From the IMG/VR virus record IMGVR_UViG_3300045963_000101: a stretch of DNA of 64,000 nt; one strand, written 5' to 3'. Positions within the stretch are counted from its first letter, which is position 1. Each line of letters starts with the position of its first letter. The notes beneath the pieces are model-generated. The model ran no database searches. It worked only from the letters and a program-made list of their open reading frames with translations, and was not told where the DNA came from. Position numbers and translations under genes: made by a program. Below are positions 1 through 64,000 of the stretch, one piece after another. This stretch comes from a virus.

Positions 1-2
1 TC

Positions 3-1760
3 AGTCAAGATAACCTTGACGTACTCCTTGCCGAGCCTAATGTAGAGATTGTTGGTGACCTAAAGTACGACAATAAGCTCGTTACCGATGACTCCGGTCA
101 GGCATCCTACGGGATTGTGTACAAAGAAGTACGCCTCAAGAAGAAAACTGAAAAGAGTCGTGTACGAATCAAGAATGTCCCACCAGAATGCTTCCGTATT
201 ACTCGTGATGCACACAATCTGGACGATGCTGCCTTCGTAGGTATCCAAACCGACCTGACTCGTAGCGATATTCGCAAGCTTTGGCCGGATATGGCTGAAG
301 AAATTGACTGGCAACAGATCGGTGATGGATCTGCCTCATGGAATACCCGTTATACCGAAGAACAGGCTGCACGTAAACGCCTTACAGGACAAGAATACTG
401 GATGGGTGGTCACTCCAAGGAGCTTTTCCCTGCAGAAGCCAACCAAATGATCGTCACTATCGAGTGCTGGATCAGAATTGACCGTGATGGTGATGGTATT
501 GCTGAACTTAAGCATCTGATTTTGGCCGGAAACAAGATTCTGCTCGAAGAAGACGTCGATTCTATCCCATTGGCGACTCTTTGCCCGTTTGAAGTACCGC
601 ATGAGTTCTTCGGGCTGTCAGTTGCAGACATGATCAGGCCTTCTACACTGGCCTCCACAGCAATCCTTCGCGGATTTGTGGAAAATGTGTATCTTACCAA
701 CTATTCTCCTAAACTGGCTGACCCTAATGTGGTTGATTTCAGTGCTTTGCAGAATATGAAGCCAAAACAGATTATTGCTACCAATGGTAACCCCATGGCG
801 GCAGTTGCACCACTAAGTCCTGATACAATCAGTACTGGAACGGTGCCTTTGTTGGAAGCTTTGCAACTACATAAAGAACAATCAACCGGACTGTCAAAAG
901 CAGCACAAGGTTTGAATGATACTCTTTATGTTTCGGGTAATTCTGAAGAAAAGATGCAACGCGCAATGTCGGCAGCACAGGTCCGCATACAATATATGGC
1001 TCGTAGGTTCGCTGAAACCGGATTTAAACGTCTGGCTGAGGGTATCTACATGATGATGCGTGATAAGTTCCGTGGTAAGGAAGTTAATTACTACGATCAG
1101 AACAGCTTCATGAAATCTATTGATCCGTCTATGTTGCCGGACAATATGCTGCTTTTTGTTGATGCAGACGTAGGTGAGAATAGTAATAGTAACGTAATTA
1201 AGAAGATGCAGATGGTTGGTCAACAGCTTATTCCGGCGCTACAGCAGGCTGGAGCAGGTTCTGCCGTGGACCCATCTGCCGCAGTTAAGATCGCCTGCAA
1301 AACTCTGGAAGCTATGGACTTGGATCCTCTTGACTTCCTTGTTGACTATACTGACCCCAAGTTTATTCAACAAGCACTGCAGTCCCGTCAAGCTGAACAG
1401 CAAGCCGGTGAGAAGCAAAAGGCTCTTGAAGAACAAGCTAAGCAGATCGATCTACAACAGCGTCAAGCCACTCTTGCCCTGACAAATGTACAAGCTAAGA
1501 ATGCCATCCAAGATAACAGTAAGCAGCTTATGGTTGCTATTGATAAATCCTATCAGGAATGGGCCAAGCTGTATATTATGGCAAGTAAAGAGGGTGTTGA
1601 ACTACCCACACAACCGGATATCATGCAGATTCTACAACAAGCTAAAAGTGTTATAGACTCAGATATTCATAACGACGCATCGTCTCCTGCAGGAGCACCT
1701 CCGCTACCACAAGTACAAGGTCCTGCAGCAGCTATGAATCAACCACAACCAACAATGTAA
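3..1760 (+). CDS. Portal protein, 5'-truncated by the window edge
   Basis: Frame is open from base 3 (SQDNLDVLLAEP...), upstream of the track's GTG at 117. IKNVPPECFRI motif is typical of podoviral portals; Q-rich helical C-terminus; lies upstream of scaffold and MCP. Confidence 0.9.
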   Translation, partial: SQDNLDVLLAEPNVEIVGDLKYDNKLVTDDSGQASYGIVYKEVRLKKKTEKSRVRIKNVPPECFRITRDAHNLDDAAFVGIQTDLTRSDIRKLWPDMAEEIDWQQIGDGSASWNTRYTEEQAARKRLTGQEYWMGGHSKELFPAEANQMIVTIECWIRIDRDGDGIAELKHLILAGNKILLEEDVDSIPLATLCPFEVPHEFFGLSVADMIRPSTLASTAILRGFVENVYLTNYSPKLADPNVVDFSALQNMKPKQIIATNGNPMAAVAPLSPDTISTGTVPLLEALQLHKEQSTGLSKAAQGLNDTLYVSGNSEEKMQRAMSAAQVRIQYMARRFAETGFKRLAEGIYMMMRDKFRGKEVNYYDQNSFMKSIDPSMLPDNMLLFVDADVGENSNSNVIKKMQMVGQQLIPALQQAGAGSAVDPSAAVKIACKTLEAMDLDPLDFLVDYTDPKFIQQALQSRQAEQQAGEKQKALEEQAKQIDLQQRQATLALTNVQAKNAIQDNSKQLMVAIDKSYQEWAKLYIMASKEGVELPTQPDIMQILQQAKSVIDSDIHNDASSPAGAPPLPQVQGPAAAMNQPQPTM

Positions 1761-1768
1761 GGTAATTA

Positions 1769-2122
1769 ATGGATAAGTATCGTAAAGCGTTTTCCGAGAA
1801 GGTGAAACCGCAGATGAATCACGACACCGGTGAATACAAGGTAGAACCCTTCCGTGATGCACAGAATGCTCTTCGTCGGGCAACATTCGTCAAGACAGAA
1901 CGTGAACAATTCTTTAATGATGCGTACGGAGAGATCCTCAGTGATCTCTTTGTTACGTGGCTGAAGAGTGAACCTCACGCAGTCAAGGAACGTGAGTTTC
2001 TTTATGCCTCTGCAATGGCCCTCGGCGAAGTAAAAGCTCGTATGATCAATATTGAGACATATGGTAACAACATGAAATTTATCGCGCAAGAAGGCGCAAA
2101 CAAGGTAGACACTGATGAATGA
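1769..2122 (+). CDS. Conserved hypothetical protein between portal and scaffold
   Basis: ATG with AAGG upstream; tight operon packing; helical 117 aa. Confidence 0.75.
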   Translation: MDKYRKAFSEKVKPQMNHDTGEYKVEPFRDAQNALRRATFVKTEREQFFNDAYGEILSDLFVTWLKSEPHAVKEREFLYASAMALGEVKARMINIETYGNNMKFIAQEGANKVDTDE

Positions 2123-2393
2123 ATATCAAAAAGCAATTCAAACTCTTGAACGATCGCGCAAAGAGCTTATCCATGACATTGCTGAGTCCGGCGCACAAGG
2201 TGGCGTTGGACGTTCCCAACAATATGCAGCTGTATTGGTAACAATCCAGAATGCTATGAACATTATTAATGAGTTAGGTAATCTAACGAATCCCCAAGAG
2301 CTAGAGGCTCCTAATCCTGTTGTTTCTGATCAGCTATCACCAGCAGACCGTATGGCTCTGGTGCGTGCAGCAAAGAATAAACAACAACAATAA
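2115..2393 (+). CDS. Hypothetical protein
   Basis: Overlaps the upstream stop; same strand as operon. Confidence 0.7.
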   Translation: MNEYQKAIQTLERSRKELIHDIAESGAQGGVGRSQQYAAVLVTIQNAMNIINELGNLTNPQELEAPNPVVSDQLSPADRMALVRAAKNKQQQ

Positions 2394-2417
2394 TTGACAC
2401 AAAGGTAAAATATAAAC

Positions 2418-3554
2418 ATGCTAAATACACTCTCTACTTCCACCCCTGCGTCCGAGATCTCCTCCGCAAGCTTTGGAAATGACGGTAGTTATAGTGCAGA
2501 GGGTGAATCAAAAGCTCTTGCCGACATTCTTCGTAATTCTCCTGCAGCCGAACTGCTGGGAATCAGCCAAGAATCTCCAAGCGATGAAGAGAAAAATGAT
2601 TCAACTCCGGAAGACACATCTGTAGAACAAGAAGCCCAAGAAACAGATGAGTCATCCGACAATGACCTAGATGAAGAAAAGACAGAAGATAATTCTGATG
2701 AAGAGAAGTCCGGCGACGATGATACGTCTACCAACGCAGACCTACCTTCAGAAGAAGATATTGACTGGGAGTACAAAGTACCTGTTACCGTTGATGGTAA
2801 AACAGAATACAAGTCACTCGAAGAAATCCGTAAAGGTTTTCAGACTGATCAGCATCTATCTCAGAAGGGGCGCGAACTTGGTGAATTGAAGAAACAAGTT
2901 GAGCAAGAACGTGCGGAAAAACTTCAAGAAGTAATTACTCTTGGAACTGCTCTTAATGAAGAGTATACCGCCGCAGAAACATCTCTGGCCAATCAGTATC
3001 AAAAAATTAAAGGTGATATTGATAAAGCTAAAGAGAACGGTGATTCCTATACAGCGCGAGAACTCAAAGATGAACTTGAGTCCGTGCAAGAAAAGTATTG
3101 GAATGTGCGTAATAAGCGTGAATCCCAACTCAAAGCAGTTGCGGAAAAATGGCAGCAAGATAATCAGGCACAATTAGCCGAACAATCAAAGAAATATAGT
3201 GAAACGATTAAAGATTTCATTCCCGACTACTCTGAAAAGGTAGCTGTTTCTGTTCGTGATTTTGCTATTAAAGAAGGTATTCCGGCAGCACTGCTGGAGT
3301 CTATCTATGAACCTGCCGTTGTCAAATTTATTAACGACTACCGTAAGCTCAAAGGTGCAAAGGAAACTGGTGAGGTTAAACGCAAGCAAGTTACTCAGAC
3401 TAAGTCTATCCCGCTTAAAAACGGAGGTCAGACTAATTCTCAGAAAAAGGCTGCAGACAGCTCGCTACGCAGTAAAGTTCTCTCGGGTCAGGCTGATGCC
3501 AAAACCCAAAACGATTTCCTGAAAAGCATTTCTTCTATTGGCCGCAAACTCTAA
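2418..3554 (+). CDS. Capsid scaffolding protein
   Basis: Very acidic N-terminal half, VTVDGKTEYKSLEEIRKGFQ motif, long coiled coil; immediately upstream of MCP. Confidence 0.85.
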   Translation: MLNTLSTSTPASEISSASFGNDGSYSAEGESKALADILRNSPAAELLGISQESPSDEEKNDSTPEDTSVEQEAQETDESSDNDLDEEKTEDNSDEEKSGDDDTSTNADLPSEEDIDWEYKVPVTVDGKTEYKSLEEIRKGFQTDQHLSQKGRELGELKKQVEQERAEKLQEVITLGTALNEEYTAAETSLANQYQKIKGDIDKAKENGDSYTARELKDELESVQEKYWNVRNKRESQLKAVAEKWQQDNQAQLAEQSKKYSETIKDFIPDYSEKVAVSVRDFAIKEGIPAALLESIYEPAVVKFINDYRKLKGAKETGEVKRKQVTQTKSIPLKNGGQTNSQKKAADSSLRSKVLSGQADAKTQNDFLKSISSIGRKL

Positions 3555-3581
3555 ACTATAATTATGTAAGGATAATTTAAA

Positions 3582-4673
3582 ATGGCTGGTAATACTTTTC
3601 AAACTGGCGGTCCTAAGGCCGTCGCTCGCTCGTCTGGCGCAACTGGTAATGCAGGTAACGTAGGCGAACGCGAAGACTTGGCAAACTTCATCTCGATGAT
3701 TTCTCGTGATGAAACGCCCTTCTTGTCGTCTATCGGCAAGACCAAAGCAACTGCAGTTTTCCATGAATGGCAAACCGATGAGTTGGCAGTTCCTGTTTCT
3801 GCAGCTCAAGCTGAAGGCGTAAGCTACAGCACGACTACTGCAGCTCAAGCAGCTGAATTGTTCCGTACTCGTCTCGGTAACTACACCCAAATTAATAGCA
3901 AAACTGTTACCGTTACTGGTACCAAACGTGCTGTTGATCAGGCAGGTGTTGCTGATGAATACGCTTATCAATTGAAGAAGCGTGGTACTGAAATGCAACG
4001 TGACGTGGAATTCGACTTGGTCGGATACCAATCGTCTAACGGTTCTGGTACTCGTACTATGGGCGGTTATAAAGCATGGTGTAACTATCCGACTTCTGCG
4101 TTGGGTACTGCACTGTATGTTGGTACTGGTACGTACACCCCTCCGACTAACCCTGGAGCAGGTATTGCAGGTACTTACACTACTGCAGTTGGCGCATCGC
4201 TGACTCTTTCGCACATCGATCAGGTGATGCAAGCTGTGTATGAGCAGGGTGGTAAAGCTACTAAGCTGATGCTGTCTCCGGCTAACCGTCGTGTGTTCTC
4301 TGCTAAAGCTCAATTGGGTGGTTCCACGACTTCCAATCCGGGCGATGGCAACGCTCGTCGTAATATCGACGCTGATGGTAAACTCCGTCAGTCTGTTGAA
4401 ATCTACATGAGTGACTTCGGTGATATCATGGTCGTGCCTAACTACATTATGGGTATTTCCCGTACTGTTTCTGGTATTGCCGCTGGTGGTCAAAACTGGT
4501 CTGCAATGGTCTACGATCCTAGCTGGTTCAGCTGGGCTTCTCTGCGGCCTCTGCAAGAAGTTGACTTGGGTCAATTGGGTGATTCGATCATTGGTCAGAT
4601 CATCCAAGAAGGTACCTTGGAATGCCGTAACCCTAAGGGTTCTGGCTTGATCCTTGGCTTGACTGGTCAGTAA
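3582..4673 (+). CDS. Major capsid protein (SU10/phiEco32-like family)
   Basis: REDLANFISMISRDETPFLSSIGKTKATAVFHEWQTDEL and YQLKKRGTEMQRDVE motifs; strong RBS; followed by a terminator. Confidence 0.92.
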   Translation: MAGNTFQTGGPKAVARSSGATGNAGNVGEREDLANFISMISRDETPFLSSIGKTKATAVFHEWQTDELAVPVSAAQAEGVSYSTTTAAQAAELFRTRLGNYTQINSKTVTVTGTKRAVDQAGVADEYAYQLKKRGTEMQRDVEFDLVGYQSSNGSGTRTMGGYKAWCNYPTSALGTALYVGTGTYTPPTNPGAGIAGTYTTAVGASLTLSHIDQVMQAVYEQGGKATKLMLSPANRRVFSAKAQLGGSTTSNPGDGNARRNIDADGKLRQSVEIYMSDFGDIMVVPNYIMGISRTVSGIAAGGQNWSAMVYDPSWFSWASLRPLQEVDLGQLGDSIIGQIIQEGTLECRNPKGSGLILGLTGQ

Positions 4674-4681
4674 TCAATAAC

Positions 4682-4713
4682 ATAAGGGAGGGAGAAATCC
4701 TTCCCTTATTTCA
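4682..4713 (+). terminator. Intrinsic terminator after MCP
   Basis: ATAAGGGAGGGA-GAAA-TCCTTCCCTTAT: 12-bp stem with one G.U pair and a GNRA loop, followed by a T-rich run. Confidence 0.8.
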
Positions 4714-4726
4714 TTTAAGGATACAA

Positions 4727-4993
4727 ATGTTTGGATTAAAAATCACTCAAACAAACGGTACCTTTGAAATTATTTCTGATACTAATTGCATTGCTATTCA
4801 GTTCTCTGCTGCTGTTTCTACTGGCTCTCTTTTGCAGCCATCCAAGATTATCGGCGCAATGTACTCTAAGCTTGTAACTACTACATTGACATATTTCAAT
4901 GATACTGTAGCCGCATATACTGGCGCAAACGTCAAGTATGAATACGGCGAATTGGCAGAAGCCGGAACGTTCCGAGTTATTGCCTCTAACTAA
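4727..4993 (+). CDS. Hypothetical (possible virion) protein
   Basis: AAGGA RBS, 88 aa, within the head module. Confidence 0.7.
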   Translation: MFGLKITQTNGTFEIISDTNCIAIQFSAAVSTGSLLQPSKIIGAMYSKLVTTTLTYFNDTVAAYTGANVKYEYGELAEAGTFRVIASN

Positions 4994-5010
4994 TAATCTA
5001 TAGGACACAC

Positions 5011-5334
5011 ATGGGATTTCTATCACAAGACGGTAACCTAAACAGTTTCCGCGTAAATACAAACGACAAGGACTTTCTTCTTGCTCAGGACGTAACAGCG
5101 TATAAAGACTACGCAGAGAAGTCTCGCCAGCAAGATGAATCTGCTTCTTCTAAACGACAGTACCGATCATTCGCTATTGTCCCTGATATCGTATCTATCG
5201 ATATCCTCACAAAGTATCACATTAATATTCACGATCCAGAGATTATGAAGGATCCAGCCGTAATGAGACGGTTCAAGAATATTATTATTTCGGAATACCC
5301 TCACCTGCTGACCAGTAATGTGAGATCTGCTTAA
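5011..5334 (+). CDS. Conserved phage head-region protein
   Basis: AIVPDIVSIDILTKYHINIHDP...EYPHLLT pattern is common downstream of podoviral MCPs; AGGA RBS. Confidence 0.7.
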   Translation: MGFLSQDGNLNSFRVNTNDKDFLLAQDVTAYKDYAEKSRQQDESASSKRQYRSFAIVPDIVSIDILTKYHINIHDPEIMKDPAVMRRFKNIIISEYPHLLTSNVRSA

Positions 5335-5343
5335 GGAACCTAA

Positions 5344-6240
5344 ATGTCAACAACAACCCAATATAATGCTCTGATCGAGAAGGTCCGGAGCTGGAGTAAT
5401 AAACCAGAAGGAGCCACACTCTCAGACACCGTTATAGAAAGTTGTTTGGCGTATGGTGCAGATGACTGCTACAGTCAACTCAGGATTCCTCCTCTGGAAA
5501 CATCCGTAGAATACACCGTGGATACTGCAGACAATGTAGGCGACGGTAGTTACTCAAACAGCATGTACAACAGTGCATACACTTCGTTTGCAATTCCCGG
5601 AGATCTTACTGAGTTTGTATTTCTCAGGACTAAAGTTAACTCTTCGAATATTGTATCATCTAATCGGGTCTTCAATGAGATTACTGATAGACGTGCATTC
5701 TTTGATATTTTTGCTGAGACATATTCAGCATACAATTGGATGTGGTCTGAAGGTAAAATCTTTGTCCGGCCACAGCTGCCTGTAGGAACTGTACTGCAGA
5801 TAGGTTACTATCGCCGACTTCCTGCTTTGAATGCTCTCTACTCTGTTATTCCTGCAAACTACGATGTAACTCTTGCTGATGCTAACCAGCCATATTTAGC
5901 GGTAGGTACCTCGGCAGACACTGCACTTTATGTGTCTACCTCTGGTGGCGTAACAAAAGCATTTCTTACTTCCGCTGAAGCTGCAGCATATAATGCTTCA
6001 GTAACAACCAAGTATTTTACAGGTAAAGAAGTGAGTAATTGGCTTAAGGATTCTAATGAGCAACTATTGCTGTGGTCTGCACTGAGTCATCTTGGTGGAT
6101 TCCTTATGGATGATGTAATGGAAAAGCGCTTTATGATGAAAGCGTCTAACAAGATCGAATTACTTAACCGCGAAGAAAAACTTCGTAGAGCAAGGGGTGG
6201 AAATGTACACATTGGTTTTAATGCTAACGGCCTTATTTAG
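5344..6240 (+). CDS. Head-tail adaptor protein
   Basis: Position after MCP; N-terminal YNALIEKVRSWSN and C-terminal LLLWSALSHLGGFLMDD...LNREEK helices are typical of adaptors. Confidence 0.7.
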   Translation: MSTTTQYNALIEKVRSWSNKPEGATLSDTVIESCLAYGADDCYSQLRIPPLETSVEYTVDTADNVGDGSYSNSMYNSAYTSFAIPGDLTEFVFLRTKVNSSNIVSSNRVFNEITDRRAFFDIFAETYSAYNWMWSEGKIFVRPQLPVGTVLQIGYYRRLPALNALYSVIPANYDVTLADANQPYLAVGTSADTALYVSTSGGVTKAFLTSAEAAAYNASVTTKYFTGKEVSNWLKDSNEQLLLWSALSHLGGFLMDDVMEKRFMMKASNKIELLNREEKLRRARGGNVHIGFNANGLI

Positions 6241-6247
6241 GAGAATT

Positions 6248-7789
6248 ATGGGATATACAACTAAAACAGGAAATACCACTCAAGGTGCCGGAGGCGGTAA
6301 TTATGATGGATCAGGCTCGAGTGCGTACACTCCGGCTGCAGATCCAAGCAAGTACAGTACTGCCGCAGGGTCTACTGGCGCACCCGCAGCTGGCGGTCAA
6401 TATGCTGGTACCTCCTTTCAACAAAAGACTAATGACACAATAGCAGTAGCTCTCAGCAGTGTTAATGCCGCTGCTGCTGTAGCAACAACTCAAGCCACTA
6501 ATGCAGCTTCAAGTGCAACGAGTGCAGCAACAAGCGCTACTCAAGCTTCTACCTCTGCCTCTGCTGCAGCTGCCTCTGCAATTACAGCTGCAAGCGTTAT
6601 TCTCCCACCTACAGGAATTCCGTACTCTAACGGTACTGGTACTTGGGGTACAAGCTTTACAACTTTAGGGTCTTCGGGAGTACTCCTTCAAACAAACGGT
6701 ACCTTTAATGGTACTGTACAATCAGGTAATATTAAAGACACACCTATTGGTAATTTTGGTGCTAATCGATCTTCAGGGTATTTTAACTATCTTGACCTAT
6801 CCGGCGATTTAACTGCTACTGGTGGAGTCACCTTAGGTAGTACTGCTGCAGGTACAGACAATGGTTATATTCAATTGTTTAGTAATGGTCTTGGCACTTA
6901 TAATTACAGTGGTACAGGTCTGCACATGTACCTTGGTGCTAGTGAATTCTTAGCTGTTGGCAGTTATAGCACAATATGTAATACAGGAACCTACGATGGT
7001 ACACCTGCAATTGCTTATGCCAACTCATTCAGGTTCTATAATAAATCAAGCGCACAGCTTGCAGTGACAATCCTCCCAGTCAATCAGGGTATATCATGCA
7101 GTACCACGCCTAATATTAATTGGCAGAATCAAGTTCTTGAGCTAAAAGATCAAGGTTCTTTTGGAACTCAGGGAGATACCCTTAATATTGCATCTAATGC
7201 TTTTTCTAACGGTTTTGGTACATGGGGCTATCAATCCTCTACAAACGGCGCTGCAATATATAACCATTCAAATGGTGTTCATACCTTCAAATCAACTACG
7301 ACCGCTGGTACGGTAGGTAACACTATCTCTACCTTTGCAGATGTTCTCAAGGTATCTAAAGGTAAAACATTGGCTCTTGAAGGTGGTACTTCAGGGACAG
7401 GTGTAGGTATTTCTTTCCCTGCTACTCAAGTAGCAAGTACTGATCCTAATACGCTGGACGATTATGAAGAAGGCACTTGGACTCCCGGACAAAGTGGAAG
7501 TGTTACTGTTGTAGGTACTTTTTCTTCTTCAGGTACATACACAAAAATTGGTCGGCAAGTATTTTTTACAGGACAAATTCAAGGTTCTACTTCTGTATCA
7601 ATTGGGGCAAATGGTAGTCTAACTACAGGGTTTCCATTTGCATCTGCAGCAACCGTTTGTGCAGCCGTAGCAGTAAATGCAGCAAACACTGCATCATCTG
7701 TTTTGATAGTTAATGGGGCATCTATGGGTACTGTTTCTGCTATTGGAGCAACTCCCGGAATTTTCTTTAGCGGAACATATATTGTATGA
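6248..7789 (+). CDS. Tail fibre protein
   Basis: Start reassigned to ATG 6248 (AGGAG RBS). Ala/Ser/Thr coiled-coil stalk, G/S/T-rich body, and C-terminal NTLDDYEEGTWTP motif typical of phage fibres. Confidence 0.85.
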   Translation: MGYTTKTGNTTQGAGGGNYDGSGSSAYTPAADPSKYSTAAGSTGAPAAGGQYAGTSFQQKTNDTIAVALSSVNAAAAVATTQATNAASSATSAATSATQASTSASAAAASAITAASVILPPTGIPYSNGTGTWGTSFTTLGSSGVLLQTNGTFNGTVQSGNIKDTPIGNFGANRSSGYFNYLDLSGDLTATGGVTLGSTAAGTDNGYIQLFSNGLGTYNYSGTGLHMYLGASEFLAVGSYSTICNTGTYDGTPAIAYANSFRFYNKSSAQLAVTILPVNQGISCSTTPNINWQNQVLELKDQGSFGTQGDTLNIASNAFSNGFGTWGYQSSTNGAAIYNHSNGVHTFKSTTTAGTVGNTISTFADVLKVSKGKTLALEGGTSGTGVGISFPATQVASTDPNTLDDYEEGTWTPGQSGSVTVVGTFSSSGTYTKIGRQVFFTGQIQGSTSVSIGANGSLTTGFPFASAATVCAAVAVNAANTASSVLIVNGASMGTVSAIGATPGIFFSGTYIV

Positions 7790-8022
7790 GACTCTGGAGC
7801 TTAAAAGACCTTGTCACAGACCACGTTACAGGAAAGCTTCGCGAGACTTCCGTGTGGTCTAATATTGGCAAGGCAGCTATGACATGGGCATTCGTATTTA
7901 CTGTCCTTAAGGGTAGTGGTACAGAATGGTTGTGGATGGCTTATGGTGGCATTGTAGTAGCACATGAATCTATGGCCCGATTCTTTAATCAAAAACAACA
8001 AATAATTGATAAGGAAAAATAA
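7786..8022 (+). CDS. Small two-TM membrane protein (holin/antiholin-like)
   Basis: Two hydrophobic segments and a charged C-terminus; first gene of the lysis cassette. Confidence 0.55.
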   Translation: MRLWSLKDLVTDHVTGKLRETSVWSNIGKAAMTWAFVFTVLKGSGTEWLWMAYGGIVVAHESMARFFNQKQQIIDKEK

Positions 8023-8507
8023 TGTTCGATCTTCTTAGTGGTGGGCTACTTGGTACCTTGTTTGGTGGTATCTTTCGACTGGTGCCCGAGGTATTAAAAT
8101 ATTTTGACAAAGCAAATGAACGTCAGCATGAACTGGCAATGTTCAAAGAACAAAGTGACCTTGAGAAAGTACGTGGAAGTATTCGTCTGGAAGAGATTGG
8201 TGCCTCACAAGCAGCTGCAAATGACGCCGGAGCACTTGCTGCTTTTAGCGCTGCAGTAACGTCTCAGGCAGACATGGCTAAGGCGGCTGGTGGATGGGCT
8301 GCAAGCTTGTCCGCATCAGTACGTCCTGTCATTACTTATCTCGTTGTAGGTATCTATGCATTCTTTGTTTTGTACACAATGATCACGTCCGGACTGGGTA
8401 CAGCCGTGACCTTCAAACTGGTAATGACTCCTGACTTCATGGCATTAGTCTCCGGTACTATAAACTATTGGTTCCTTGACAGAACCTTAACTAAGCGAGG
8501 TCTTTAA
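8022..8507 (+). CDS. Holin (3-TM, GTA-holin-like)
   Basis: N-terminal hydrophobic helix, coiled coil, SVRPVITY motif, two further TMs. Confidence 0.65.
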   Translation: MFDLLSGGLLGTLFGGIFRLVPEVLKYFDKANERQHELAMFKEQSDLEKVRGSIRLEEIGASQAAANDAGALAAFSAAVTSQADMAKAAGGWAASLSASVRPVITYLVVGIYAFFVLYTMITSGLGTAVTFKLVMTPDFMALVSGTINYWFLDRTLTKRGL

Positions 8508-8749
8508 TGGAGGAACTAGGTGGACAACTTTTACACGCAGTTATCGCAGGGGCCTTTGCGCTTATCGGATGGCTTATGAGAACACTATGGTCTAATGTTG
8601 ATAAGGTCCAAAAAGACCTTGTTGAACTCAAAGATAAACTTCACGACAACTATACCCGCAAGGACGACTTCAAAGAATTTAGGGAGACGCTCATGCAGAT
8701 GCTTACACGCATTGAGGGTAAAATAGATAACAAGGCAGATAAACCCTGA
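8507..8749 (+). CDS. Membrane-anchored coiled-coil protein in lysis cassette
   Basis: N-terminal TM (AVIAGAFALIGWLM) followed by heptads ending IEGKIDNKADK. Confidence 0.65.
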   Translation: MEELGGQLLHAVIAGAFALIGWLMRTLWSNVDKVQKDLVELKDKLHDNYTRKDDFKEFRETLMQMLTRIEGKIDNKADKP

Positions 8750-9198
8750 TGAATACTGAACCCGCAAAGGCACTCTGTGTGAGGTTCGAAGGGTTCAAAT
8801 CTAAACCATACTTGTGTCCAGCCGGAATACCTACAATAGGTTTTGGAACTACGTTCTATCCGGATAAACGCAAGGTTACTCTTCAGGATCCTCCATGCAC
8901 AATGGAGCAAGCAGTGTCTTATCTTGATACTGAACTCGTAAAATGTCTCTACTCAGTTCTGCGGTTATGCCCTAAGCTTACAGACGTTAATATCATTAAC
9001 GCTCTTATAGACTTCGTGTATAACCTTGGAGCAGGACGTCTACAGACATCTACACTGCGCAGAAAGATCAACGCAGAACAATGGGATGATGCTATCAACG
9101 AAGTCCTCAAATGGAATCGTGGTGGCGGCAAAATACTTGCAGGACTTGTCCTGCGCAGACAGGCCGAGGCTCTGTTAATTAAACAAAGGAAAATATAA
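8749..9198 (+). CDS. Endolysin, GH24 phage lysozyme
   Basis: EGFKSKPYLCPAGIPTIGFG (E-x8-C-x5-T triad), DFVYNLG, KWNRGGGKILAGLVLRRQAE. Confidence 0.95.
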   Translation: MNTEPAKALCVRFEGFKSKPYLCPAGIPTIGFGTTFYPDKRKVTLQDPPCTMEQAVSYLDTELVKCLYSVLRLCPKLTDVNIINALIDFVYNLGAGRLQTSTLRRKINAEQWDDAINEVLKWNRGGGKILAGLVLRRQAEALLIKQRKI

Positions 9199-9584
9199 TG
9201 GCAAAATGGGTACGCTCAGGTGTCTTGGACAGTGGTCTGAATGACATCAAAACAAATGCATCTACAATGCTTCTTATCTCTGCATATACTGCAGGTGATA
9301 CCTACGCAACCGTAGTGGCTAATAAACTTAACGCAGGTGTCGCTATGACATCTACAGACTATACACTTGCTTCTGCAGGTAATAACCGTACACTGACGGT
9401 AACCTCTGGTAAGACTGCAGCGGCTACGGCTACTGCAACAGGTACTCCCGACTTGCATATCGCTTTCACGGACGGTACTGCAAACGTTATTTGGGTTACT
9501 GACGAGACGTCTAACCAAGCAATTACAACAGGTAATACTCTGACCTTCCCTGGCCCAGTGTATACCTCAAACCAACCTACCTAA
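9198..9584 (+). CDS. Putative virion structural protein
   Basis: T/A-rich, beta-prone, 128 aa; TAATG coupling to lysin. Confidence 0.65.
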   Translation: MAKWVRSGVLDSGLNDIKTNASTMLLISAYTAGDTYATVVANKLNAGVAMTSTDYTLASAGNNRTLTVTSGKTAAATATATGTPDLHIAFTDGTANVIWVTDETSNQAITTGNTLTFPGPVYTSNQPT

Positions 9585-9596
9585 TAGGAACATAAT

Positions 9597-9860
9597 ATGC
9601 CTGTTATCACCACTTCTACCATTTCCCACAAGCTTGTTAAAGTTGTGGTTGATATGGGCCTAATGCAAATCCTATGCTACTTTTCTCGAACACTCAACGG
9701 TAAGCCTGATGGTGGCGTTGATATGTTGGTTGAAGGTATTGACATGGTTAGTTTGCTTTCAACACAAGCAACATTAGGTCAGGGTCTTGGGGATGAAATC
9801 ACTGACGCTATTTACAAAATCGCCCTTGATCGAGGGGTGATTGAAGGAACTTTACAATGA
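9597..9860 (+). CDS. Hypothetical protein
   Basis: AGGA RBS; in operon. Confidence 0.65.
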   Translation: MPVITTSTISHKLVKVVVDMGLMQILCYFSRTLNGKPDGGVDMLVEGIDMVSLLSTQATLGQGLGDEITDAIYKIALDRGVIEGTLQ

Positions 9861-11326
9861 CAGCTTTTACAACTAATGTAGGTTCCGGTGGAGCCTCTTT
9901 TGAGGCCGATACCGAAGGTGCTGCTAACTGGCCTTTAGCAAAAATAGGTTGGGATGCTCAAGGTGCTGGTAAACGTGTTAGTGCCACAGACCCTCTCCCA
10001 ACAAGTAAGAACGCAACAATCTTTAGGTTTAGTACTAACAATACCAGTGTTGCACAGCTAGCTGCAGCTGCGACTTTTACGGGTACTATTGAAACAGCAC
10101 TCGATCAACCCAGCATTTCTTTGCTTTTGGTTTCCGATCAACCTATTACGTTGACAGTTAAGCAATACATCGATTTAGCAGGTACTCGCGCAGTTCCTGA
10201 TATTATCTTTTATGTCCCTGCAAGTACAGGTTTTTCGCGCTCATTTACTCTTAATGGCAACTATGTTAGCATTACAGCTACAAATACCGGTGCAGCTACT
10301 ACAACGACATTCAGTTTGAATACTGCGTATGGTGATCTTGGAGATGCAGACCCTAACGGTGTTCAACCAGTTACTGAATTACCGTTAATCCTTAATGGTG
10401 CCGCAGCACAGACAGCCCTTGTCAATAACATCCTTACACCCGCGTCAGGTACAGCAGCGGTTAACGTTGCAGGATTCCGTGCAGGATCTGTTCAGGTTGT
10501 TTCTACTGGTACAGCTGGTGGATATATCTTTGAACAGTCAAATGACAACGTAAACTGGATTGCTTTACCTGTATTTAATGCATTACTTGTGACTGGCGTT
10601 CCTATTACTGCAGCTGTTGTCCCTACTGCAGCGACCATTCTTTACACATTCCCAATTCGATGTGTGTATTTACGATTACGTATTTCTACGGCAGTCACTG
10701 GTGGTTCTATCCAAGCATTCTCTCGTTTGAGTAGTGATCCTTGGACGTCGTCTGCACAATTGGTAGCTAATAGCACTGCTGCTAACTTGTTAACTACTGC
10801 AACAGTTGTTGGTGATACCGCTGCTGCTGCTTCTGCTGATGCGCTAGCTAACCCAACTATTAAACAGTTAGGTGCTGACAACATGGTGTTTAACGGCACT
10901 ACTTGGGATCGTCAGCGTGGTATGGGCCTAGCTGCAACCACTGGCGATACAGGTGCTAAGACTGCTACAGGTAACGGCGCAACGCAAACTAACGTAGGCA
11001 ACAAAGGTGTTGCTATTGTTGTTAATATGGGTGCGGTTACTGGTACGACTCCTACGTGTGTACTTAAGGTTCAGGGATCCTTGGACGGTGGTACTACATG
11101 GTACGACATTCCCGGAGCGACTACCGCTTCTTTAACTGCGACTGGTGTATTTGGTATTACTCTCTATCCGGGGGTTCCTACCGTTGCTGGTACAACTACA
11201 ACTATTGCCGGTACTGCAACCTGTGGTCAGCCAATACCCCGCACATGGCGTATGGTATGGACTATTGGCGGTACTACTCCTTCATTCACAATTACAAATA
11301 TTCAATTCAACTATTTGGCTAATTAA
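9857..11326 (+). CDS. Putative tail/appendage structural protein
   Basis: T/A/G-rich beta-sandwich-like composition, NGTTWDRQRG motif; in tail module. Confidence 0.7.
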   Translation: MTAFTTNVGSGGASFEADTEGAANWPLAKIGWDAQGAGKRVSATDPLPTSKNATIFRFSTNNTSVAQLAAAATFTGTIETALDQPSISLLLVSDQPITLTVKQYIDLAGTRAVPDIIFYVPASTGFSRSFTLNGNYVSITATNTGAATTTTFSLNTAYGDLGDADPNGVQPVTELPLILNGAAAQTALVNNILTPASGTAAVNVAGFRAGSVQVVSTGTAGGYIFEQSNDNVNWIALPVFNALLVTGVPITAAVVPTAATILYTFPIRCVYLRLRISTAVTGGSIQAFSRLSSDPWTSSAQLVANSTAANLLTTATVVGDTAAAASADALANPTIKQLGADNMVFNGTTWDRQRGMGLAATTGDTGAKTATGNGATQTNVGNKGVAIVVNMGAVTGTTPTCVLKVQGSLDGGTTWYDIPGATTASLTATGVFGITLYPGVPTVAGTTTTIAGTATCGQPIPRTWRMVWTIGGTTPSFTITNIQFNYLAN

Positions 11327-11340
11327 CGCTGGGAGGTAGT

Positions 11341-14300
11341 ATGGCCGTTACTCTTGGCGTAGTAGGTACAGCAACCGCAAATGCTGTAAGTCTCACTACT
11401 GGTGCACAAAATTCTGCTGCTTCTGGAAGTCGCTTCTTTATTGTTACAAACTCCACTTCAATTTCTGCCGTTTCGGATAATAAGGGTAATACCTATACCC
11501 TTGTTCAATCCAATACAGGGGGCAGCTCAGGGCAAAATAATATTTATGCCACTGGGCCAAATGCAACAGGCGGGTCAGGTCATACAGCAACTGTTACATA
11601 TGGATCAAGCACAGTACGCTATCTTGTCCTTATTGAGCTTGTTGGTGGTGGTGTAAATGACACACTTAATAGCTCTATATCAACTGGCCCTGCTTGGACA
11701 ATCAGCAGCACATCGCTGGCAGGGGTTGGGGAGTACGCGCTTTACGTAATCTCAAGCAATACAAACACTAACCCGAACATATTTACCGAGAATACGGGGT
11801 TCACAAAGTTAGCCGAACAGCAGGATGGCTTCAATGATTGGGGTTCAGCAATTTTTGGTAAAGCATTATCAGCTACCACAGCGCTCACTACTAACGTCAC
11901 GGACAACGCCGGTGCAACCAGCGGGGATCAAATTTTATTGACTGTCAAAACAGTTGCTCCAGCAGGACCTACTGTAGTTCAGTCAACAAATACTACCAAT
12001 TTCGATAGCAGTCCGCCCCAAACGCTGACGTTGAATGGTTGTGCTGCAGGTAATTTACTGATACTAGCTGCTAATGGTAGAGATGCCTTAGTAAGCACTA
12101 CACCCGTTGTGGATGCTGGATGGGTACAGGCTCAACAAGTAGGACCATTGGCATCGGCTGGTGGAACATTTGTAACGTCTATTGTTTACTACAAAATAGC
12201 ATCAGCAGGTACAAATTCTGTAACATTTACTGTGGCATCAGTTCGTAGCGGTGCTACCCTTATGGAAGTATCAGGACTGGGGTCTAATATCTCGGTAGAC
12301 AGAATTATTTCTGCAAATGGTACTTCATACTCCCCACCCTTCGGTTCTGGAACAACAGGAACCACTCGCGTAGCAAATGAAATTTCGATAGCATCGCTTC
12401 TTTATAACGATGCCGGAGGGACTTTTACCATCACCCCTCCTACGGGGTATACCAACCTAATATCAGACGTTGATACAAACACTGGTATTGGTGGGGAAAT
12501 TGCTTATAAAACATTAACTGCAACAGGTACGGAATCTCCATCTTGGGCCGTTACAGGAACTGCTGGAATAAACCCTATCTTTCTGGCAAGTGTAACAACC
12601 TTTGGTGGGAATATCCCTATATCTTCTAATGGTTGGCCCATTGGTGGTAACGTTGCATTAGGTACTCTCCTTGCTTCTGGCGGTGCAGGTTCTATTACGC
12701 TCGTTGGAGCAAATAGCTCTCAGGCAGCAACATCCGGTACAGGTGTCGTCACCCAAGTACAAATACTTGTTGGTTCTAACTCGTCAGAAGCTTCTACGTC
12801 TGGTACAGGGGTAGTAACACAAAATCAGCTGTTGGTGTCTGCAAATGTATCTCAAGCGGCTACGTCCGGTACAGGTGTCATCAGCCAAGGATCCGTAACA
12901 ATAACTCTTGTTGCAGCTAACAGTACACAAAATCAAACCTCGGGTACTGCAAACATAATCCAAACGCAGATTATGGTTGGCTCTGGTGCTTCACAAGCCC
13001 CAACCAGTGGTACCGGTGTTATTACTCAAAACCATGTTCTTGTTAAAGCTGATTCTTCGGAAGCTTCTACTTCGGGAACTGGAGTAGTTGTTCAAACACA
13101 AATACTGGTTAAGGCAGACTCCTCACAGGCGTCTACTTCAGGTACTGGTGTTATAACACAAAATCAGATATTAGTCAAGGCTGACTCTACACAAGCAGCA
13201 ACCTCAGGAACCGGTGCAATAACCCTTGCCGGAGCACTTGTCGCGGCAACATCCACGCAAGATCAAACTTCAGGAACTGGCGTAGTAACTCAGACGCATA
13301 TACTGGTTAAGGCTGACTCAACAGAGGCATCCGCATCAGGCACCGGAGTAATAACCCAAAACCATATTCTTGTTAAGGCAGACTCCTCGCAGTCGGCATC
13401 ATCAGGAGTCGTGGCAATTACTGCGGGTAATGGTCTTGCTGCAGCTAACAGTACACAGGATCAGACATCCGGTACAGGAACGGTATCTCAGGTTCATATT
13501 CTTGTCGGAGCAAACAGTTCAGAAGCTTCTACGTCTGGTACAGGGGTTGTCACACAGGTACAAATACTCGTAACAACAAACAGTGCTCAAGACCAAACGT
13601 CCGGTACAGGGATTATCAGTCAGTCGTCTTCAGGCGTAACTCTTGTCTCGGCTAATTCAAGTCAGGGAGCAACGTCAGGAACTGCAGCGGTAACTCAAAC
13701 ACATATCCTTGTCAAAGCTGACTCACTGCAGACAGCCTTGTCGGGTACTGGTGTGATGGGTACGCCTCAACTAATTGCAGCAGATTCAATTCAAACGGCA
13801 ACGTCTGGTACGGTAGTCATGACGGTATTCCGTAATCAGGTTCTTGTAGTAACTGATTGGTCTAATGGGTATCAATACAATTTATCCGGCGTGGGAAATC
13901 TTATACAGAACCATTCATTGGTTGCTGCAAATGCGTCTCAAGTAAATTGGTGTACAACTGGTGTCATTGGTAATAACGTTATCCTTGTCAAAGCAGATGC
14001 ATCACAGTCGGCAACGTCTGGTACGGGTGTTATTGTTTGGACATATGGATTGGTATCTGCTAATAGTAATCAAACAGCAGTATCCGGCGCTGGAAGTAAT
14101 CCTGTCAGGGTATTTCTTACCAATACCTCACTTACAACGTGGACGCTTCCCACAGATTGGAACCCCAACAGCAATACCGTTGAATTGATAGGTGGTGGCG
14201 GCGCTGGGCAACAAGGTTTTAGTGCTTCACAGGGTGGTGGTGGCGGTGGCGGTGGTGAATACAAAATATACCCAAATTACCCCGCACCAGCAGGCTCTGT

Positions 14301-15402
14301 TGCAACCATTAGTATCGGTAAAGGCGGTGCCACTTCAGGGGCTATTGGTGAGAGTGGAGGATTAACCAGCTTTTATGTATCACCTACTTACACTAATCTC
14401 TTTGCGGGAGGCGGAGGTGGTGGAACAGACGGAGGTGGTGGGCAAGGAAGCTCAACCCCTACTTCAGGAGCAACAGGCTATAACGGTGGCGCGGGCGGTA
14501 ACGGAACCCTTAATGATGGTGGCGGTGGCGGTGCGGGTGGACCATACGGAGCAGGTCTAAATGGAGGTAACGGTAATGCTGCCACTGGTGGGATTGGCGG
14601 TAATGCCGGTGGTGGCTTTGGTGGTTTAGGTGGCGCGGGTGGAGTAAATGGAACCACGATTCAACACAATGGTGGCAACGGCGCTAACGGTCTTGAATGG
14701 GGTACCGCTGGCTCTGGCGGCGGTGGCGGCGGCGACTATGGACCAGGAACTCCTGGCAATGGTGGTTTGTATGGTGGTGGTGGTGCAGGTTCAGATGGCG
14801 CATCTAATTTTTGGGGTAATGGTGGGCAAGGCATTATTGTCATTACGTACACGCCTTCAACAACCCCTAATATAACTCAGAGCCAATTATTAGTAAAATT
14901 AAACTCAGACCAGTACTCAACCAGCTCTGTAAACGCAGTATCACAAACACAATCATTTGTGTCTGCAGGTACAACGCAAAATGCTTCTTCAGGTACTGGT
15001 AATGTTCGTGCAACGCATACTCTTGTAGGTGCTAATTCTAATAACAGCAATAATAGTAGCACCGGAATTGTTACCCAGAATCACACTCTAGTCGGAGCCT
15101 TATCCGGACAGTCCTCCAGTAATACTATTAATAGTATTATTCAGAGACATAACTTGGTCAGCTCTTCTGTTATTCAGTATTCTACTTCAGGTAATGACCT
15201 GACAAGAGTCTACGGGTTTAACTTCAGTCCAAGTAAATACTCTGTGGATGTTCCTAAGGGTACCTATTCTACTTCCGTAAAAGCTTTAATTAAGACCGTA
15301 TATGTACCCATAGGTTCTTATTTGGCAATTCTAAAACCAATAAATAACAAGGTATCTGTACCTAAGGAAAACTATAATGGCAATACTGGCAACCTTCGAT
15401 AA
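11341..15402 (+). CDS. Large tail fibre/spike protein with 22-aa repeats and a glycine-rich domain
   Basis: GGAGG RBS; about 21 copies of an LVxAxSxQxxTSGTGVxTQ unit, then ELIGGGGAG Gly-rich domain, then about 5 more repeats. Confidence 0.8.
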   Translation: MAVTLGVVGTATANAVSLTTGAQNSAASGSRFFIVTNSTSISAVSDNKGNTYTLVQSNTGGSSGQNNIYATGPNATGGSGHTATVTYGSSTVRYLVLIELVGGGVNDTLNSSISTGPAWTISSTSLAGVGEYALYVISSNTNTNPNIFTENTGFTKLAEQQDGFNDWGSAIFGKALSATTALTTNVTDNAGATSGDQILLTVKTVAPAGPTVVQSTNTTNFDSSPPQTLTLNGCAAGNLLILAANGRDALVSTTPVVDAGWVQAQQVGPLASAGGTFVTSIVYYKIASAGTNSVTFTVASVRSGATLMEVSGLGSNISVDRIISANGTSYSPPFGSGTTGTTRVANEISIASLLYNDAGGTFTITPPTGYTNLISDVDTNTGIGGEIAYKTLTATGTESPSWAVTGTAGINPIFLASVTTFGGNIPISSNGWPIGGNVALGTLLASGGAGSITLVGANSSQAATSGTGVVTQVQILVGSNSSEASTSGTGVVTQNQLLVSANVSQAATSGTGVISQGSVTITLVAANSTQNQTSGTANIIQTQIMVGSGASQAPTSGTGVITQNHVLVKADSSEASTSGTGVVVQTQILVKADSSQASTSGTGVITQNQILVKADSTQAATSGTGAITLAGALVAATSTQDQTSGTGVVTQTHILVKADSTEASASGTGVITQNHILVKADSSQSASSGVVAITAGNGLAAANSTQDQTSGTGTVSQVHILVGANSSEASTSGTGVVTQVQILVTTNSAQDQTSGTGIISQSSSGVTLVSANSSQGATSGTAAVTQTHILVKADSLQTALSGTGVMGTPQLIAADSIQTATSGTVVMTVFRNQVLVVTDWSNGYQYNLSGVGNLIQNHSLVAANASQVNWCTTGVIGNNVILVKADASQSATSGTGVIVWTYGLVSANSNQTAVSGAGSNPVRVFLTNTSLTTWTLPTDWNPNSNTVELIGGGGAGQQGFSASQGGGGGGGGEYKIYPNYPAPAGSVATISIGKGGATSGAIGESGGLTSFYVSPTYTNLFAGGGGGGTDGGGGQGSSTPTSGATGYNGGAGGNGTLNDGGGGGAGGPYGAGLNGGNGNAATGGIGGNAGGGFGGLGGAGGVNGTTIQHNGGNGANGLEWGTAGSGGGGGGDYGPGTPGNGGLYGGGGAGSDGASNFWGNGGQGIIVITYTPSTTPNITQSQLLVKLNSDQYSTSSVNAVSQTQSFVSAGTTQNASSGTGNVRATHTLVGANSNNSNNSSTGIVTQNHTLVGALSGQSSSNTINSIIQRHNLVSSSVIQYSTSGNDLTRVYGFNFSPSKYSVDVPKGTYSTSVKALIKTVYVPIGSYLAILKPINNKVSVPKENYNGNTGNLR
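12700..14095 (+). repeat. Coding tandem repeat, ~66 bp / 22 aa unit
   Basis: Consensus LVKADSSQASTSGTGVITQNQI read directly from the translation. Confidence 0.85.
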
Positions 15403-15658
15403 ACAACCTGCTGAAGTACAAGACTACGACGTATCCTTTGTCAATTGGCTTGCAGCATTAGGAGACACAGGAGCTTCTGCTACAGCTACGGCTACTACGG
15501 GAATCACACTGGTATCCACTACTTTTACGAGTGGTGTGGTTAAAGTGTGGTTGTCTGGTGGCGTAGATGGGCAGAGCTATACTGTGGTTATTAACGTTAC
15601 GACCACTGGTGGTAGGGTTAAACAATCTGAAATAGTGATTAAAGTAAAGGATAAATAA
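15377..15658 (+). CDS. Small tail-fibre adaptor-like protein
   Basis: FDKQPAEVQDYDVSFVNWL N-terminal motif seen in phage fibre adaptor proteins; follows the large fibre gene. Confidence 0.6.
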   Translation: MAILATFDKQPAEVQDYDVSFVNWLAALGDTGASATATATTGITLVSTTFTSGVVKVWLSGGVDGQSYTVVINVTTTGGRVKQSEIVIKVKDK

Positions 15659-17196
15659 TGGCTCAACCAGTAACGGATTTTGGATCAGGTGGATTCGTCC
15701 CTGATCCACCTTCAGTAATGCTACCACCGAATATTTTCTCTGATGTGCTTAATGTACGCTTTGATGATTCCTCGGTGAGTACAACTACTGGTGAATCTAC
15801 CTCTCGAATCATTTCTATATCACCAACTTATGGTATTCACTGGAGACGTCCTGATCAAGGCTACAATATTTTTGCCAAAGACGGTAATATTGTACGTGTT
15901 GATTCAGCTGGTGGTGCCTCAACAATGTTTACTGGTGGTGCCGGATACGTCGGTGCTGACTGGCAAGGATGTACTTTTAATGGCGGCTTTGCAATTATTC
16001 TTAATGATGGTGTTAATACACCTATATACTGTCTGTATGGAAGCACTACAGCCGGAACAACCTTCCAACCTTTACCTAACTGGAATTATATAGCGGGACT
16101 TACTGTTACAGCTAAAGTTATCAGGTCTCTTAACTATTCTTTGGTTGCTGCAAATCTTACTCTTACACAGAGTGGTATTACGACATATGCTCCGGGAACT
16201 ATCAGGGTGTCTGTTCAATCAGCTACCGGCGGTGTTCCTACTGTGTGGCAACCCGGACTTACTACCGATACGGCAGATGAGTTTGAGATAAGCTCTACAT
16301 CGCCTGTTCTTGATATGCTTACTCTCAGAGGTAACATGTTTGTTTATTCAAGCGATAGTATCTCAATGCTGTCTATCGCAGGAACTACTCGCGTGGCTCC
16401 ATACAGTAATACTTATGGTATTCTTAATACTGACTGTGTTGTTGAATATGATGGCAATCACTTTGTGGTTGACCGTAATGATATATACACTCATAATGGT
16501 AGTGGTCAAATATTATCATTAGCCGAAGGTCGTGTTAAAAAGTGGTTCTTCCGTAATCTTAATCAAGCAGCTACTAACCAAGTGGTCGTAGTAAAGAATC
16601 CTCAATACAAAGAAATCTGGATATGCTTCCCTATGGGGTCGTCTACATCTTGCAATATGGCTCTTGTGTTTAACTTTGCTTCTAAGACATGGACAAAGAG
16701 AAGTCTTGGTAATATATCCTACGTGTTTAATGGGCCAGCCAACGTTGGTACTGCATGGCAATACGGCAAAGAACGGCTGTATATGACTACCACAACGACA
16801 CAAACATTGCAGACCGATGATGTGTATACTATGTGGAATGGATCTGCTCTTGCAGGATATTCTTCGTATGTAGAGCGTCTTAAACTCAATATGGGTGATC
16901 CCTCGTCAAACACCTTGATCAGCTCGATATATCCCTTGTTTGATCGTGTACCTGCTGTTGCAGCAATCACAATCAGAGTTATTGGTCAAAACAACTATAC
17001 CAAAGACTATGATTTGTCAATTGACAATGGTGGCGTTGAAGATACCTTTACGATTTACCCTGCTGCAGACGGTAATCAAAGCTATAAGGTAGACCCGCGC
17101 GTGTCCGGACGACTAATTAATTATCGTATAACCTCTACAGACTACTGGCGTATACCCACAATGTATATCGATGCCAAACCAACTAATCGGAGATAA
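15658..17196 (+). CDS. Tail nozzle / tubular protein (P22 gp10-like beta-propeller)
   Basis: Beta-rich 512 aa; NPQYKEIWICFP...ALVFNFASKTWTKR motif; position before the ejection genes. Confidence 0.7.
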   Translation: MAQPVTDFGSGGFVPDPPSVMLPPNIFSDVLNVRFDDSSVSTTTGESTSRIISISPTYGIHWRRPDQGYNIFAKDGNIVRVDSAGGASTMFTGGAGYVGADWQGCTFNGGFAIILNDGVNTPIYCLYGSTTAGTTFQPLPNWNYIAGLTVTAKVIRSLNYSLVAANLTLTQSGITTYAPGTIRVSVQSATGGVPTVWQPGLTTDTADEFEISSTSPVLDMLTLRGNMFVYSSDSISMLSIAGTTRVAPYSNTYGILNTDCVVEYDGNHFVVDRNDIYTHNGSGQILSLAEGRVKKWFFRNLNQAATNQVVVVKNPQYKEIWICFPMGSSTSCNMALVFNFASKTWTKRSLGNISYVFNGPANVGTAWQYGKERLYMTTTTTQTLQTDDVYTMWNGSALAGYSSYVERLKLNMGDPSSNTLISSIYPLFDRVPAVAAITIRVIGQNNYTKDYDLSIDNGGVEDTFTIYPAADGNQSYKVDPRVSGRLINYRITSTDYWRIPTMYIDAKPTNRR

Positions 17197-17198
17197 AT

Positions 17199-19724
17199 AT
17201 GCTTACTGCACCCTTAACAGGTGATGAAAACCTTGATTCATTTCTTTATGACCTTGCCAATCAAGTTGATAGCGGCGGTTCAGGAACTGGTATCACTGTA
17301 GTTAACGGTGCTCTTATTGCTCCTGATGGAACTATCACAGGTTATGTCGAACGATTCATGCATGTGAAATATGCTGATGATCCTATTGGAACAGGTATTA
17401 CTGATACCGTTACCAGCAAGGCGTACTATGGTTTTAATAATTCGAGTCTGTCTACCGAATCAACAAACCCCACAGACTATACTTGGAAGTTAGTCGCCGG
17501 AGGTTTTGGGACAACAAACTTCTTGTATTATAAATGTACAGGTAACAGGAATATTCAATGGGCCGTTAATAACGTTGCACCTGGATATGACTGGCAGATT
17601 GTTCCTTCTGGCTCTATTGATCTGGATATTCTTTCAAGTACAGCTGTTAACTCAATACCCAGCTTTATAAGCTCCTTTTCTCCTGCTACTTTTGCTATTC
17701 CTTATTCTGGATCTGCGTATACATTTGCAGGTGTAACCCCAACTCTTACAGGAACTAATAATGGTATAGCTGTGCAATTTTCTGCTGCACAAACAGATGC
17801 TGCTCAGGCAAGCAATACATGGCGTATTGGTAATAGCTCTACGACAGGATATACAGACATTACGGCTACAAATATTACTATTGGTTCACCGTCTGTGTCA
17901 GGATTGTTTGCATTGTGGCCAGCACCAACAGCTGTAGCTAACGTAAATTCTTCGATGGTTGTCCCTATCAGGTACAAAGATATTCTTGGTAATATGTTCC
18001 AATGTGCTAATACTGGTATTGCTTTTACGGTTGTTACCAATGGCACAAACGGTACCAATGCAACAGCTGCTCCTGCTATTGATATCTCAGGGTATACTTC
18101 CTTCAGTCAGAATGCTGGTGGAGCAAATACACCTAGCAGTACAACAATCAGTGCTCTTACTGTTAACATTACTTCTCCAACGTATTCATGGTCGGTTACT
18201 GGTGCTACACCTACTACAGGAACTGGCATATCAATCACAATCAGTCCAAACACATCCACCACTTCCGTCTCAGTAACGCTTACTGTTAATGGTACTGGTC
18301 TGGGAAGTCCACTGGTACGTACATGGAATATGCCTGTGGTATACAGTGGTGCTGCGGGTTCTGCAGGTTCTAACGGTGTGATGTCTGCTTATCCAAGTAT
18401 ATACCAATGGACAGCTACAAGTACACCACCTACAAGGCCATCTACAACAAGTACCTACACATGGTCAACCGGTGCATATATACCACCCTCGGGATGGTCT
18501 GCAACTTCACCAAGTAATACAACTCCGGGATCGTACTTGTGGGAGATTACTGTTCCCGTAAATGTTGTGGCAACAGTCACCACCTCACTTCTTGACTGGA
18601 CTAACACGAGCTTTCCTATCAATGCTATTGCTTACAACGGTGCTAATGGCGCAAACGGCAGTAATGGTAGTAATGGTAGTAATGGTGCTACAGGTCCGGC
18701 TGGCTCAACGGGTCAGGCTGGTTCAGCAAGCTATAGTATTAGTCGTACAGCAAACAATAGTGGATCGCCCACAGAGTCGCCTACAGGAAGTGGTCTTTAT
18801 CCTGAGGTGCTTGCTGTTATTGGTAGACAGCCTGTTAATGGTGATATTTGTAATATTCAATACAATACTTCTGCAAGTACAAGTGGTGTAAGCTATAGGT
18901 TTATTGCGGGTGCATGGTCTTTGTTTAACACATATATTCCCGGAAGTTTAATAGTTCAGAATACTATTACTGCAGACCGTATGTCGGTGTCCAATTTTAG
19001 TGCAGCCAGTGGAAATATCCTTAATATTACTGGTGGTGAATTAACTATTACAGATATAACACGTGGAACACCTACAATTAGTGGAACCACAATGACAGGT
19101 GCTGGGACTCATTTGTATTCAGATGGTAGGTTTGCGTTAGGTGACTCTACAAGAAATATTGTTAACAATGGTTCTGTAGTTTCTATTAGTGGATTCTTAA
19201 GCCCAACGACTAATTCAATATTTACATCAACGTCAGGCAGTTCCTTTCCTACCTCTCAATGTACTGTTACACCAACGAGTTCTGCAACTATAACTTTAAA
19301 TAGTAATAAATTTTTGTTAAATGCCCATGGATACACCGACATATATTGGAATGGAACAGTTGAAAGGTTTATCCAAAATGTTGTAGAAGTTATTGCTTAT
19401 GATAATACCAAGGGATCTTACGTTTATTTAAGCGGTTTTTATACTTCACCACTTGCAATTGTTAGCTATATAAATGTTTTCATTACACCTAACCAAGCAA
19501 GTAATGTCAAGCTTCCATTTTCTTTTAATACTTTAGGTTATTCTTTTGGTGGTACACCAACATATTCAGATGGTACCGCTGTTATTTGGGCCGGACACAA
19601 TTTTAGTTTCGGTATTAGAACAGTTACAAAATGTTTAGCTGTTGGTTCAACAACTCTCTTTTCAGAATTATATGCCGCACCTGTGTCTCAAGGTTATATT
19701 AACGTATTGGATTTCGCTATATGA
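17199..19724 (+). CDS. Tail/receptor-binding protein with collagen-like segment
   Basis: HVKYADD...KAYYG...ESTNPTDYTW module; G-X-Y run GANGANGSNGSNGSNGATGPAGSTGQAG; T/S-rich. Confidence 0.7.
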   Translation: MLTAPLTGDENLDSFLYDLANQVDSGGSGTGITVVNGALIAPDGTITGYVERFMHVKYADDPIGTGITDTVTSKAYYGFNNSSLSTESTNPTDYTWKLVAGGFGTTNFLYYKCTGNRNIQWAVNNVAPGYDWQIVPSGSIDLDILSSTAVNSIPSFISSFSPATFAIPYSGSAYTFAGVTPTLTGTNNGIAVQFSAAQTDAAQASNTWRIGNSSTTGYTDITATNITIGSPSVSGLFALWPAPTAVANVNSSMVVPIRYKDILGNMFQCANTGIAFTVVTNGTNGTNATAAPAIDISGYTSFSQNAGGANTPSSTTISALTVNITSPTYSWSVTGATPTTGTGISITISPNTSTTSVSVTLTVNGTGLGSPLVRTWNMPVVYSGAAGSAGSNGVMSAYPSIYQWTATSTPPTRPSTTSTYTWSTGAYIPPSGWSATSPSNTTPGSYLWEITVPVNVVATVTTSLLDWTNTSFPINAIAYNGANGANGSNGSNGSNGATGPAGSTGQAGSASYSISRTANNSGSPTESPTGSGLYPEVLAVIGRQPVNGDICNIQYNTSASTSGVSYRFIAGAWSLFNTYIPGSLIVQNTITADRMSVSNFSAASGNILNITGGELTITDITRGTPTISGTTMTGAGTHLYSDGRFALGDSTRNIVNNGSVVSISGFLSPTTNSIFTSTSGSSFPTSQCTVTPTSSATITLNSNKFLLNAHGYTDIYWNGTVERFIQNVVEVIAYDNTKGSYVYLSGFYTSPLAIVSYINVFITPNQASNVKLPFSFNTLGYSFGGTPTYSDGTAVIWAGHNFSFGIRTVTKCLAVGSTTLFSELYAAPVSQGYINVLDFAI

Positions 19725-20155
19725 CAAAAATCTTTGCACTACCCCCTGACGCAGTAGCCTCTAATTGGCAAGCTATATCAGGATATCTCATCCGAGTTAT
19801 TGAAACAGGTCAGGGCGAATCTACCCTAACAGACTACCTACGCAAGTGTCTCAACAATCAGGCAGTTTGCTGGGTAGTTATGAGTAATAGCCTTTCACAT
19901 ACCGGACAGGAAATAGTTGGAGTAGGTCTCACAGAAATACTCCAATACAGCCAACATAAAACACTTCATATTATTGCCTTCAGTGGTGATAACTTTGATG
20001 AACAAGCACAAGTATTCCCAACCATAATTCAATACGCAAAGGATTGCGGATGTAAGTCAATTGAACAATGGGGCCGTAAAGGTTGGGCCAAAGTATTACC
20101 CAAGTATATTCCTGAATTTAAAGAAGTATACACAGTTATGAGGATCGATTTATGA
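19721..20155 (+). CDS. Conserved protein preceding ejection genes, possible GNAT fold
   Basis: LHIIAFSG...YAKDCGCKSIEQWGRKGWAKVL motif, common just before podoviral internal virion genes. Confidence 0.55.
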   Translation: MTKIFALPPDAVASNWQAISGYLIRVIETGQGESTLTDYLRKCLNNQAVCWVVMSNSLSHTGQEIVGVGLTEILQYSQHKTLHIIAFSGDNFDEQAQVFPTIIQYAKDCGCKSIEQWGRKGWAKVLPKYIPEFKEVYTVMRIDL

Positions 20156-20865
20156 AATACAGTTATGGTAAAATAACTAAACGAGCCGGAGGTGGTGGTT
20201 CTGGTGGTGGCAGTAGCTCTACCGTCCAGAACGTCCCGCCAGAACTCATGCCGTACCTTGTCAATGCAGATGCAAATGCGCAGGGCATGTATGGTGCAGG
20301 ACAACTCTCTCAAGTGGCAGGTGCCTCGGGTAATCAGTCTGCAGCATTCGGTGCAGGAGGTCGTGCCATTGCTACGGCGGGTGGTTCTGGTTTGGACACC
20401 TTAGCCAGTCAACAAGCTCGCTTGAGCAGCATGGCAATGGCTCCATCCACAGCTACTCTTGACGCGCAGAAAGCATCTATTGTTCATGATGCTGAAAAGG
20501 CTACTGCAGGTATTAACAGTAACTTCGGTCAGAATGGTGCTCTTGGCTCTGCGCGTAATGCTGTTATGCAGGGTGCTCAGAATGCAGACACCACCGGTAA
20601 GCTGGCTCAAGTTAATGCTGACTATGAAAATAAGATGTTCCAGAATCGTCTGGCTGCGGAAGGTGCTATTGATTCTTCTGTTAATCAGTCCGGCGCACTA
20701 GCTAATTCAACGGCTTCTGGACTGGCTAACCTTGGTGGACAAGAGCGCGGTATTAATCAGAGCCAACTCGATGCAGGATGGCAAGGGCTTCAGCGCTATG
20801 CTTCTACTGTATACGGTAATCCTGCGCGACAAACAACCACGCAGACTTCTTCAGGAGGTAAATAA
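20152..20865 (+). CDS. Putative ejection / internal virion protein
   Basis: GGGGSGGGSSSTVQNVP N-terminus; A/G/Q/N-rich helical composition. Confidence 0.65.
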   Translation: MKYSYGKITKRAGGGGSGGGSSSTVQNVPPELMPYLVNADANAQGMYGAGQLSQVAGASGNQSAAFGAGGRAIATAGGSGLDTLASQQARLSSMAMAPSTATLDAQKASIVHDAEKATAGINSNFGQNGALGSARNAVMQGAQNADTTGKLAQVNADYENKMFQNRLAAEGAIDSSVNQSGALANSTASGLANLGGQERGINQSQLDAGWQGLQRYASTVYGNPARQTTTQTSSGGK

Positions 20866-21281
20866 TGGGCGGCGCAGTAGCATCTTCTGTTCCTGACAGT
20901 GGCATTATAGGTAACACAGTTGGTTCGGCTATGGCCCAAGCCAGTCCTATGGCGACTCCTCAGGCAGCACCATATCAGGCAAACGCAAATATGCCTTTGG
21001 CTTCACCACAATCAAACTACTATTCAAATCTTTTTGCAAGTGCTCCCGCTGGTAATGGTCCTGTGCCTCAGGCAGGAGGTAGTAAGGGTGGTGGTCAACC
21101 TGTATCATCTGCTCCTCTCGGACAATCATACACACCTATTCCTTTGGCAGCGGCTCCTGCAGCAACACCGGCGGCGACAACTGCAGCGTCTAATGCAGCG
21201 TTTGCTCAACAAATGGCACAATACAATGCTGCTCAAACAAAAGCAAGCCGTGAATGGAACGGTTCAGGAGGTCATCACTAA
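20865..21281 (+). CDS. Low-complexity A/P/Q-rich putative internal virion protein
   Basis: GGAGG RBS; TAATG coupling at both ends. Confidence 0.65.
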   Translation: MGGAVASSVPDSGIIGNTVGSAMAQASPMATPQAAPYQANANMPLASPQSNYYSNLFASAPAGNGPVPQAGGSKGGGQPVSSAPLGQSYTPIPLAAAPAATPAATTAASNAAFAQQMAQYNAAQTKASREWNGSGGHH

Positions 21282-21835
21282 TGGCATACGAAGATCCGTG
21301 GGCATGGATGGACCATCAAAAACCATCACAGACGGTACCTAATACGGTACAATATCAACCACAACCAGAAGCACAACCTGTTCAGCATATTCAGCAACAG
21401 CAAGATCCTCTTGTTTCAATGGTTGAGATGAGAGCAGCTAATAAGGGTCTTGATCAATTCGGTAATGCTGTTGATGCAGGTCTTAAATATAGGGCACCTT
21501 TAAGCGCGGGTACTGGTCTTACTCCTACTTCAGCTGTAGACTCCGGCGCAATGACCCTCACCGCACCAACCACCACAGGTCTTGTTACCTCTGGAGTGCC
21601 CGAAGGATATGCTCTTACAGGAGCACCAATAGGCTCAGGTCTTACTGCAGCTGCATCTACGGCGGCAGAAGCGGGAGCACCCTTAACAACAGCAGCTGGG
21701 ACAGCAACTACCGTAGCACCTATTACAGGTTTGGCCGCAGAAGGTGGCGCTGCAGACGCTATGATGGGTGCTATGGGTCCGATTGGTTGGGGTATGTTAG
21801 GTCTTATGGCAGCTAAACGATTGAAATTATTTTAA
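21281..21835 (+). CDS. Putative internal virion protein with hydrophobic C-terminal helix
   Basis: Start reassigned to ATG 21281 (TAATG overlap). MGAMGPIGWGMLGLMAA C-terminus is typical of ejection proteins. Confidence 0.65.
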   Translation: MAYEDPWAWMDHQKPSQTVPNTVQYQPQPEAQPVQHIQQQQDPLVSMVEMRAANKGLDQFGNAVDAGLKYRAPLSAGTGLTPTSAVDSGAMTLTAPTTTGLVTSGVPEGYALTGAPIGSGLTAAASTAAEAGAPLTTAAGTATTVAPITGLAAEGGAADAMMGAMGPIGWGMLGLMAAKRLKLF

Positions 21836-21844
21836 GGAGTCCAC

Positions 21845-24800
21845 ATGGGGCCACTATCCGCAAAGCAACATCGGGAATACCTGAAGTTCGCAGCTAAAGA
21901 AAAACGCGAAAGCGACAAACAAGAAAATGAAGAATCCCGTAAGGAAGAGCTTCATGAATTGAAACTCATGGCTGAAGCTAATAAAACAAATCAAGCTCTT
22001 GGTCATAAAGAAAATGAACACAAAGCCAAGATGTCTGAGCATGGTGGTCCTTTGAGTGCAGGTATGCTTGTGGGTAACGTTGGTATTGAACCAGTTAATC
22101 CTGATCCATTGACCTTTACGACTCGTCAAGGACATGGTAGTCAACTTACTCGCGGTCAGGGATACGCCAATGGTGGTCCTGTTATGGGTAATCCCCTCAG
22201 CGGACGTCCTCATGTAGGTGGTAAACCTCTTGGCCGTCACCCTGTACAACCAACCGATGTAGTACCCGCAATGTTAACTCCCGGAGAAGCTGTCATTCCT
22301 CGGGCCGCTGCTCAAGACCCTCGTAATAAGCCAATCATCAATCAAATGGTTCAGCAAGGACGGGCACAGCAAGGAATGCCTTCTCAGGGCTTTGCTAATG
22401 GCGGTATGGTTCCTCAAGGAAATCCTGTAGGTGCTTCTGGACTTACCGGACGCGTACAACTGCAGAATCAACTGGCTATAATGCCTAATGTTGGACCCAA
22501 GAAACACAAGATGGGTTTTGCAGATGGTACTACAGAAGTTCCTGTTACGGCTCCCGTTAATGAATCTTACATGGATAAACTTAAACGGGTATTTTCTCCG
22601 GCACCATCTATGGTAACACTACCTGAGTTTGGTGGTATGCTTGGACAAGCAAAAGAAGCTTTGAAGACCCGTACAAAAAAGATTGATGATAACATTGACA
22701 AGCAGGTTAATGGTTATGCGGATGGTGGGTATGTACAGGGCTATGCTGCTGGTGATCAATCGGTAAGCGCCGCTTCGGAAGCTGGCGATGTTGATTGGAA
22801 CGCTATCAATCAAAAGCTAAATGGAGGCGTTCCTCAAACTGCCTACACTCGCCCGCAATTGCAAACAGAAGTTCCCGTTGTTTACACTCAACCTCAAGGT
22901 GTTACCGTTACTGCCCCTTTAGCTAGTGGTCTCACAGAAGGTCAGACTATGTCCCGTGAGTCAGGTGGGAATGTTCTTGCTAAAAACCCTAAATCTACCG
23001 CTTTTGGGTTATACCAAATGACAGATGCGGCTTGGAAAGATGCAGAGGGTATTGATAAAACGTTGATTGGAGCTAATCATACAGACGCTTCCGTTCAAAA
23101 GAAAGCTTATGATGCTTATCGGGGCAATGCTTTACCAAATCAACTCAAGGCTTTAAATTATATTCCTGACAATGATAGTTTGGGTAAGGCATATATTGTT
23201 GGTGCATCCGGCTATGATAAAATTGCCAAGGCACCTGACAACACACCTCTTGACAAAATACTTCCTTCGTGGGTTATGGAGAAAAACCCTAACCTTGTAG
23301 GTAAAACAAGTACAGAGTTTTTATATGGTAAAGATCCATACAGTATTAAAACAGGTTCTCTTAAAGAAGCAACTTTAGCGGAACGCCGTTCTGGTATGAC
23401 TCATACAGGTAAGGGTGTTCCTCCAATTGATAATGTGATTCAGCAGGGAGCTAATGCAGCGGCGACAGAGCCTACTCCAGAGCTTGCAACAAACCTAGGT
23501 ATTCCTGATTCAGGTACCTTTGCATCGACTAAGCCAAACATGGACGGATTACCTTCAAACGAAGTACCACCTCCTGCAGGAAGTATTTCAGCAGCGGATC
23601 AGAATAACTTTGATTCTTTTATCTCCTCATTTACCAAGGACAATCAAGACGCTTTGCAAGACGCCGAAAAGAAAGCTGCAACAGTTCCTCCCGAACAAAA
23701 GAAATCTTTTTGGGAAGGTGTTTTGGGTGATTTGTATGGTGGTAAAGATAGTATTTTCAATCAAAAAGATCTTATTCGGTTTATTGGTGGGGCCGCTTTT
23801 CGTGCTGCTACCGGTGATAATATTAATCGTGCTCTTCGCGGTGCATCTATTGATACCATTAATACTTCAGACAAGCGTCATCAAACAGAGATTCAATTTG
23901 AAAATCAAAAAGATATTCAAATGGGTACTGCTAAAATGTGGGAAAACCGAGATGATGTTCGTATTAAAGCGGCTCAAGAAGGAGCTGCCGCAGCCGAACG
24001 TAAGGCTATGTACGGCAAGTATACTCCGGAATCTATTCATACATACAACGTAGCAACTAAGAGTGACCCTAACGGTGACTATATGCATTTGTTGGAGCCT
24101 GTTAAAAAGGGTTACAAAGGCATGTCTACTCCTGAGGATGTCACCTTTTCTAGTGGCCCTCTAAGAGGGGTATTGATTAAGAAAACTGTAGGGCAAGATG
24201 ACGAAGGTAACCATCAGATATTCTATAATGGAATTCCTGAAAGCGAATTTTATAAACGTTTATCTAGTGGCAAAGATGATTCCTTTAAGACAGGATTAAT
24301 GAATACACCAATGGTAACTTGGAATGACGACAAACACGGTCCGCAAGCTGTTGCTAAAAACTATAATGCATTGGCACCTACATGGTCCAAGTCAGCAGAA
24401 GAAGAATATTCGGAGATTGCAAAGGGTAGAGATGGTACAGGACATGCAGGTTTACCTACCCCAACAGCCTTCAGTAATTCTGCGATTTCCTTTTACAAGA
24501 GTCGTGGATATGACCCTACCGATGCAAATCAAAATTTGGCTATGCATGCTATTAATACTATTGCTTTGAAAGATATGGTTGCAGATAAGAAGCAAGGACG
24601 TACTGTAGAAGATCCCTCTGTATACTTAGCTAAATCAATGCTGATTGCTGACTCTGGAATTAATAAGGATGCTTTTTCTGTAGGTAATAAATCGATGAAC
24701 CCTGGCTTAATTAAAAACCTTGAAGATAAATTGAATGCTCAAATTATTAAAGAGAACAATGGTAAGCCATTAGAAGTTTCAGAGATTACTAAATTACGGT

Positions 24801-24925
24801 CAGACAAACTAAAGAAGATGTATTCAACATGGAGTAATCCAGATACAGCATCTCGTATGCCTTCTGGTAGTGCTACCACCTCAGGCTTCTATCAATACGT
24901 TGATCAACAATTAGGTTCAAAATAA
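21845..24925 (+). CDS. Ejection protein with lytic transglycosylase/lysozyme-like domain
   Basis: MSRESGGNVLAKNPKSTAFGLYQMTDAAW (catalytic E plus GLYQ motif, ~22950-23040); TDVVPAMLTPGEAVIP motif; AAGGAG RBS. Confidence 0.75.
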   Translation: MGPLSAKQHREYLKFAAKEKRESDKQENEESRKEELHELKLMAEANKTNQALGHKENEHKAKMSEHGGPLSAGMLVGNVGIEPVNPDPLTFTTRQGHGSQLTRGQGYANGGPVMGNPLSGRPHVGGKPLGRHPVQPTDVVPAMLTPGEAVIPRAAAQDPRNKPIINQMVQQGRAQQGMPSQGFANGGMVPQGNPVGASGLTGRVQLQNQLAIMPNVGPKKHKMGFADGTTEVPVTAPVNESYMDKLKRVFSPAPSMVTLPEFGGMLGQAKEALKTRTKKIDDNIDKQVNGYADGGYVQGYAAGDQSVSAASEAGDVDWNAINQKLNGGVPQTAYTRPQLQTEVPVVYTQPQGVTVTAPLASGLTEGQTMSRESGGNVLAKNPKSTAFGLYQMTDAAWKDAEGIDKTLIGANHTDASVQKKAYDAYRGNALPNQLKALNYIPDNDSLGKAYIVGASGYDKIAKAPDNTPLDKILPSWVMEKNPNLVGKTSTEFLYGKDPYSIKTGSLKEATLAERRSGMTHTGKGVPPIDNVIQQGANAAATEPTPELATNLGIPDSGTFASTKPNMDGLPSNEVPPPAGSISAADQNNFDSFISSFTKDNQDALQDAEKKAATVPPEQKKSFWEGVLGDLYGGKDSIFNQKDLIRFIGGAAFRAATGDNINRALRGASIDTINTSDKRHQTEIQFENQKDIQMGTAKMWENRDDVRIKAAQEGAAAAERKAMYGKYTPESIHTYNVATKSDPNGDYMHLLEPVKKGYKGMSTPEDVTFSSGPLRGVLIKKTVGQDDEGNHQIFYNGIPESEFYKRLSSGKDDSFKTGLMNTPMVTWNDDKHGPQAVAKNYNALAPTWSKSAEEEYSEIAKGRDGTGHAGLPTPTAFSNSAISFYKSRGYDPTDANQNLAMHAINTIALKDMVADKKQGRTVEDPSVYLAKSMLIADSGINKDAFSVGNKSMNPGLIKNLEDKLNAQIIKENNGKPLEVSEITKLRSDKLKKMYSTWSNPDTASRMPSGSATTSGFYQYVDQQLGSK

Positions 24926-24934
24926 AGGAAACTT

Positions 24935-27900
24935 ATGGTAACGGAAAAGGACATTGTTAATGATTCATTAACGGCACAAGGGGTACCGCCTCTTCCGTTG
25001 CCTCCTGAACAAAAATCCCTGATATTTAAAGACGGTGATACTGCAGTAGATACCACTACGGGTAAAACAATTCGTATTGGTAATCTCAATACTCTTGAAA
25101 CTCAAAAGACAGGTAGTAAAGCCTCTGACTTTAAAGCAGGTCAGTTAGGTGGAGATGCACAGACAGCCATTGGGGAGGCTGTAGCTCAAAGAGAAAATTT
25201 TACACAGCCAACATATCGAAACAGTAAAGATAAATACACCCGCGAGTTGGGTACATTGTCTAATCCTGATACAGGAGATAATTATTCAGATTATATGATA
25301 CGGAATAGGTTGGCAGACCCTTACATGGTGTCTCCAAACTCTTCTGCTATCGACCAACGATCAGCTACTGATCTTAATAATGCCAGAGACGCTGCTCAAT
25401 GGAAGCCAAAAAGCTATGCTCAAAACCTTCTTACTGCTCTTAACGATGTAAGAAATCTACAACCACTTACCGCCAAGGTATACGCACCTACTGCACAAAT
25501 GTATGGCGACAGCCTTGATGAAAGAGGTAACAGTAAGTACTATGCCGGACCCGCAACAATAGGTCCTGATGAAAACTATAGGGGTGAAGCTCGAAATCAG
25601 CTCACCGCTGGCCTAAACTTAGGTACCATGAGTATGAACCAAGGTGCTTGGAATGCTTTAGATATGCTAGGTTCTGTTACTGGCTCTAAGGGTATGCAAG
25701 AGTATGCTCAAGAAAAATCAGGCAATTACCGTTATGATTTAGAGAATACCCCAAGACTTCGTAATGCAGAGGCCTTTGATGAAAATGGCAAATGGAAGCT
25801 AGACTCATTCAGTAAAATGAGTGACTATGCAATTGGACTTGCCGCATCTTCTTTGCCGCAGATGGCACTGTCTGCAGGTTCCATGCTACTGTCTCCAATT
25901 ACTTTTGGAACTTCAAATGCTATACCTGCATTAGTATTCGCCGGACAAACTTGGGAGAACCAACCTAAGGACTCTAAGGATGTGGGATGGGCACTAGCTT
26001 CAGGTGTTACTCAGCAGGTGTTGGAGAATTTATCTTTAGGCCACATTAAAGGAAACATTCTTAAGAAACCAACCCAAGATAGGGTTATCGCAGAACTAGC
26101 TGCGAAAGGGTATTCGGAGTCAGCGGCAAAAGATCTTGTTGTTACTGAAACTCAGTTAGCACTTAAAGGTGTTTCTACGTGGACCAAGAGTGTAGCTATT
26201 AAAGAAGCTGAAGACGCAGCTAAAAAAGTTACAGCTAAATCTTTAGCTTACCACACTGGCCACGGTATTGTTTCAGAAGGTATTACTGAAGCATTACAAG
26301 AAGCAACTCAATACATAGGCGAACAAAGAGGGTTCAATCTTCCAGACAACCCTGAAGATATGTATGCTTTACAAAACCGGATTCTTAATGCCGGTGCTGG
26401 TGGTGCTGTCTTAGGTGGTGTGTTTAGTGGTGGGGGCCATGCGCTGGCCTCTACCCTAGGAAAGTCTGCTCAACGTTCATCCACAAGCGATCTTGATATC
26501 CGAAACCAATTAATGGGTGGTCTTAATTTTGTTCCACACAGTGAGGACGTAGCGAATGATGCCGTTAAAAACATGGCTAATGATGCATCGACTCTAAAAG
26601 AAATGGCTCAGAGTGAAACCGATAAGCGTAGGAATTCTGGCTTGGGTGGCGGTATTGTTGATTGGTTTAAAGAGAAGGGACTTAACAGTACTTGGCAGAA
26701 GTGGGCAACTACTATCAGAGGTAGTGACACTGGAGGGATGAACCTCAATGCTATTTGGACTTTGATTGGCGCGGCAAAAACTTTAAACGGTGGTTCTATT
26801 GAAGAACAACAATCAGGTGTCTTGCACAGACTGTCCAATGCATTTGGTTCTCCCGACGATATCCGTGCTGCTTTCGGTGGTAAGCTAAAGTTGTCTGAAA
26901 TTAAAAACATGATGTCTAATCCAGAGCTTAAAGAAGACTTTAGTAATCTCATGAAAATGATGGAATCCCATGGTCTTACGGCACAGCAAGCCTTTGAAAG
27001 AATGTCTGGTGTATTTAGAAGCCAGCCAGAGCACACCTCTGCTTTGGTGGGTATTGCTGATCGATTTAACTCTTTATTGAATGAACATGGAAAGATTACT
27101 GGTAGTCGTATGACTGCAGACGACTTCTTTAACATGGCACCACTCAACAAAAATGCTATTGCTCAAAACACAAGTGGCTTTATAACGAAGCTTAAAAATG
27201 TATTAGGTATGGATTCGGCTGCAGCAAATGAGTTAGCTAATCGGTATTTAAACTCTAATGATATAGTCACGTTGTTGGACCCTACAGATGACGCCCTTAG
27301 TGCTATGCTGGATGATTATGCCCGTACAAGTAAAGAATCAATTACTTCTTTGCGTACTAAGCTTAACCAAAATAAATCTGAGTTCAGTGAATTCTTACAC
27401 AATGACCCTTTGGAAAATGCTTATGCTCTTGCAGCTAAAGGTGCCGCCACGTTTGTACATCAGAATCTAATAGGTAAAGATGGATCCAAGTTAGCTGCCC
27501 TAATTAAACAAGCGGTTGCCACAAAAGAAATTGGTAGTGAACGTGCTTCTTTTATTGCAAAAGAATTAAAGGATTACCTTGATATGCGTAATGGGGTGTA
27601 TCATCCTATTACAAACAAGTATGCTAAAGGAGCACTTCAGTTGGTAAACTTCTTATCGACAGTAAGCTCACTACCTTTAGCAGCTATAAGCTCATTAACA
27701 GAGTTTTCTCAGGTATATCGGCATCTTAATACTGAGCAATCACTTAAGGCTACTAAAGCAATTCTAAAAGGTTTTGGTGCAGAGTTTGCTAATGCTATGC
27801 AGATTATTGGCGGAAAACCACAATCAGAATCAGTTAAGAATTACCGTAACAGTTTGTTTGAAGCGGGATTTCCTGTGGACGGATCGATGGCGCAGCGACA

Positions 27901-28756
27901 AGACATTGTTACTGATGCTTACCGTAAATGGACTGAAGGATTTTTTAAGATGACTGGTTTAACTTCTGTTACAAACGTAACAAGGTACGCCAAGCTCTCG
28001 ATAGGTGCGGATGCAATCAAGAGTTGGGTTGATGCTGTTAATGGTAATAATCCGCAAGCTAAACAAAATGCCATGGAGCATTTGATTCGTGTAGGGGTTG
28101 ATGCTGAGTGGATATCGTCAGCTGATATGAGTATTCCTGCTAACAAGGAAAGATTAGCTCATGAATTTAGTACAGGCACCCATAACTTTACTGTTGAGGC
28201 GGTAATCCATCCCACAAAAATGAACCGTCCTAAGTTTTATAGTGATCCTTATCTGCAGCTATTCACTCAATTTCAAGGGTATACCTCGGCTTTTACTGCG
28301 AATGTGCTACCGATGCTCCTTAAAGATCTTAGAAAGAGTGGATCCGCAGATCAAGTAAACGCAGCAGCAACTATTGCTATGATGTTTGCTCTCTCATACT
28401 TTGCTCTGTACCTAAAAGATATTATTAAGTATGGTGAATCCCCACCACCTTGGCTCAAAGAAGAGCAGAGGTTTCAAAGGTATATTGGGCAAGTTGGTTT
28501 GACAGGTACTGGTCAAAGAATTTGGGATGCGGTTAACCCTGTTATTCCACAATCAAACCAGAAACAATCTTTTGGAATGAGCGTATTGAATGGTGTTGTT
28601 GATCAGGCACCAGCGCTATCATATCTCTCAAAGGTTAATGATGCTATATCTGCATCTGACGGTAAACGTATTGAAAAAGCGGCGAGAACACTACCTATTG
28701 TAGGTACCTCGTCTTTGTTTGCAAAGAAATTGCAAAAAGAACTTGGAGATAATTAA
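24935..28756 (+). CDS. Large ejection protein with N-terminal SNase-like domain
   Basis: DGDT, IRIGNLNTLET and DKYTR align with thermonuclease motifs; Gly/Ala hydrophobic segments centrally; position in the ejection cluster. Confidence 0.7.
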   Translation: MVTEKDIVNDSLTAQGVPPLPLPPEQKSLIFKDGDTAVDTTTGKTIRIGNLNTLETQKTGSKASDFKAGQLGGDAQTAIGEAVAQRENFTQPTYRNSKDKYTRELGTLSNPDTGDNYSDYMIRNRLADPYMVSPNSSAIDQRSATDLNNARDAAQWKPKSYAQNLLTALNDVRNLQPLTAKVYAPTAQMYGDSLDERGNSKYYAGPATIGPDENYRGEARNQLTAGLNLGTMSMNQGAWNALDMLGSVTGSKGMQEYAQEKSGNYRYDLENTPRLRNAEAFDENGKWKLDSFSKMSDYAIGLAASSLPQMALSAGSMLLSPITFGTSNAIPALVFAGQTWENQPKDSKDVGWALASGVTQQVLENLSLGHIKGNILKKPTQDRVIAELAAKGYSESAAKDLVVTETQLALKGVSTWTKSVAIKEAEDAAKKVTAKSLAYHTGHGIVSEGITEALQEATQYIGEQRGFNLPDNPEDMYALQNRILNAGAGGAVLGGVFSGGGHALASTLGKSAQRSSTSDLDIRNQLMGGLNFVPHSEDVANDAVKNMANDASTLKEMAQSETDKRRNSGLGGGIVDWFKEKGLNSTWQKWATTIRGSDTGGMNLNAIWTLIGAAKTLNGGSIEEQQSGVLHRLSNAFGSPDDIRAAFGGKLKLSEIKNMMSNPELKEDFSNLMKMMESHGLTAQQAFERMSGVFRSQPEHTSALVGIADRFNSLLNEHGKITGSRMTADDFFNMAPLNKNAIAQNTSGFITKLKNVLGMDSAAANELANRYLNSNDIVTLLDPTDDALSAMLDDYARTSKESITSLRTKLNQNKSEFSEFLHNDPLENAYALAAKGAATFVHQNLIGKDGSKLAALIKQAVATKEIGSERASFIAKELKDYLDMRNGVYHPITNKYAKGALQLVNFLSTVSSLPLAAISSLTEFSQVYRHLNTEQSLKATKAILKGFGAEFANAMQIIGGKPQSESVKNYRNSLFEAGFPVDGSMAQRQDIVTDAYRKWTEGFFKMTGLTSVTNVTRYAKLSIGADAIKSWVDAVNGNNPQAKQNAMEHLIRVGVDAEWISSADMSIPANKERLAHEFSTGTHNFTVEAVIHPTKMNRPKFYSDPYLQLFTQFQGYTSAFTANVLPMLLKDLRKSGSADQVNAAATIAMMFALSYFALYLKDIIKYGESPPPWLKEEQRFQRYIGQVGLTGTGQRIWDAVNPVIPQSNQKQSFGMSVLNGVVDQAPALSYLSKVNDAISASDGKRIEKAARTLPIVGTSSLFAKKLQKELGDN

Positions 28757-31700
28757 TTGATTAATTCGAATATTAAAACTAATCAGGGGCCGTTGGTTCC
28801 TGCTTTAGATCCTGCTAAGATACTGCCTAATTCGTTGACACAACAAGGTCTCCCTGTTCCTACTTCTGCTCTTGATTATGCAAGGCAAAATGCAACAGCG
28901 GATATTCCTCAGAATACGCAGTCTACTGGTAGTGCTAATGCAGGTCCAGTACCAATGCCCTCGCAGGATCAAGCTCCTGATAACCGTCATGCATGGTATT
29001 CTGATCCAACAGATCGTTGGGAAGGTGTCCATGTCAATGATGAGTCTATGCTTGCACCTCAGGAGGAAGGCCCAACGCAGATTGGCTCACCACAGGTGGA
29101 TATGATGGGCAAAAACGGTATGCCTCTTACCTATGATCAAGCTCAACAACTTCAAAATAAAGAAGTAGAAGATCAATATCAACGGGCTAAAGGTATTAAT
29201 TACGATTATACTACCGAAGCTCAAATGGAGGAAGCATTCCCACAGAAGACTATGTTGGGTGCGCCTATTTCTAATATCAGTCAGCGAGAGCAACTAGTTA
29301 GCTTAGCCAAGGATTTAGGTCAAAGCTTGATTGACACTTCGGTTCAGACAAATCGAGATGGGTTTGGTCCGGCCAAGAGTATGTCAGCAATGACTCAAAT
29401 TACTTCTTCGTTTGGTATCACACCAGTCCAAGCGGCTAATAAGCTGGCAGTGGCAACAAGCCTAATGCTACCTGTATTTAAGGGCGCTACTGATATGGAG
29501 AACGGTGTCATTCAAGATAAAGATACCTTAGACTTGATGTCGTATCTTACTGACTTTGATGGTGCTCCTCTCAATACTGAAGTGTCAGTTATGTCGGGTG
29601 GGCTCTTAGCAGAACCTACATTTAGTATGCTTGCTTCTGCCTTTACTAAGCTTAATGAAAGAGAACATGTAAATGGAGCAGGACAACCCGTACGTGTAGC
29701 ATACAATGGTATTCCTGCAGAAGTTCTTGGCCCTATTTTAGCTGATTCCCTTGTTGATAATGGTGTATTAGTTAAACTAAAAGCAGATGACGGTGTTACT
29801 GATCTCTATCGGGTTAGCCCTATGAGGGGTAATGAAATATACAAAGCTTCTAGGATGGTTGCACAAGTAGCTCTTGAAGCTGGTCGTGGTCGTGCTCAGA
29901 AAGTACCTGTTACTTCTGAAGGTCGTTACTCAGGTGCTGCAAATAGTTTCAGAGAAAAAGAGATATATCGTCCCGGAGCAGAACCTTTTTATGAGAAACA
30001 AGAGCTGGCTCGAGTCTTTGGTAGTGTAGGTATAAATGTTTCTGGTGTACGTATTCACCTTGCAAACCTTTTGCTGAATAATGCTTTGGGTGAACTTCAT
30101 AAGGGAGCTACTCAAGTAAGTACTGAGACAAATCCTGCTCGACAGTTTGGTCAGGCTACTGAAGGATTACCTTCCACAATGAGCTTGTTTAATCTTTCTA
30201 CGAAAGACAATCACGATGCTATCTTAGCTAAGACAACTACGGCTATTAAGCAAATGAATTATATGGGTCAGCATCTGGTTGCGAACACCCCGTTGTACGC
30301 TCCGGTTAAATTTGACCCTACTTCAATGCGAGCTATTAATGATACTGATGATTTGAATTACCAGTCAAGTAAGCTTGTACGTGGTTTGATTAGCCCTCAC
30401 CGGACTCCATTAAATGTTTCTAAAACAAATCTTCATATGCAGCCTATATCGGTTGAATCTGCTAAGGCGTTCTATGAAGATCTTAACCGTAAGATCATTG
30501 CAGGTACTGCAGGACCGGTAACAGACTATGAAGCAGAGCTAGGGTTTCTTGCAGCATTAGGTAACAACCTTGATGTTCATAAAACAATTGGTCTTAAAGA
30601 TGGTACTACTATGCCGTGGTCTAAAATGGCTTTGGTTACTCCAGACTTCTTGCTTAAAGCTGCTCGTAAAGGAGCGATCCTTGCTTCTATTGCACCTCAA
30701 TCAAGTAAAGAGGTTGCAAGTAAGGCTTTAGATATGACAACGTTTGCTCAGACACTTACGCCGGAGCAACAACAAGTTCTTACCGAGTTTATTGAAGAAG
30801 CCAGTGATAAAAACTGGGGCTTTAAGCTTGCCGCTTATTTGGATGCTGCTAATTATCTTACATCTAAAAAGAATGGTACACCTTTTACTCCTAGTTTGGT
30901 GACTGAGATTGATCAGAACTCAGCAGGACGGGCGTTTTCTGCGCTGGATTCAGGGGATGAGACTGTTCTTGATCGTACGGGCTTTTTCTACCCTACAGTT
31001 GGGAGCTTACATTACAATACTAAACCTTTAGGATCCCCAAGAACTCTTTATGCTAGGTATGCTGAGAATGAGTCGGTTGATTTGGCTATATCTGATGACA
31101 AGCCAGATCTCAAGAATGCTTGGAAAGAAATATTCAAGGTTCTTCAACAGCCAGAGAATGTTAAAATGATGGATAGGTTTGGCAAGCCACCATTGATGAC
31201 TACAGATTATGGTATGCCTGTTAATTATCATTTAGGGGAATCAAAAGCTTTTTTAAGTAAGTATCCGCAGTTTGAAGCTATGCTAGCGCCTTTCTACCCT
31301 AAGATTACTGGGATAGTTCAAGATATGAATGAGATTCATACTCAAACATTGTTGAAAGCAACTAGGGCTTTGCAGCGGGATACCCCTAAAAAGTTGGTTT
31401 TCCTTTTACAGTCTGTAGGTCGTCTTCCTAGGTTCAAAGGTTTTTATGGAGAGCAAGTGCCGATTGGTGCTTTTATGTCTGTACCTAATGGGGAATACTC
31501 AGAAGTGACCGATAAGAATGGTAACACTCGAAAGATAGAGCATACACGTCGTAGAGTAGACCCGATGGCAAAGTCTAAGGCTAAAAGTGTTGAATACATT
31601 AATGACGAAGGTGATTGGGCCACAAAGCCTTTTGATCCTGCTCCGGGATCTTCGGCATCAAACTCCGTTGGCCCGTTCATGGGTCAATACCGCGAGTCTA

Positions 31701-32374
31701 TTGTTACGAACGGTACTGCGTATACAATTAACAGCAAGAAGAAACCTTCTGACATGCTGTTTGTACTATCTGTGTTTGATAATCTACTGCTTGACAGTCG
31801 TAGTTATCTGCGTGGTGTACTCACTGCTAACAACGTGGTACTACCTAAGGCTGCAGAGTTTGATTTGCCAAAAGCTATTGCCGATGATTTTACTACTCAA
31901 GTAAAAGCAGCAATGGAAGGTATTATCAATGGTCCTGCGCAAGTGGATATTGGTAAGGGCAGTCAGTACAAAGGTCTACTGCTTAATATTGATAACAGGC
32001 TGGATAAGATTCAGAAAGAGCGTCAGAATAAGGCAGAAAGAGAAACAGAAGCTGAGCGTAAGATCAGAGCTAATGCAGCTCAATTCGAACAATCAATCCT
32101 TAAAGAAGGAAGTGGCTACGTAAAGCCAGATGATCGTGGAGATGAAGTAGTTGTTTCGAAAGGACAATTACGTAAGATGTTTAACGATTTGATTTTATAC
32201 GAGTTGTTCTATCTTGATCGCAATACAGGCACATACAATACAGAGGCTACTAAAAGAGACGGACATCAAACTGTCCTTGCTCGATGGGTCGCTGAAAGTA
32301 AAAATTCTCGAATGAGATTCTTGCCTATGATTAAGAAGAATGCTTCTGAAGCTAAAAACAGTTTCATGGACTAG
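28757..32374 (+). CDS. Putative virion-associated single-subunit RNA polymerase (N4 vRNAP-like catalytic core)
   Basis: LNYQSSKLVRGLI; motif A EIDQNSAG; motif B KPPLMTTDYG; motif C SVFDN, in the correct order and spacing. TTG start with GGAG 8 nt upstream; last gene of the structural arm. Confidence 0.8.
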   Translation: MINSNIKTNQGPLVPALDPAKILPNSLTQQGLPVPTSALDYARQNATADIPQNTQSTGSANAGPVPMPSQDQAPDNRHAWYSDPTDRWEGVHVNDESMLAPQEEGPTQIGSPQVDMMGKNGMPLTYDQAQQLQNKEVEDQYQRAKGINYDYTTEAQMEEAFPQKTMLGAPISNISQREQLVSLAKDLGQSLIDTSVQTNRDGFGPAKSMSAMTQITSSFGITPVQAANKLAVATSLMLPVFKGATDMENGVIQDKDTLDLMSYLTDFDGAPLNTEVSVMSGGLLAEPTFSMLASAFTKLNEREHVNGAGQPVRVAYNGIPAEVLGPILADSLVDNGVLVKLKADDGVTDLYRVSPMRGNEIYKASRMVAQVALEAGRGRAQKVPVTSEGRYSGAANSFREKEIYRPGAEPFYEKQELARVFGSVGINVSGVRIHLANLLLNNALGELHKGATQVSTETNPARQFGQATEGLPSTMSLFNLSTKDNHDAILAKTTTAIKQMNYMGQHLVANTPLYAPVKFDPTSMRAINDTDDLNYQSSKLVRGLISPHRTPLNVSKTNLHMQPISVESAKAFYEDLNRKIIAGTAGPVTDYEAELGFLAALGNNLDVHKTIGLKDGTTMPWSKMALVTPDFLLKAARKGAILASIAPQSSKEVASKALDMTTFAQTLTPEQQQVLTEFIEEASDKNWGFKLAAYLDAANYLTSKKNGTPFTPSLVTEIDQNSAGRAFSALDSGDETVLDRTGFFYPTVGSLHYNTKPLGSPRTLYARYAENESVDLAISDDKPDLKNAWKEIFKVLQQPENVKMMDRFGKPPLMTTDYGMPVNYHLGESKAFLSKYPQFEAMLAPFYPKITGIVQDMNEIHTQTLLKATRALQRDTPKKLVFLLQSVGRLPRFKGFYGEQVPIGAFMSVPNGEYSEVTDKNGNTRKIEHTRRRVDPMAKSKAKSVEYINDEGDWATKPFDPAPGSSASNSVGPFMGQYRESIVTNGTAYTINSKKKPSDMLFVLSVFDNLLLDSRSYLRGVLTANNVVLPKAAEFDLPKAIADDFTTQVKAAMEGIINGPAQVDIGKGSQYKGLLLNIDNRLDKIQKERQNKAERETEAERKIRANAAQFEQSILKEGSGYVKPDDRGDEVVVSKGQLRKMFNDLILYELFYLDRNTGTYNTEATKRDGHQTVLARWVAESKNSRMRFLPMIKKNASEAKNSFMD

Positions 32375-32375
32375 C

Positions 32376-32421
32376 AAATAAAAACCCCTACCGGAGTAAT
32401 CCAGTAGGGGTTATTTTTTTT
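32376..32421. terminator. Bidirectional intrinsic terminator between the convergent arms
   Basis: A-tract, then AACCCCTAC-C-GGA-GTAA-TCC-A-GTAGGGGTT, then T-tract; lies between convergent stops. Confidence 0.88.
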
Positions 32422-32716
32422 ATTGACTTTGTTTGGTTAAGTTACCAATATTTTTAAGAGCATTAAGACGAAGTCGTCCGGCTTCTTCTTTAGCTGATCG
32501 CTCTGTGTGCTTAAGCCCTGTTGAGGGGTCAATCAGGTTAGGTAGATTAGTTAAATTCTTTTGATACATAGCATCTACAACGTACTGATTCATATCAGGA
32601 GTATATAGCAATTGATCGGGTATATTAATACCTGCGTTCTCCATCATATCCACTTTAAATTGATGATCAGAATAGTCTGTATCACCACGAAGATTCATTG
32701 TATTATAGCTTTTCAT
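32420..32716 (-). CDS. Hypothetical protein
   Basis: ATGA overlap with the dps stop; ends at the terminator. Confidence 0.7.
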   Translation of the reverse strand: MKSYNTMNLRGDTDYSDHQFKVDMMENAGINIPDQLLYTPDMNQYVVDAMYQKNLTNLPNLIDPSTGLKHTERSAKEEAGRLRLNALKNIGNLTKQSQ

Positions 32717-33192
32717 TTAATACTCTTTCCAATAGTTGCTTTGACTTTCCAATGTAGTTTGGAAAGGTCTTTAAGATAGTCACCTATAAACGTCTGCAGC
32801 CCACCATGAGGATCAGTCTGATCATAGATATTTTGCGCTGCATCAATCAAGATATCAATTACCTTACTGAGATCTTCAAACATATTGCTTGAAGACACCC
32901 CGCCAGACTTTGCTTCAGACAAACAGGATGCATCAATCATTGCCGCCATAGATGAGAATGGCAGAGCGTCCTGCTGACGAAGTTGTTCACCAATATCATC
33001 ATGGGCATTCCACAAGAAATCATAGATGTCATTTAGTAATGCATGATCCTGTGAGAAGGTAGAACCTTGTACAGCAAAATGATAGTAGTGTGTCTTGAAG
33101 TAAGCAACAAAGTTATCTGAGTGGAATAAACGAAGCGCGGTAATTAACCCGCTTGAAGATTGGGACGTAAGTGGTCCTCTAGATTGGGTCAT
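32713..33192 (-). CDS. dps: Dps-family ferritin-like protein
   Basis: KTHYYHFAVQGSTFSQDHALL...HDDIGEQLRQ matches the Dps signature with ferroxidase H, H, D, E. Start reassigned to ATG 33192. Confidence 0.85.
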   Translation of the reverse strand: MTQSRGPLTSQSSSGLITALRLFHSDNFVAYFKTHYYHFAVQGSTFSQDHALLNDIYDFLWNAHDDIGEQLRQQDALPFSSMAAMIDASCLSEAKSGGVSSSNMFEDLSKVIDILIDAAQNIYDQTDPHGGLQTFIGDYLKDLSKLHWKVKATIGKSIK

Positions 33193-33364
33193 GTGATGGT
33201 TCCAGTATGTAGTCGTCGTTAGGGATATATAAATAGTTTGACGTATCAATATCTTCCTGAAGCTGTTTACGTTTGTATACAGGCTCTTTCTTGCCGAAGA
33301 CAGCATCAAAGTTTGTTTCGAAGGCTTCTGCGTCGGTAGGTCGTTGCCAAGATCCTTTACTCAT
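33179..33364 (-). CDS. Small conserved phage protein
   Basis: MSKGSWQRPTD...FETNFDAVFGKK motif; start reassigned to ATG 33364. Confidence 0.65.
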   Translation of the reverse strand: MSKGSWQRPTDAEAFETNFDAVFGKKEPVYKRKQLQEDIDTSNYLYIPNDDYILEPSHDPI

Positions 33365-33602
33365 GAAGCCTCTCCGCAAGTAAGTAACCTTCAAACTTCC
33401 ATACGTTACTTAGTGCATCTTCATATGCATACTTTTCACCAAGGAACTGATTGTATTCTCCGGCGTCCACACAGGCAGAAGATCCTTCAATAGTAAATCC
33501 ATTAGCCATAGTGAGCTGACAGATGGTAGTACGACCATTAGGCAGTAATGTGTATGTTGCACCTTGAATTTTGTCAAGGATACCTTGCATTGTTACTTTC
33601 AT
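33357..33602 (-). CDS. N4 Gp49 / Sf6 gp66 family protein
   Basis: TTICQLTMANGFTIEGSSACVD...GEKYAYEDALSNVWKFEGYLL family motif. Confidence 0.8.
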   Translation of the reverse strand: MKVTMQGILDKIQGATYTLLPNGRTTICQLTMANGFTIEGSSACVDAGEYNQFLGEKYAYEDALSNVWKFEGYLLAERLHE

Positions 33603-33994
33603 TCTGTAAGCACCACAACTTTATTTGCTGCTTTTGGGAAGAAGAACTTATCTACAATGGACCAGTCCAAGTAAGGACGTCCACCAGACTTATTCTCTAC
33701 CAATGGAGCACCGAATGCAGCATCATCAATGTACACTTCAGCATAACACTTGTTGGAGCTTGTCCAGTCTTCCTGTTCAGGATCCTTTTGAATACCATAC
33801 AGCGGAATGTCATTGCGACGGAACCATGCTGCAGCTTCTTCAAGGTGATATCCACTACGCATTGTATAGAGAGTCAACAAGTGACCTGCTTCAGCAAGCT
33901 TCTTCAGAGTATCAACTGCTCCGGGAACATCTACACCTACTTCAGGGTATTCGTGCTGTACTACTGTACCATCAAAGTCTACTGCAATCTTCAT
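33599..33994 (-). CDS. HAD-superfamily phosphatase
   Basis: IAVDFDGTVV motif I, LYTMR motif II, YIDD motif IV. Confidence 0.85.
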   Translation of the reverse strand: MKIAVDFDGTVVQHEYPEVGVDVPGAVDTLKKLAEAGHLLTLYTMRSGYHLEEAAAWFRRNDIPLYGIQKDPEQEDWTSSNKCYAEVYIDDAAFGAPLVENKSGGRPYLDWSIVDKFFFPKAANKVVVLTE

Positions 33995-34122
33995 TTTTGT
34001 TCCTTTTTAATCTTACGGTTATATTCTTGACGAGCCAATGCACGATCACCGGCGGTGCGCTTGTTGGCATTATTGTGAGCCTCTTTCTTGTCACGGCTTG
34101 ATTCAATTTCTTTGTAGTACAT
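33991..34122 (-). CDS. Small basic protein (43 aa), not in ORF track
   Basis: MYYKEIESSRDKKEAHNNANKR...; AGGA RBS; fills the gap exactly with an ATGA overlap. Confidence 0.5.
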   Translation of the reverse strand: MYYKEIESSRDKKEAHNNANKRTAGDRALARQEYNRKIKKEQK

Positions 34123-34123
34123 A

Positions 34124-34393
34124 TTAATCCTTGTTAGGGTTTGTCAACCATTGTTTGAGCTTTACTTGATCCATAAACCCGACATGGGTCTTCAGCCAGT
34201 TATCATCGCTATCAATTAGAATCATAGTAGGAACTGATCGGATACCCCACTCACGAATCATGTCAGGATCTTTCTTGACATCAACCTCGACAAGATTTAC
34301 TTCAGGGAAGTCATAAGGTAGAACATCTTCGAGTACCGCTTGAAGTGCCTTACAGGGTTGGCACCAATCACCACTGAACTTAAGTATTTTCAT
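34124..34393 (-). CDS. trxA: Thioredoxin
   Basis: KFSGDWCQPCK active site and IRSVPT; start reassigned to ATG 34393; directly downstream of RNR. Confidence 0.92.
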   Translation of the reverse strand: MKILKFSGDWCQPCKALQAVLEDVLPYDFPEVNLVEVDVKKDPDMIREWGIRSVPTMILIDSDDNWLKTHVGFMDQVKLKQWLTNPNKD

Positions 34394-34404
34394 TTGTTCT
34401 TTCT

Positions 34405-36261
34405 TTAGATTGCACATGAGCCACTAGTGCAGGCTAGCATTTGAGCACCTTCTACATTATCACGGTCTTCATGAAAGAGAGACCAGTTAATTACTGGCAT
34501 GACCATATGGTTGAATTGGTCTTCATCAATCTCTTCATATGGGGCTTGTCGATATGTTCCACCGTCATCAGGTAGAAAGCTGATACCAGTGCATTCATCA
34601 AAGTGTTCATACACCCATGCGCCTACTTTCATCCATTCACTATCCTTGATAGTAATAGTTACTGAGGGTTTATGCTCGCAGTAATTACGCTGGTATGCTA
34701 ACCAAACTTCAAGGTGGTTAATAGCAGTGAGGTCATCACGGGTCATACCTTTAGCTTCTTGAGGAAAACTAAACACAACAGTTGAATCCGGCTTCATAAC
34801 GCAAGGTTCGTAAGCAACACCTTGGCTGATCAAGAACTGAGTCAAAGGATCTTTAATGTCTTGCCGGATACGCCGGATATAGTATCGGGAATGTCCGGGA
34901 TGAATACCACTGGATGTTTGAGTCAGCTGAGAGACAGTACCCTCAGGCTTCACACATGTGATAGCTGCAGAAGGATTAATCCCAAGGATCTCTGCCCACT
35001 CTTCATTTGTTTCCCGAGCTACTTGACGGAGTTCTTCAAGGACATGAGACTCAGCTTCATACAGTAAAATGTTATCAAGAATACCTGTCATAGACACACC
35101 AAGCAAACGTTCCTGCTCAGTATTCTTTTTCCAGATAGAACGGAGATAAGGGAATTCAGTCAGGGTTGACTGCATGGTTCCCATGATTGCTGCAAGTCTA
35201 ACCTTGTGCCGTAAGGATTCCATAGTATCAGAGGGAGATACGACGACTGTACTGAGATTACAGAATTGATAGGGCTTGAGGATAATTTCGCTGCAAGGGT
35301 TGGTTCCATAGTCGATGGTATCATCACGACGACCCCACTTAGCTGCTTGCTTTTGACTTGCTTCACGATTAAAGATTCCTCGTTCACCGGAGTGACTGTT
35401 GTAAATATCTAACCATTCCTTCATGAATGCACCGATAGAAGGTTTGGTATCATACACTGCAGAATTATTTGCCAGTGCTCGTTCACCATGGGTTTCCCAC
35501 CATGCGCCTGATTTAGCTGTGGCATGATCATAGTCTCCGAGATCACCCAAAGAAATCATTGCCGACCGTCTAACGCCACCGACCACCACGACTTCTCCGA
35601 TCTTGCACATGATGTCATGGGCTTCGATAGGCTTGAGTTGACGACCTTGTGCAGCTTTAAATTTTGCAATAGTATAGTCAAATAGTGAGCACAAAGGGTC
35701 TGGTCCGGATGCACGTCCACCGAAGGTCTTGAGTGGTGCTCCTGCAGGGCGTATCTTTGATACGTCCCATCGGGGAATCTCTCCGAGGAACAAATGCTTG
35801 ACAAGTGACTTATAGGCTTCACACCATCCCTCCTTAGAATCCTCTACAAGAATCGTCCGATCATAATTGGTAAGTTGTGGAATGACAGGTAGCTTGCTGA
35901 CATAACGCTGCTCACAACTAAAACCCACACCAGTTCCACAAAGGAGAATGTACATAGCCTCATCAAACGACCGACGATGATCAACAGGAAGATAACTACA
36001 ATTATAAGCAGCAACATGGGTTCTTTCTAAGGCTACACCCGCAGTCATTACCGAGCGCATACTTGGTAGGGCTTCTAGGTTGGTGATACTGGTTCCTAGA
36101 ATGTCCCAGATGGAATCATTCGGGGAGATCTTGTTGGATAGTTCTTTCTTAAAGAATTCTACCCAACGTGCTGACGTTTCAGGCCAGTCTTCCCGTCGCC
36201 CTTCCTCGGGCAAATAACGTGAGTAACGGGACTTAGCAATTATTTCTTGATATGAGTTCAT
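34405..36261 (-). CDS. nrdJ: Class II (B12-dependent) ribonucleotide reductase
   Basis: NPCSEI, TCVKPEGTVSQL, C-terminal LACTSGSCAI; no ATP cone and no nrdB/nrdG. Start reassigned to ATG 36261 (AAGGA RBS). Confidence 0.92.
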   Translation of the reverse strand: MNSYQEIIAKSRYSRYLPEEGRREDWPETSARWVEFFKKELSNKISPNDSIWDILGTSITNLEALPSMRSVMTAGVALERTHVAAYNCSYLPVDHRRSFDEAMYILLCGTGVGFSCEQRYVSKLPVIPQLTNYDRTILVEDSKEGWCEAYKSLVKHLFLGEIPRWDVSKIRPAGAPLKTFGGRASGPDPLCSLFDYTIAKFKAAQGRQLKPIEAHDIMCKIGEVVVVGGVRRSAMISLGDLGDYDHATAKSGAWWETHGERALANNSAVYDTKPSIGAFMKEWLDIYNSHSGERGIFNREASQKQAAKWGRRDDTIDYGTNPCSEIILKPYQFCNLSTVVVSPSDTMESLRHKVRLAAIMGTMQSTLTEFPYLRSIWKKNTEQERLLGVSMTGILDNILLYEAESHVLEELRQVARETNEEWAEILGINPSAAITCVKPEGTVSQLTQTSSGIHPGHSRYYIRRIRQDIKDPLTQFLISQGVAYEPCVMKPDSTVVFSFPQEAKGMTRDDLTAINHLEVWLAYQRNYCEHKPSVTITIKDSEWMKVGAWVYEHFDECTGISFLPDDGGTYRQAPYEEIDEDQFNHMVMPVINWSLFHEDRDNVEGAQMLACTSGSCAI

Positions 36262-36295
36262 ATTTCCTTGTTTTGTTTTATTATCCACCATAGGT

Positions 36296-36310
36296 TATTA
36301 GGTTCCAGCT
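36296..36310 (-). promoter_or_regulatory. Putative phage-RNAP promoter, class II motif AGCTGGAACCTAATA
   Basis: One of 5 co-oriented copies; directly after the RNAP stop and upstream of nrdJ. Confidence 0.65.
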
Positions 36311-38522
36311 AACAGAAGAAGTACTTACTTTCGTTAACTTCCTTAAGGTTAAGAGAACCAGTAGCTGGTTTAGGGAAGTCGAAAGTATCTTTATGTAGCA
36401 TCAAGGTATCCATCAGGATATCAAAGAAGTTGTCTACATCGTATTGCGCTATGAACGTCATCTTAGTTACGTCTTGGAGGAAGTCTACTTCTGAAGCATG
36501 AACACTGAAGCTATCATGCACAGCAGCAAAGGAACCATTAAAGGCCACAATTGTGTTAGCCATATGAGCAGCATCATAGCTGTGTACAACGTTAGGAGAT
36601 ATGCCGCTAGCAAAACTTCTGCGGCAAGGTACTTTTTCTCCAGTCTCTTGATTGAGAACATCAACTTTGAGTACATGCATTACTCTCCCATCTTTGTTTC
36701 CGTCGATACCTTTGATGGTACCTCGTTGTTTACGCTCGTGCTGTAGAAAGGCTTTATAGACGACAGGAAAGCCGCTTGGAGTATGCCAAGATAAAGAGTT
36801 ACGACCGTTATTAAGCTCATGTTCAGCAATCTTTTGTAAGTATTTAGTTGTTTGAAGTGGTCCGGCGCAGACAGTATTGATTGCTTCAATAAGGTTCTTT
36901 GCCAGTTCACCACACATATTCTCGTTGATACTGTACTTGACAGTATACCCTTCCATATGGCAGTCATCGTACATGTTCTTTGCAATACGATTACGTCCGG
37001 CTGAATAAGCTCGAGTCATAGACCCCCGTTTAGCAATACCCTTACGGATATGCTTCATGGGGATTTTCTTTTCGGAGAACCATTCAGGCATCAGAGTGAT
37101 AAGCTCTTTTGCTACAGCCACATAGAAGTCCTTTTGAATAGGCGTGTTAGTGAGAGAAACAAGTTCACCTGCCTGAGCATCCTTGCTCATAGCTGCCAGA
37201 TGTTGCCAGCCGTTATTGCTACCATCAATAGGTACTGGAAAGCCACTCAAGCAGGGGATACCTGCCTTTTTACAATCATAGTACTTTGTAATCTCCATAC
37301 ATACAGCGAGCCAGCTATAAGGTTTTTCCGCGTAGTCCATGATCAGCTTACGGGATGAGACATCCTTGACCATATCCATATTGTGGATGACCCATTTGTA
37401 ACGATCATCGAGTGTCATCTTATCCACGGATATAGTGTCAAGACCTTCTTTCTGCAGATAGCTTATGTAGTCTGTCTCAAAGTACTTTACCAGACGAAGA
37501 TCTTCAATAGTGAAGGATCGATTAAAGCAACTGGCTGCATGAATACATAGCCAGTAGAAGCCACGCTGATCAACCACCTTCTTATTATGAAACAAGAACA
37601 GACTACGGGCCAAGTCACTACCTTGGAATTCCAGAAAGGATTCTGCATAGTATATCCTGCCACGATAATCACAGCTGACCTCCTGATAGAATGGATAACC
37701 CTTTGACTGAACTAATTCAGCCTTGCGTACTACCTGAACATACTCAAAGTATTTACTTACCAAACGCTGCAACTTAGGATCTTTCTTTCCGGCGAATGCA
37801 GTACCGTCTGTATGGGTAAGTTTCTTGGGCAGATGCAGGTTCTCATGGTGGATATTCCATTGATGAATTTCACCGTCGGCATCTACCAAGGACAGTACTT
37901 CAGGTGGTGGGTTGCTTTGGATAGCAGTTAGCAATGGGTTGTTCAGTGCCCACGGTTGCTGACGAAGAGTCTCAAGAGCCTTTACAAATGGTCTGTCGAG
38001 ATAATCATAGAAGAGTTTTCCGTTGGTCCAACCCTTGATGAAAGGTTCTTTCGTAACTGAGCTAAATAATCCTGTGATTGGTAGAGGAGGTTCAAAGACG
38101 GTACCAATAAGTGTGGGCTTAAGATCACATGTCTGATTGACGATCCGTACCATGTAGGGAGCTTTGATCCCATTGTATTCCCTGAAGATATCAATTAGAC
38201 CGTCCTGAAGAAACGTTTCGAGTAGAAGATCACCGATGGCAAGAGTAGATTTAATGTCTGATTCATCGCCACCAATAGCCCTAACCACCCGTTTGCCAAT
38301 GAGGTCACTAGCAAAGGTAAGCTTGACGGTTGCAGTAAATTTTGCATTCTTGTTTCGGATACAGTATCGGAGTAAAGTATCCCAAGCTTCGTTAATAAAT
38401 CTTTCAAGTTCATACTCCCATGTTGGATAGTGTGCTAACAAACGAGCACCTTCGTTGTAGATCTTATCTGAGTTGACTACTACTTTCTCAACTCGAGCTG
38501 TGAGATAGTCTAGTGGGTTCAT
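36309..38522 (-). CDS. T7/T3-type single-subunit DNA-directed RNA polymerase
   Basis: CDYRGRIYY, FQGSDLARSL, PIDGSNNGWQH (A), KRGSMTRAY (B), PNVVHSYDAAH, VHDSF (C). Confidence 0.95.
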   Translation of the reverse strand: MNPLDYLTARVEKVVVNSDKIYNEGARLLAHYPTWEYELERFINEAWDTLLRYCIRNKNAKFTATVKLTFASDLIGKRVVRAIGGDESDIKSTLAIGDLLLETFLQDGLIDIFREYNGIKAPYMVRIVNQTCDLKPTLIGTVFEPPLPITGLFSSVTKEPFIKGWTNGKLFYDYLDRPFVKALETLRQQPWALNNPLLTAIQSNPPPEVLSLVDADGEIHQWNIHHENLHLPKKLTHTDGTAFAGKKDPKLQRLVSKYFEYVQVVRKAELVQSKGYPFYQEVSCDYRGRIYYAESFLEFQGSDLARSLFLFHNKKVVDQRGFYWLCIHAASCFNRSFTIEDLRLVKYFETDYISYLQKEGLDTISVDKMTLDDRYKWVIHNMDMVKDVSSRKLIMDYAEKPYSWLAVCMEITKYYDCKKAGIPCLSGFPVPIDGSNNGWQHLAAMSKDAQAGELVSLTNTPIQKDFYVAVAKELITLMPEWFSEKKIPMKHIRKGIAKRGSMTRAYSAGRNRIAKNMYDDCHMEGYTVKYSINENMCGELAKNLIEAINTVCAGPLQTTKYLQKIAEHELNNGRNSLSWHTPSGFPVVYKAFLQHERKQRGTIKGIDGNKDGRVMHVLKVDVLNQETGEKVPCRRSFASGISPNVVHSYDAAHMANTIVAFNGSFAAVHDSFSVHASEVDFLQDVTKMTFIAQYDVDNFFDILMDTLMLHKDTFDFPKPATGSLNLKEVNESKYFFC

Positions 38523-38529
38523 TGATTCC

Positions 38530-38874
38530 TTAGTAAGGTATATTGTTTTCAGCTGCCCAATTGCAGAAGTCTTCAGAGTTACTTATATGACAAGTGATAC
38601 AATCGATATGTACACTTGGGTTTGCCTTACGCAAATAGGTAACCTTATTAATTTCAGTATTACAATCTTTGATTAGCCGATGGTAGTTATTCCACCAGCC
38701 AAAGCGAACATCGTCACTGTTTTCATATTTAAACCCCCAGAATTTAGCCCATTTTCCGGACTCATACTCTGCTTTATTCTTTTCATAGATGGCATCCTTA
38801 TCCGCTTGCTTTTTAGTATAGTCTACAATAAGATATTCTTGGTATGCTAACCAGTCTTGAATTCGTACTTGCAT
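38530..38874 (-). CDS. Hypothetical protein
   Basis: Coupled to the primase stop; 114 aa. Confidence 0.65.
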   Translation of the reverse strand: MQVRIQDWLAYQEYLIVDYTKKQADKDAIYEKNKAEYESGKWAKFWGFKYENSDDVRFGWWNNYHRLIKDCNTEINKVTYLRKANPSVHIDCITCHISNSEDFCNWAAENNIPY

Positions 38875-40475
38875 TATTCGAAATCCACAAATTTAGGTTT
38901 ATACAGGCGGCCTGTCTCAGGATTATAACATGTATTTCCACAGTCACCGGTCAGACCAGTGAAGCGACATTTCAATACACGAAGCTTGATAGTGTTTCGC
39001 ATCTGGACAGTCTCGGCAATCATATTGCGTGCGAAGGCAATGATGTTAAAGGAGATTTGTTTGATGGAGCCACTACCTTTGATGTCATCGATAGAAGGTA
39101 GGTCACCTTCTTCAAAGACTTTTTTATCACCCTTACGCAGGTGAGATACAACCCCAAGCCAGATGTTATGCTTTTTGACGATCTTGAGTAGGTCACTCAT
39201 GAATGCATCTACTGCTTCATTACCTGTTTTACCATTCATACCCTCAGATACAGCAATAGTAATGTGATCAAGGATAATATACTTGCAGCCCATAAGAGCC
39301 AAGTGTTCCAGCTTATCAATGAGCGATTCATCACTAACAGATCCTTGATGATCAAGTAGTATGAGTCGTTCGTCTCCGAAGACTGTTTTAAATGCTTCAT
39401 ATTGTTCCTCATCAGAGACTTCTTCAGTGGACAGGTTCTTTTTAAGTTGCATACCGATGAACTTCTGCGCGGTATCACCGACAGATTCTTCAAGGGATAC
39501 CATACCAACCATGTCGGACGTTTTGTCGAGCACTTGCATCACTATTTCTTTAATGACAGTACTCTTACCTGAGCCTGTACCGGACGTAAACAGGTCGATC
39601 TCACCAAGGCGCATACCTTTGAGCTTGTCATTGAGACCATCAAGACAGTCAGGGTAGGGCAGACTGTCGGTGTTCTTCCGGCGTTGATACTGCTCCCAGA
39701 CTTCTTCACCTTTGACTACACCCGCAGGGCTAAAGGTACGTGCATTGAATACACACATCATCAGAGCTTCAGAACCTTGTTTGATGAGCACATCACAAGG
39801 ATCTTTTTCGGGGAGGTCTGCAACCTTAACCTTATCGAAGCCAATAATCCGAGCAGCTTCTTGTGTGGCTTTCTGTCCGGGTTCATCCATGTCTAGCATC
39901 AGGACTACTTCGTCGAATGACCTCAGGAATTCTCGTTGTTCGAGGAGAAGTTTTGTGTTTGACGCTGAAGGTATGGCCACCACTGGATAGAACCTGCCAT
40001 ATTTGTCGTACTGAGCTTGAGCCACGGCGAGACAGTCCAGTTCACCTTCTGTGACGACAATTCTTTTTCCACCTGATGCAACGTTCTGGCCAAAGAGCTG
40101 TATGCCTTTGAATTCTCCGTGGATAATAAAAGACTTAGGTAGCTTACGTTCTTTATACGCAATGATTTGGTTGTCTTTAGTATACGGATAGAAATGGCTA
40201 GCAATAGTGCCGTCCTCACCATAAGATACTTTAACACCGTAATGCTTAGCGACAATCTTTTTGATGTCACGTTCTTGAAATCCGCGAGTGTCATATGAAT
40301 CAATTTCTTCTAGTGTATGCATACTATAATTTTCTTTAAATACTTTAACTGAATTAGGATCTATTGGGCTGTTCTTAGTACAACTAAAACAGTAACCCCA
40401 CTCATCCTCCTCTTTGTAGGAGAATGCGTCAGATGAGCCACACTTAGGGCATAGCGAATGGATCCATCTGCTCAT
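38874..40475 (-). CDS. DNA primase-helicase (T7 gp4-like)
   Basis: CPKC...CFSC Zn motif, TOPRIM VVTEGELD and DMDEPG, Walker A SGTGSGKST, IILDHI, IKGSGSIKQ. Confidence 0.95.
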   Translation of the reverse strand: MSRWIHSLCPKCGSSDAFSYKEEDEWGYCFSCTKNSPIDPNSVKVFKENYSMHTLEEIDSYDTRGFQERDIKKIVAKHYGVKVSYGEDGTIASHFYPYTKDNQIIAYKERKLPKSFIIHGEFKGIQLFGQNVASGGKRIVVTEGELDCLAVAQAQYDKYGRFYPVVAIPSASNTKLLLEQREFLRSFDEVVLMLDMDEPGQKATQEAARIIGFDKVKVADLPEKDPCDVLIKQGSEALMMCVFNARTFSPAGVVKGEEVWEQYQRRKNTDSLPYPDCLDGLNDKLKGMRLGEIDLFTSGTGSGKSTVIKEIVMQVLDKTSDMVGMVSLEESVGDTAQKFIGMQLKKNLSTEEVSDEEQYEAFKTVFGDERLILLDHQGSVSDESLIDKLEHLALMGCKYIILDHITIAVSEGMNGKTGNEAVDAFMSDLLKIVKKHNIWLGVVSHLRKGDKKVFEEGDLPSIDDIKGSGSIKQISFNIIAFARNMIAETVQMRNTIKLRVLKCRFTGLTGDCGNTCYNPETGRLYKPKFVDFE

Positions 40476-40625
40476 TTACTTTAGGGCTACCATAACGATA
40501 GTCCATAGGATACTTACCAGTACGTAAGCAAAAATAGGTAGGAAGACAATCCACCAAGAGATAGCTGTAAAACCAGCCAATTTAAGGGCAATAAGAATAC
40601 CAGTTGCAATAGTGTAAATGTTCAT
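40476..40625 (-). CDS. Small membrane protein (49 aa), not in ORF track
   Basis: MNIYTIATGILIALKLAGFTAISWWIVFLPIFAYVLVSILWTIVMVALK; fills the gap exactly; GAGGA RBS. Confidence 0.7.
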   Translation of the reverse strand: MNIYTIATGILIALKLAGFTAISWWIVFLPIFAYVLVSILWTIVMVALK

Positions 40626-40954
40626 TGTAGTTCCTCAAATAGGTTATCAACGCGGAATAGCTCATCTAAACAGCGTTCTTCAATTGTTCTACGCAGTGCT
40701 TTTAGGGCTAGTGTTTTAGTGCTGTAAAGCATAATAGGTCCTTGACTATCTGTTTTGCTGGTTTTGTTTATACCATGGTATACGCTGCTTGAACATGCCG
40801 GTGAAACATTATTATATCCCGCATACCATCCTACACTCAGCTCATTATAACTTGCAGGAGGGTATACATCAGGTTTTACCTCAGGTGTCAATTTAAGGGC
40901 AGCAAGTCGTTTGTATTTTTCAAGCTCTGCCTTATCTGCTTTGGTCATTGCCAT
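40622..40954 (-). CDS. Hypothetical protein flanked by 18-bp direct repeats
   Basis: GAGGA RBS; coupled at both ends. Confidence 0.7.
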   Translation of the reverse strand: MAMTKADKAELEKYKRLAALKLTPEVKPDVYPPASYNELSVGWYAGYNNVSPACSSSVYHGINKTSKTDSQGPIMLYSTKTLALKALRRTIEERCLDELFRVDNLFEELQ

Positions 40955-40973
40955 TATTGTAGTTCCTCAAATA
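40624..40973. repeat. 18-bp direct repeat ATTGTAGTTCCTCAAATA at 40624-40641 and 40956-40973
   Basis: Two identical copies read directly; both encode LFEELQ* plus the next gene's RBS. Confidence 0.85.
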
Positions 40974-41136
40974 ATGTTACGTAGTCTGTAGAAGTATTAA
41001 CAATAGCACCATCTGTCATAAAAATTTGAACACCTTTACTGGTAGGGAATATCCTGAGGATATGCATGGTATTGATCATAATACCTTCAAGACCCCATTG
41101 GTCTGCCACTTCGATAAATTTATTAAGAGTAGTCAC
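40954..41136 (-). CDS. Hypothetical protein
   Basis: GTG start with AAGGA RBS; TAATG coupling. Confidence 0.6.
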   Translation of the reverse strand: MTTLNKFIEVADQWGLEGIMINTMHILRIFPTSKGVQIFMTDGAIVNTSTDYVTLFEELQ

Positions 41137-41281
41137 GGTCTTCCTTCATTTCACGTACAAAGTTACGTCGTTGTTTGGCTTCTTGCTGGGTTTGTTTCTT
41201 GCGTTCCCATTGCTCCTTAAATTCATCCTTGATCTTGATGTATTCTTCAAGGACTTCTGGCTTGGGAGTATTCTTTTTCAT
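41123..41281 (-). CDS. Small charged protein (52 aa), not in ORF track
   Basis: MKKNTPKPEVLEEYIKIKDEFKEQWERKK...; fills the gap. Confidence 0.5.
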   Translation of the reverse strand: MKKNTPKPEVLEEYIKIKDEFKEQWERKKQTQQEAKQRRNFVREMKEDRDYS

Positions 41282-41305
41282 TAGTTGTATCCGAAAGGGT
41301 TTATC

Positions 41306-41746
41306 TTATTTGACCATTGTGACATTGCACACGGCCCTTGGTTTAAGGAACTTGACTGCGCCGATGTTCCCGTTGTACCAGAGACGTTCTCCATCAGGAG
41401 TTTCATCTCTTGATAAGACCTCTGATTGCCATTGCTCTTGGACTTCGCTATATGTGAGATCTCCTGCGCCGAAGCACCATTTGTATATAACAAAAGTAAA
41501 TGATCCAAGTCCGTACAACTCAATATCATCAAGGAGTTCCCTGCAGGAGGATGTATATGATCTCCAGTCACTTTCTTTTCGAGTAACCCTTCGTCGCTTA
41601 GATCCGGCGACGACTCTTTTTGATACAGAGACAAGTTGTTTTCTCCCTATGTATTGTCGGCCTGTTGGTCCGAAGATGGCATAAATGAAGCCGAAGCTTC
41701 CTTCAGGTCTTGGACTGAGAGCAATCCAGTGTCCGTAGTCTTCCAT
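41306..41746 (-). CDS. GIY-YIG endonuclease (Seg-like)
   Basis: GFIY...TGRQYIGRK, ESDWRSYTSS, YNGNI. Confidence 0.85.
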   Translation of the reverse strand: MEDYGHWIALSPRPEGSFGFIYAIFGPTGRQYIGRKQLVSVSKRVVAGSKRRRVTRKESDWRSYTSSCRELLDDIELYGLGSFTFVIYKWCFGAGDLTYSEVQEQWQSEVLSRDETPDGERLWYNGNIGAVKFLKPRAVCNVTMVK

Positions 41747-42462
41747 TCTAACCTTTCTTTTAATTCTTCAAACGATAATGGACGGAGGTCGTCAGGTGAC
41801 TCACGCATGTAGATCAGATTAGCGCAGACTACAAACTGCTCTTTCCATTCACGACCAATCTTATCTTGCCATACATCGCAGACTTCATCCCAAAGACATT
41901 CATCCCTAATATCGGCTAGAAGCTTTGTCGCAGTCTTAGGTCCAATGCCTTTAATGCCTTTAATATTATCTGTCGAGTCACCCTGTAGGAGCTGTTCCAT
42001 TTGGAAACGATAAGCGGTTGCATAAGGTATAGCAGTAAACAAACCACTTCGGAAGTTATGGTGCATGCCAGGAATACAATTAAGATCCTTGTCAATATGA
42101 GACACAACAAAAGTGGTCCCATCACGAATAGCGTTGTTAGCCGTAAAGCAAACATAATCATCTGCTTCAGCGTTATCAGCTTCTGCACAATAAGTCTTGG
42201 CATGTTCATACAGTTCTATGATCCTTTCTTTTACGTCCGGCTCAATGTTGTTCTTACGATTGGCCTTGTAGGTTGGTTCGTAGTCAATACGAAAGTTACC
42301 CTCACCCTTGATAAAGATAACAGTGTTATCAGGTTCATTAGCGAAGATAATTTTGTCGATGTATTGATCGAATTCTCGCTTACCTTTTGTTACAGAAGGC
42401 TGTGTATGGGCAATCTGGTAGATGATACTGTCAGCATCAATTATAAGTAGTTCTGTCGTCAT
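41647..42462 (-). CDS. 5'-3' exonuclease (T7 gp6 / FEN-like)
   Basis: IIDADS, EADD, IDKDL, GDSTDNIKGIKGIGPKTA (H3TH). Confidence 0.92.
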   Translation of the reverse strand: MTTELLIIDADSIIYQIAHTQPSVTKGKREFDQYIDKIIFANEPDNTVIFIKGEGNFRIDYEPTYKANRKNNIEPDVKERIIELYEHAKTYCAEADNAEADDYVCFTANNAIRDGTTFVVSHIDKDLNCIPGMHHNFRSGLFTAIPYATAYRFQMEQLLQGDSTDNIKGIKGIGPKTATKLLADIRDECLWDEVCDVWQDKIGREWKEQFVVCANLIYMRESPDDLRPLSFEELKERLEWKTTDTGLLSVQDLKEASASFMPSSDQQADNT

Positions 42463-42734
42463 TTATAGCGGGTCTCAATAAACGTATATGGAAAGACTTC
42501 TGCAACTTCAGCAGGATAGGATTCACCGTCAGACCAGTATCCGGTGTTATCACGCGTATAGGTTACCCCAAAGTATTGTCCAAAATATTTATATACTTCA
42601 GTACTAATCACAAGTTTATGTTTTACATTTTCTGATTCATAAACAAGGTCATATTTAGGTAGATCAACTTCAGGTATAAAGTTACCGTTACCATCTGGCA
42701 TAAATAGCTTTTTAAAGTCTTCAGCTGTAATCAT
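42459..42734 (-). CDS. Hypothetical protein
   Basis: Start reassigned to ATG 42734 (GGAGG RBS). Confidence 0.65.
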   Translation of the reverse strand: MITAEDFKKLFMPDGNGNFIPEVDLPKYDLVYESENVKHKLVISTEVYKYFGQYFGVTYTRDNTGYWSDGESYPAEVAEVFPYTFIETRYK

Positions 42735-42735
42735 A

Positions 42736-44586
42736 TTAATGTACCTCCGCGTAGTTCTTACCGATATGAGCATCACCATTCATACACATCACTCCGAACT
42801 CTTTAGGAGCTTCTGTAAACGATTCAATAGAGAGTAGCCGTACTTCCTCGGCGAAGTTATCCGGTACCACAACAGCAAACTCATCGTGATAATGTAGAGC
42901 AAAATAATGAGGGATGCCACGTTTAATTAATTCCTTTTTCATCCATACAATAGCTGCCTTGCAAGTGATACCTTCAAGAGTCTGCAACAGATAGTTTAGT
43001 ACTTGATGCTTACTGCTTACGAAGATTGTTCGTCCGTCGATACCCCTAATGAAGGCGTTTTTCTTACCAAAGGCGTCAGACGTCTTATTGAATTGGGCTT
43101 CAAGGGATTCTCGGAGTTCTTTGAGTCCGGGAATTGAGTCTTGAAACTTTTCGATTGCAGACTGTCCCACGGCGACATCACGCTTTCCGGTAAGGATGAG
43201 GCCCAACTTACCAGCACCCCCGCCGAAAAGAAACGCATACAAGAAGGGTTTAGCAAGTTTGCGAGTAACGCCCAGCGCATTGGCATTTCGTTGGTGGACA
43301 TCTCCATTGATTACCTCTTCCGTGAAGTCTTCGTTGCCAATATAGTGACATAGTCCTCGCATCTGGTTACCAGCGGAGTCTGCGCCCACAATGGAATATC
43401 CTTCTTCACACTTAAGAAGCGAACGCATTTCTTTACCATATTCGGTGTCAACGCTCGGGAGGTTCGCCACGACCTCGTGTCGGCATCTAAATGTAGGGGT
43501 ACCAATAGTCCACATACGACCATGTAGCCGACCATCTTTTTGAGCCGCTTCAATCCATCCTTTGAGGATGTCTCGACGCGACCTGATTGTGTAGTATTCA
43601 TTGATTAGTTTTCCTGATTCACCAAGAGGGAGTAAGCTTGTTTCAGTAAGCTTAGGACCCTTCTTGATCATTGCTCCGTTGATTCTATCCCAATTCCATT
43701 CATCGGGTTCCCATCCAATGCTATAGAGATAATTTTTGACCACCTCAATAGATGAGACTTTGCCTTGTTCGAATGACACTCTGCAGTACGGGCCTTCAAT
43801 AGGTCGTCCAGAACGAGAAGGTCGTCCTGACTCAATAGGAATGTTAAACCATTTGACTGTGTTGATAGTGTAGCAACCATCCTTTCGCCAAGCGGGTTCC
43901 TTGTAATCATCTCGTCCATCTTTTGGGATGCATCGCATTCCGATAAGTGGTTCAAGATAGGCCTCGGATTTTTCCAACCTCCCATTTAGATGCTCCTGTA
44001 GTTTAAGTGCAGACTCCATATCGAAGATCCATCCACGGTTACGGATGTCAGCTTCGATCTTTGCGAATTCCATTTCAACATGAATACCTTTAGTAAAGAG
44101 TGGATTACGCTTGATGATTCGGGTACCATCTTCTTGCAGACACATGTACACTTTAGTATTCAGCTGTACATCTCGAATACAATACGTAAGCATTTCATCA
44201 CTGTATTTACTGAAGTCATTGAACTCCAGCTTAGGATATCCCAGCAGTGTACCCCATCCTTCAAGACTGTGTCGGTGATTCCGCTGGTACTGTATCAGCT
44301 GAGACAACACATAGGTATCCATAATGCGTTGAGTCTCTTTAGGTTTCCAGCCGAAGAGATGATCAAGAACAACTAAGTCATAACCAATAATGTTATGACC
44401 AATCAGGATATCTGCTTCAGACAGTTTAGTAAGACCCTCGAAAAGATCTTTATTCATGTTACCATCTTTGGATGTGTAAGAAAACACTTCGCTTGTATCC
44501 ACATCTTCGATGACAACCATCCAGCATTTATTTACATCCGGCATGAAACCATTGGTCTCAATGTCGAAAGTATATCTTTTAGTCAT
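42736..44586 (-). CDS. polA: Family A DNA polymerase (T7-like, 3'-5' exonuclease plus polymerase)
   Basis: FDIETNG, GHNIIGYD, YCIRDV; motif A GADSAGNQMR; motif B RKLAKPFLYAFLFG; motif C YHDE. Confidence 0.95.
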   Translation of the reverse strand: MTKRYTFDIETNGFMPDVNKCWMVVIEDVDTSEVFSYTSKDGNMNKDLFEGLTKLSEADILIGHNIIGYDLVVLDHLFGWKPKETQRIMDTYVLSQLIQYQRNHRHSLEGWGTLLGYPKLEFNDFSKYSDEMLTYCIRDVQLNTKVYMCLQEDGTRIIKRNPLFTKGIHVEMEFAKIEADIRNRGWIFDMESALKLQEHLNGRLEKSEAYLEPLIGMRCIPKDGRDDYKEPAWRKDGCYTINTVKWFNIPIESGRPSRSGRPIEGPYCRVSFEQGKVSSIEVVKNYLYSIGWEPDEWNWDRINGAMIKKGPKLTETSLLPLGESGKLINEYYTIRSRRDILKGWIEAAQKDGRLHGRMWTIGTPTFRCRHEVVANLPSVDTEYGKEMRSLLKCEEGYSIVGADSAGNQMRGLCHYIGNEDFTEEVINGDVHQRNANALGVTRKLAKPFLYAFLFGGGAGKLGLILTGKRDVAVGQSAIEKFQDSIPGLKELRESLEAQFNKTSDAFGKKNAFIRGIDGRTIFVSSKHQVLNYLLQTLEGITCKAAIVWMKKELIKRGIPHYFALHYHDEFAVVVPDNFAEEVRLLSIESFTEAPKEFGVMCMNGDAHIGKNYAEVH

Positions 44587-45061
44587 ATAATTTTTGTCCG
44601 TATTTTGCCCTGTAAAAGCTTTCTAAGGCTCTGGCCTCAACTTCTGCAGGGTCGAAGTAATACTCTTCTACTGTATCTTCTTTGTTATGATTACCTTTTA
44701 GGGGAACACCTTTACGACCTGTTAAGTATTGGCATACATGTACGAATTCGTGACAGATTGTACTGATGAATGCAGTAAGAGTATAGTTGTTAGGTGCTAT
44801 ACTGTGTTCACCACCGCAAGCTTCTGTCAGGAATGGATCACCAATCTGAACCATAATTTTGTTATAGTCAGGAGCATGAGTAGCCAGACCTGAAGAGACA
44901 TATTCATTGTAATCAATGAAAGAGATGTGTATTTCGGTTGCCGCCGGAGTACATTCTACATTGAATCGTTTGCAGTAATCTTTGATGATGTCCCGCAGAA
45001 GCTTCTTAACGTCCTTCTCGATCGGAGGGACTGCCGACACTGATATCTTTAAATTCTTCAT
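44579..45061 (-). CDS. Zinc metallopeptidase-like protein (HEXXH)
   Basis: ICHEFVHVCQY plus downstream PAEVEAR. Confidence 0.75.
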   Translation of the reverse strand: MKNLKISVSAVPPIEKDVKKLLRDIIKDYCKRFNVECTPAATEIHISFIDYNEYVSSGLATHAPDYNKIMVQIGDPFLTEACGGEHSIAPNNYTLTAFISTICHEFVHVCQYLTGRKGVPLKGNHNKEDTVEEYYFDPAEVEARALESFYRAKYGQKLYD

Positions 45062-45187
45062 CCGAATCCTTATTAGTAAGCATATCGATATAGTTTCTCT
45101 GATTGTGTCGTAGTTGAATGATCACCTGAGTAAGTGACCAGTTCTCCCAGAGCATATACGCAAGAGCAAAGCATAGGTATAGTTCCA

Positions 45188-45682
45188 TTAAAGTCCTGTA
45201 TATTGTAGCTCTTCACGGCTGAAAAGCTTTTCATGATTGCAGTCACCCATGCAGCGAATCTTGGGACGAGTCTGCCCACGATTGTACTGCACTGTTTCTG
45301 TATCATTCTTAATTAAGAAGGCTATTCCATCGAGACATTTGTAGTCATCACGATAGACGACTCGGGAAATTCCTGCAGCAATACATGCTTTAGCACATTC
45401 AATACACGGTGACAGTGTGCAGTATAGCGTTGCTCCAACGGAAGTCTCTGTACTCCTGCATAGTTTAGCAAGTGCATAAATTTCTGCATGGATAACTTGT
45501 GGCAGGGTTTTACCGTTATCATCACGCATAACATTAGACCACCCTCTAGGGGTGCCGTTGTACGAGTACGATAAGATAGAATCGCCTCGGGTGATGACAG
45601 CTCCTACTTTAGTTTTGATGTCATATGATTGCCTTGAGACTTGATCTGCGAAATCAAGAAAGAAGAGATCCCAATTTTTCAT
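45188..45682 (-). CDS. dCMP deaminase
   Basis: KVGAVI, YNG, HAE, PCIEC; start reassigned to ATG 45682. Confidence 0.9.
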   Translation of the reverse strand: MKNWDLFFLDFADQVSRQSYDIKTKVGAVITRGDSILSYSYNGTPRGWSNVMRDDNGKTLPQVIHAEIYALAKLCRSTETSVGATLYCTLSPCIECAKACIAAGISRVVYRDDYKCLDGIAFLIKNDTETVQYNRGQTRPKIRCMGDCNHEKLFSREELQYTGL

Positions 45683-45932
45683 AGTATGGTTTGTATTTGT
45701 TGTACGCTTGAGGTTTACTATCGTAGGCTTTGGCGATACTTTCTTCGTCAAGAGCCCACTCATAGCACAAAAGGTCAATCATAAACTTGAGTTGACCAAT
45801 CTCTTCTTCAAGAGCTTGCTGATTGGTATATCCATTCCATTGTTCGGACAGACCAAACCTGAAGCACTTGCTGATAGCCTGAATTACTTCGGCACATTCT
45901 TCTTGAGTTACAATAGCTACTAGTTTATTCAT
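45654..45932 (-). CDS. MazG-like nucleotide pyrophosphohydrolase
   Basis: QEECAEVIQAISK...LEEEIGQL helical acidic motif. Confidence 0.75.
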   Translation of the reverse strand: MNKLVAIVTQEECAEVIQAISKCFRFGLSEQWNGYTNQQALEEEIGQLKFMIDLLCYEWALDEESIAKAYDSKPQAYNKYKPYYEKLGSLLS

Positions 45933-46086
45933 TGATTGTTTCTACCTCTGCAACTTCGTATTTAGGTACATATATACAGTTGTTAAACCCTTCTGCAAGC
46001 TTATCCTCTAAGGTTTTAATTACATCAGATGTGTTATCACCATATTCTTGCATAAAGAAGGTTACTGTAATAGCGTATGTAGTCAT
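45925..46086 (-). CDS. Hypothetical protein (53 aa), not in ORF track
   Basis: MTTYAITVTFFMQEYG...; AGGA RBS; fits better than the track ORF 45932..46135. Confidence 0.5.
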   Translation of the reverse strand: MTTYAITVTFFMQEYGDNTSDVIKTLEDKLAEGFNNCIYVPKYEVAEVETINE

Positions 46087-46168
46087 TTGTTTCCTAGTTT
46101 ATATCCTGCGTAGAAGGCACCTGTCATTAAAGTAATAATGGCGATGCTGATAAGTGTTTCAATAATGA

Positions 46169-46585
46169 TCATTTGGCAATCTTTGGAAGTGGAAACGGAA
46201 CTTTAGAGACGTCTTGGCAACGACCGTCATCTCCGGCGTAAGATTTCTTTTGGAAGTCGTCATCAAGCAGACAGCCTACAGAGCCTGATACTGTAGAACA
46301 TTTCAATCCTACTTTTTGTGCAGGATTATCTTTGCTAATTAGTTTGACTGAACCCCAACCGTCACCTTGAGGGCATTCCGGTGACATAGTAGAGTCTGTT
46401 TGGGCAACAATAGCGGTGTTACTGTATTGTGGGTTTGTTGCACGGAAGGTTTGTGCGTTGAACTCTACGTTAGCTTTACTCTGAGCACGAGCTGTTTCAA
46501 GGGTATCGAAGGATACCTTATCAGGGCCACATGCAGAGAGAATTACAGCGAGAATAGAAGCGAAGATTACTTTAGTGAATGTCAT
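46169..46585 (-). CDS. Lipoprotein of unknown function
   Basis: Signal peptide with lipobox LSA-C; four further Cys; AAGGA RBS. Confidence 0.75.
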   Translation of the reverse strand: MTFTKVIFASILAVILSACGPDKVSFDTLETARAQSKANVEFNAQTFRATNPQYSNTAIVAQTDSTMSPECPQGDGWGSVKLISKDNPAQKVGLKCSTVSGSVGCLLDDDFQKKSYAGDDGRCQDVSKVPFPLPKIAK

Positions 46586-46613
46586 TTAAATTTCCTTGTG
46601 TCGGGTTGATTGG

Positions 46614-46628
46614 TACTAGGTTCCGGCT
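46614..46628 (-). promoter_or_regulatory. Putative phage-RNAP promoter, class II motif AGCCGGAACCTAGTA
   Basis: Co-oriented copy at a gene end, about 30 nt upstream of the lipoprotein start. Confidence 0.65.
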
Positions 46629-46924
46629 AACTCTTTGATGACCTGCAAGGTACTGCCAAGGTACCATGTGCCACCCTGCGATTCTGGTCGTTGCAGGGTT
46701 TTCATGTGGGTGAATTTTACTTGACACCATACACGATTCTTTTTGCTGAGATGTGGTGCAACTGCTTTATCGCAGATATGCCATCCGGCTCTTACTGCAT
46801 ATCCTTTTGTGGGATGTAGTTCGAAGGGATACTCTACGCCCATTTCAATAACTTGTCGTTTGTTAATGAAGAGAGGTCCAAGAGTACCGTTCTTACGTTT
46901 ACGAAATAGTTTGTAGCCTATCAT
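46616..46924 (-). CDS. Conserved hypothetical phage protein
   Basis: GYKLFR...LGPLFIN...HPTKGYAVRAGWH...APHL motif. Confidence 0.75.
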   Translation of the reverse strand: MIGYKLFRKRKNGTLGPLFINKRQVIEMGVEYPFELHPTKGYAVRAGWHICDKAVAPHLSKKNRVWCQVKFTHMKTLQRPESQGGTWYLGSTLQVIKELAGT

Positions 46925-47133
46925 TAATAGTTACTCGGTATTGGGTTATTACGTCCGCGATGATATCCTTCAGATCTACCTGCTGCATGACCTTGGTCGT
47001 AGCCGAGACCGTATGCACGTTTCTTGGCAACGAATATCATATTATCGATATCTCGCATGAATGCTGTGTAAGACATATCACCGAACTTTAAAGCACGATA
47101 TATGCTGGTTTTAGTTGGTGGTTTGTAGGTCAT
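46924..47133 (-). CDS. Hypothetical protein
   Basis: Coupled to the ligase stop. Confidence 0.6.
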   Translation of the reverse strand: MTYKPPTKTSIYRALKFGDMSYTAFMRDIDNMIFVAKKRAYGLGYDQGHAAGRSEGYHRGRNNPIPSNY

Positions 47134-48002
47134 CCGTCAATCTCCATATCACGGAATCCCAGAAAAATAGGATGCCGTGGTTTATCTTTTACGCCGATCG
47201 GGAAATGCTTATATTTGACAGTTCTTCCAAGCAAGCTGTCCTTAGTATTCCAGAATGTTTCTCGATCTTGAGCATCAAATCCACTACCGATTCTAAATTC
47301 CACTGCGAGTGGTGTCCTACAGATGAGTGCTCCAAGAGTACCTTTGCCAACGAGTCCAGCTTTTGCAGTTGATCGTTTAGTACGTCCAAGTTCATTGGTC
47401 TCTGCAGTATTAGCATTGTGCATTTCCTCTTCGAAACCTACAATAACAGCTTCAGCATCTTCAAAACGCTTGAGCTTGTAGGTATTGTTTTCGTTCATGG
47501 TCGTCCGACCAAATTTGTATTTACCAGTAAGACTTCGGAGGATTAACCCTTCGAATCCTGCATCAAGCACTTGTTGTTCAGCTTCAAGGAGCTCCTCTTC
47601 ATTGTTGACAAGAACACCTTTGATTACTTCGATGTATTCATGGACAAGAGACTCACTTAATGCTTGGAATCGCTTATAGAAAGGTTCATCTCGATTCCAG
47701 TAATCAAATACGAAGTATCGGAACATACCAACTTTGTCATGCGACATGACGAAAGAATTAGTGTCCCGATATACTGTTGGGCCATTAGGTTCACCGACGA
47801 TAAGCTCTCCGTCGAATCCTTCGAATTCGGGGTAAGAGAGAATTGACTGTACATGTTTGTTGGGGATGTCTTTCAGGGTACGTGACTTGGGTTTACCATC
47901 AACGATGGCACAACGAATACCGTCCAGCTTGGGGAAGGCTAACATTGGATACTGCAGCTTGGATGTATCAGGGTTTTCCCTGCAGAGTAGCATTGGTTTC
48001 AT
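47130..48002 (-). CDS. lig: ATP-dependent DNA ligase
   Basis: PKLDGIRC (I), FDGEL (III), EGLILR (IV), KLKRFEDAEA (V), OB domain IGSGF. Confidence 0.93.
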   Translation of the reverse strand: MKPMLLCRENPDTSKLQYPMLAFPKLDGIRCAIVDGKPKSRTLKDIPNKHVQSILSYPEFEGFDGELIVGEPNGPTVYRDTNSFVMSHDKVGMFRYFVFDYWNRDEPFYKRFQALSESLVHEYIEVIKGVLVNNEEELLEAEQQVLDAGFEGLILRSLTGKYKFGRTTMNENNTYKLKRFEDAEAVIVGFEEEMHNANTAETNELGRTKRSTAKAGLVGKGTLGALICRTPLAVEFRIGSGFDAQDRETFWNTKDSLLGRTVKYKHFPIGVKDKPRHPIFLGFRDMEIDG

Positions 48003-48187
48003 TTGATGTGTTTATCGCAGGTTGTAATATAGTTGTGGATACGTACAAGAGATTTACGGTATTTACGTTCTTCACTGTTGAAGGGTTCACCTATTGTTTC
48101 AATACAATTTTTAAGATATGCGATAACAATATCATCAACTTCGTCATCCGTCAAATCAAACATAACATCATTAAGACGATATTTCAT
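47999..48187 (-). CDS. Hypothetical protein
   Basis: GGAGG RBS; coupled. Confidence 0.65.
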   Translation of the reverse strand: MKYRLNDVMFDLTDDEVDDIVIAYLKNCIETIGEPFNSEERKYRKSLVRIHNYITTCDKHIK

Positions 48188-49086
48188 TATTTACCTCCAA
48201 AGAGTTCTGGCAAGATTGCTTTTACACGAGTGATTGTCAGGGTATTTAGCGTACGGAAATCGATCTTAGGGTTCTTATGCTTTTTCAGGATTTCCCACAT
48301 TTCTTCTGTGATGAGGTCATGGTAGACAGTATTGAGCAGCTGAGGGATATTCTTTGCTGAGAACAAACCATGCTCATTACGAATTTTTTCCAGAACTTTA
48401 GTTACAACATGCTCTGTTACGAATTCAGTAGCAATCTCTTCTTCAATCATTTTGTTTACAATGACTGAACCACCCATTTCTGCCACATGCTTATCTTTGA
48501 AGGTGTTTGTAATGAGTTTGGCCCACACAGTATGTCCAAAACGGTTTGTGAAGTCATAGCGTTTGATGACAATACCCTCACCATGACCTGAGTTTTCCTG
48601 AAGCAGATATTTGTTTCGCTCTGTCTCAGTTACAAGCTGTTCATACAATGGGTTAGTCATTATAGCTACACATGGAATGAATTCTACGTTGAAGTTCTTT
48701 AGCATTACACTATATTGGTCGTAATGCAGGAAGTTTCCGCGTGGGTCTACAACGTCGAAGATATAGAATTTACGCCATGCATCTTCGCGGTACGTCTTCA
48801 GGGAATGAGGCACAAGCCATTCACCGTAGAAGGTATATCCTTTGTACGTCTTGCAGAGATCTTGCAGGTTGTTATTTTGAGACACATGCAGTGCGAATCC
48901 TGCGTTATCATCTCCTAAAGCAAGGTCACGGTTACGGGAGCCATAACGCATTTGTTGGCTAAGAGGATCCCATTGAATACGACCGTTAGTACCGTCGAGT
49001 TTAGGGAAGATATAACATTTACCTACATTGATTTCGTCAACAGCATCAGTACCGTATCGTTCTAGATGGATGTATTTTTCAAACAT
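48187..49086 (-). CDS. RNA ligase (Rnl2-like)
   Basis: PKLDGTN, FYGEW, FYIFDV, GEGIVIK, AKL motifs without an OB domain. Confidence 0.85.
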   Translation of the reverse strand: MFEKYIHLERYGTDAVDEINVGKCYIFPKLDGTNGRIQWDPLSQQMRYGSRNRDLALGDDNAGFALHVSQNNNLQDLCKTYKGYTFYGEWLVPHSLKTYREDAWRKFYIFDVVDPRGNFLHYDQYSVMLKNFNVEFIPCVAIMTNPLYEQLVTETERNKYLLQENSGHGEGIVIKRYDFTNRFGHTVWAKLITNTFKDKHVAEMGGSVIVNKMIEEEIATEFVTEHVVTKVLEKIRNEHGLFSAKNIPQLLNTVYHDLITEEMWEILKKHKNPKIDFRTLNTLTITRVKAILPELFGGK

Positions 49087-49087
49087 A

Positions 49088-49693
49088 TTATTTACGAAGG
49101 TTATTAGAGAGGTTATAGTAGAGAGGACTCATTGTTGTTTTGAGTTGAAGCAATAGCATGGTTTCAAGCTCAAGCATTTCCTGAGTAGAACCATACGCTA
49201 AGATAGTCCGGAGAAACCTTGTAGGGCATTCACCATGTTCATCCAAGAGTTGACTTGAACTACAAACGTATCCGTCATCAGGCTTCCCAGTGTGCATACC
49301 AATGTATTTACGATCGTCATCTTTGTTTACCCACATATAACAGAATGCTTGCTGATTTGAATGATTATACGCTTCTGTTTCATTGGGGACTTCGACGTTA
49401 TATTCACCCTTGATATGGTCTTGCCAAACCTCTTTGACATAAGCAACCATTGGTTCCCCTTTGGGTGCTCTCCATAACACCACGAAAGAAGGACTGCCTT
49501 CGTTTTCACAAAGGTATTCGTATACCCATTTATTGTGTAGACCTGAGTATTCCTTGCCAGCGATGGTAAGCTTGACCATTTCTTTAGAGGTTGCAGACGT
49601 ATATTTTTCGACTTCATCTACAGTACATTCATAGATGTCGAACAGCTTGTGGCTTCCGGCTACGAATCTTTTTACTGTCTTTACATGGTTCAT
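49088..49693 (-). CDS. Protein with C-terminal GIY-YIG nuclease domain
   Basis: FCYMWVN...KYIGMHTGKPDDGYVCSS...YYNL; start reassigned to ATG 49693 (AAGGA RBS). Confidence 0.75.
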   Translation of the reverse strand: MNHVKTVKRFVAGSHKLFDIYECTVDEVEKYTSATSKEMVKLTIAGKEYSGLHNKWVYEYLCENEGSPSFVVLWRAPKGEPMVAYVKEVWQDHIKGEYNVEVPNETEAYNHSNQQAFCYMWVNKDDDRKYIGMHTGKPDDGYVCSSSQLLDEHGECPTRFLRTILAYGSTQEMLELETMLLLQLKTTMSPLYYNLSNNLRK

Positions 49694-49786
49694 TTTTGTC
49701 CTTGTTTTGTTCAGCAAGCCAACGATTGTAGGCTGCATAATCGATTTCACCACGGTCATCGGTGAACATCTGTTTGAGTTTACCCA

Positions 49787-49966
49787 TCAGCAGACTCCTT
49801 CATAGTTAGTGTCTTCACCGTACTCCCATATGGGTTCACCTTTACGGGCATACTCGATGACATCAATATCGATATCATTATCATTGAAGGCAAATGCTGA
49901 GACGAACTTTCGTCCGTCCCATACATTTAAGATACCTTCTTTACAGCGTATCTCAACGAGTTTCAT
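49787..49966 (-). CDS. Hypothetical protein (59 aa), not in ORF track
   Basis: MKLVEIRCKEG...; TAATG coupling to the upstream gene. Confidence 0.55.
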   Translation of the reverse strand: MKLVEIRCKEGILNVWDGRKFVSAFAFNDNDIDIDVIEYARKGEPIWEYGEDTNYEGVC

Positions 49967-50766
49967 TAGTCAGGTGCTCCACTACCGAATTTATCGGAGA
50001 TAACTTTAGGTGTTTTATCTATCCAAGTTACGTTACGGGACACTGTGCCATACTTTTGACGGTCGTCATTTAACTTACCATGAAGACTACTATCCAGAAG
50101 GATAGCACAAGAGGCCATAAGATGACCAAGATGATGTACTTTGGAGTCATCAGCAAAATCCTCACCGTTATACCAGTCAGCCAGATGACGCATCATTGCA
50201 TCATAGAACACTGAGGCTGTTGATCCAGTTTCACGCCAGTTAAATCTGCCATACTTTTCTTTACCGTCACTCATTGCGGCACCCAAGGCAAAGAGAGCTA
50301 CTGGCGGGACGTCACTGAGTTTAGGCTTTTTAGCTGCAGCAGCAGTCTTGAGATTGGTGTCTACAAGGTTACTAGGGTGGTTTTCACCAAGTTTTACAGT
50401 AGGATTTCCTACTTGTACAGTTGTTGGGTTGGGCCATGCTGTAACAGCATTGTCAACCATGTCACGGTAGGATTGATTGATTGCAGCTTTTAGCTTAGGG
50501 TCAACTTTTTGGTATGATGCACTTTCAAGTGATTCACTCATTCGCATATCGTAGAAGTCTCCAAGGTAGTGTTCTATGTTTGTTCCATAGAGGGTCATTG
50601 ATGTTTCATCTGTAAAACGGATGATATAGTAACAGTCAGGATCCATATGGTAGTTGAATATGGAGTCTGGTCGATTACTTTGCAGGAGTTTACGATGTTT
50701 ACCTTCAGAGGTTTTGTACCACACTTCAATATGCTTAATACAATCAGGTAGTATATACATCGCCAT
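49966..50766 (-). CDS. dATP/dGTP diphosphohydrolase-domain protein (DUF5664-like) with N-terminal extension
   Basis: KPKLSDVPP...GKEKYGRFNWR...DAMMRHL...EDFADDSKVHHLGH. Confidence 0.8.
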   Translation of the reverse strand: MAMYILPDCIKHIEVWYKTSEGKHRKLLQSNRPDSIFNYHMDPDCYYIIRFTDETSMTLYGTNIEHYLGDFYDMRMSESLESASYQKVDPKLKAAINQSYRDMVDNAVTAWPNPTTVQVGNPTVKLGENHPSNLVDTNLKTAAAAKKPKLSDVPPVALFALGAAMSDGKEKYGRFNWRETGSTASVFYDAMMRHLADWYNGEDFADDSKVHHLGHLMASCAILLDSSLHGKLNDDRQKYGTVSRNVTWIDKTPKVISDKFGSGAPD

Positions 50767-51004
50767 TTTCCTTTTGTTTTAAATCTTCGTATGGTGCAGC
50801 TACACGACGATACAACTCAAGTTTACAACATTCAAGAGCACCAATCATTTCATTTACGTTTGCATAAGACAAACCATCACGTTTAAGATAGTTGTTTATT
50901 TGAGTGCTGATAACGAAGTTTAGTTCTCCGGCGTCGTTAGGGCACCATTCCAGAAGGAAGTAGTCTTGAACGTTTACACGTTTAATTTTATCTATATACG
51001 GCAT
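50744..51004 (-). CDS. Conserved helical protein
   Basis: GELNFVIS...YANVNEMIGALECCKLELYRRVAAPYED.K...NGDV family motif. Confidence 0.8.
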   Translation of the reverse strand: MPYIDKIKRVNVQDYFLLEWCPNDAGELNFVISTQINNYLKRDGLSYANVNEMIGALECCKLELYRRVAAPYEDLKQKENGDVYTT

Positions 51005-51005
51005 A

Positions 51006-51068
51006 TTAGTCTTTAAAGGAGATTAGATACCACACAACATAGGTGATCAGTACTATGCTGAGTGCCAT
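51006..51068 (-). CDS. 20-aa single-TM microprotein
   Basis: MALSIVLITYVVWYLISFKD; TGATG coupling upstream; stop 1 nt before the next ATG. Confidence 0.45.
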   Translation of the reverse strand: MALSIVLITYVVWYLISFKD

Positions 51069-51502
51069 CAGAGAAAGTATTCCTTTACAGCTTCACATGC
51101 GTCATAAACACTGTAGTGAATTTCTGTTGCATATTGGCTGATAAAGGGATGTACCCATTGGTTAGGCGCAAGAATTACGATGATGATTTTGTTTTTGGTA
51201 TGAGCGTGTGCAACTTCTGCCACGGTTCCCCATTTCTTTCCTCCAATGTTTTCACTGAGGTTTGCGAGTACAACTGTGCTGAAGGCGATATCCTGCAAGT
51301 CAGCTTTGAAGATTCGGGCGTCAGCGTGACGGACTGCGCCGGAAGACTCAAACGCAACCCTTCGGCACGGATCAAGAGTGTCGATGTCATATTTGCTTAG
51401 GTGTCCAAATGCTTCATTACGCCATTTAATTGCATCCTCCCATGGAATTCCTTCAATGGATCCTGCGAGATATACATGTTGGTTATGTGGGAAGTGTTTC
51501 AT
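51068..51502 (-). CDS. Nucleoside 2-deoxyribosyltransferase / nucleotide N-glycosidase family
   Basis: VYLAGSI, DLQDI...VVLAN, GTVAEVAHA (catalytic Glu). Confidence 0.8.
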   Translation of the reverse strand: MKHFPHNQHVYLAGSIEGIPWEDAIKWRNEAFGHLSKYDIDTLDPCRRVAFESSGAVRHADARIFKADLQDIAFSTVVLANLSENIGGKKWGTVAEVAHAHTKNKIIIVILAPNQWVHPFISQYATEIHYSVYDACEAVKEYFL

Positions 51503-51702
51503 GGTAGATATTTTCGTCCTATTGGTTCTAGTTGGAGATAAAGCTTTTCTATTGCACGACTTTCACCAGCAGACATTCCTGCTTGGAGACATCCTGTATG
51601 TGATGTTTTACCTAAACCTTTGAAGATGTCTTGAAATTCAGTTATGCTGAAAGTCATTTCAAGAGATATTATAATTTCGTCTGTTATATCAGTTATTAAC
51701 AT
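51499..51702 (-). CDS. Hypothetical protein
   Basis: Coupled small ORF. Confidence 0.6.
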   Translation of the reverse strand: MLITDITDEIIISLEMTFSITEFQDIFKGLGKTSHTGCLQAGMSAGESRAIEKLYLQLEPIGRKYLP

Positions 51703-51905
51703 TAGTGTGTTTCTGAGTTAAGAGATTCAATTTTAATTACAGGAGTGTTAACAGAGAAATGGTGTATTTGACCAATATCATCATAGCAAACGGAATACAT
51801 ACCGTCAAGATGATCAAGGAAAAATATTTCTTGATGTTCATGATTGAGTAGTTCTCCGTTGTCTATCTTGAAATGGTTCATTCGAGGTAATTCATAGAGT
51901 TTCAT
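51702..51905 (-). CDS. Hypothetical protein
   Basis: Coupled small ORF. Confidence 0.65.
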   Translation of the reverse strand: MKLYELPRMNHFKIDNGELLNHEHQEIFFLDHLDGMYSVCYDDIGQIHHFSVNTPVIKIESLNSETH

Positions 51906-52285
51906 CAGAATTCCTTTTCAATGGACAGGTGTAGTGCAGAAGCTCCAAAAGGGTTATAAGCAAGAGTTAGTCGGGTGAAGCCGATTTTAATGCTTGGTAG
52001 TACTGTTGGTACAGGATACTCTCGATACCCTGACATGAGGACATAGCTGAAGTCAACGTAGCGAGTAGTTTGTGTGGCTCCGAGATAGAAAGTCTGTTGC
52101 CGGACGCTATTGTAGTAGGTTCCGGCTGTGAATCCGTTGTTAGACCTATAGTAGACTCCGGGATTATCATTGTTATAACTTTCTTGGTCGTGGATGCTGC
52201 TAAGGTGCAACCCTATGGTGTCAGAATGGGACGTCTTCAAAAGACCCATTAAGCACAGACTGAATATCAGCAGCAGCTTGTACAT
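51905..52285 (-). CDS. Putative outer-membrane beta-barrel protein
   Basis: Start reassigned to ATG 52285 (GAGG RBS); signal peptide, alternating aromatic strands, YNNDNPG and YYNS motifs, C-terminal LSIEKEF with terminal Phe. Confidence 0.7.
   Translation of the reverse strand: MYKLLLIFSLCLMGLLKTSHSDTIGLHLSSIHDQESYNNDNPGVYYRSNNGFTAGTYYNSVRQQTFYLGATQTTRYVDFSYVLMSGYREYPVPTVLPSIKIGFTRLTLAYNPFGASALHLSIEKEF
52113..52127 (-). promoter_or_regulatory. Putative phage-RNAP promoter, class II motif AGCCGGAACCTACTA (intragenic)
   Basis: Exact consensus match, co-oriented, upstream of the nucleotide-metabolism cluster. Confidence 0.55.
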
Positions 52286-52454
52286 ATTGACCTCGCTTGT
52301 AAGTTTTACCAGTGATACCGGCGGCTGCATTGAGCATATTGGTGGGGGTATACATGCGGTTAGCTTTCATACCTGTTTCTGCGTAGAGAATCAGGGCATG
52401 TTTGATAACGACTGCACGATAACGAGCTACTTGTGGATTAATCGACATATTCAA
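52221..52454 (-). CDS. Hypothetical protein
   Basis: GAGG RBS; overlaps the next gene's start. Confidence 0.6.
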   Translation of the reverse strand: MNMSINPQVARYRAVVIKHALILYAETGMKANRMYTPTNMLNAAAGITGKTYKRGQYVQAAADIQSVLNGSFEDVPF

Positions 52455-52608
52455 CTACCTCGTAACGATATATAAGAGTTGGGAATCTTTTCTTTTGTTC
52501 AATGACGAATTTTACGGCAGATTCTTTAAACTTAAATACTTTTTCTACGCATTCAGGTTCATCTTCACCGTAATTCTCTTGGCTTACAACAACAAAGACA
52601 TTAGTCAT
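52438..52608 (-). CDS. Hypothetical protein
   Basis: Start reassigned to ATG 52608 (AAGGA RBS). Confidence 0.6.
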   Translation of the reverse strand: MTNVFVVVSQENYGEDEPECVEKVFKFKESAVKFVIEQKKRFPTLIYRYEVVEYVD

Positions 52609-52966
52609 CAGAATCCTTTTGATATGGCCTATAGATATACAACTTACATTGCTTGGCTGTACAGTTAGTGATGTCACTTCGGATATCACCGACACAACTA
52701 TTGCAGAAGTTTTTGATAGCTTGCATTGGCGATGTACGCTTTTGAAGCTTCTTCATTTCTTGCTCTTCTTTCCATGCTTCAAGAAACTTACCGCCTTTCT
52801 TCTCGGCGTAGGCTTTCTCTTTACGCCATTGAGCGAGTCCCGCCTGAGCCTTATCAATGACTTCTTGCGGTGGTCCTTTACGCTTAGTAACCCTCAAGCA
52901 CCCTGTCTTTACGGTCTTGATAGATTTGCTCGGCGCGATCGTATTTTGCGTTTTTACAGATTTCAT
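52601..52966 (-). CDS. Basic protein with C-terminal Cys4 zinc-finger-like motif (start uncertain)
   Basis: SPMQAIKNFCNSC...NCTAKQCKLYIYR. Confidence 0.65.
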   Translation of the reverse strand: MKSVKTQNTIAPSKSIKTVKTGCLRVTKRKGPPQEVIDKAQAGLAQWRKEKAYAEKKGGKFLEAWKEEQEMKKLQKRTSPMQAIKNFCNSCVGDIRSDITNCTAKQCKLYIYRPYQKDSDD

Positions 52967-53171
52967 CTTGGAGTTCGATGAGAGTTTCTGAGATGCGGTC
53001 AATGGTTGCTTGGTTGAGGATTTCAATAATATTGATTTTTTCATGGTATACACCGTTAATGATAATCTCTGCGGGATATCCGGGATCGTCGTATGTCATT
53101 TCCTCTTCAGGTGAGTAGTCGTATTCGACATCTAGCTCGATGTCCCATATGGTGATATTATAATTAGCCAT
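52884..53171 (-). CDS. Acidic hypothetical protein
   Basis: GAGG RBS; TAATG coupling. Confidence 0.65.
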   Translation of the reverse strand: MANYNITIWDIELDVEYDYSPEEEMTYDDPGYPAEIIINGVYHEKINIIEILNQATIDRISETLIELQDEICKNAKYDRAEQIYQDRKDRVLEGY

Positions 53172-54813
53172 TAAAATTCTTCCTCAATTGTTACTTTGAA
53201 GCCAAGTTCTTCTAGGATGATTTTCCATTTTTCAGTTTGGTTATCTTCTTGGTTGATAAAGAAGTATTTATCTTTGTTGTAACGCACAGAGATACCGTCA
53301 CATGCAAGACCTAATTCAATTTCTTTTTTATTACTCATTTGGCATACTCATTGCTTGGATCATCAGTTGCAGAGACTGCACGATAATCATTTGGCGTTGT
53401 GGATGGAGTTCATTCCATGGTGGTTGTGGTGAAGGCCACTTGGCGCATACTGCTGTGTAGAATCGTTCGACATCACTCATAGTAGATTTCCTCGTGGTTC
53501 TTTAAGTTTAATACTTTACGGGCGTACGCCAATTTACCTTCTTTGTTGAATTCTATCAAAGTACTGTTTGTCCAATACCACACGGTTTCAATTTTCCACC
53601 AGAATAGTATTTTCTTTTCTAGGTAGATTTTCTCTTGTAGATTCCCTACTCGAATCCTGTATTTGCTCTGCATACCATTTATCCAGTATATATTTGGAGT
53701 CAAGTCGAGTGATGAACCATCGCGCAAGACCTCGACTATAATCTTGCGAAAGACCGTTATCCCAGCCTGTTACCAGTAGATGTTTGATTTTGACCATACA
53801 ACAAAGCGTGCCATCAGGGTTGAAGCTCTTTCTTTTGCTTTTTCCAGAGCTTCTTGTTTTGATTCTCCGCTGCCATCTCTATCATAGTAATAGTCAGAAT
53901 CACGTTTCCACCACAGACCATACCACTTTTTGTATTCAAGTATATACTTGTCTTCGAGTGGAGAGTGTATTATGCGGGTTTCTTCGAATATACTCATAGG
54001 TATTTATCCCCAAGATATCGTCCGGCGTTGAATGCTATACTGACTGCATGCCAGATAAAACCTATAAGGATGATTGGTGCGAAGATTATTGTAAGGACAT
54101 TTTGTTTATTCATATCATCTCCGGATTACGACTTGGTACGCAAATGATTTGCTTGACACCTTTTTCTTCTTTGCTGATACTACCCATGGCTTTACCCACA
54201 GCCAAGCATAGACGTTCGGACTCGAACATTCCGGCTGGCATCCAACCAAAGTATTCTTTGCCGGACTGAGCATTAACTGTGATTAATTGGAAAACTAGAA
54301 GCAGGTACATAATGTGAGTTCTCTGTGTAGAATTGACCGTCAGGAAATACTTCGATTACGGGTGTTGTTAAGGCTACTACTGTGTTAGAACATTCAGGAT
54401 GGTTGAATGGGAAGACCAATGCACGTTCACCACTGCGGATGAACGGTGACTTTTCAGGATTGTAATACACTGTTTTCATTATCGACAATTCCTGCGGCAG
54501 ACTTGGATAGCTTCATTACGCGGATAGCATAACGAAGACGTCGGGCTTTGTCTTTACCGAATGCAATACGCTCTTTGACTTCTTTATATCGTTCAAAGTA
54601 GTATCCTGTTGCTACGGGTTTAGACTTATCAGCACCGGCCCAATAGAGACCTGCAAAGTATTTATCAATGCATAAGTTGTATTCTACTTCTTTCAGCTCT
54701 TTGATCAGGGCGTTATGTGCCAGAGAGAATACAGAGTGGAACTTAGCGTCTTTCATATTAGTCCTTTGAAATTTTGAGGTCAACACTTTCAGAGTAGTAA
54801 CCGTTGGATTCAC
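53171..54813 (-). other. Cluster of small hypothetical ORFs (53171-53338, 53473-53727, 53588-53797, 53770-53997, 54110-54310, 54273-54488, 54454-54813)
   Basis: Tightly packed minus-strand ORFs with RBS and overlap coupling; some starts uncertain. Confidence 0.55.
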
Positions 54814-55201
54814 CTAACCAGCGTAATGTCACAGAACCTTTGATGGTACGAAACTCGTAGAATGTCCATGTGTGGCTGTCTATATACTTACTTGGCGGGT
54901 TGTCCTCGTTACAGCGTTCTTCGGCAAGCAAGATTGGCGTGTTTAGTAGGTCATTAAGATTTCCGGTGATGTCTTCTAGGAATACATTTTCGCAACAAGC
55001 TTGTTCGTGATAGAATTTGAAGGTAAAACCGTCAGTTGATTTGAAGCAGATCTCACTATTGTTAAATTCACCAGTGATTTCATTGAATGTACGTCCTACC
55101 ATTTCTTGAAGATCGTTTTCAGTTGTGAATCCTATTTCATCTTTTTTGTCTGAGTGGTAGATATTGATTTTGCGATAATTCTCATCTTTAATTAGCATTT
55201 T
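54758..55201 (-). CDS. Conserved phage protein
   Basis: FYHEQACCENVFLEDI.G...DL...TWTFY.F.T.KG.V..RW.GESNGYYSE family motif; likely start ATG 55201 (AAGGA RBS). Confidence 0.75.
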   Translation of the reverse strand, partial: KMLIKDENYRKINIYHSDKKDEIGFTTENDLQEMVGRTFNEITGEFNNSEICFKSTDGFTFKFYHEQACCENVFLEDITGNLNDLLNTPILLAEERCNEDNPPSKYIDSHTWTFYEFRTIKGSVTLRWLGESNGYYSESVDLKISKD

Positions 55202-55217
55202 GTGTCCTTTGATAACT

Positions 55218-55249
55218 GGAAAAGAAAACCCCAAGTGTTACCTTGGGGT
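55218..55249 (-). terminator. Intrinsic terminator after ssb
   Basis: Minus strand ACCCCAAG-GTAACA-CTTGGGGT followed by TTTCTTTT. Confidence 0.8.
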
Positions 55250-55263
55250 GTATATTCTATGGA

Positions 55264-55824
55264 TTAGAATGGGATGTCGTCTTCATCTTGTTCGTCAGCT
55301 GCTGGTTTTGCCTTACTTTTTGCAGCTGCCTTTTTAGCAGGAGCAGGACTATCTTCCATGTCAAAGTCAGTGAAGTTTTCACCACCGGACTTTTCGAAGA
55401 TGACCAGATTAGTAACCTGTACTGCAGTCAGCATTGTTTGAGTGCCTGACTTAGTTACTTTACCAGTCTTAGGGTGCTTGATTTCATAGTCTTTGAGCAT
55501 CAGCATGACATTACCAGTAGAACCATTGCCGATAGACTTACTGTCCATAGGCTCTTTAGCACTATCAACTACACGGACTTTAGCCGCTGGACTACCATCA
55601 GCCTTCTCAGACTTTTTGCGGAAGTTGATTGAGACGGTACCATCATCCTGTTCTTTGATTTTACCAAACTCTTCCAGTTCAGCCTTACGCTTTTTGGGTA
55701 CACGCACTTGAATTTCCCATTGTTGGGCATCTCCGGCGAAGTTGTCTACTGGCTTATCCAGCTTGGCCCAAAAGAGGGTTACATTTTTGAGGATGACATT
55801 ACGGGGTTCGAATTGATTTGACAT
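55264..55824 (-). CDS. ssb: Single-stranded DNA-binding protein (T7 gp2.5-like)
   Basis: LFWAKL, VQVTNLV, acidic tail DEQDEDDIPF; likely start ATG 55824. Confidence 0.85.
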   Translation of the reverse strand: MSNQFEPRNVILKNVTLFWAKLDKPVDNFAGDAQQWEIQVRVPKKRKAELEEFGKIKEQDDGTVSINFRKKSEKADGSPAAKVRVVDSAKEPMDSKSIGNGSTGNVMLMLKDYEIKHPKTGKVTKSGTQTMLTAVQVTNLVIFEKSGGENFTDFDMEDSPAPAKKAAAKSKAKPAADEQDEDDIPF

Positions 55825-55934
55825 TGATTTGCTTTCAGAAGGACGTTGAGTGAGAGTTTTAGGAGAGAAACGAGTGTTAGAAGTAACCATGATTTAGACG
55901 GAGCCTTAAAGATATATTTTACAAAGGATTAAAA

Positions 55935-56324
55935 ATGAAAGTATCACCTAACTCGCTTAAGAACCTCAAATTGATTACTTCGGAGACTGCTCGTGAGAAT
56001 CAAAAGAAGTCAGTACAGAGTCGGCTGTTAAATCTTGAACTGCAACAACAATTTAAGGTTACAGCTAAAGCATTTATGAAGATCAAAGAAGATCTTCCAG
56101 ACATTACGGCATTGGATATATTAAAGATGGCTATGCACTTGGCTCTCCAAGAAGATAAGATGGATGATGCTGCAAGATATGCTGCTCAGATTGCAGAGTA
56201 TGAACAACCTAAGCTTCAACGGATAGACCAGTCAGTTACGACTAAGACCGCTGACCTCTCTGATGAAGAGCTTTTGGCTATCATTGAGCAGGAAGGCTTG
56301 CAGAAGATTCCTAATGAAGAATAA
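55935..56324 (+). CDS. Putative terminase small subunit
   Basis: NLKLITSETARENQKKS N-terminus, AEYEQPKL, DLSDEELLAII; AAGGA RBS; only + gene in the - arm. Confidence 0.6.
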   Translation: MKVSPNSLKNLKLITSETARENQKKSVQSRLLNLELQQQFKVTAKAFMKIKEDLPDITALDILKMAMHLALQEDKMDDAARYAAQIAEYEQPKLQRIDQSVTTKTADLSDEELLAIIEQEGLQKIPNEE

Positions 56325-56338
56325 TCAGTAGGAATTCT

Positions 56339-56420
56339 TAAAGGTATTTAATGATTTATTGTTATTAATTACCTTTATAATCCTTATAAGGATATCCTAA
56401 AGAAGAATTAATCTTTAGGA
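56339..56420. other. AT-rich cluster of overlapping inverted repeats/palindromes
   Basis: Hairpin 56339-56377, perfect palindrome ATCCTTATAAGGAT, AGGATATCCT, and TCCTAAAGA/TCTTTAGGA. Confidence 0.75.
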
Positions 56421-56426
56421 AGTCCC

Positions 56427-56441
56427 TATTAGGTACCGGCT
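56427..56441 (-). promoter_or_regulatory. Putative phage-RNAP promoter, class II motif AGCCGGTACCTAATA(GGGA)
   Basis: Intergenic exact copy pointing toward ssb and the replication genes; followed by GGGA as in T7-type initiation sites. Confidence 0.7.
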
Positions 56442-56446
56442 AGGAT

Positions 56447-59400
56447 TCACTTGTAGAAGTCTGCGATGGAAAGCTCTTTTAGTACTACAGCTTGCTTACG
56501 TTTTAACACAACTTGATTATAGTATCGTTTTACAGCTTCTTTTGGAACCTTTAATTTTACGATACGATGGTTTGCCTGTAGATTTATTTCTAAGTCTGGT
56601 TTGGGCCACCAATGCTTGAAGTCCTTTTTAGTTGCAGTACCGCAGACTTCATCTGACCGGACACCTGCATCAGGCACCGGATGTGTGTTTGAGTTGGACC
56701 ATTTGCTTGGGTGATGGTAACAACCTTTGTTCATTTGTTCTTTTGTGTTACGTCTTTCAAGTCTGTAGACTATTGGCATATTACAGTCCTTTTAAGTTTT
56801 CCATAATTTTTTCTGCGTACCAATCCCAAATTATTTCAGGCTCCTGTACGAAGGGTGATGCAGAATACCTATAAGGATCTCCTTGGAAGGTCAAGCCATA
56901 GGATCGCCCCCCGAATGCATTATTGTAAGCAGTAATAAGAACGCACCGAGGATTGTCTCCCAATTCATTGTCAGAGTCACCATTATAGTATCCTTGATTC
57001 TTGATTAGGTTGTCTGCAAACTCTTTATCGACTGTTGCCATAATTGTTTACCTTTTTGCTTCCAATAAATTTATCGTTGATGTAGAACTTTTGTACACCT
57101 GTTTCAGGATCATACACAACACGCTTCATTCCAAGGAATTCTACGAGTGATGTACGCTTAACTCTGGCGATGAGTTCGTCGTAGATTTGTTTAGCTGTAC
57201 TCATATTTTCTCTACATTAAGTAGTTCCCCATTGTCATTGAAGGTATAGCACACATTAGGTTTTCCTTTACGATTAAGTTCTACAATGGAATCATCACCA
57301 CGATAGCTTACACGGCGATATTTGTAGATGACTTTAACAGCAATCCTGAACTTGTATTCTGGATTGGACAATCGATGAATGTCTTTGGCATCGTAGAAGT
57401 TTTCTACGTTAAACCAGAAGATATTATCCATAGACCATTGTACAGGCTCACCAAGAAGATACTTCTCGACGAGGTTTGGATGCATTGCATCATATTCGGT
57501 GTATTCAGGGATCATTTGCGCTCGGTCTCTGTTAAGGTTAGGTCACCATCAAGAAGTTTGATATACTCGCTAAATTCTACTTCACAGCTTTCTTGTAGCT
57601 CCTCATAGATATGTGTTGCAAGTTTACGCCAATAGCCGTGACCACCGATAGAGCCTATAGCAGCTGCGATAAGAATAGCTTCGTCATGGGTTATCTTGAT
57701 GGTATGAGAGTATTCTTTGACCGTATTAATGTGTTTCATTATATAAGAAAATAAATAAAGGATGTTGTAGGAGACACCGTTTGAAGGGTGTCATTACCAT
57801 GGGTATGTTAACGTCCTGCGAGAGCTTCTCGGATGTTATCTAGGGTATCTCGCAGGATTTTGTAATTGGCTCCTTCTTCTGTTTCATCTGTTATGAGTTT
57901 TGGGATGGTCATGTTCCATGAACACATATCTTTGAAGAGTTTGATTTCCTTTTCAGTCTGGAAAGTAATTTGTAGAGTTACTGGTTGGAAGTCTACATTT
58001 GTTGCTTTTACAATAGTTGTTTTCATATGATTAGTCTTGGTTAGAAATTGTTACGGAGATGTTGCAGTCAGGATCTTTCCACAGATACCATCGTTTGAAG
58101 TACTCTATGCTACCATGGGCTAAGCCACATGTATCATCTACTCTGAAGTAGCCATAAGCATTGAGCAGTGCATAGGATACTGCACCGGAGTCTGTTTCCA
58201 TTACTTCAATCCACTTCAGTAAAGGTGGTTCACCGGAGTTCCATTGTGGTTTATTTACTTTGTTATTTTTGATGAGGGTTGTTTTTGCGAATGCCATACG
58301 ATTATCCTATGAGAGTGATGGAGAGTTCTTTGTCGGGAATGATGTATTTGTAATTTTCTTTGAAAAATTCCTTAGATGAGTAGGTGACTTCTTTGCCGGA
58401 GTTCTCTACGTATACGACACCATAGGGACTTACTAGCGCATAACATTGTAGTTCGGAGTTGTCTTTACGACGTGCTATGTGCCAACCAAACTTTTTCGGA
58501 TACCATTGTTCAGCATCATGCCATACGGGTGAACCTTCAGGGTCAGGAATAAGAGCTTTCATTAGGAGTTTACCTTTCGAGTGAGTTCAGACATGAGAAG
58601 TAGGGCGAATACACGATGGTTTTTCTTTCTGGTACATGCTCCTTTAGAGTCGGAAGCAAGACTTCCGAACCAGTATGATATTCCAGTGTCTGGTTTGAAG
58701 TAGTCTGCAAACATACTTGTAGCATTAAGATATTTACTCATTTCAGGAATCACTTCATCAAGAGCGTAACATCCTGCATTATGCCACCATTTATCTGATA
58801 TGTCGAAATGGGTAACACTATTAAATACATTTTCAGCAGCTTTGAGGTAAGATTTAGTCAATGACACAATCATATACTCCTGTGTATTCAAGAACAATAC
58901 CATCAAACTCGTTGTTAGAGCAGAGGCTTTCGAGAAGCTCTACTGTTGGTGCAGTAGCATAGATGATGGTTTCACCGTTGACGTCTTTGGCAATGATATG
59001 ACCGCAACCTTGATCAGTCAAAGCAGTAGTTATTTGCTTGTTAGACATGTCATAGTCAGAACCCTTGATGGGTGTTAATAGAATGAATTTCATTACAGTT
59101 CTCCTACAGTTACAAAAGATTTAACAATACGAACATCATGGTATAGACTTTTAAGGCACTTTTCATCTATTTCATTTTGAACAAATGAGACGTTTATACA
59201 AGGTCCAGCAATCAGGGTGATACAGCGATTGTCATAGAATGATGCTGCAAAGTAGAGTTCTTGAACAGACACATGTGTACCTTCTTCAATAAGACGTGCC
59301 ATAGTAATGCTCCTTTTCTTCTGTACTGATTTTAACCATAAGATAGGTTATGATTGATGAGTAGATAACGATACACGCTACAGCCAGAGTCCAGTGTAGG

Positions 59401-59887
59401 ATACCCGCTTGGTGTCCTTCAATGATGTTTAACAGTGTCATGAATACCATTGTATTGATAAAGGTGATACATGAGAGTACCAGTGATAAGAGGTATGTCA
59501 TGATTAAAGATCCCTTGCAATTTGATCAGCCAACTGTTTGAATGACCAGCCATTATCATTGAGAGCTGGAATGAACATATCACTGGGACGCATTCCTTCT
59601 ATTGTTTCAAAATAGAGGTTTGGTGATCCAGCCACATCAACGAGACCAGCCCATACTAGGACGTCTAGTGGAGGCATTTCGTCGGACTCACCATTAAGGC
59701 TTTTGAATGATGGTCCACAGTGGAGTATAGGGTCTTCTATCCAACGTCCATGATCTGTTTCTTTTGCATACAGATCACATAGTACACCTAAACAGCAGAA
59801 ACCGTTATTGTTGAGATATTCACGGCCCTGTTTGTATTCGCCTGAGCGAAGAGCCTTGAGCCAGAGGCCTTTGATACGTTTGTCCAT
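56447..59887 (-). other. Early-region cluster of small hypothetical ORFs (56447-56779, 56781-57041, 57201-57515, 57512-57739, 57808-58026, 58031-58297, 58302-58562, 58562-58906, 58854-59093, 59093-59302, 59286-59501, 59504-59887)
   Basis: Contiguous co-oriented 60-130 aa ORFs with SD sequences; 59504-59887 has the common phage motif WLKALRSGEYKQG...CCLGVLCD. Confidence 0.7.
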
Positions 59888-59926
59888 GATAGGATGTCCT
59901 TTAGATTGTATTAGACAAGCTAATAC

Positions 59927-60043
59927 TTAGTAGATGATTACGATGAAGTCTTGTGCTGAATATCTGTTCAGATCACTGGGACCGGCATAGAGAGGGAGTT
60001 TGTCGATGATATCTCCGGAAGCACGAGAGATGATGTAGTACAT
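59927..60043 (-). CDS. Small hypothetical protein (38 aa)
   Basis: TAAGGA RBS; downstream of the class I repeat. Confidence 0.45.
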   Translation of the reverse strand: MYYIISRASGDIIDKLPLYAGPSDLNRYSAQDFIVIIY

Positions 60044-60101
60044 AGGATTTCCTTATGGAATGAGACGTTGATGAGATAACATGGAACTTACCCCATGTAA
60101 G

Positions 60102-60127
60102 GGTCTCTCTGTGAACCTGAGAAAGGT
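60102..60127 (-). promoter_or_regulatory. Class I 26-bp early repeat, copy 1 (putative hairpin promoter)
   Basis: GGTCTCTCTGTGAACCTGAGAAAGGT; 24/26 identical to 60495-60520; intergenic. Confidence 0.65.
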
Positions 60128-60194
60128 AGCATTGACAAGCTGATCACCCGCAACGACATCTGCCAAATATCGTCCTTCGCCGGAATCTCCGTGA

Positions 60195-60437
60195 TCAGTC
60201 TGGATAGTACAGTCCATCGTCGTAATCACTGCACATATCCTGCGCGATGATCTCTGCGCGTTCATCTATGCAGTCTTCCTTTGTGAGGAATGCTGGCGAG
60301 ATGTAGCAGTTGGTATCTCTATTGTAGACTACCCAAGGACGTCCTGCGAAAATATCCTGCGTGTGATACCATTCAAAGTTCTTCGCAATGACTTCTTCGC
60401 GGTGTACCACCACTAGGTGGGCATATGGTGAGTCCAT
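60195..60437 (-). CDS. Early hypothetical protein
   Basis: Start reassigned to ATG 60437 (CAGGAG RBS). Confidence 0.65.
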   Translation of the reverse strand: MDSPYAHLVVVHREEVIAKNFEWYHTQDIFAGRPWVVYNRDTNCYISPAFLTKEDCIDERAEIIAQDMCSDYDDGLYYPD

Positions 60438-60494
60438 GATGGATCTCCTGTGAAGGTTAATGGAATGTTCTGCACAGTACATACCCTGTGCTAT

Positions 60495-60520
60495 GGTCTC
60501 TCTGTAGACCTGAGAAAGGT
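60495..60520 (-). promoter_or_regulatory. Class I 26-bp early repeat, copy 2 (putative hairpin promoter)
   Basis: GGTCTCTCTGTAGACCTGAGAAAGGT; intergenic, upstream of the 60437 gene. Confidence 0.65.
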
Positions 60521-60532
60521 GTCTTGCAGAGC

Positions 60533-60916
60533 TTATCCCTTGCAGATGTCGTAGAACCACTTGTCAGGGCTGAAACCACCAGCTGCCATGAAGCAGACAA
60601 CAGTCTCTGAGTCCTTAGCTGCCTTGAGTGTAGCATACAACTCGTTAGCATACTGAGTGCTTGGCAAGCGATCGACCTTGCACACCCTTACATTACCGTC
60701 TTCTCCGATCACACGGATCTCACGCTTTGCAATGTCCTTCTGAACCAAGAGAATGGCTTGTGGCTCACTATACTTGGTTGCTGCCTGAGGAGCACGGCAA
60801 GAGAACACAACTTCTTTCTTATCAGTGAAGTTTTGTTCAGCTTGCTTGCCATTAGCTGCAGCAAGGATCTCACCCATTTGGGCGAACGAGAGAGTGTTAG
60901 CGATAGAACGTGCCAT
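60533..60916 (-). CDS. Early hypothetical protein
   Basis: TAGGAG RBS; 127 aa. Confidence 0.8.
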   Translation of the reverse strand: MARSIANTLSFAQMGEILAAANGKQAEQNFTDKKEVVFSCRAPQAATKYSEPQAILLVQKDIAKREIRVIGEDGNVRVCKVDRLPSTQYANELYATLKAAKDSETVVCFMAAGGFSPDKWFYDICKG

Positions 60917-61063
60917 GAGATTTCTCCTAGTTGGCGTTTAGTAGTAACGATACCAGCGTTAGAATGCAAAGACGCACTCTGATATGCCCAATCGAGCATA
61001 TCGGAATGTTGTCTCTTCAGGTCGTATTGGCAACATACTTGCGGTATGTCGCACAGACATTTA

Positions 61064-61297
61064 TCACAGAATGAACGTATCTTGGATACGGTTGTAATCA
61101 TTCCTAGACAGAATGCCAACACTGTAAGCCTTCCACAACAGATTGGCAGGTGATGGAGGAAGAGCACCGAGATTACCAGGATGCACCTCAGCCAACACCA
61201 AGTCAATCGCTGTTACAACGTCGTCCCAGCAGCGGTCTGTTGCTGCGGTAGAACGGCGAGCGTTGTAGTAGGCTTGAGCTGTCGTACGGAGAATCAT
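61064..61297 (-). CDS. First early gene (77 aa), hypothetical
   Basis: Start reassigned to ATG 61297 (TAGGA RBS); the upstream part of the track ORF is low-complexity antisense sequence. Confidence 0.6.
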   Translation of the reverse strand: MILRTTAQAYYNARRSTAATDRCWDDVVTAIDLVLAEVHPGNLGALPPSPANLLWKAYSVGILSRNDYNRIQDTFIL

Positions 61298-61528
61298 GAT
61301 GTATCCTAAAAGAACACAGCAAAGGTGCTGCCAGTACGACCCGAAGCGGGTGCCGCCCACCAACCAGCGAGCGCCCCAAGAAAGACAGGGGGCACCCAAA
61401 ACAAACAAGGCGAACCCAAATAACACAAAAGATTTTTCCACACACAAAGAGAAGGGCACCCCAAAGAAATTCTCCCAAAAATTCATTTTCAAAAATTATT
61501 ATCTATGAATTTTCAGGGTATACTGCCC

Positions 61529-61543
61529 AGCCGGTACCTACTA
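61529..61543 (+). promoter_or_regulatory. Putative late promoter, class II motif AGCCGGTACCTACTA
   Basis: Intergenic exact copy about 50 nt upstream of terL, at the head of the structural arm. Confidence 0.72.
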
Positions 61544-61595
61544 AGAAATAGATATTTCATTACGGTAGATTACTAACGTAACCTATAAGGACACA

Positions 61596-63248
61596 ATGGC
61601 AACAAAACCAACTAAGGGTGCTAATCTACAGAAGCTGGAAGCACTCAGAGAAATAAAGCGGCGAGAACGTCTCGAGGTCTACAAAACGGACTTCCAAACA
61701 TTCGCCAAGGAACAAATCAAGATACTCCCTAAGGACACTTCAAAAGGCTTTCTGCCATTCGAATTCAATGCAGCACAGGTCATTGCGAATGATGCCATAG
61801 AAAAGCAGCTTAATGAAACAGGAAAAGTAAGAGTAATCATTCTGAAGGCCCGTCAAATGGGTCTCTCAACATACACCACCGCAAGGGTCTTCTGGAAGAG
61901 TTATTTCAATGCACATAACAAGTCAGTGGTCATGGCTCATGATTCAGCTACATCGGACACTCTGTTCACGATGTCTCGAAATACTATTGACAATATGCCT
62001 GAGGATTATCGTCCCAAGTTTAAAAAATCTAATGCCAAAGAGATTCTCTTTGAGCACAACGATTCAGGATACCGGCTGTATACTGCGGGTGCGCCTGAAG
62101 CTGGACGCGGAACTACGCCTACGATTGCACACCTGTCTGAGGTTGCCTTCTGGACGCATGATGTTAAGATATTGGCCGGACTATTCCAAGGAATCTCCCA
62201 AGCTGACGGTACCGAGGTCATACTTGAGTCCACAGCTAATGGTATTGGTAACGAATTTCACCGCTTATGGCAGGGTGCTGTAGCAGGAGAGAATGAATAT
62301 CTGCCTATCTTTGTACCATGGTTTCTTATGCCGGAATACCAGAGAAAGGTTCCTGACGGGTTTGAACTAACCACAGAAGAAGAGATTATACTGAAGAAGT
62401 TTAATCTCAGCAATGAGCAGATGTACTGGAGGAGACTCAAGATAGCGGAGTCCGGAGCAGACAAATTCAAGCAAGAATACCCATCAAGTCCTGAGGAAGC
62501 TTTTATTGCTTCAGGATCTAACGTGTTTAACCTTGGTAAGCTCAACACTCTGATACCCCAACCAATACTGGCAAAGAGAGAGTTTAACTTTGAGAGTTGT
62601 CTCTTCGAGGATGCTCGTCAGGGTTCTATTGAGATATTTAAATATCCGACCTTTGATGATTCTTTTGCTATAGGAGCAGACGTTGCTCTTGGTGTCGGTA
62701 AGGATTCTTCAGCTGCAGTCGTAATGAATTCCAAGAGAGAAGTCTGTGCGGTATACCGTAATAACCTTATTGATCCTTCTCAGTTCGGAGATTTTTTGTT
62801 TTACCTTGGCAGGTACTACAACAATGCTCTTCTGGCTGTAGAGTCTAACAGTATGGGTATTGCTACTCTGAACAGACTTACACAAATGAAATATGTGAAT
62901 CTTTACTATCAAACAAAGATAGCTAATGTTTCAAAAGAAGACGGTATGAGGGTAGGTTGGAAGACCACTGCTCAGACCAAACCTGCAATCATTGGATTCC
63001 TTAAGAATGCCATTGAGCAAGATGACGTATGGATTCCTTCGATAGTTGTAATCAGGGAACTCATGAATTATGTTGCAGATGAGTCAGGTAAGACGAATGC
63101 TCAGTTTGGCTATAATGACGATACAGTCATTGCTCTTGCTATTGCACTCGAAGTGATCCGTACCCACGGTGATCGACTAACTAACACTAACGTACCCTTC
63201 TCGCAGAAGCAGGGTGGGTTTCAAACAGTTGAAACAAACTGGTTATAA
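61596..63248 (+). CDS. terL: Terminase large subunit
   Basis: ILKARQMGLST (Walker A), HLSEVAFW (Walker B), ESTANG, IGADVALG and DDTVIALAIA nuclease motifs. Confidence 0.96.
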   Translation: MATKPTKGANLQKLEALREIKRRERLEVYKTDFQTFAKEQIKILPKDTSKGFLPFEFNAAQVIANDAIEKQLNETGKVRVIILKARQMGLSTYTTARVFWKSYFNAHNKSVVMAHDSATSDTLFTMSRNTIDNMPEDYRPKFKKSNAKEILFEHNDSGYRLYTAGAPEAGRGTTPTIAHLSEVAFWTHDVKILAGLFQGISQADGTEVILESTANGIGNEFHRLWQGAVAGENEYLPIFVPWFLMPEYQRKVPDGFELTTEEEIILKKFNLSNEQMYWRRLKIAESGADKFKQEYPSSPEEAFIASGSNVFNLGKLNTLIPQPILAKREFNFESCLFEDARQGSIEIFKYPTFDDSFAIGADVALGVGKDSSAAVVMNSKREVCAVYRNNLIDPSQFGDFLFYLGRYYNNALLAVESNSMGIATLNRLTQMKYVNLYYQTKIANVSKEDGMRVGWKTTAQTKPAIIGFLKNAIEQDDVWIPSIVVIRELMNYVADESGKTNAQFGYNDDTVIALAIALEVIRTHGDRLTNTNVPFSQKQGGFQTVETNWL

Positions 63249-63258
63249 AAGAGGATAT

Positions 63259-63396
63259 ATGTCAGGCGTACAAAAACAAACTCCGGAACAGAATAAACAA
63301 CTGGCTTCTTTGATTAAGCCCAAACCACAAGGCAAGGTGTTGGACACTGCTAAGACTGCAAAGTCTGAACGTACACTTCCGGTGCGTGGTCGATAA
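63259..63396 (+). CDS. Small basic hypothetical protein (45 aa)
   Basis: GAGGA RBS, ATG 63259. Confidence 0.55.
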   Translation: MSGVQKQTPEQNKQLASLIKPKPQGKVLDTAKTAKSERTLPVRGR

Positions 63397-63530
63397 AACT
63401 AAAATCAAATAATCTTCGATAGGCTCAAACCCTGTCTAAAGGAAGATTACTCCCCTAATACACCTACCGACGTGGTATTATTGAGGAGTGTAATTTTGCA
63501 CTTCATGGTCATAATTACAAAGGAAATTAT

Positions 63531-64000
63531 ATGACAGAAGCTATTATCGGTACACCTTCAGTGGTGGGTTTTGCTCAACATACAAACGGAAATCATGGAA
63601 TGTTCGAAGCACAAGATCGACTTGCCATGACTATTGAAGCCAATGAACGTACTCGTGATGTTCTGAGTGGTCAACGTTTTGAGTCAAAATATTTAAGTGA
63701 TGCTATTAACGCTAACGGTATTGCGATCGAAAAGATTGCAGCCGCAAGTGAACTCGCAACAGAAAAGACTGCTGCAGCCAGTCAACTCGCTATTGAGAAG
63801 ACTGCAGCTGCTATGCAGTTGGCTATCGAAAAGACAGCCGCAGCGCAACAACTCTCCACAGAGAAGGTTGCCGCAGCACAACAGTTGACGTCTGAAAAGA
63901 TTGGTGCAGCTCAGATTCTTGCCACAGAGAAAACCTCTGCAGCCGGTGTCTTGTTGGCTACTCAAAATCAGGCAGCTGCTTTGGCTCAAGCTGCAGAATG
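63531..64000 (+). CDS. 11-aa-repeat coiled-coil protein, 3'-truncated, not in ORF track
   Basis: AAGGA RBS; open to the window end; seven LAxEKTAAAxQ units. Confidence 0.8.
   Translation, partial: MTEAIIGTPSVVGFAQHTNGNHGMFEAQDRLAMTIEANERTRDVLSGQRFESKYLSDAINANGIAIEKIAAASELATEKTAAASQLAIEKTAAAMQLAIEKTAAAQQLSTEKVAAAQQLTSEKIGAAQILATEKTSAAGVLLATQNQAAALAQAAE

Follow-up and report, generated by a model that had tools for sequence, protein, structure and literature searches.

A sequence-cryptic, probably virion-delivered single-subunit RNA polymerase at the end of the structural arm of a CRP-7-group podophage

Introduction

To our knowledge, injected single-subunit RNA polymerases (RNAPs) have so far been linked solely with N4-like phages, in which gp50 is a polypeptide of 3500 aa. 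The virion RNAP (vRNAP) of N4 is the middle domain of this polypeptide and is accompanied by a second phage-encoded enzyme, RNAPII. The nearest, and only cultured, relative of the phage studied here is the Roseobacter phage CRP-7 (MK613349). In its published annotation ORF30 is the sole recognised RNAP and gp33-35 are hypothetical (Zhang et al. 2019, PMC6918029), and CRP-7-type phages have been reported to be widespread in marine viromes (PMC6918029).

Here we analyse a 64,000-nucleotide stretch of viral DNA (the window; IMG/VR record IMGVR_UViG_3300045963_000101). An earlier note on this DNA had proposed two single-subunit RNAPs and convergent arms, an N4-like transcription programme on a Kuravirus/SU10-type virion, in a possibly undescribed lineage.

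Results

The window is a nearly complete genome of ~65 kb with two convergent arms, and the phage is an uncultured, lytic podophage from a wetland that belongs to the CRP-7 group. The plus-strand structural arm runs from terL (61596-63248) through the portal (117-1760), a scaffold gene, the MCP (3582-4673), tail and fibre genes, an endolysin and giant ORFs, and is closed by an ORF at 28757-32374(+). A T7-like RNAP of 737 aa is encoded in the minus arm (36309-38522, minus strand). Between the convergent arms lies a strong bidirectional intrinsic-type terminator hairpin (32383-32412, assigned to no strand), with an A5 run upstream and a T8 run downstream and folding energies of -19.9 kcal/mol on the plus strand and -22.5 on the minus strand (z -5.0 and -5.5). 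All three elements that the earlier note had named were found in place, including the convergence of the arms on one terminator near 32400, and the layout that it had likened to N4, with a structural arm that ends in an RNAP and converges with the replication arm, is present.

The ORF at 28757-32374 starts with TTG and encodes 1205 aa. On the evidence of its AF2 model, profile comparison and catalytic residues, the product is a single-subunit (Pol A-type) RNAP with an intact active site that is cryptic at the sequence level. It had no Pfam (E 0.01), PHROG or PDB-sequence match, neither PF00940 nor any other Pfam family matched at E 1 among 15 members of its family, and its homology is visible solely through profile-profile comparison and fold. 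Residues 1 to ~95 are disordered. When the AF2 model (pLDDT 85.5, pTM 0.87) was compared with the PDB by Foldseek, single-subunit RNAPs made up all of the top 50 hits, the best being N4 mini-vRNAP (E 8.5e-12). The predicted right hand, consisting of an N-terminal domain, thumb, palm and fingers, fits solved single-subunit RNAPs over most of its length: VIA-align matches span residues 100-1200 of the model, with Z 26.1 over 549 residues for T7 RNAP, Z ~23 over ~700 residues for mitochondrial RNAP and Z 18.8 over 715-754 residues for N4 mini-vRNAP. The structure of the enzyme is no nearer to N4 vRNAP (Z ~19) than to the T7 and mitochondrial RNAPs (Z 23-26).

The catalytic residues of the terminal RNAP are R525, D719, K810, Y818-G819, Q977 and D1008. 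In an hhalign comparison with 12 canonical RNAPs (probability 97.6%, E 4.4e-12, 608 columns), R525, D719, K810, Y818, Q977 and D1008 pair with T7 R425, D537, K631, Y639, H784 and D812. Against N4-like vRNAPs (E 2.4e-4) the same catalytic residues pair with N4 gp50 R1421, D1556, K1667 and Y1675, which correspond to R424, D559, K670 and Y678 in mini-vRNAP numbering. Across 70 homologs with a mean column identity of 15%, D719, Y818 and D1008 are invariant, K810 and G819 are nearly so, and R525 is also kept. In the AF2 model these residues fall in the expected elements (a strand end, the O-helix end and a beta-turn-beta). The Arg at the position of T7 R627 is not kept, and the window protein has an Arg one residue later. 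From this intact active site we predict that the enzyme is catalytically competent. The claim that a vRNAP-like gene ends the plus arm is thus borne out by fold and catalytic motifs, as is that of two single-subunit RNAPs, the cryptic one standing at the end of the block of putative ejection proteins.

This block comprises six ORFs (20152-32374) with no Cys in 4,072 aa, in contrast to 1.0-2.3% Cys in the cytoplasmic enzymes, and has a class II motif (see below) upstream and the terminator behind it. It opens with three small plus-strand ORFs (20152-21835; 237, 138 and 193 aa, 0 Cys each), which had no family matches and may be small ejection proteins or internal proteins of the virion. Two giant proteins follow, and the terminal RNAP gene lies directly 3' of them. 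The former (21845-24925, plus strand; 1026 aa, 0 Cys) carries lytic-transglycosylase-like motifs (RESGGN...AFGLYQM at about residues 366-395); its Pfam transglycosylase match is below threshold (E 0.084), an Atlas lead points to SLT-bearing viral proteins, and an N-terminal motif is common to it and the syntenic SLT protein of L084 (PF01464, E 1e-16). It is thus a candidate peptidoglycan-cutting ejection protein. The latter (24935-28756, plus strand; 1273 aa, 0 Cys) is likewise a candidate ejection protein, with a weak SNase-like N-terminal domain (E 0.0065; L084 counterpart E 0.0029), a C-terminal 'virion structural protein' region (phrog_6958, E 1.5e-27) and Atlas leads. Neither giant protein has detectable similarity to the NTD or CTD of N4 gp50 or to gp51-53. 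Cysteine is absent from 61 of the 71 members of the terminal RNAP family and from each of CRP-7 gp33, gp34 and gp35, and the median Cys count of N4-like vRNAPs is 0. Because its gene closes the structural arm, behind those of the putative ejection proteins, and Cys is absent from the block and from most of the enzyme family, the terminal RNAP is probably delivered with the virion.

The 737-aa enzyme of the minus arm matches PF00940 (E 1.7e-54) and phrog_414 (E 1.4e-92), and its residue-level alignment to T7 RNAP covers DYRGRIY, the Asp of motif A, the Lys/Tyr of motif B and the HDS of motif C. It is canonical and monomeric, as had been claimed. A 15-nt motif, class II (AGCYGGWACCTANTA), has six oriented copies, where chance would give 0.09. 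Two are on the plus strand: one (61529-61543) precedes terL, where the structural arm begins, and one with a single mismatch (AGACGGTACCTAATA, 21330-21344) lies ~500 nt upstream of the giant genes. On the minus strand, the copy at 36296-36310 (AGCTGGAACCTAATA) overlaps the stop codon of the T7-like RNAP gene and has syntenic copies in nearly all relatives; the first gene downstream of it encodes a B12-type ribonucleotide reductase (34405-36291, minus strand). Promoter-like copies also lie at 46614-46628 and 52113-52127, and another (56427-56441) sits where the early region gives way to the replication arm. Class II motifs are conserved at syntenic places across the lineage. The specificity-loop region is nearly invariant in the T7-like RNAP and hypervariable in the matching region of the terminal RNAP. 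Since the copies are oriented and syntenically kept and the loop region of the T7-like RNAP hardly varies, the motif fits a promoter of that enzyme. Its ending CTAATA resembles the CACTATA ending of T7-group promoters. A T7-lysozyme-like amidase (49966-50766, minus strand; phrog_2252, E 1e-41) may regulate the T7-like RNAP, because the PHROG that it matches is annotated 'endolysin; inhibits RNA polymerase'.

The early region contains two copies of a two-hairpin element, class I, on the minus strand (60079-60127 and 60472-60520). In copy 1 a block, ACAGAGAGACC, separates hairpin 1 (4-bp stem, loop TTCTC) from hairpin 2 (loop GGTAAGT). The hairpins show strong covariation, with 7/10 compensatory pairs, and one G.T wobble in hairpin 1 fits folding of the sense strand or RNA alone, the opposite of the template-strand hairpins of N4. 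Among the relatives compared, changes in the class I elements do not track those in the terminal RNAP: between G002 and G003 the elements are nearly identical and the T7-like RNAPs 92% identical, with terminal RNAPs at ~17% identity. The three ORFs upstream of the first class I copy have no recognised promoter. Sites resembling the sigma-70 consensus, from which that of the host may differ, numbered 8 in the early region against 14.8 +/- 3.6 in shuffles, and none was found at the start of the early arm. A distance of 18-22 kb separates the T7-like RNAP gene from the early region, and long read-through or a further promoter would thus be needed to express it for the first time.

The terminal RNAP is present in every relative with enough flank, and even a member of only 22% identity occurs in the same context, beside a PF00940 RNAP. 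Its identity is 17-43% between phages that are 74-97% alike in backbone, early elements and T7-like RNAP. The family consists of proteins of 1100-1400 aa in at least 86 clusters at 50% identity. CRP-7 has the same layout as the window (MCP 49%, RNAP 31% identity) and its gp33 is a member of the family (E 2e-31); it differs in being marine, 58 kb and only distantly related. As CRP-7 is a cultured member with this layout, the lineage itself is not wholly undescribed; what had gone unrecognised in the searchable literature is the terminal RNAP. The proposed Kuravirus/SU10-type virion was not supported, and judging from the MCP the capsid is only loosely Kuravirus-like. The MCPs of Kuravirus/phiEco32 and SU10 are in the same broad PHROG (phrog_1328), and phiEco32-type capsids were found by tblastn, but with E 1e-9 over 34% of the query these form the weakest tier of matches, behind CRP-7 (49%) and small podophages (tf, LUZ24-like, HTVC106P and Sulfitobacter phages; 30-36%). 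A close capsid relationship to Kuravirus/SU10 was rejected on these grounds, and many other podophage groups are closer.

Discussion

We propose that the window encodes a new form of the injected-RNAP strategy of N4, one that is cryptic at the sequence level. The explanation that we favour, with some reserve, is that the terminal RNAP is injected with the ejection proteins and starts early transcription, and that the T7-like RNAP drives both arms. The terminal RNAP would be made late, from the transcription unit of the giant ejection proteins, and would most likely be packed in the capsid and injected with them, like N4 gp50. On arrival in the next cell it would begin to transcribe the minus arm from its early end (61.5 to 56.4 kb) and perhaps help to pull the DNA in. 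The second enzyme would come from transcripts that extend into the 737-aa RNAP gene, and would then drive the replication and structural arms from class II promoters until transcription of both halts at the common terminator.

Several results count against this explanation, namely the lack of co-variation between class I elements and the terminal RNAP, the wobble that points to the sense strand, the three ORFs with no recognised promoter ahead of the first class I copy and the distance of the T7-like RNAP gene from the early region. In a rival scenario host RNAP starts the infection, as in T7 or phiKMV. The RNAP-fold protein would still be injected, but its main role would be to form the cytoplasmic end of the ejectosome or to haul in the DNA as a promoter-unspecific motor, and not to act as a programmed early transcriptase. 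Free divergence or swapping of the terminal RNAP on an otherwise similar backbone is easier if no matching promoter is needed, no promoter class co-varies with it, and N4 gp50 takes the position of T7 gp16 in the ejectosome (PMC13434306). We nevertheless consider this scenario unlikely, given that the early region has fewer sigma-70-like sites than chance predicts and none at the arm start, that the structured early elements are conserved, and that the catalytic residues are invariant, which indicates selection for polymerisation.

The same residues bear on the idea that in the terminal protein an RNAP fold has been exapted, without catalytic activity, for a purely structural role in ejection. 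The extreme divergence of the protein and the failure of Pfam and PHROG to recognise it would suit such a role, but D719, Y818, D1008 and the near-invariant K810 and G819, together with R525, persist at 15% column identity and in the expected secondary-structure elements, which makes this the least probable reading. Scarcely better is the proposal that the protein is never packaged and acts late in the cytoplasm, for example as a late-gene transcriptase or as a primer maker for replication or packaging. Its gene would be co-transcribed with late genes; yet the late arm is already served by putative class II promoters, the position right after the ejection proteins is kept in distant relatives, and the absence of Cys over 1205 aa and in most of the family resembles the ejection block and N4 vRNAP and not the cytoplasmic enzymes of the same phage.

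In its widest form, to which we give slightly less than even weight, our reading is that marine and freshwater podophages of the CRP-7 group package and inject members of a widespread family of stand-alone, Cys-free ~1.2-kaa single-subunit RNAPs, which together with the monomeric T7-like RNAP would support a programme that needs no host RNAP. As phages with the same early elements swap the injected enzyme, it would have to initiate through recognition of DNA structure or with no sequence-specific promoter. The family would then represent N4 gp50 in unfused form, or else the same solution arisen independently. The polymerase-injection trick of N4 probably exists in compact form, as a separate gene, across a whole abundant and almost unstudied phage group. 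If so, 'hypothetical' giant genes that end podophage ejection modules can hide polymerases missed by curated sequence libraries. With an enzyme whose identity drops to <20% while the backbone stays constant, the group would offer a natural experiment on the evolution of an injected polymerase and its start sites. It would also supply a new range of small, orthogonal RNAPs and a class of 15-nt promoters that might find use in biotechnology. CRP-7 gp33 would provide a cultured entry point to the question of whether the giant N4 enzyme arose by fusion of ejection proteins and an RNAP.

Among known systems N4 is similar in several respects. The 1106-aa mini-vRNAP of gp50 and the terminal RNAP, with its folded core of ~1100 aa, have the single-subunit right-hand fold in common, and QS(A/S)KLVR and K-x-PL...YG wording occurs in both. 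In N4 as in the window the last structural-arm gene encodes a Cys-free RNAP, follows the (here putative) ejection proteins and lies in an arm convergent with the replication arm, and a second T7-family RNAP is phage-encoded. The terminal RNAP is, however, a stand-alone ~1.2-kaa protein and not the middle domain of a ~3500-aa polypeptide. A Schitoviridae gp50-type giant polypeptide (NTD, RNAP domain, CTD; ~3400-3700 aa) was rejected at 1205 aa, N4-like vRNAPs measuring 3440-3750 aa, and none of the four N4 vRNAP Pfam families (PF21769, PF21894, PF21624 and PF21867) matches it. The partner enzyme is a monomer in place of the two-subunit RNAPII, and late genes would be transcribed from phage promoters instead of by host RNAP plus SSB. 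The 737-aa RNAP is a regular member of the T7-like RNAPs (PF00940), ~146 aa shorter than T7 RNAP, and the placement of its gene at the end of the DNA-metabolism genes is phiKMV-like; an Autographiviridae genome type was rejected, given ~65 kb in two convergent arms against ~40 kb on one strand. T7-like RNAPs and the terminal enzyme have the entire fold (Z 26) and every motif in common, but the latter is below PF00940 detection and is encoded in the virion module. A particle-borne RNAP that starts transcription is also the strategy of phages with phiKZ-type multisubunit RNAPs, crAss-like phi14:2 gp66 or P23-45 gp96; these are two-barrel, cell-type polymerases, whereas the terminal RNAP is of the Pol A-type, right-hand class.

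Genome layout and distribution

The window is the greater part of a phage genome with a length of about 65 kb; among contigs encoding the terminal RNA polymerase (RNAP), the longest has 64,914 bp. The plus arm starts with terL (61596-63248, +) and, after wrap-round, continues through the portal (117-1760), scaffold (2418-3554) and major capsid protein (MCP; 3582-4673) genes. Downstream come genes for structural and fibre proteins, with the endolysin gene (8749-9198) among them, and at its end the arm has three giant ORFs encoding 1026, 1273 and 1205 aa (21845-32374). In the minus arm, which extends from about 61.5 to 32.4 kb, small early ORFs come first, followed by an SSB-like gene, dCMP deaminase, DNA and RNA ligases, DNA polymerase and then exonuclease, and in its distal part by primase-helicase, RNA polymerase and B12-type ribonucleotide reductase. 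Between the convergent arms lies a terminator hairpin (32383-32412), a 13-bp stem placed between an A-run and a T-run. It folds strongly on either strand (-19.9 and -22.5 kcal/mol; z -5.0 and -5.5).

Several other features accompany this layout. ORF 11341-15402 encodes a 1353-aa fibre-like protein with 66-nt (22-aa) tandem repeats at 12700-14033, then Gly-rich repeats. At 47130-49086 (-) an ATP-dependent DNA ligase gene adjoins that of the RNA ligase, and a homing-endonuclease-like ORF follows (49088-49759). The replication arm also carries a small PagP-like outer-membrane beta-barrel gene (51905-52330, -; phrog_3600, E 3.6e-10), which implies a Gram-negative host. A repeated 11-mer, TGATGATATTG, was rejected as a motif because it proved to be coding.

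DNA of this phage was found in wetland and pond metagenomes, and none of the RNA sequencing runs contained it. All related loci with enough flank have a terminal ORF of 1135-1394 aa matching the family profile. The Roseobacter phage CRP-7, the nearest isolate, contributes gp33 to the family (E 2e-31), and a search with gp33 among other isolates gave no relative. The distant member P0057 (only 22% identity) follows two giant proteins, one with an SLT domain and one of 1628 aa, and is convergent with a PF00940 RNAP, dCMP deaminase and primase-helicase. Between the window and five related loci (L003, L029, L030, L032 and L059) mosaicism is strong, with 17-43% identity for the terminal RNAP and 74-97% for the T7-like RNAP; the penultimate giant protein also diverges far beyond the backbone, with 49% identity in a case of 97% for the RNAP. 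Such mosaicism suggests that the presumably injected proteins are exchanged as modules or evolve very fast.

Two single-subunit RNA polymerases

The 1205-aa product of the last plus-arm ORF (28757-32374, +) is a real single-subunit RNAP and, as judged from conserved residues and a predicted fold, probably an active one. By sequence, it had no match in Pfam, PHROGs or the PDB, even with a 15-member profile, nor by tblastn against 50,697 phage records; hhalign of a shallow family profile against single sequences gave a mere hint at motif A (E 0.034). An exhaustive family search returned 86 cluster representatives, nearly all of 1100-1400 aa, 70 of which were aligned with a mean column identity of 15%. 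In full-length numbering, R525, R542, G639, D719, G724, G742, R762, Y818 and D1008 are invariant in this alignment, and K810 and G819 nearly so.

AlphaFold2 on the same alignment gave a model with pLDDT 85.5 and pTM 0.87, with disorder limited to about the first 95 residues. The top 50 Foldseek matches in the PDB were all single-subunit RNAPs, led by the N4 mini-vRNAP (E 8.5e-12) and followed by yeast and human mitochondrial RNAPs and T7 RNAP. VIA-align gave Z 26.1 for the T7 elongation complex (549 residues), about 23 for mitochondrial RNAPs (about 700 residues) and 18.8 for the N4 mini-vRNAP (715-754 residues), spanning model residues from about 100 to 1200 and T7 residues 9-883. A BFVD search returned generic single-subunit RNAP matches alone (TM 0.3-0.45), without a close predicted structure. 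Profile-profile comparison with 12 canonical phage RNAPs (probability 97.6%, E 4.4e-12, 608 columns) paired R525 with T7 R425, D719 with D537, K810 with K631, Y818-G819 with Y639-G640, Q977 with H784 and D1008 with D812. Against an N4-like profile, which is shallow because the gp50 query found close N4 relatives only, the catalytic residues paired with gp50 R1421, D1556, K1667 and Y1675 (E 2.4e-4), and the wordings QS(A/S)KLVR and K-x-PL...YG are common to both. The model puts D719 at a strand end before a helix, Y818 at the end of a long helix and D1008 in a beta-turn-beta, a predicted placement as expected for motifs A, B and C. The terminal RNAP is a family of its own, not specifically nearer to N4 than to the T7 or mitochondrial enzymes.

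Its disordered N-terminus (residues 1-95; 28757-29041) keeps a short wording across subfamilies, M-A-x-N-V...V-P..G, in which P15 and P51 are invariant, and this could be a packaging or ejection signal.

The second, T7-like RNAP is the 737-aa product of ORF 36309-38522 (-), which matches PF00940 (E 1.7e-54) and phrog_414 (E 1.4e-92). Aligned to T7 RNAP, it has DYRGRIY (T7 D421-R425), PIDGSNNGWQH (D537), KRGSMTRAYS (K631, Y639) and VHDSF (D812). In 50,697 phage records the CRP-7 RNAP is closest to it (31% identity), and no relative was found in a search of about 185,000 species genomes of bacteria and archaea. Besides the separate endolysin (8749-9198), the phage encodes a T7-lysozyme-like amidase (49966-50766, -; phrog_2252, 'endolysin; inhibits RNA polymerase'), which may regulate the T7-like RNAP by analogy with gp3.5 in T7.

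Proposed virion delivery of the terminal RNAP

The terminal RNAP gene is the last of the structural arm, directly behind two giant proteins. The N-terminus of the 1273-aa protein is weakly SNase-like, and the protein matches phrog_6958 ('virion structural protein', E 1.5e-27). The 1026-aa protein has lytic-transglycosylase wording (ES...GLYQ), sub-threshold in Pfam, and shares an N-terminal motif with its positional counterpart in a distant relative, a protein whose SLT domain is clear (E 1e-16). The penultimate giant protein showed no similarity to the N4 gp50 NTD, gp50 CTD or gp51-53.

The gene's place and its neighbours are indirect signs consistent with virion delivery of the terminal RNAP, and the most telling sign is a cysteine-free block: six consecutive ORFs from 20152 to 32374, 4,072 aa in all, hold no cysteine. 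The window's T7-like RNAP has 13, and other cytoplasmic enzymes of the phage have 1.0-2.3%. Cysteine is likewise absent from 61 of the 71 terminal-RNAP family members longer than 1000 aa and from CRP-7 gp33, gp34 and gp35 (the CRP-7 RNAP has 14), and its median count in N4-like vRNAPs (about 3470 aa) is 0. Since the T7-like RNAP has promoter-like sites before late genes, a second late polymerase would serve no evident purpose unless it were meant for the next cell.

Promoter-like and structured elements

A 15-nt promoter-like motif, class II (AGCYGGWACCTANTA; as candidate template of the T7-like RNAP, AGCCGGTACCTAATA), is present six times (chance expectation 0.09), always oriented with local transcription. 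On the plus strand it stands before terL (61529) and, with one mismatch, before the giant genes (21330). The four minus-strand copies are at 56427, where the early region gives way to the replication arm, at 52113, at 46614 and at 36296, where the motif overlaps the RNAP stop codon. A lone reverse-oriented gene (55935-56324, +) lies between early region and replication arm, an arrangement kept in four relatives (G002-G005); in the relatives the gene comes with a class II motif of its own in the opposite orientation, and in the window with only a weak variant at 55896-55910.

The early region has two copies of another element, class I (60520 and 60127, both -), in which the block AC(A/G)GAGAGACC separates two hairpins, the first with a 4-bp stem and the invariant loop TTCTC, the second with a 5-6-bp stem and the loop GGTAAGTA. 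In seven copies from five genomes, 7 of 10 pairs show compensatory changes and pairing is 95.7%; in controls with slid partners pairing collapses. Class I is therefore a genuine structured early element, and it may be a hairpin promoter, an RNA leader or a processing site; one G.T pair is compatible with the sense strand or RNA only. Two relatives have different long-stem hairpins in its place. Early intergenic hairpins with 7-9-bp stems, loops of about 9 nt and compensatory changes between copies occur in G001 (L078/L079) and G004 (L077/L082), and early gaps of G003 and G005 have a common hairpin, GAGAGCG-N-CTTGCTCT. Rfam had no match in the early region, where sigma-70-like sites are fewer than expected by chance (8 vs 14.8 +/- 3.6), with none at the start of the minus arm. 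A crude pairwise intergenic scan missed the promoter classes except for one pair.

Which polymerase would use which element is best judged from the relatives. Of 61 related IMG/VR loci, almost all have class II in syntenic, co-oriented places, as do five near-complete relatives. The T7-like RNAP of those relatives is 74-97% identical, with a specificity-loop region that is almost invariant; for the terminal RNAP identity drops to 17-43%, and the beta-hairpins that correspond to this region contain indels. A constant motif beside a near-invariant specificity loop means that class II is best assigned, as a putative promoter, to the T7-like RNAP; a role as the terminal RNAP's promoter was rejected, the motif being constant while that enzyme is hypervariable. 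Class I lies where early transcription by an injected polymerase might start. Its sequence varies with the backbone rather than with the terminal RNAP: between G002 and G003 the class I elements are near-identical and the terminal RNAPs about 17% identical. This absence of co-variation weakens the idea that class I elements are promoters specific to the terminal RNAP.

A read-through fusion of the penultimate and terminal ORFs (24935-28756 and 28757-32374) was also considered, as the two are in frame and their junction (28754-28759) is one TAA followed by a TTG start codon. In relatives this junction is in frame, offset or overlapping, which makes a conserved fusion unlikely, and we rejected it.

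Comparison with known phages

A search of literature outside subscription journals yielded no paper on the terminal-RNAP family or the two-RNAP arrangement. In the CRP-7 paper, ORF30 is the sole recognised RNAP (PMC6918029), and gp33 is annotated as hypothetical. For phage StenR_269, a vRNAP was guessed purely from size, helicity and absence of cysteine (PMC10747016). Recent work on the N4 ejectosome assigns gp52 to its outer-membrane part, gp51 to the periplasmic and gp50 to the inner-membrane or cytoplasmic part (PMC13434306).

The earlier note had described a vRNAP-like gene at the end of the plus arm, a canonical T7-like RNAP in the minus arm and arms converging on a bidirectional terminator, all of which we confirmed. 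The N4-like two-polymerase programme that it proposed is the best explanation and, in our judgement, a reasonably probable one; in it we infer packaging, the use of promoters and transcription without host RNAP. The note's 'Kuravirus-type virion' was not supported. PhiEco32-type capsids match only a third of the window's MCP, which is nearer to those of CRP-7 (49% identity) and several small podophages (30-36%), and the phage should rather be called a CRP-7-group podophage.

Follow-up and report, generated by a model that had tools for sequence, protein, structure and literature searches.

The DNA analysed here is a 64,000-nt sequence from an uncultured wetland phage (IMG/VR record IMGVR_UViG_3300045963_000101; hereafter the window) whose genes lie on two convergent arms. 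The minus arm carries genes for a gp2.5-like SSB, a PagP-like outer-membrane barrel, PolA, a primase-helicase, a T7-like RNA polymerase and nrdJ, and the plus arm carries terL, virion genes and three giant ejection-type genes. A 15-nt word, AGCYGGWACCTANTA, occurs in exact, strand-oriented copies at 36296-36310(-), 46614-46628(-), 52113-52127(-), 56427-56441(-) and 61529-61543(+), all five where an earlier note on this DNA had placed them. A sixth copy, AGACGGTACCTAATA, differs from this word by a single mismatch and is found at 21330-21344(+) before the big ejection genes, also as the earlier note had reported. The sites and their associated features are as follows.

61528-61545, plus strand: copy before terL, C-AGCCGGTACCTACTA-AG, 23.5 bits, at the head of the late (plus) arm
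56426-56442, minus strand: best-consensus copy, T-AGCCGGTACCTAATA-GG, 30.3 bits, the maximum score
52112-52128, minus strand: intragenic copy in the PagP-like outer-membrane barrel gene (51905-52285), exact match; identical copy in the relative G001 at 2679
46613-46629, minus strand: copy containing the stop codon of ORF 46616-46924, exact match; G001 ortholog at 7727
36295-36311, minus strand: copy overlapping the RNA polymerase stop codon, before nrdJ, exact match
21329-21346, plus strand: sixth strong copy, 26.2 bits
55896-55910, plus strand: degenerate variant AGACGGAGCCTTAAA, 10.5 bits
15090-15104, plus strand: second weak variant, AGTCGGAGCCTTATC, kept in G001 at 37357(-)
55935-56324, plus strand: conserved 129-aa ORF, the putative terS of the earlier note, on the opposite strand within the minus arm
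36309-38522, minus strand: T7-like single-subunit RNA polymerase, 737 aa (Pfam PF00940, E 1.7e-54)
55228-55249, minus strand: terminator-like hairpin, an 8-bp stem and then a T run, directly after the SSB gene
32383-32412, no strand assigned: hairpin with a 13-bp stem, between the convergent arms

The recurrence is far from random. A scan against shuffled sequence, which the earlier note had proposed as a check, gave no exact match to AGCYGGWACCTANTA in 100 dinucleotide-preserving shuffles, compared with five in the window. At two to three mismatches, matches are at background (19 found versus 13.9 expected). A position weight matrix derived from 34 sites of the family scores the six window sites at 22.7-30.3 bits; the next best site reaches 14.2, and the top score in 20 shuffles is 19.0. 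The copies are not pieces of a longer dispersed repeat, as conservation is confined to motif positions 0-20 with none further out. In the literature searched, the motif string occurs in unrelated primers and plasmids only, and never as a promoter.

Approximately 100 distinct sites in relatives yield a family consensus of ~17 bp, 5'-T AG N Y GG W N CCT W N TA [G/C]-3', and the candidate promoter word in duplex form is TAGCCGGTACCTAATAGGGA. G5, G6, C9, C10, T11 and A15 are invariant, positions 3 and 8 accept any base, and position 12 is A/T. Position 16 is G or C but never T, with C in about a third of the family sites. The core proposed in the earlier note is real, but it was drawn too narrowly at positions 3, 8 and 12 and omitted one conserved base on each side. 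The T7-like continuation described for the 56427 copy, ...CTAATAGGGA, is present in its flank. Separate minus-arm and plus-arm classes were considered and rejected, as no consistent difference exists among the copies; the initial bases, ATAG[A/G] or ATACC, are kept per orthologous site and do not sort by arm.

The gene contexts described earlier also hold, with most copies at gene boundaries. The 61529 copy, in a divergent intergenic gap where the plus arm begins, precedes the terL ATG by 52 nt. The 56427 copy begins 5 nt past the stop of ORF 56447-56779, and from there the path runs antisense through ORF 55935-56324 before it reaches the SSB gene. The 46614 copy is positioned 28 nt before ORF 46169-46585, which heads the PolA/primase-helicase/RNA polymerase block. 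In the 36296 copy, the polymerase stop codon TAG supplies motif positions 0-2. This copy does precede nrdJ as claimed, but that gene most likely starts at 36261, 34 nt past the motif, rather than at 36291, because nrdJ in the relatives begins MNSYQE... Two of the six strong copies in the window (52113 and 21330) are intragenic, and apart from the window these two are known so far from the closely related G001 alone. The first, whose occurrence by chance is negligible, encodes F-T-A-G-T-Y-Y within the PagP-like barrel gene and would serve the genes from 51905 downward. The second, inside gene 21254-21835, has the three giant ejection-type genes (21845-32374) 500 nt downstream; G001 has the identical 15-mer at 32391(-), with a synonymous change adjoining it.

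The two weak variants are best read against the relatives. The 55896 variant had been noted earlier as a weak site before the putative terS gene, and its score alone is at chance level. It nonetheless falls in the gap that separates the start codon of the SSB gene (55890) from that of the divergent ORF 55935-56324, where G001 has AGCTGGTACCTTAAA and G002, G003, G004 and G005 have full-strength copies. It is probably a weak or decayed promoter for ORF 55935-56324, whose orthologs are bracketed by convergent motif copies in the relatives, spaced 500 bp in the G002-type pair. This ORF is conserved at 45-95% identity across six genomes (tblastn and alignment). Searches of Pfam and PHROG gave it no functional match, leaving the terS label without HMM support, and an Atlas search produced only a weak DUF5681 lead (14%). 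The 15090 variant is found inside a 1353-aa gene, ~570 nt before gene 15658-17196, and in G002, G003 and G004 strong copies are situated just upstream of the ortholog of the latter gene. Of the two hairpins, that at 55228-55249 probably ends a short unit begun at 56441, and that at 32383-32412 is a probable bidirectional terminator of both motif-driven arms.

Conservation in relatives, which the earlier note had named as a further check, is extensive: the motif is kept at corresponding positions in ~60 relatives while the flanks diverge. Six complete genomes were compared (the window and five relatives, G001-G005), and all six have copies at the pre-terL, post-polymerase-stop and pre-SSB sites. 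The pre-SSB ortholog of the 56427 copy stands 470-625 nt upstream of the SSB gene in the six genomes, and in the alignment of the pre-terL intergenic region the motif block alone is conserved. Among 40 distinct relatives, 34 have a copy of at least 17 bits within 1-52 nt after the polymerase stop, kept despite differing spacer lengths and divergent intergenic flanks; reverse-strand and in-gene controls for this site all score below 8 bits. Orientation is equally strict. Every one of the six window sites, and 41 of 41 sites in the six complete genomes, faces a same-strand gene, and 68 of 69 distinct sites in 61 polymerase-centred loci are on the polymerase strand. Intergenic enrichment is observed in every genome (binomial p 2.5e-2 to 3e-6 against ~5% non-coding DNA), and the leaders from the motif to an AAGGA-type ribosome-binding site measure 9-60 nt. 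A sister clade with 54.6% GC and a polymerase 57% identical has six co-oriented copies of AGYYGGNNCCTA. A megablast search of 56000-64000 against a phage collection gave no match.

Strand specificity and location between genes would also be expected of an RNA-level element in long polycistronic transcripts, such as a processing or cleavage site or a 5'-UTR element rather than a start site, and primary and processed ends are indistinguishable without 5'-end chemistry. The copies, however, share no conserved secondary structure and match no Rfam family. Their distance to the start codon ranges from 9 to >500 nt, the register in which they overlap stop codons is not constant, and the 61529 copy heads the plus arm, where no same-strand transcript is expected from upstream. 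We judge this explanation extremely unlikely.

Short, conserved and oriented intergenic DNA words may likewise be bound by a regulatory protein, or by host RNA polymerase that a phage factor redirects (an operator, an activator site or a sigma-like promoter). Many copies do hold the palindrome GGTACC in the core, but variants with GGAACC, GGTTCC or GGTGCC break it, and the motif as a whole is asymmetric over 17 bp. It has neither a -35/-10 nor a -24/-12 layout, the five complete relatives have no Sigma70_r2 domain, and sigma-70-like sites are unenriched (39 found versus 48.5 expected; 28 versus 45.1); together these observations argue against a sigma-dependent promoter. Strict co-orientation and the fixed distance of 9-60 nt to start codons are more readily explained by a promoter than by an operator. 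A dedicated copy before an intron ORF also speaks against a regulator site, which we regard as highly unlikely.

That intron splits the polymerase gene in five relatives (L049, L052, L053, L054 and L056) and belongs to group I (Rfam RF00028, 88.8 bits, E 3.5e-23). A motif copy inside the intron precedes the ribosome-binding site of the endonuclease-like intron ORF by 10-25 nt, an independent, promoter-type use of the motif. The gene is thus split by the intron and does not represent two subunit genes. In the window the polymerase gene has no intron and is a single uninterrupted 737-aa ORF, ruling out a split polymerase of the N4 RNAPII type.

The T7-like polymerase is the proposed reader of the motif. 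A PF00940 polymerase is encoded by one gene in each of the five complete relatives, and the window enzyme aligns to T7 RNA polymerase residues 415-883 (phmmer), including the DGS..QH, KR..MT.aY and HDSF motifs and the specificity-loop segment. The hairpin segment of the loop falls between the SGFPV and SGI.PN..HS.D motifs; its sequence, LQHERKQRGTIKGI.GNKDGRVMHV, is near-invariant across the clade that shares the motif and differs in the Roseobacter phage CRP-7. The enzyme is only ~25-27% identical to Autographiviridae polymerases. Its N-terminal region is ~140 aa shorter than that of T7, with no alignment found by phmmer, and upstream promoter contacts are not inferable for this reason. Three motif copies are located upstream of the polymerase gene, so another route must supply the first enzyme.

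This requirement, that some other polymerase must transcribe the gene first, lends some appeal to a second candidate reader, a putative N4-vRNAP-like polymerase (28757-32374, 1205 aa), injected or newly made. N4-type virion RNA polymerases use DNA hairpin promoters, and a promoter of this type was rejected from single-strand DNA folds: the six copies have no hairpin in common, and the folds of four are not better than those of shuffled sequence. One copy directly precedes terL and the virion genes, where an injected early enzyme should not fire. The early region (61492-56780) has no motif copy and possesses its own 26-bp repeat, at 60102 and 60495. The putative virion polymerase shows no detectable similarity between the window and G002-G004 although the motif core is identical, while the T7-like enzyme and its specificity loop are conserved. 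A phmmer search of this putative second polymerase against the PDB gave no match. The 737-aa enzyme is chosen over it on the basis of specificity-loop co-conservation, the lack of a hairpin and the copies before late genes, and a virion-polymerase promoter seems extremely unlikely.

Taken together, co-orientation, intergenic enrichment, positional conservation, presence on both arms, the T7-like layout and the intron-borne copy support the earlier suggestion of one phage-polymerase promoter class for middle and late genes. The motif is very probably the promoter of the T7-like polymerase and would serve both gene sets; from sequence comparison we infer the start site as well as the enzyme assignment. 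Guessing promoters from their repetition and their position ahead of ORFs succeeded for 8 of the 9 phage RNA polymerases tested in other work (PMC12272871). In the proposed mechanism, the specificity loop would bind the conserved upstream half (AG.YGG..CC), the polymerase would melt the A/T-rich ...TANTA end, and transcription would begin with either the invariant A of position 15 or the G or C of position 16. Because approximately one third of sites have C at position 16, an unusual base for initiation, the precise +1 is uncertain. The sequencing runs listed as matching 52001-62000 or the capsid gene are wetland or pond DNA runs only, two of them possibly from the source sample, with no RNA run among them.

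Four units would then make up the minus arm: the SSB gene, the genes that follow the PagP-like gene, the replication block with the polymerase gene in it, and nrdJ. On the plus arm there would be two, one for terL with the virion genes and another begun by a booster copy ahead of the giant ejection genes. Because three copies are upstream of its gene, the T7-like polymerase is predicted to amplify its own synthesis after a first dose made by another polymerase. The same motif is found before middle and late genes, which leaves temporal control unexplained. Tentatively, and with somewhat less than even confidence, we suggest that the CRP-7-type clade runs a host-RNAP-independent N4/T7 hybrid programme. 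An injected compact polymerase would act early, and the T7-like enzyme would use one 17-bp promoter for middle genes, late genes and its own gene in an autocatalytic loop; the conserved head-on promoter pair around a small opposite-strand gene would serve as an antisense or collision switch.

The motif is an expected kind of element with a new sequence. It provides a concrete candidate promoter-polymerase pair for the widespread, uncharacterised CRP-7-type phages of freshwater, wetland and marine environments, a group for which the literature searched gives no promoter, and it allows the window genome to be divided into transcription units. The compact 737-aa polymerase and its 17-bp promoter, unrelated in sequence to those of T7, T3 and SP6, are a candidate orthogonal transcription tool; recent work mines such pairs (PMC12272871, PMC13029058). 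The intron-borne copy and the conserved convergent pair offer natural experiments on promoter recruitment and on the tolerance of head-on transcription by single-subunit polymerases.

The intron-borne copy has a counterpart in T4, where, in 1988 work attributed to Gott et al., the homing endonuclease genes of the td, nrdB and sunY introns are said to have their own internal promoters. In both cases an essential gene is interrupted by a group I intron whose endonuclease-like ORF lies behind a promoter-type signal of the phage. In the relatives of the window, however, the host gene of the intron is the polymerase itself, and the signal is a putative single-subunit polymerase promoter rather than a host-polymerase middle or late promoter.

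The N4 programme uses vRNAP hairpin promoters early, RNAPII middle promoters and host RNA polymerase for late genes. The window resembles N4 in its convergent arms and in an early region with a distinct repeat of its own. It differs in that the motif is not a hairpin and that the middle-type polymerase is a single 737-aa chain instead of a gp15+gp16 heterodimer. N4 middle promoters have a short A/T-rich start region, compared with the long specific word of the window. In the window the motif is found before terL and the virion genes too, a gene set that host RNA polymerase reads in N4, and the CRP-7-type group would differ from N4 in using a phage polymerase for late genes.

CRP-7 (MK613349) is the nearest cultured relative of the window. 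It shares the two-arm layout, with PolA, primase and polymerase on one arm and three giant genes ending the structural arm, and its polymerase is 31% identical to that of the window over 99% of the length. The window motif is absent from CRP-7, but its intergenic regions contain an 18-mer, TAGTCCNYTATTAAAAGG, in five exact copies, all intergenic and co-oriented, on both arms. The two words have a TAGTC start and a TAA.AGG end in common; the centre of the 18-mer differs from that of the window motif, as does the specificity-loop segment of the polymerase, and one 18-mer copy is 10 nt before the polymerase gene itself. Another CRP-7 candidate found de novo, GAAACAAATGC, was rejected because its six copies form a coding repeat within a tail gene. 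Promoters are not described in the CRP-7 paper (PMC6918029).

The closest parallel is with the T7-family promoters (T7, T3, SP6, K11, KP34 and Syn5). Like these, the motif is a short (~17-23 bp) asymmetric duplex word in near-identical copies, co-oriented with genes and mostly intergenic, with an A/T-rich ...TA end followed mostly by G and, as its presumed reader, a phage-encoded PF00940 polymerase with a specificity loop. The T7 promoter consensus is TAATACGACTCACTATAG; with +1 at position 16, the motif matches it at -15, -12, -11, -7, -3, -2, -1 and +1. T7 class II promoters occur inside gene 4, and some copies here are likewise within genes. The motif sequence itself is new, the polymerase has 737 aa and a shortened N-terminal region, the genome consists of two convergent arms and not one strand, and the putative promoters lie upstream of the polymerase gene itself. 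Nevertheless, one polymerase and one promoter class would serve both DNA-metabolism and virion genes, the middle and late sets, as in T7 and unlike N4.

An exact pattern search for the 15-mer AGCYGGWACCTANTA returns precisely five copies in the window, at the coordinates and on the strands that an earlier note had reported: 61529-61543(+), 56427-56441(-), 52113-52127(-), 46614-46628(-) and 36296-36310(-). No match occurs in 100 dinucleotide-preserving shuffles of the genome. Once mismatches are allowed, the sole additional close match is AGACGGTACCTAATA at 21330(+), the near copy that the same note had listed; at two to three mismatches, the 19 matches found against 13.9 expected are background. 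A weight matrix sets these six sites (22.7-30.3 bits) apart from all others in the window, the next best scoring 14.2 bits and the best in 20 shuffles 19.0 bits. The flanks likewise contain the ...CTAATAGGGA described downstream of the 56427 copy and the weak variant AGACGGAGCCTTAAA at 55896(+). The latter shares CGGAGCCTTA with another weak variant at 15090; relatives have strong copies at both places, and the two variants may be attenuated promoters. The leader just downstream of the best-consensus copy (56370-56425, minus strand) holds two possible hairpins, CCTAAAGA...TCTTTAGG and ATCCTTATAAGGAT; the opposite strand has these palindromes just after the stop codon of the ORF at 55935-56324.

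When 34 copies, drawn from the window and from five complete IMG/VR relatives, are aligned, the information content is limited to the 15-mer, a conserved T upstream of it and the G or C that follows it. Any base is accepted at positions 3, 8 and 13; position 7 holds either T or A, and position 12 an occasional T. At 97 distinct clade sites, the motif is followed by G 57 times, by C 34 times, by A 6 times and never by T, and an A lies three bases beyond that base at 78 sites. With +1 placed at position 16, the word would cover -16 to +1, and it agrees with the T7 consensus at -15, -12, -11, -7, -3, -2, -1 and +1. The invariant A at position 15 would be an equally good start site, because C occupies position 16 in a third of sites.

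The window has a GC content of 42.8%, falls short of a full circle by ~0.8 kb (judged against a 64,134-bp relative) and is organized in two arms.

Layout of the window
61596 (terL) on through 1-32374, plus strand: plus arm, virion genes
61492 down to 32420, minus strand: minus arm, with small early ORFs, gp2.5-like SSB, PagP-like barrel, PolA, primase-helicase, RNAP and nrdJ
36309-38522, minus arm: T7-like RNAP, 737 aa
32383-32412: hairpin with a 13-bp stem, at the point where the arms converge

The plus arm also carries tandem repeats that are coding and in frame: at 12700-14033(+), within a 1353-aa tail-type protein, their period is 66 nt, and at 63723-63943(+), in an ORF starting at 63531, it is 33 nt. 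IMG/VR records short 'direct terminal repeats' for two complete relatives (G001, 127 bp; G004, 57 bp), at genome positions unrelated to each other; these look more like overlaps from circular assembly than genuine ends.

A same-strand gene lies downstream of all six window sites and of 41/41 sites in the six complete genomes; of the 69 distinct sites in the 61 loci centred on RNAP, 68 are on its strand. Each genome has six to eight sites, two to five of them between genes (binomial p 2.5e-2 to 3e-6, for a non-coding fraction of ~5% per genome under a deliberately generous ORF call). Near genes, the motif ends 9-60 nt upstream of the start codon, and an AAGGA-type ribosome-binding site lies in the interval. 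The motif also overlaps upstream stop codons: in one copy, positions 0-2 are the TAG that ends the RNAP gene, and in another, positions 11-13 are the stop of ORF 46616-46924. These differing registers argue against a translation-linked role. The nrdJ gene probably starts at the ATG at 36261(-), AAGGAAAT-ATG, giving MNSYQE... as in relatives; the longest-ORF ATG at 36291(-), just 4 nt past the motif, is the less likely start.

Conservation in related phages, on which the earlier note had made its reading depend, is seen. Among the 61 IMG/VR loci, recovered with the RNAP at 57-97% amino-acid identity, a copy of at least 17 bits lies 1-52 nt past the RNAP stop in 34/40 distinct sequences, even where an insertion has pushed it ~50 nt further from the gene; on the reverse strand and within the gene, no score is above 8 bits. 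Each of the five complete relatives has 6-9 copies. In 6/6 genomes, one copy precedes terL, another follows RNAP and a third lies 470-625 nt upstream of the SSB gene, and G001, at 80-90% nucleotide identity to the window, has positional orthologs of all six window sites. When the region upstream of terL is aligned, the motif block is the sole conserved part. In a sister clade with 54.6% GC and RNAP ~57% identical, AGYYGGNNCCTA is retained in six copies, all co-oriented, whose 3' end varies.

Read as promoters, the six window sites would define the following units.

Predicted transcription units
P61529: terL and virion genes
P56441: antisense through ORF129 (the ORF at 55935-56324), then SSB gene, to a terminator-like hairpin at 55249-55228
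P52127: genes below 51905
P46628: PolA, primase-helicase, RNAP
P36310: nrdJ, on to the inter-arm terminator
P21330: three giant genes

No feature separating middle from late timing is evident from the sequence. The RNAP gene has three motif copies upstream and CRP-7, the nearest cultured relative, has its own repeated word directly before its RNAP, which implies that the enzyme would amplify itself after a first dose supplied by another polymerase. The early region is without a motif copy and has its own 26-bp repeat, in exactly two copies (60102-60127 and 60495-60520) with 2 differences between them; no third copy within 7 mismatches exists in the whole window.

The 737-aa protein belongs to the canonical PF00940 enzymes and aligns to T7 RNAP residues 415-883, including the motif A aspartate (DGS..QH), the motif B K/Y and HDSF. 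The alignment also includes a segment at the place of the T7 specificity loop, LQHERKQRGTIKGI.GNKDGRVMHV, which is nearly invariant among motif-sharing genomes. The putative second RNAP, a compact N4-vRNAP-like candidate encoded by the giant gene that closes the structural arm (28757-32374), had no phmmer match in the PDB. That gene is hypervariable, being 32% identical to G001 where most of the genome is at 80-97%, and phmmer detects no counterpart in G002-G004, which use the same motif. N4 vRNAP promoters require a DNA hairpin; none common to the six motif copies was found. Readers other than the T7-like RNAP are further disfavoured by the copy before terL, by the early region, which has a repeat of its own in place of the motif, by the absence of a sigma domain in relatives and by the lack of enrichment of sigma-70-like sites. 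With the specificity-loop segment conserved, the second candidate diverged and other readers disfavoured, we infer that the motif is read by the T7-like RNAP (36309-38522).

Two arrangements recur in relatives. The first is a head-on motif pair, ~500-600 bp apart, that brackets a conserved opposite-strand ORF of ~130 aa.

Head-on pairs
55896-56441: window
53261/53788: G002
49917/50513: G003
22986/23533: G004
8422/7855: G005

From the minus-arm copy, the SSB gene would be reached via antisense passage through the entire ORF; in the window and G001, the copy belonging to the ORF itself is decayed (CCTTAAA).

The second, an independent line of evidence, arises where the RNAP gene is broken by ~735 nt, between ...PIDGSNNG and WQH of catalytic motif A (L049, L052, L053, L054 and L056); the window gene lacks this interruption, which Rfam identifies as a group I intron (RF00028, 88.8 bits with a gathering score of 50, E 3.5e-23; L053, 11312-12047). 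A motif copy, AGCCGGTACCTAATA (AGCCGGTCCCTAATA in L054), adjoins the catalytic core on its downstream side; 10-25 nt beyond this copy come a ribosome-binding site and the start codon (ATG) of a 161-aa ORF. Its N-terminus is GIY-YIG-like by eye, and matches to PHROG endonucleases are weak (E about 0.03). T4 intron endonuclease genes have internal promoters. A selfish intronic ORF needs its own expression signal. Such use is what one expects from a promoter rather than from a processing site or operator.

In every feature testable in silico, the motif is a T7-type promoter; its sequence is new and its polymerase a distant one. Neither the motif nor any promoter of the CRP-7 group was described in the literature searched. 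The in-silico criterion, a repeated word upstream of ORFs, has been validated for 8/9 phage RNAPs (PMC12272871). The finding is solid and useful, and in itself unsurprising. Three features are more unusual: the copy carried by the intron, the convergent pair with its conservation, and the presence of one ssRNAP promoter class on either arm in a phage that may inject a second RNAP as well.

The RNAP of Roseobacter phage CRP-7 (MK613349) is 31% identical to that of the window, and a search for the window motif found it absent there. CRP-7 has an 18-mer of its own, TAGTCCNYTATTAAAAGG, in five exact copies, all intergenic and co-oriented and on both arms (2027, 7148 and 14765, plus strand; 38262 and 57212, minus strand), one of them 10 nt upstream of the RNAP gene. 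We regard it as a candidate RNAP promoter, previously undescribed. The two words are alike at their ends (TAGTC... and ...TAA.AGG) but unlike in the centre, and the CRP-7 segment at the place of the specificity loop is also quite different from that of the motif-sharing genomes.

Follow-up and report, generated by a model that had tools for sequence, protein, structure and literature searches.

A conserved, covarying cassette between phage early genes as a possible pseudoknot element of the early mRNA

The locus described here raises the question of whether a short repeat between the early genes of an uncultured phage serves as a DNA hairpin promoter for an injected RNA polymerase (RNAP), as in phage N4, or acts as a folded element of the early mRNA. 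The window, meaning the whole 64-kb stretch of DNA that was analysed, belongs to a phage. TerL is encoded at 61596-63248, structural genes occupy the + strand at 1-32374, and the minus-strand arm encodes a DNA polymerase, a primase-helicase, a T7-like RNAP and a ribonucleotide reductase. The nearest isolate is Roseobacter phage CRP-7 (TerL 58% and RNAP 31% identical), and its early region shows no synteny with the window. As a separate observation, a 1353-aa ORF (11341-15402) contains 66-nt in-frame tandem repeats at 12700-14033, with Gly-rich repeats at 14190-14795.

The repeat, its cassette and its relatives

A preliminary description of this DNA had placed two copies of a 26-nt repeat at 60102-60127 (copy 1, GGTCTCTCTGTGAACCTGAGAAAGGT) and 60495-60520 (copy 2, GGTCTCTCTGTAGACCTGAGAAAGGT) on the + strand, 393 nt apart, and both positions are exact to the nucleotide. 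With up to three mismatches allowed, these are the only matches in the 64-kb window (2 vs 0.00 expected from 100 shuffles), and no third copy appeared in the window even with the filters off. The sequence also confirms that the copies differ only at two spacer positions (60113-60114 and 60506-60507). Likewise, both copies fall in intergenic stretches of the minus-strand early arm, copy 1 being flanked by a stop at 60195 and an ATG at 60043, and copy 2 by a stop at 60533 and an ATG at 60437. A 70-aa ORF (60053-60265) overlaps copy 1, and it is unlike coding sequence because conservation there forms a block without 3-base periodicity. On the minus strand, the order is gene 1 (61297-61064), gene 2, copy 2, gene 3, copy 1 and ORF 4, which leads a packed series of small minus-strand ORFans down to about 56450.

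Similarity between the two copies reaches 42 nt, and with the downstream hairpin each unit measures about 57-62 nt, the 26-nt repeat being half of this cassette. On the + strand, the cassette consists of hairpin A, a 0-3-nt linker, the core GGTCTCNC, a spacer and helix S1 with the loop GNGAA (Table 1). Among relatives, hairpin A has a 4-7-bp stem and the 8-nt loop WACNTACC, and S1 has 2-5 bp. Outside the cassette, a short block ATGGAATG (mRNA sense CAUUCCAU) is shared by both units at 60059-60066 and 60460-60467, between hairpin A and the ribosome-binding site, and a variant of it occurs in the related locus L001.

Table 1. Positions of the cassette parts, neighbouring early genes, RNA polymerases and first minus-arm class II motif in the window
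Feature	Position	Strand	Description
S1 helix, copy 1	60115..60127	-	ACCT/AGGT stem; 5-nt loop, GAGAA on + and UUCUC in mRNA
Core, copy 1	60102..60112	-	invariant GGTCTCTCTGT; mRNA sense ACAGAGAGACC
Hairpin A, copy 1	60079..60098	-	6-bp ACATGG/CCATGT; 8-nt loop AACTTACC, mRNA sense GGUAAGUU
S1 helix, copy 2	60508..60520	-	GAGAA loop
Core, copy 2	60495..60505	-	invariant GGTCTCTCTGT
Hairpin A, copy 2	60472..60491	-	GCACAG/CTGTGC stem, loop TACATACC
Early ORFan gene 2 (127 aa)	60533..60916	-	stop 12 nt ahead of the copy 2 S1 helix
Early ORFan gene 3 (80 aa)	60195..60437	-	ATG 34 nt past hairpin A of copy 2
Early ORF 4 (38 aa)	59927..60043	-	first gene past copy 1; ATG 35 nt past hairpin A
First minus-arm class II motif (AGCCGGTACCTAATA)	56427..56441	-	end of the cassette-headed early operon
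T7-like RNAP (737 aa, 13 Cys)	36309..38522	-	Pfam RNA_pol, 1.7e-54
Second single-subunit RNAP (1205 aa)	28757..32374	+	last gene of the cysteine-free ejection-protein block

Relatives were collected by a TerL scan (31 loci), by motif scans of IMG/VR and JGI metagenomes and by a covariance model. In total, 53 sequence-distinct cassettes with 21 distinct S1 arm combinations were parsed, all in related uncultured phage contigs. One loose IMG/VR pattern scan gave only noise among the matches listed, and early gene 2, used as an anchor for further loci, led to no relatives. The complete 64-kb relative G001 contains exactly two cassettes and G002 one. Every cassette of the window, G001 and G002 runs in the early-gene sense, with an identical core and S1 loop. 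Tandem units 38 nt apart occur in seven loci (L174, L178 and L186, for example). The cassette is absent from the lineages of G003-G005, where other intergenic hairpins stand in its place, such as GAGCCC-gaa/aaa-GGGCTC in L018. A cassette-like match before TerL in L010/L011, weak (13 bits) and in the opposite orientation, was judged to be low-complexity noise.

The genes beside the cassette are non-homologous across phages, and the cassette precedes the gene-2 homologue in L045 and follows gene 2 here and in L032. It behaves like a mobile regulatory module. Among the non-coding elements of the early region it is the most conserved one, and it alone is repeated in the early arm. The Rfam 15 covariance models gave no match at the cassette up to E = 10, and there were zero gathering-level matches in the window and zero in three related loci.

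Placement relative to genes is equally regular. In 49 of the 53 instances, an ORF in the same sense starts within 160 nt of hairpin A, and in most of these 49 the start codon lies 21-36 nt beyond the end of hairpin A (mode 31-35), so that both orientation and distance to the next start codon are strictly kept. Each cassette has at least one gene upstream of it, and the scan for a promoter of these genes was negative. The upstream stop codon lies 2-12 nt before S1 in 24 of 42 instances, with no terminator in between. Because these stops adjoin S1, transcripts of the upstream gene must enter the cassette. Together with gene orientation, this indicates that the cassette is probably transcribed as part of the mRNA.

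Helices, covariation and the folding strand

The 4-bp stem of the preliminary description, here S1, holds and is under selection, with compensatory changes in all four pairs. Among relatives, its arms read ACCT/AGGT, CTCT/AGAG, CCCA/TGGG, ACTC/GAGT and others. The L001 ortholog of copy 2 has CTCT/AGAG against ACCT/AGGT, corresponding to two compensatory pairs in a conserved island between diverged genes. Counted as pairs without phylogenetic correction, both sides changed in 4/4 pairs of S1 (12 sequences), and covariation was found in 4/6 pairs of hairpin A. When both were scored together (8 sequences), 98.7% of the cells were paired and both-sided change occurred in 7/10 pairs, a level that 0/500 shuffles reached, while slid controls were just 19-47% paired. 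S1 alone is thermodynamically marginal, and minimum free energy folds pick it only sometimes.

Folding further showed that the invariant S1 loop is complementary to the invariant core. The core TCNC pairs with the loop GNGA to form a helix, S2, which in copy 1 joins TCTC (60106-60109) to GAGA (60119-60122). Core position 7 (c7) is the only variable core position and loop position 2 (l2) the only variable loop position, and across the 53 instances they read T/A in 43, A/T in 9 and C/G in 1, with 0 violations. In 12 sequences S2 was 100% paired, which 5/500 shuffles reached. S1 and S2 are interleaved and therefore constitute an H-type pseudoknot, with the two covarying helices and the loop-to-downstream-strand pairing that characterise this fold. 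In addition, the core GGT (60102-60104 in copy 1) is complementary to the ACC that ends the loop of hairpin A. This candidate helix, S3, has no covariation support because both partners are invariant. S2 and the core are nearly invariant in sequence while the stems of S1 and hairpin A vary freely, and the core is therefore read as sequence too.

Which strand folds was judged from mismatches, loop lengths and spacing. The 21 S1 arm combinations contain 17 non-Watson-Crick cells, 9 of which are of the wobble type; on the + strand, 8 of these are C.A/A.C, equivalent to G.U in the mRNA, vs 1 G.T. One case is a flipped wobble, GGAC/GCCC against GCCC/GAGC. G.U is thus tolerated and A.C avoided in the mRNA sense, as in a folding RNA, although this asymmetry reflects few independent events (perhaps 4-5). 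A constant fifth pair, U.G in the mRNA sense, is formed by the base adjoining S2. With S1 and S2 formed, the connecting loops measure 1 nt and 2-9 nt in the mRNA sense and 5-9 nt and 1 nt in the + sense. Standard H-type pseudoknots have a short first loop and a longer last loop, a geometry that only the mRNA-sense lengths appear to suit. Finally, across the 53 instances the loop centre and the invariant CTCNC block are separated by 7, 8, 9, 11, 12, 13 or 15 nt, a spread that is usual in a pseudoknot loop and would be abnormal in a promoter ruler. Combined, mismatch type, loop lengths and spacing are suggestive, rather than proof, of a fold in the mRNA (minus) sense.

A neighbouring conserved 9-bp hairpin at 60978-61005 (+), between genes 1 and 2 and preceded by GCACTCT, shows both kinds of mismatch, with a G.T wobble on the + strand here and A.C in L001. 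It recurs three times in L006/L007, where GATATGC/GCATATC is replaced by the compensatory GGTATGC/GCATACC. Duplicated early genes in the same two loci (L006 7306-7358 and 7846-7898; L007 5120-5202 and 5528-5610) each carry, about 25 nt ahead of the start codon, another hairpin, GGATCG-AAGATA/AAGAGC-CGATCC. The L010 early region has six tandem 22-nt repeats (TATACGAGACTCTGTCGAGTTC) at 7052-7203 that, with further dispersed copies, look like iterons.

A possible role in the early mRNA

Our preferred reading, to which we give a probability of about 0.5, is that the cassette is an mRNA-sense pseudoknot in the leader or intercistronic region of the early operon, about 32 nt before the next start codon. 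In the RNA, read 5' to 3', S1 would come first. The UCNC of its loop U-UCNC would then pair with GNGA of the invariant GNGAGACC, 2-9 nt downstream, to give S2 and complete the H-type pseudoknot. The ACC of GNGAGACC could in turn pair with the first three bases of GGUAWGUW, the invariant loop of hairpin A, and the start codon of the next early gene would follow about 32 nt beyond this hairpin. Such a fold may provide a compact module, nuclease-resistant or recognised by a protein, which would mark or shield the next cistron on its 5' side or adjust how well that cistron is translated. In this role the cassette would correspond in position to the structured sites between the cistrons of the T7 early transcript.

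The leader of gene 32 in phages T4 and T2 carries an H-type autoregulatory pseudoknot, and the cassette resembles it in the pairing of a loop with a downstream strand, the 1-nt first loop, the longer last loop and the position in a phage gene leader. In contrast to the gene 32 element, the second hairpin of the cassette may form a second pseudoknot with the same central strand, and S2 is near-invariant. With the RNase III sites of the T7 early transcript, the cassette shares a structured, conserved element after one early cistron and tens of nucleotides before the next. However, it has no long double-stranded stem, and its helices of 4+4+3+5-6 bp would have to stack to come near a substrate. 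A simple RNase III site was rejected for this absence of a long duplex.

The covariation of the helices, the mRNA-sense mismatches and loop lengths, the variable linker and the placement favour a leader, as does the constancy of the core and S1 loop among phages whose injected-type polymerases are only 32-34% identical. Against it, the genes upstream of the cassette yielded no promoter, S1 alone is of marginal stability, few events underlie the wobble asymmetry, no Rfam family matches, and the proposed function is an analogy. The core is moreover near-invariant in sequence, and GAGAGACC resembles the purine-rich start of a T7-type transcript. The minus strand from 61297 to 56441 contains no class II motif (see below), and an injected-type RNAP needs a promoter somewhere.

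Promoter readings, other alternatives and significance

The class II motif AGCYGGWACCTANTA occurs in 5 exact and 2 one-mismatch copies (0.22 expected) and has no hairpin, which bears out the earlier distinction between it and the cassette. The 737-aa T7-like RNAP is its probable reader. On the minus strand, no class II motif was found between the ATG of the first early gene (61297) and 56441. Like T7-type duplex promoters, including class II, the cassette is conserved, has a set orientation, lies upstream of genes and contains a purine-rich, start-like GAGAGA. Unlike these promoters, the sequence upstream of its core varies and keeps only its complementarity, and the spacing varies as well. 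Instead of the roughly 17-23 bp that a T7-type promoter conserves at a fixed register to +1, the cassette has 21 arm combinations and variable spacing, which a duplex-reading RNAP would not tolerate.

The second single-subunit RNAP of the window, 1205 aa long, was characterised through its family and its predicted fold. A full HMMER search recovered 87 cluster representatives of about 1100-1400 aa, and their alignment contains the motif A/B/C-like invariant residues D659, K750, Y758, G759 and D948. The AlphaFold model (pLDDT 87, pTM 0.88) was compared with the PDB using Foldseek, and all top folds were single-subunit RNAPs (N4 mini-vRNAP, T7 and mitochondrial, E ~1e-11); the matches include the N4 mini-vRNAP promoter complexes 3C3L and 3C2P (E ~2e-11). 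By sequence, either singly or as a 55-sequence profile, the protein showed no link to solved RNAPs in the PDB, and it had no homologue among 50,697 phage records. Five consecutive ORFs at 20152-32374 (3934 residues), the last of which encodes this RNAP, contain no cysteine at all, vs 1.8-2.3% cysteine in the replication enzymes. On the strength of the model and this composition, the protein is an RNAP of N4/T7 fold that is apparently injected. The phage thus has an injected-type RNAP, and the promoter question is therefore a real one, with the 1205-aa RNAP as the candidate reader of the cassette.

Members of this family (vRNAP) are encoded in the related records G001-G005, those of G003-G005 being found by profile search. 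Identity to the window is 34% in G001 and 32% in G002 for the vRNAP, vs 97% and about 73% for the T7-like RNAP. When window 28757-32374 is set against G001:21547-24537, the vRNAP-family proteins are 34% identical in genomes whose TerL and T7-like RNAP are 97% identical. The ejection block seems to have been exchanged as one module.

The preliminary description had read the repeat as an N4-type early promoter. According to this explanation, the + strand is the template, S1 is extruded as a DNA hairpin with a purine loop and is bound by the injected 1205-aa RNAP, and transcription starts at the CTCTC block to give the RNA (A)GAGAGACC, which carries hairpin A as a 5' stem-loop. N4 promoters are conserved from -17 to +1, with a 5-7-bp stem and a C-GRA-G triloop (PMC4496689). 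The polymerase recognises the -11 purine, -10G, -8G, +1C and the duplex-to-single-strand junction at -5/-4, the loop centre lies 11 nt from +1, and native double-stranded DNA is inactive because single-stranded access is needed (PMC4496689). In phage LUZ7, early promoters have stems of at least 4 bp and a G start 13-14 nt from the hairpin centre (PMC9163698). The two N4 promoters, read from EF056009 on the template 5'-3', are GGACAACATGTCC-ATAA-GTTGC-gaa-GCAAC (P1) and GGATGCATTACTTCATCC-AA-AAGAAGC-gga-GCTTCTT (P2); in both, a downstream inverted repeat abuts +1, and the GGA loop of P2 equals the RNA 5' end.

Several observations fit this explanation. The second RNAP has an N4 mini-vRNAP-like predicted fold, it closes the 3934-residue cysteine-free block, and its family recurs in G001-G005. 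The cassette is the sole repeated non-coding element of an early arm that has no minus-strand class II motif from 61297 to 56441, and like the N4 and LUZ7 promoters it heads early genes in few copies and in their orientation (PMC4496689; PMC9163698). As in P1 and P2, the proposed template strand carries an inverted repeat with a G-started purine loop, a short spacer and a C-rich template block in the same order, a second inverted repeat lies just past the start, the loop resembles the RNA 5' end (GGA/GGA in P2), and an RNAP of N4/T7 fold is encoded in the ejection block. The canonical copies also match the geometry of N4: counted from a loop centre at -11, the stem base comes to lie at -5 and the upstream edge at -17, and a template C is present at 12 nt. 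The mapped LUZ7 promoters make a 4-bp stem acceptable, since their stems have at least 4 bp (PMC9163698).

However, the details diverge from N4. The loop is a 5-nt GNGAA closed by T:A, A:T or C:G rather than the 3-nt G-R-A loop closed by C:G, and the stem has 2-5 bp vs 5-7 bp in N4. With the CTCNC block as a proxy for the start, the loop-centre-to-+1 distance is not fixed across the 53 instances, and the hairpin-core distance varies from 7 to 15 nt. In many lineages, C.A mismatches or stems of just 2-3 bp on the template strand would make a preformed DNA hairpin too weak, and the mismatches are of the wobble type in the mRNA sense. The loop pairs with the start-like block, and nothing in the N4 mechanism calls for this loop-core covariation. 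The core and S1 loop remain identical despite vRNAPs of 32-34% identity, and the at least one gene that is always upstream of the cassette would need another promoter. Furthermore, the 1205-aa RNAP is one third the size of gp50 and has no sequence-search link to it. What stands of the earlier proposal is a selected stem, strand specificity, a position at the head of the early operon and a second RNAP; the template-strand N4 reading is not supported, given the loop, the spacing, the loop-core pairing, the 8 to 1 excess of C.A mismatches and the divergent vRNAPs. We regard an N4-type promoter as a doubtful but serious candidate.

Across the cassette-bearing loci, no conserved N4-like C-GRA-G hairpin family was found upstream of the first early gene. 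Individual hairpins of this kind do occur. In the window, a 5-bp GC-rich hairpin with a purine triloop, ACCCG-aag-CGGGT, lies on the template strand at 61339-61351 (+), 42 nt upstream of the first early gene, and is followed by a second hairpin at 61316-61331 in a layout like that of N4 P1. This region is 100% identical in L001 and so offers no covariation evidence, and other lineages have no conserved family there. The long non-coding divergent region at 61300-61595 contains repeated GGGCACCC(C)AAA blocks (61390, 61454) and blocks such as GCGAACCCAAA and CACACACAAAGA that are common to G002; genome ends, an origin or a promoter are possibilities for it. In L018 (TerL 69%), two template-strand GAGCCC-gaa/aaa-GGGCTC hairpins of the N4-like C-GAA-G type stand at 9134-9160 and 9531-9560, one of them after GGACTCTC at the same 12-nt distance, and the record of this lineage, G004, also encodes a vRNAP-family protein.

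Two departures from the N4 pattern would keep a promoter function. It is unlikely, though conceivable, that the cassette is the promoter of the compact injected RNAP with a new architecture, in which a pseudoknot ties the promoter hairpin loop to the first bases transcribed, either on the non-template strand or in the nascent RNA, and thereby offers a single-stranded start site. We consider very unlikely a hybrid in which transcription starts within GAGAGACC while the selected structure lies on the non-template strand or involves the nascent RNA; the loop TTCNC of the hairpin would pair with non-template positions +1 to +4 or with the RNA 5' end, thereby keeping the start single-stranded for a non-melting polymerase. 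This hybrid would explain at once why the core is purine-rich and start-like, why S2 covaries, why the wobbles are biased to the minus sense and why the linker is flexible, and it agrees with the single-stranded access that N4 vRNAP needs (PMC4496689). However, about 25 bp would have to unwind around stems of 2-5 bp, and there is no fixed distance from a recognition element to the start. To our knowledge, such an architecture has no precedent.

It is also highly improbable that the cassette is an autonomous structured RNA, namely a new small self-cleaving ribozyme, a riboswitch-like aptamer or a processed decoy that mimics a type III antitoxin repeat. A compact, pseudoknot-rich fold with invariant nucleotides and freely covarying stems would suit such an RNA, as would the lack of an Rfam match and the tandem copies 38 nt apart in seven loci; type III antitoxin RNAs consist of tandem direct repeats of about 34-45 nt beside an endoribonuclease toxin gene. 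In one relative, L174, a hammerhead-like element whose core is intact also lies about 700 nt from the cassettes in the same sense. Against this, nearly all conserved bases are paired, which leaves little for a catalytic or ligand pocket, no cleavage site was identified, and new ribozyme or riboswitch classes have a low prior probability. The L174 element itself (683-737, +), upstream of the tandem cassettes, is hammerhead type III-like with the core CUGAUGAG...CGAAAC and scores 28.7 bits, below the gathering score.

A non-promoter DNA site, whether an operator bound by a dimeric regulator or a site for replication or a primase, hardly seems probable: GGTC, which never varies on the + strand, corresponds to the recognition core of T7-type primases, the phage has a T7-like primase-helicase, and the window has two close intergenic copies, but operator half-sites would be conserved in sequence while the cassette arms change freely and stay complementary, and a replication site has no need of strict orientation and start-codon distance. 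The same variable but complementary arms excluded a palindromic operator for a dimeric protein. A sigma-70 promoter was rejected because the hexamer scan was empty at the cassette and candidate -10 boxes had no invariant A2/T6, with a register that shifts between copies; an intrinsic terminator because neither hairpin is followed by a U-run in either sense; and a stimulator of stop-codon readthrough or frameshifting because the stop lies anywhere between 2 and 140 nt away and readthrough at copy 2 would add just 13 codons.

In summary, these phages form an uncultured freshwater and wetland clade with two single-subunit RNAPs, one of them apparently injected, and the way in which their early genes are switched on would show whether a compact version of the N4 strategy exists outside Schitoviridae. 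The cassette has 53 variants, lies outside Rfam and has a structure defined by covariation. The c7/l2 and stem covariations specify mutants that would be informative under either reading. If the cassette is a promoter, it would offer a minimal oligonucleotide substrate for a new RNAP, and a promoter of new architecture would show the N4 strategy at work, under other rules of recognition, in an unrelated and unstudied phage clade. If the RNA leader holds true, the cassette would represent a new pseudoknot motif that controls early expression in phages.
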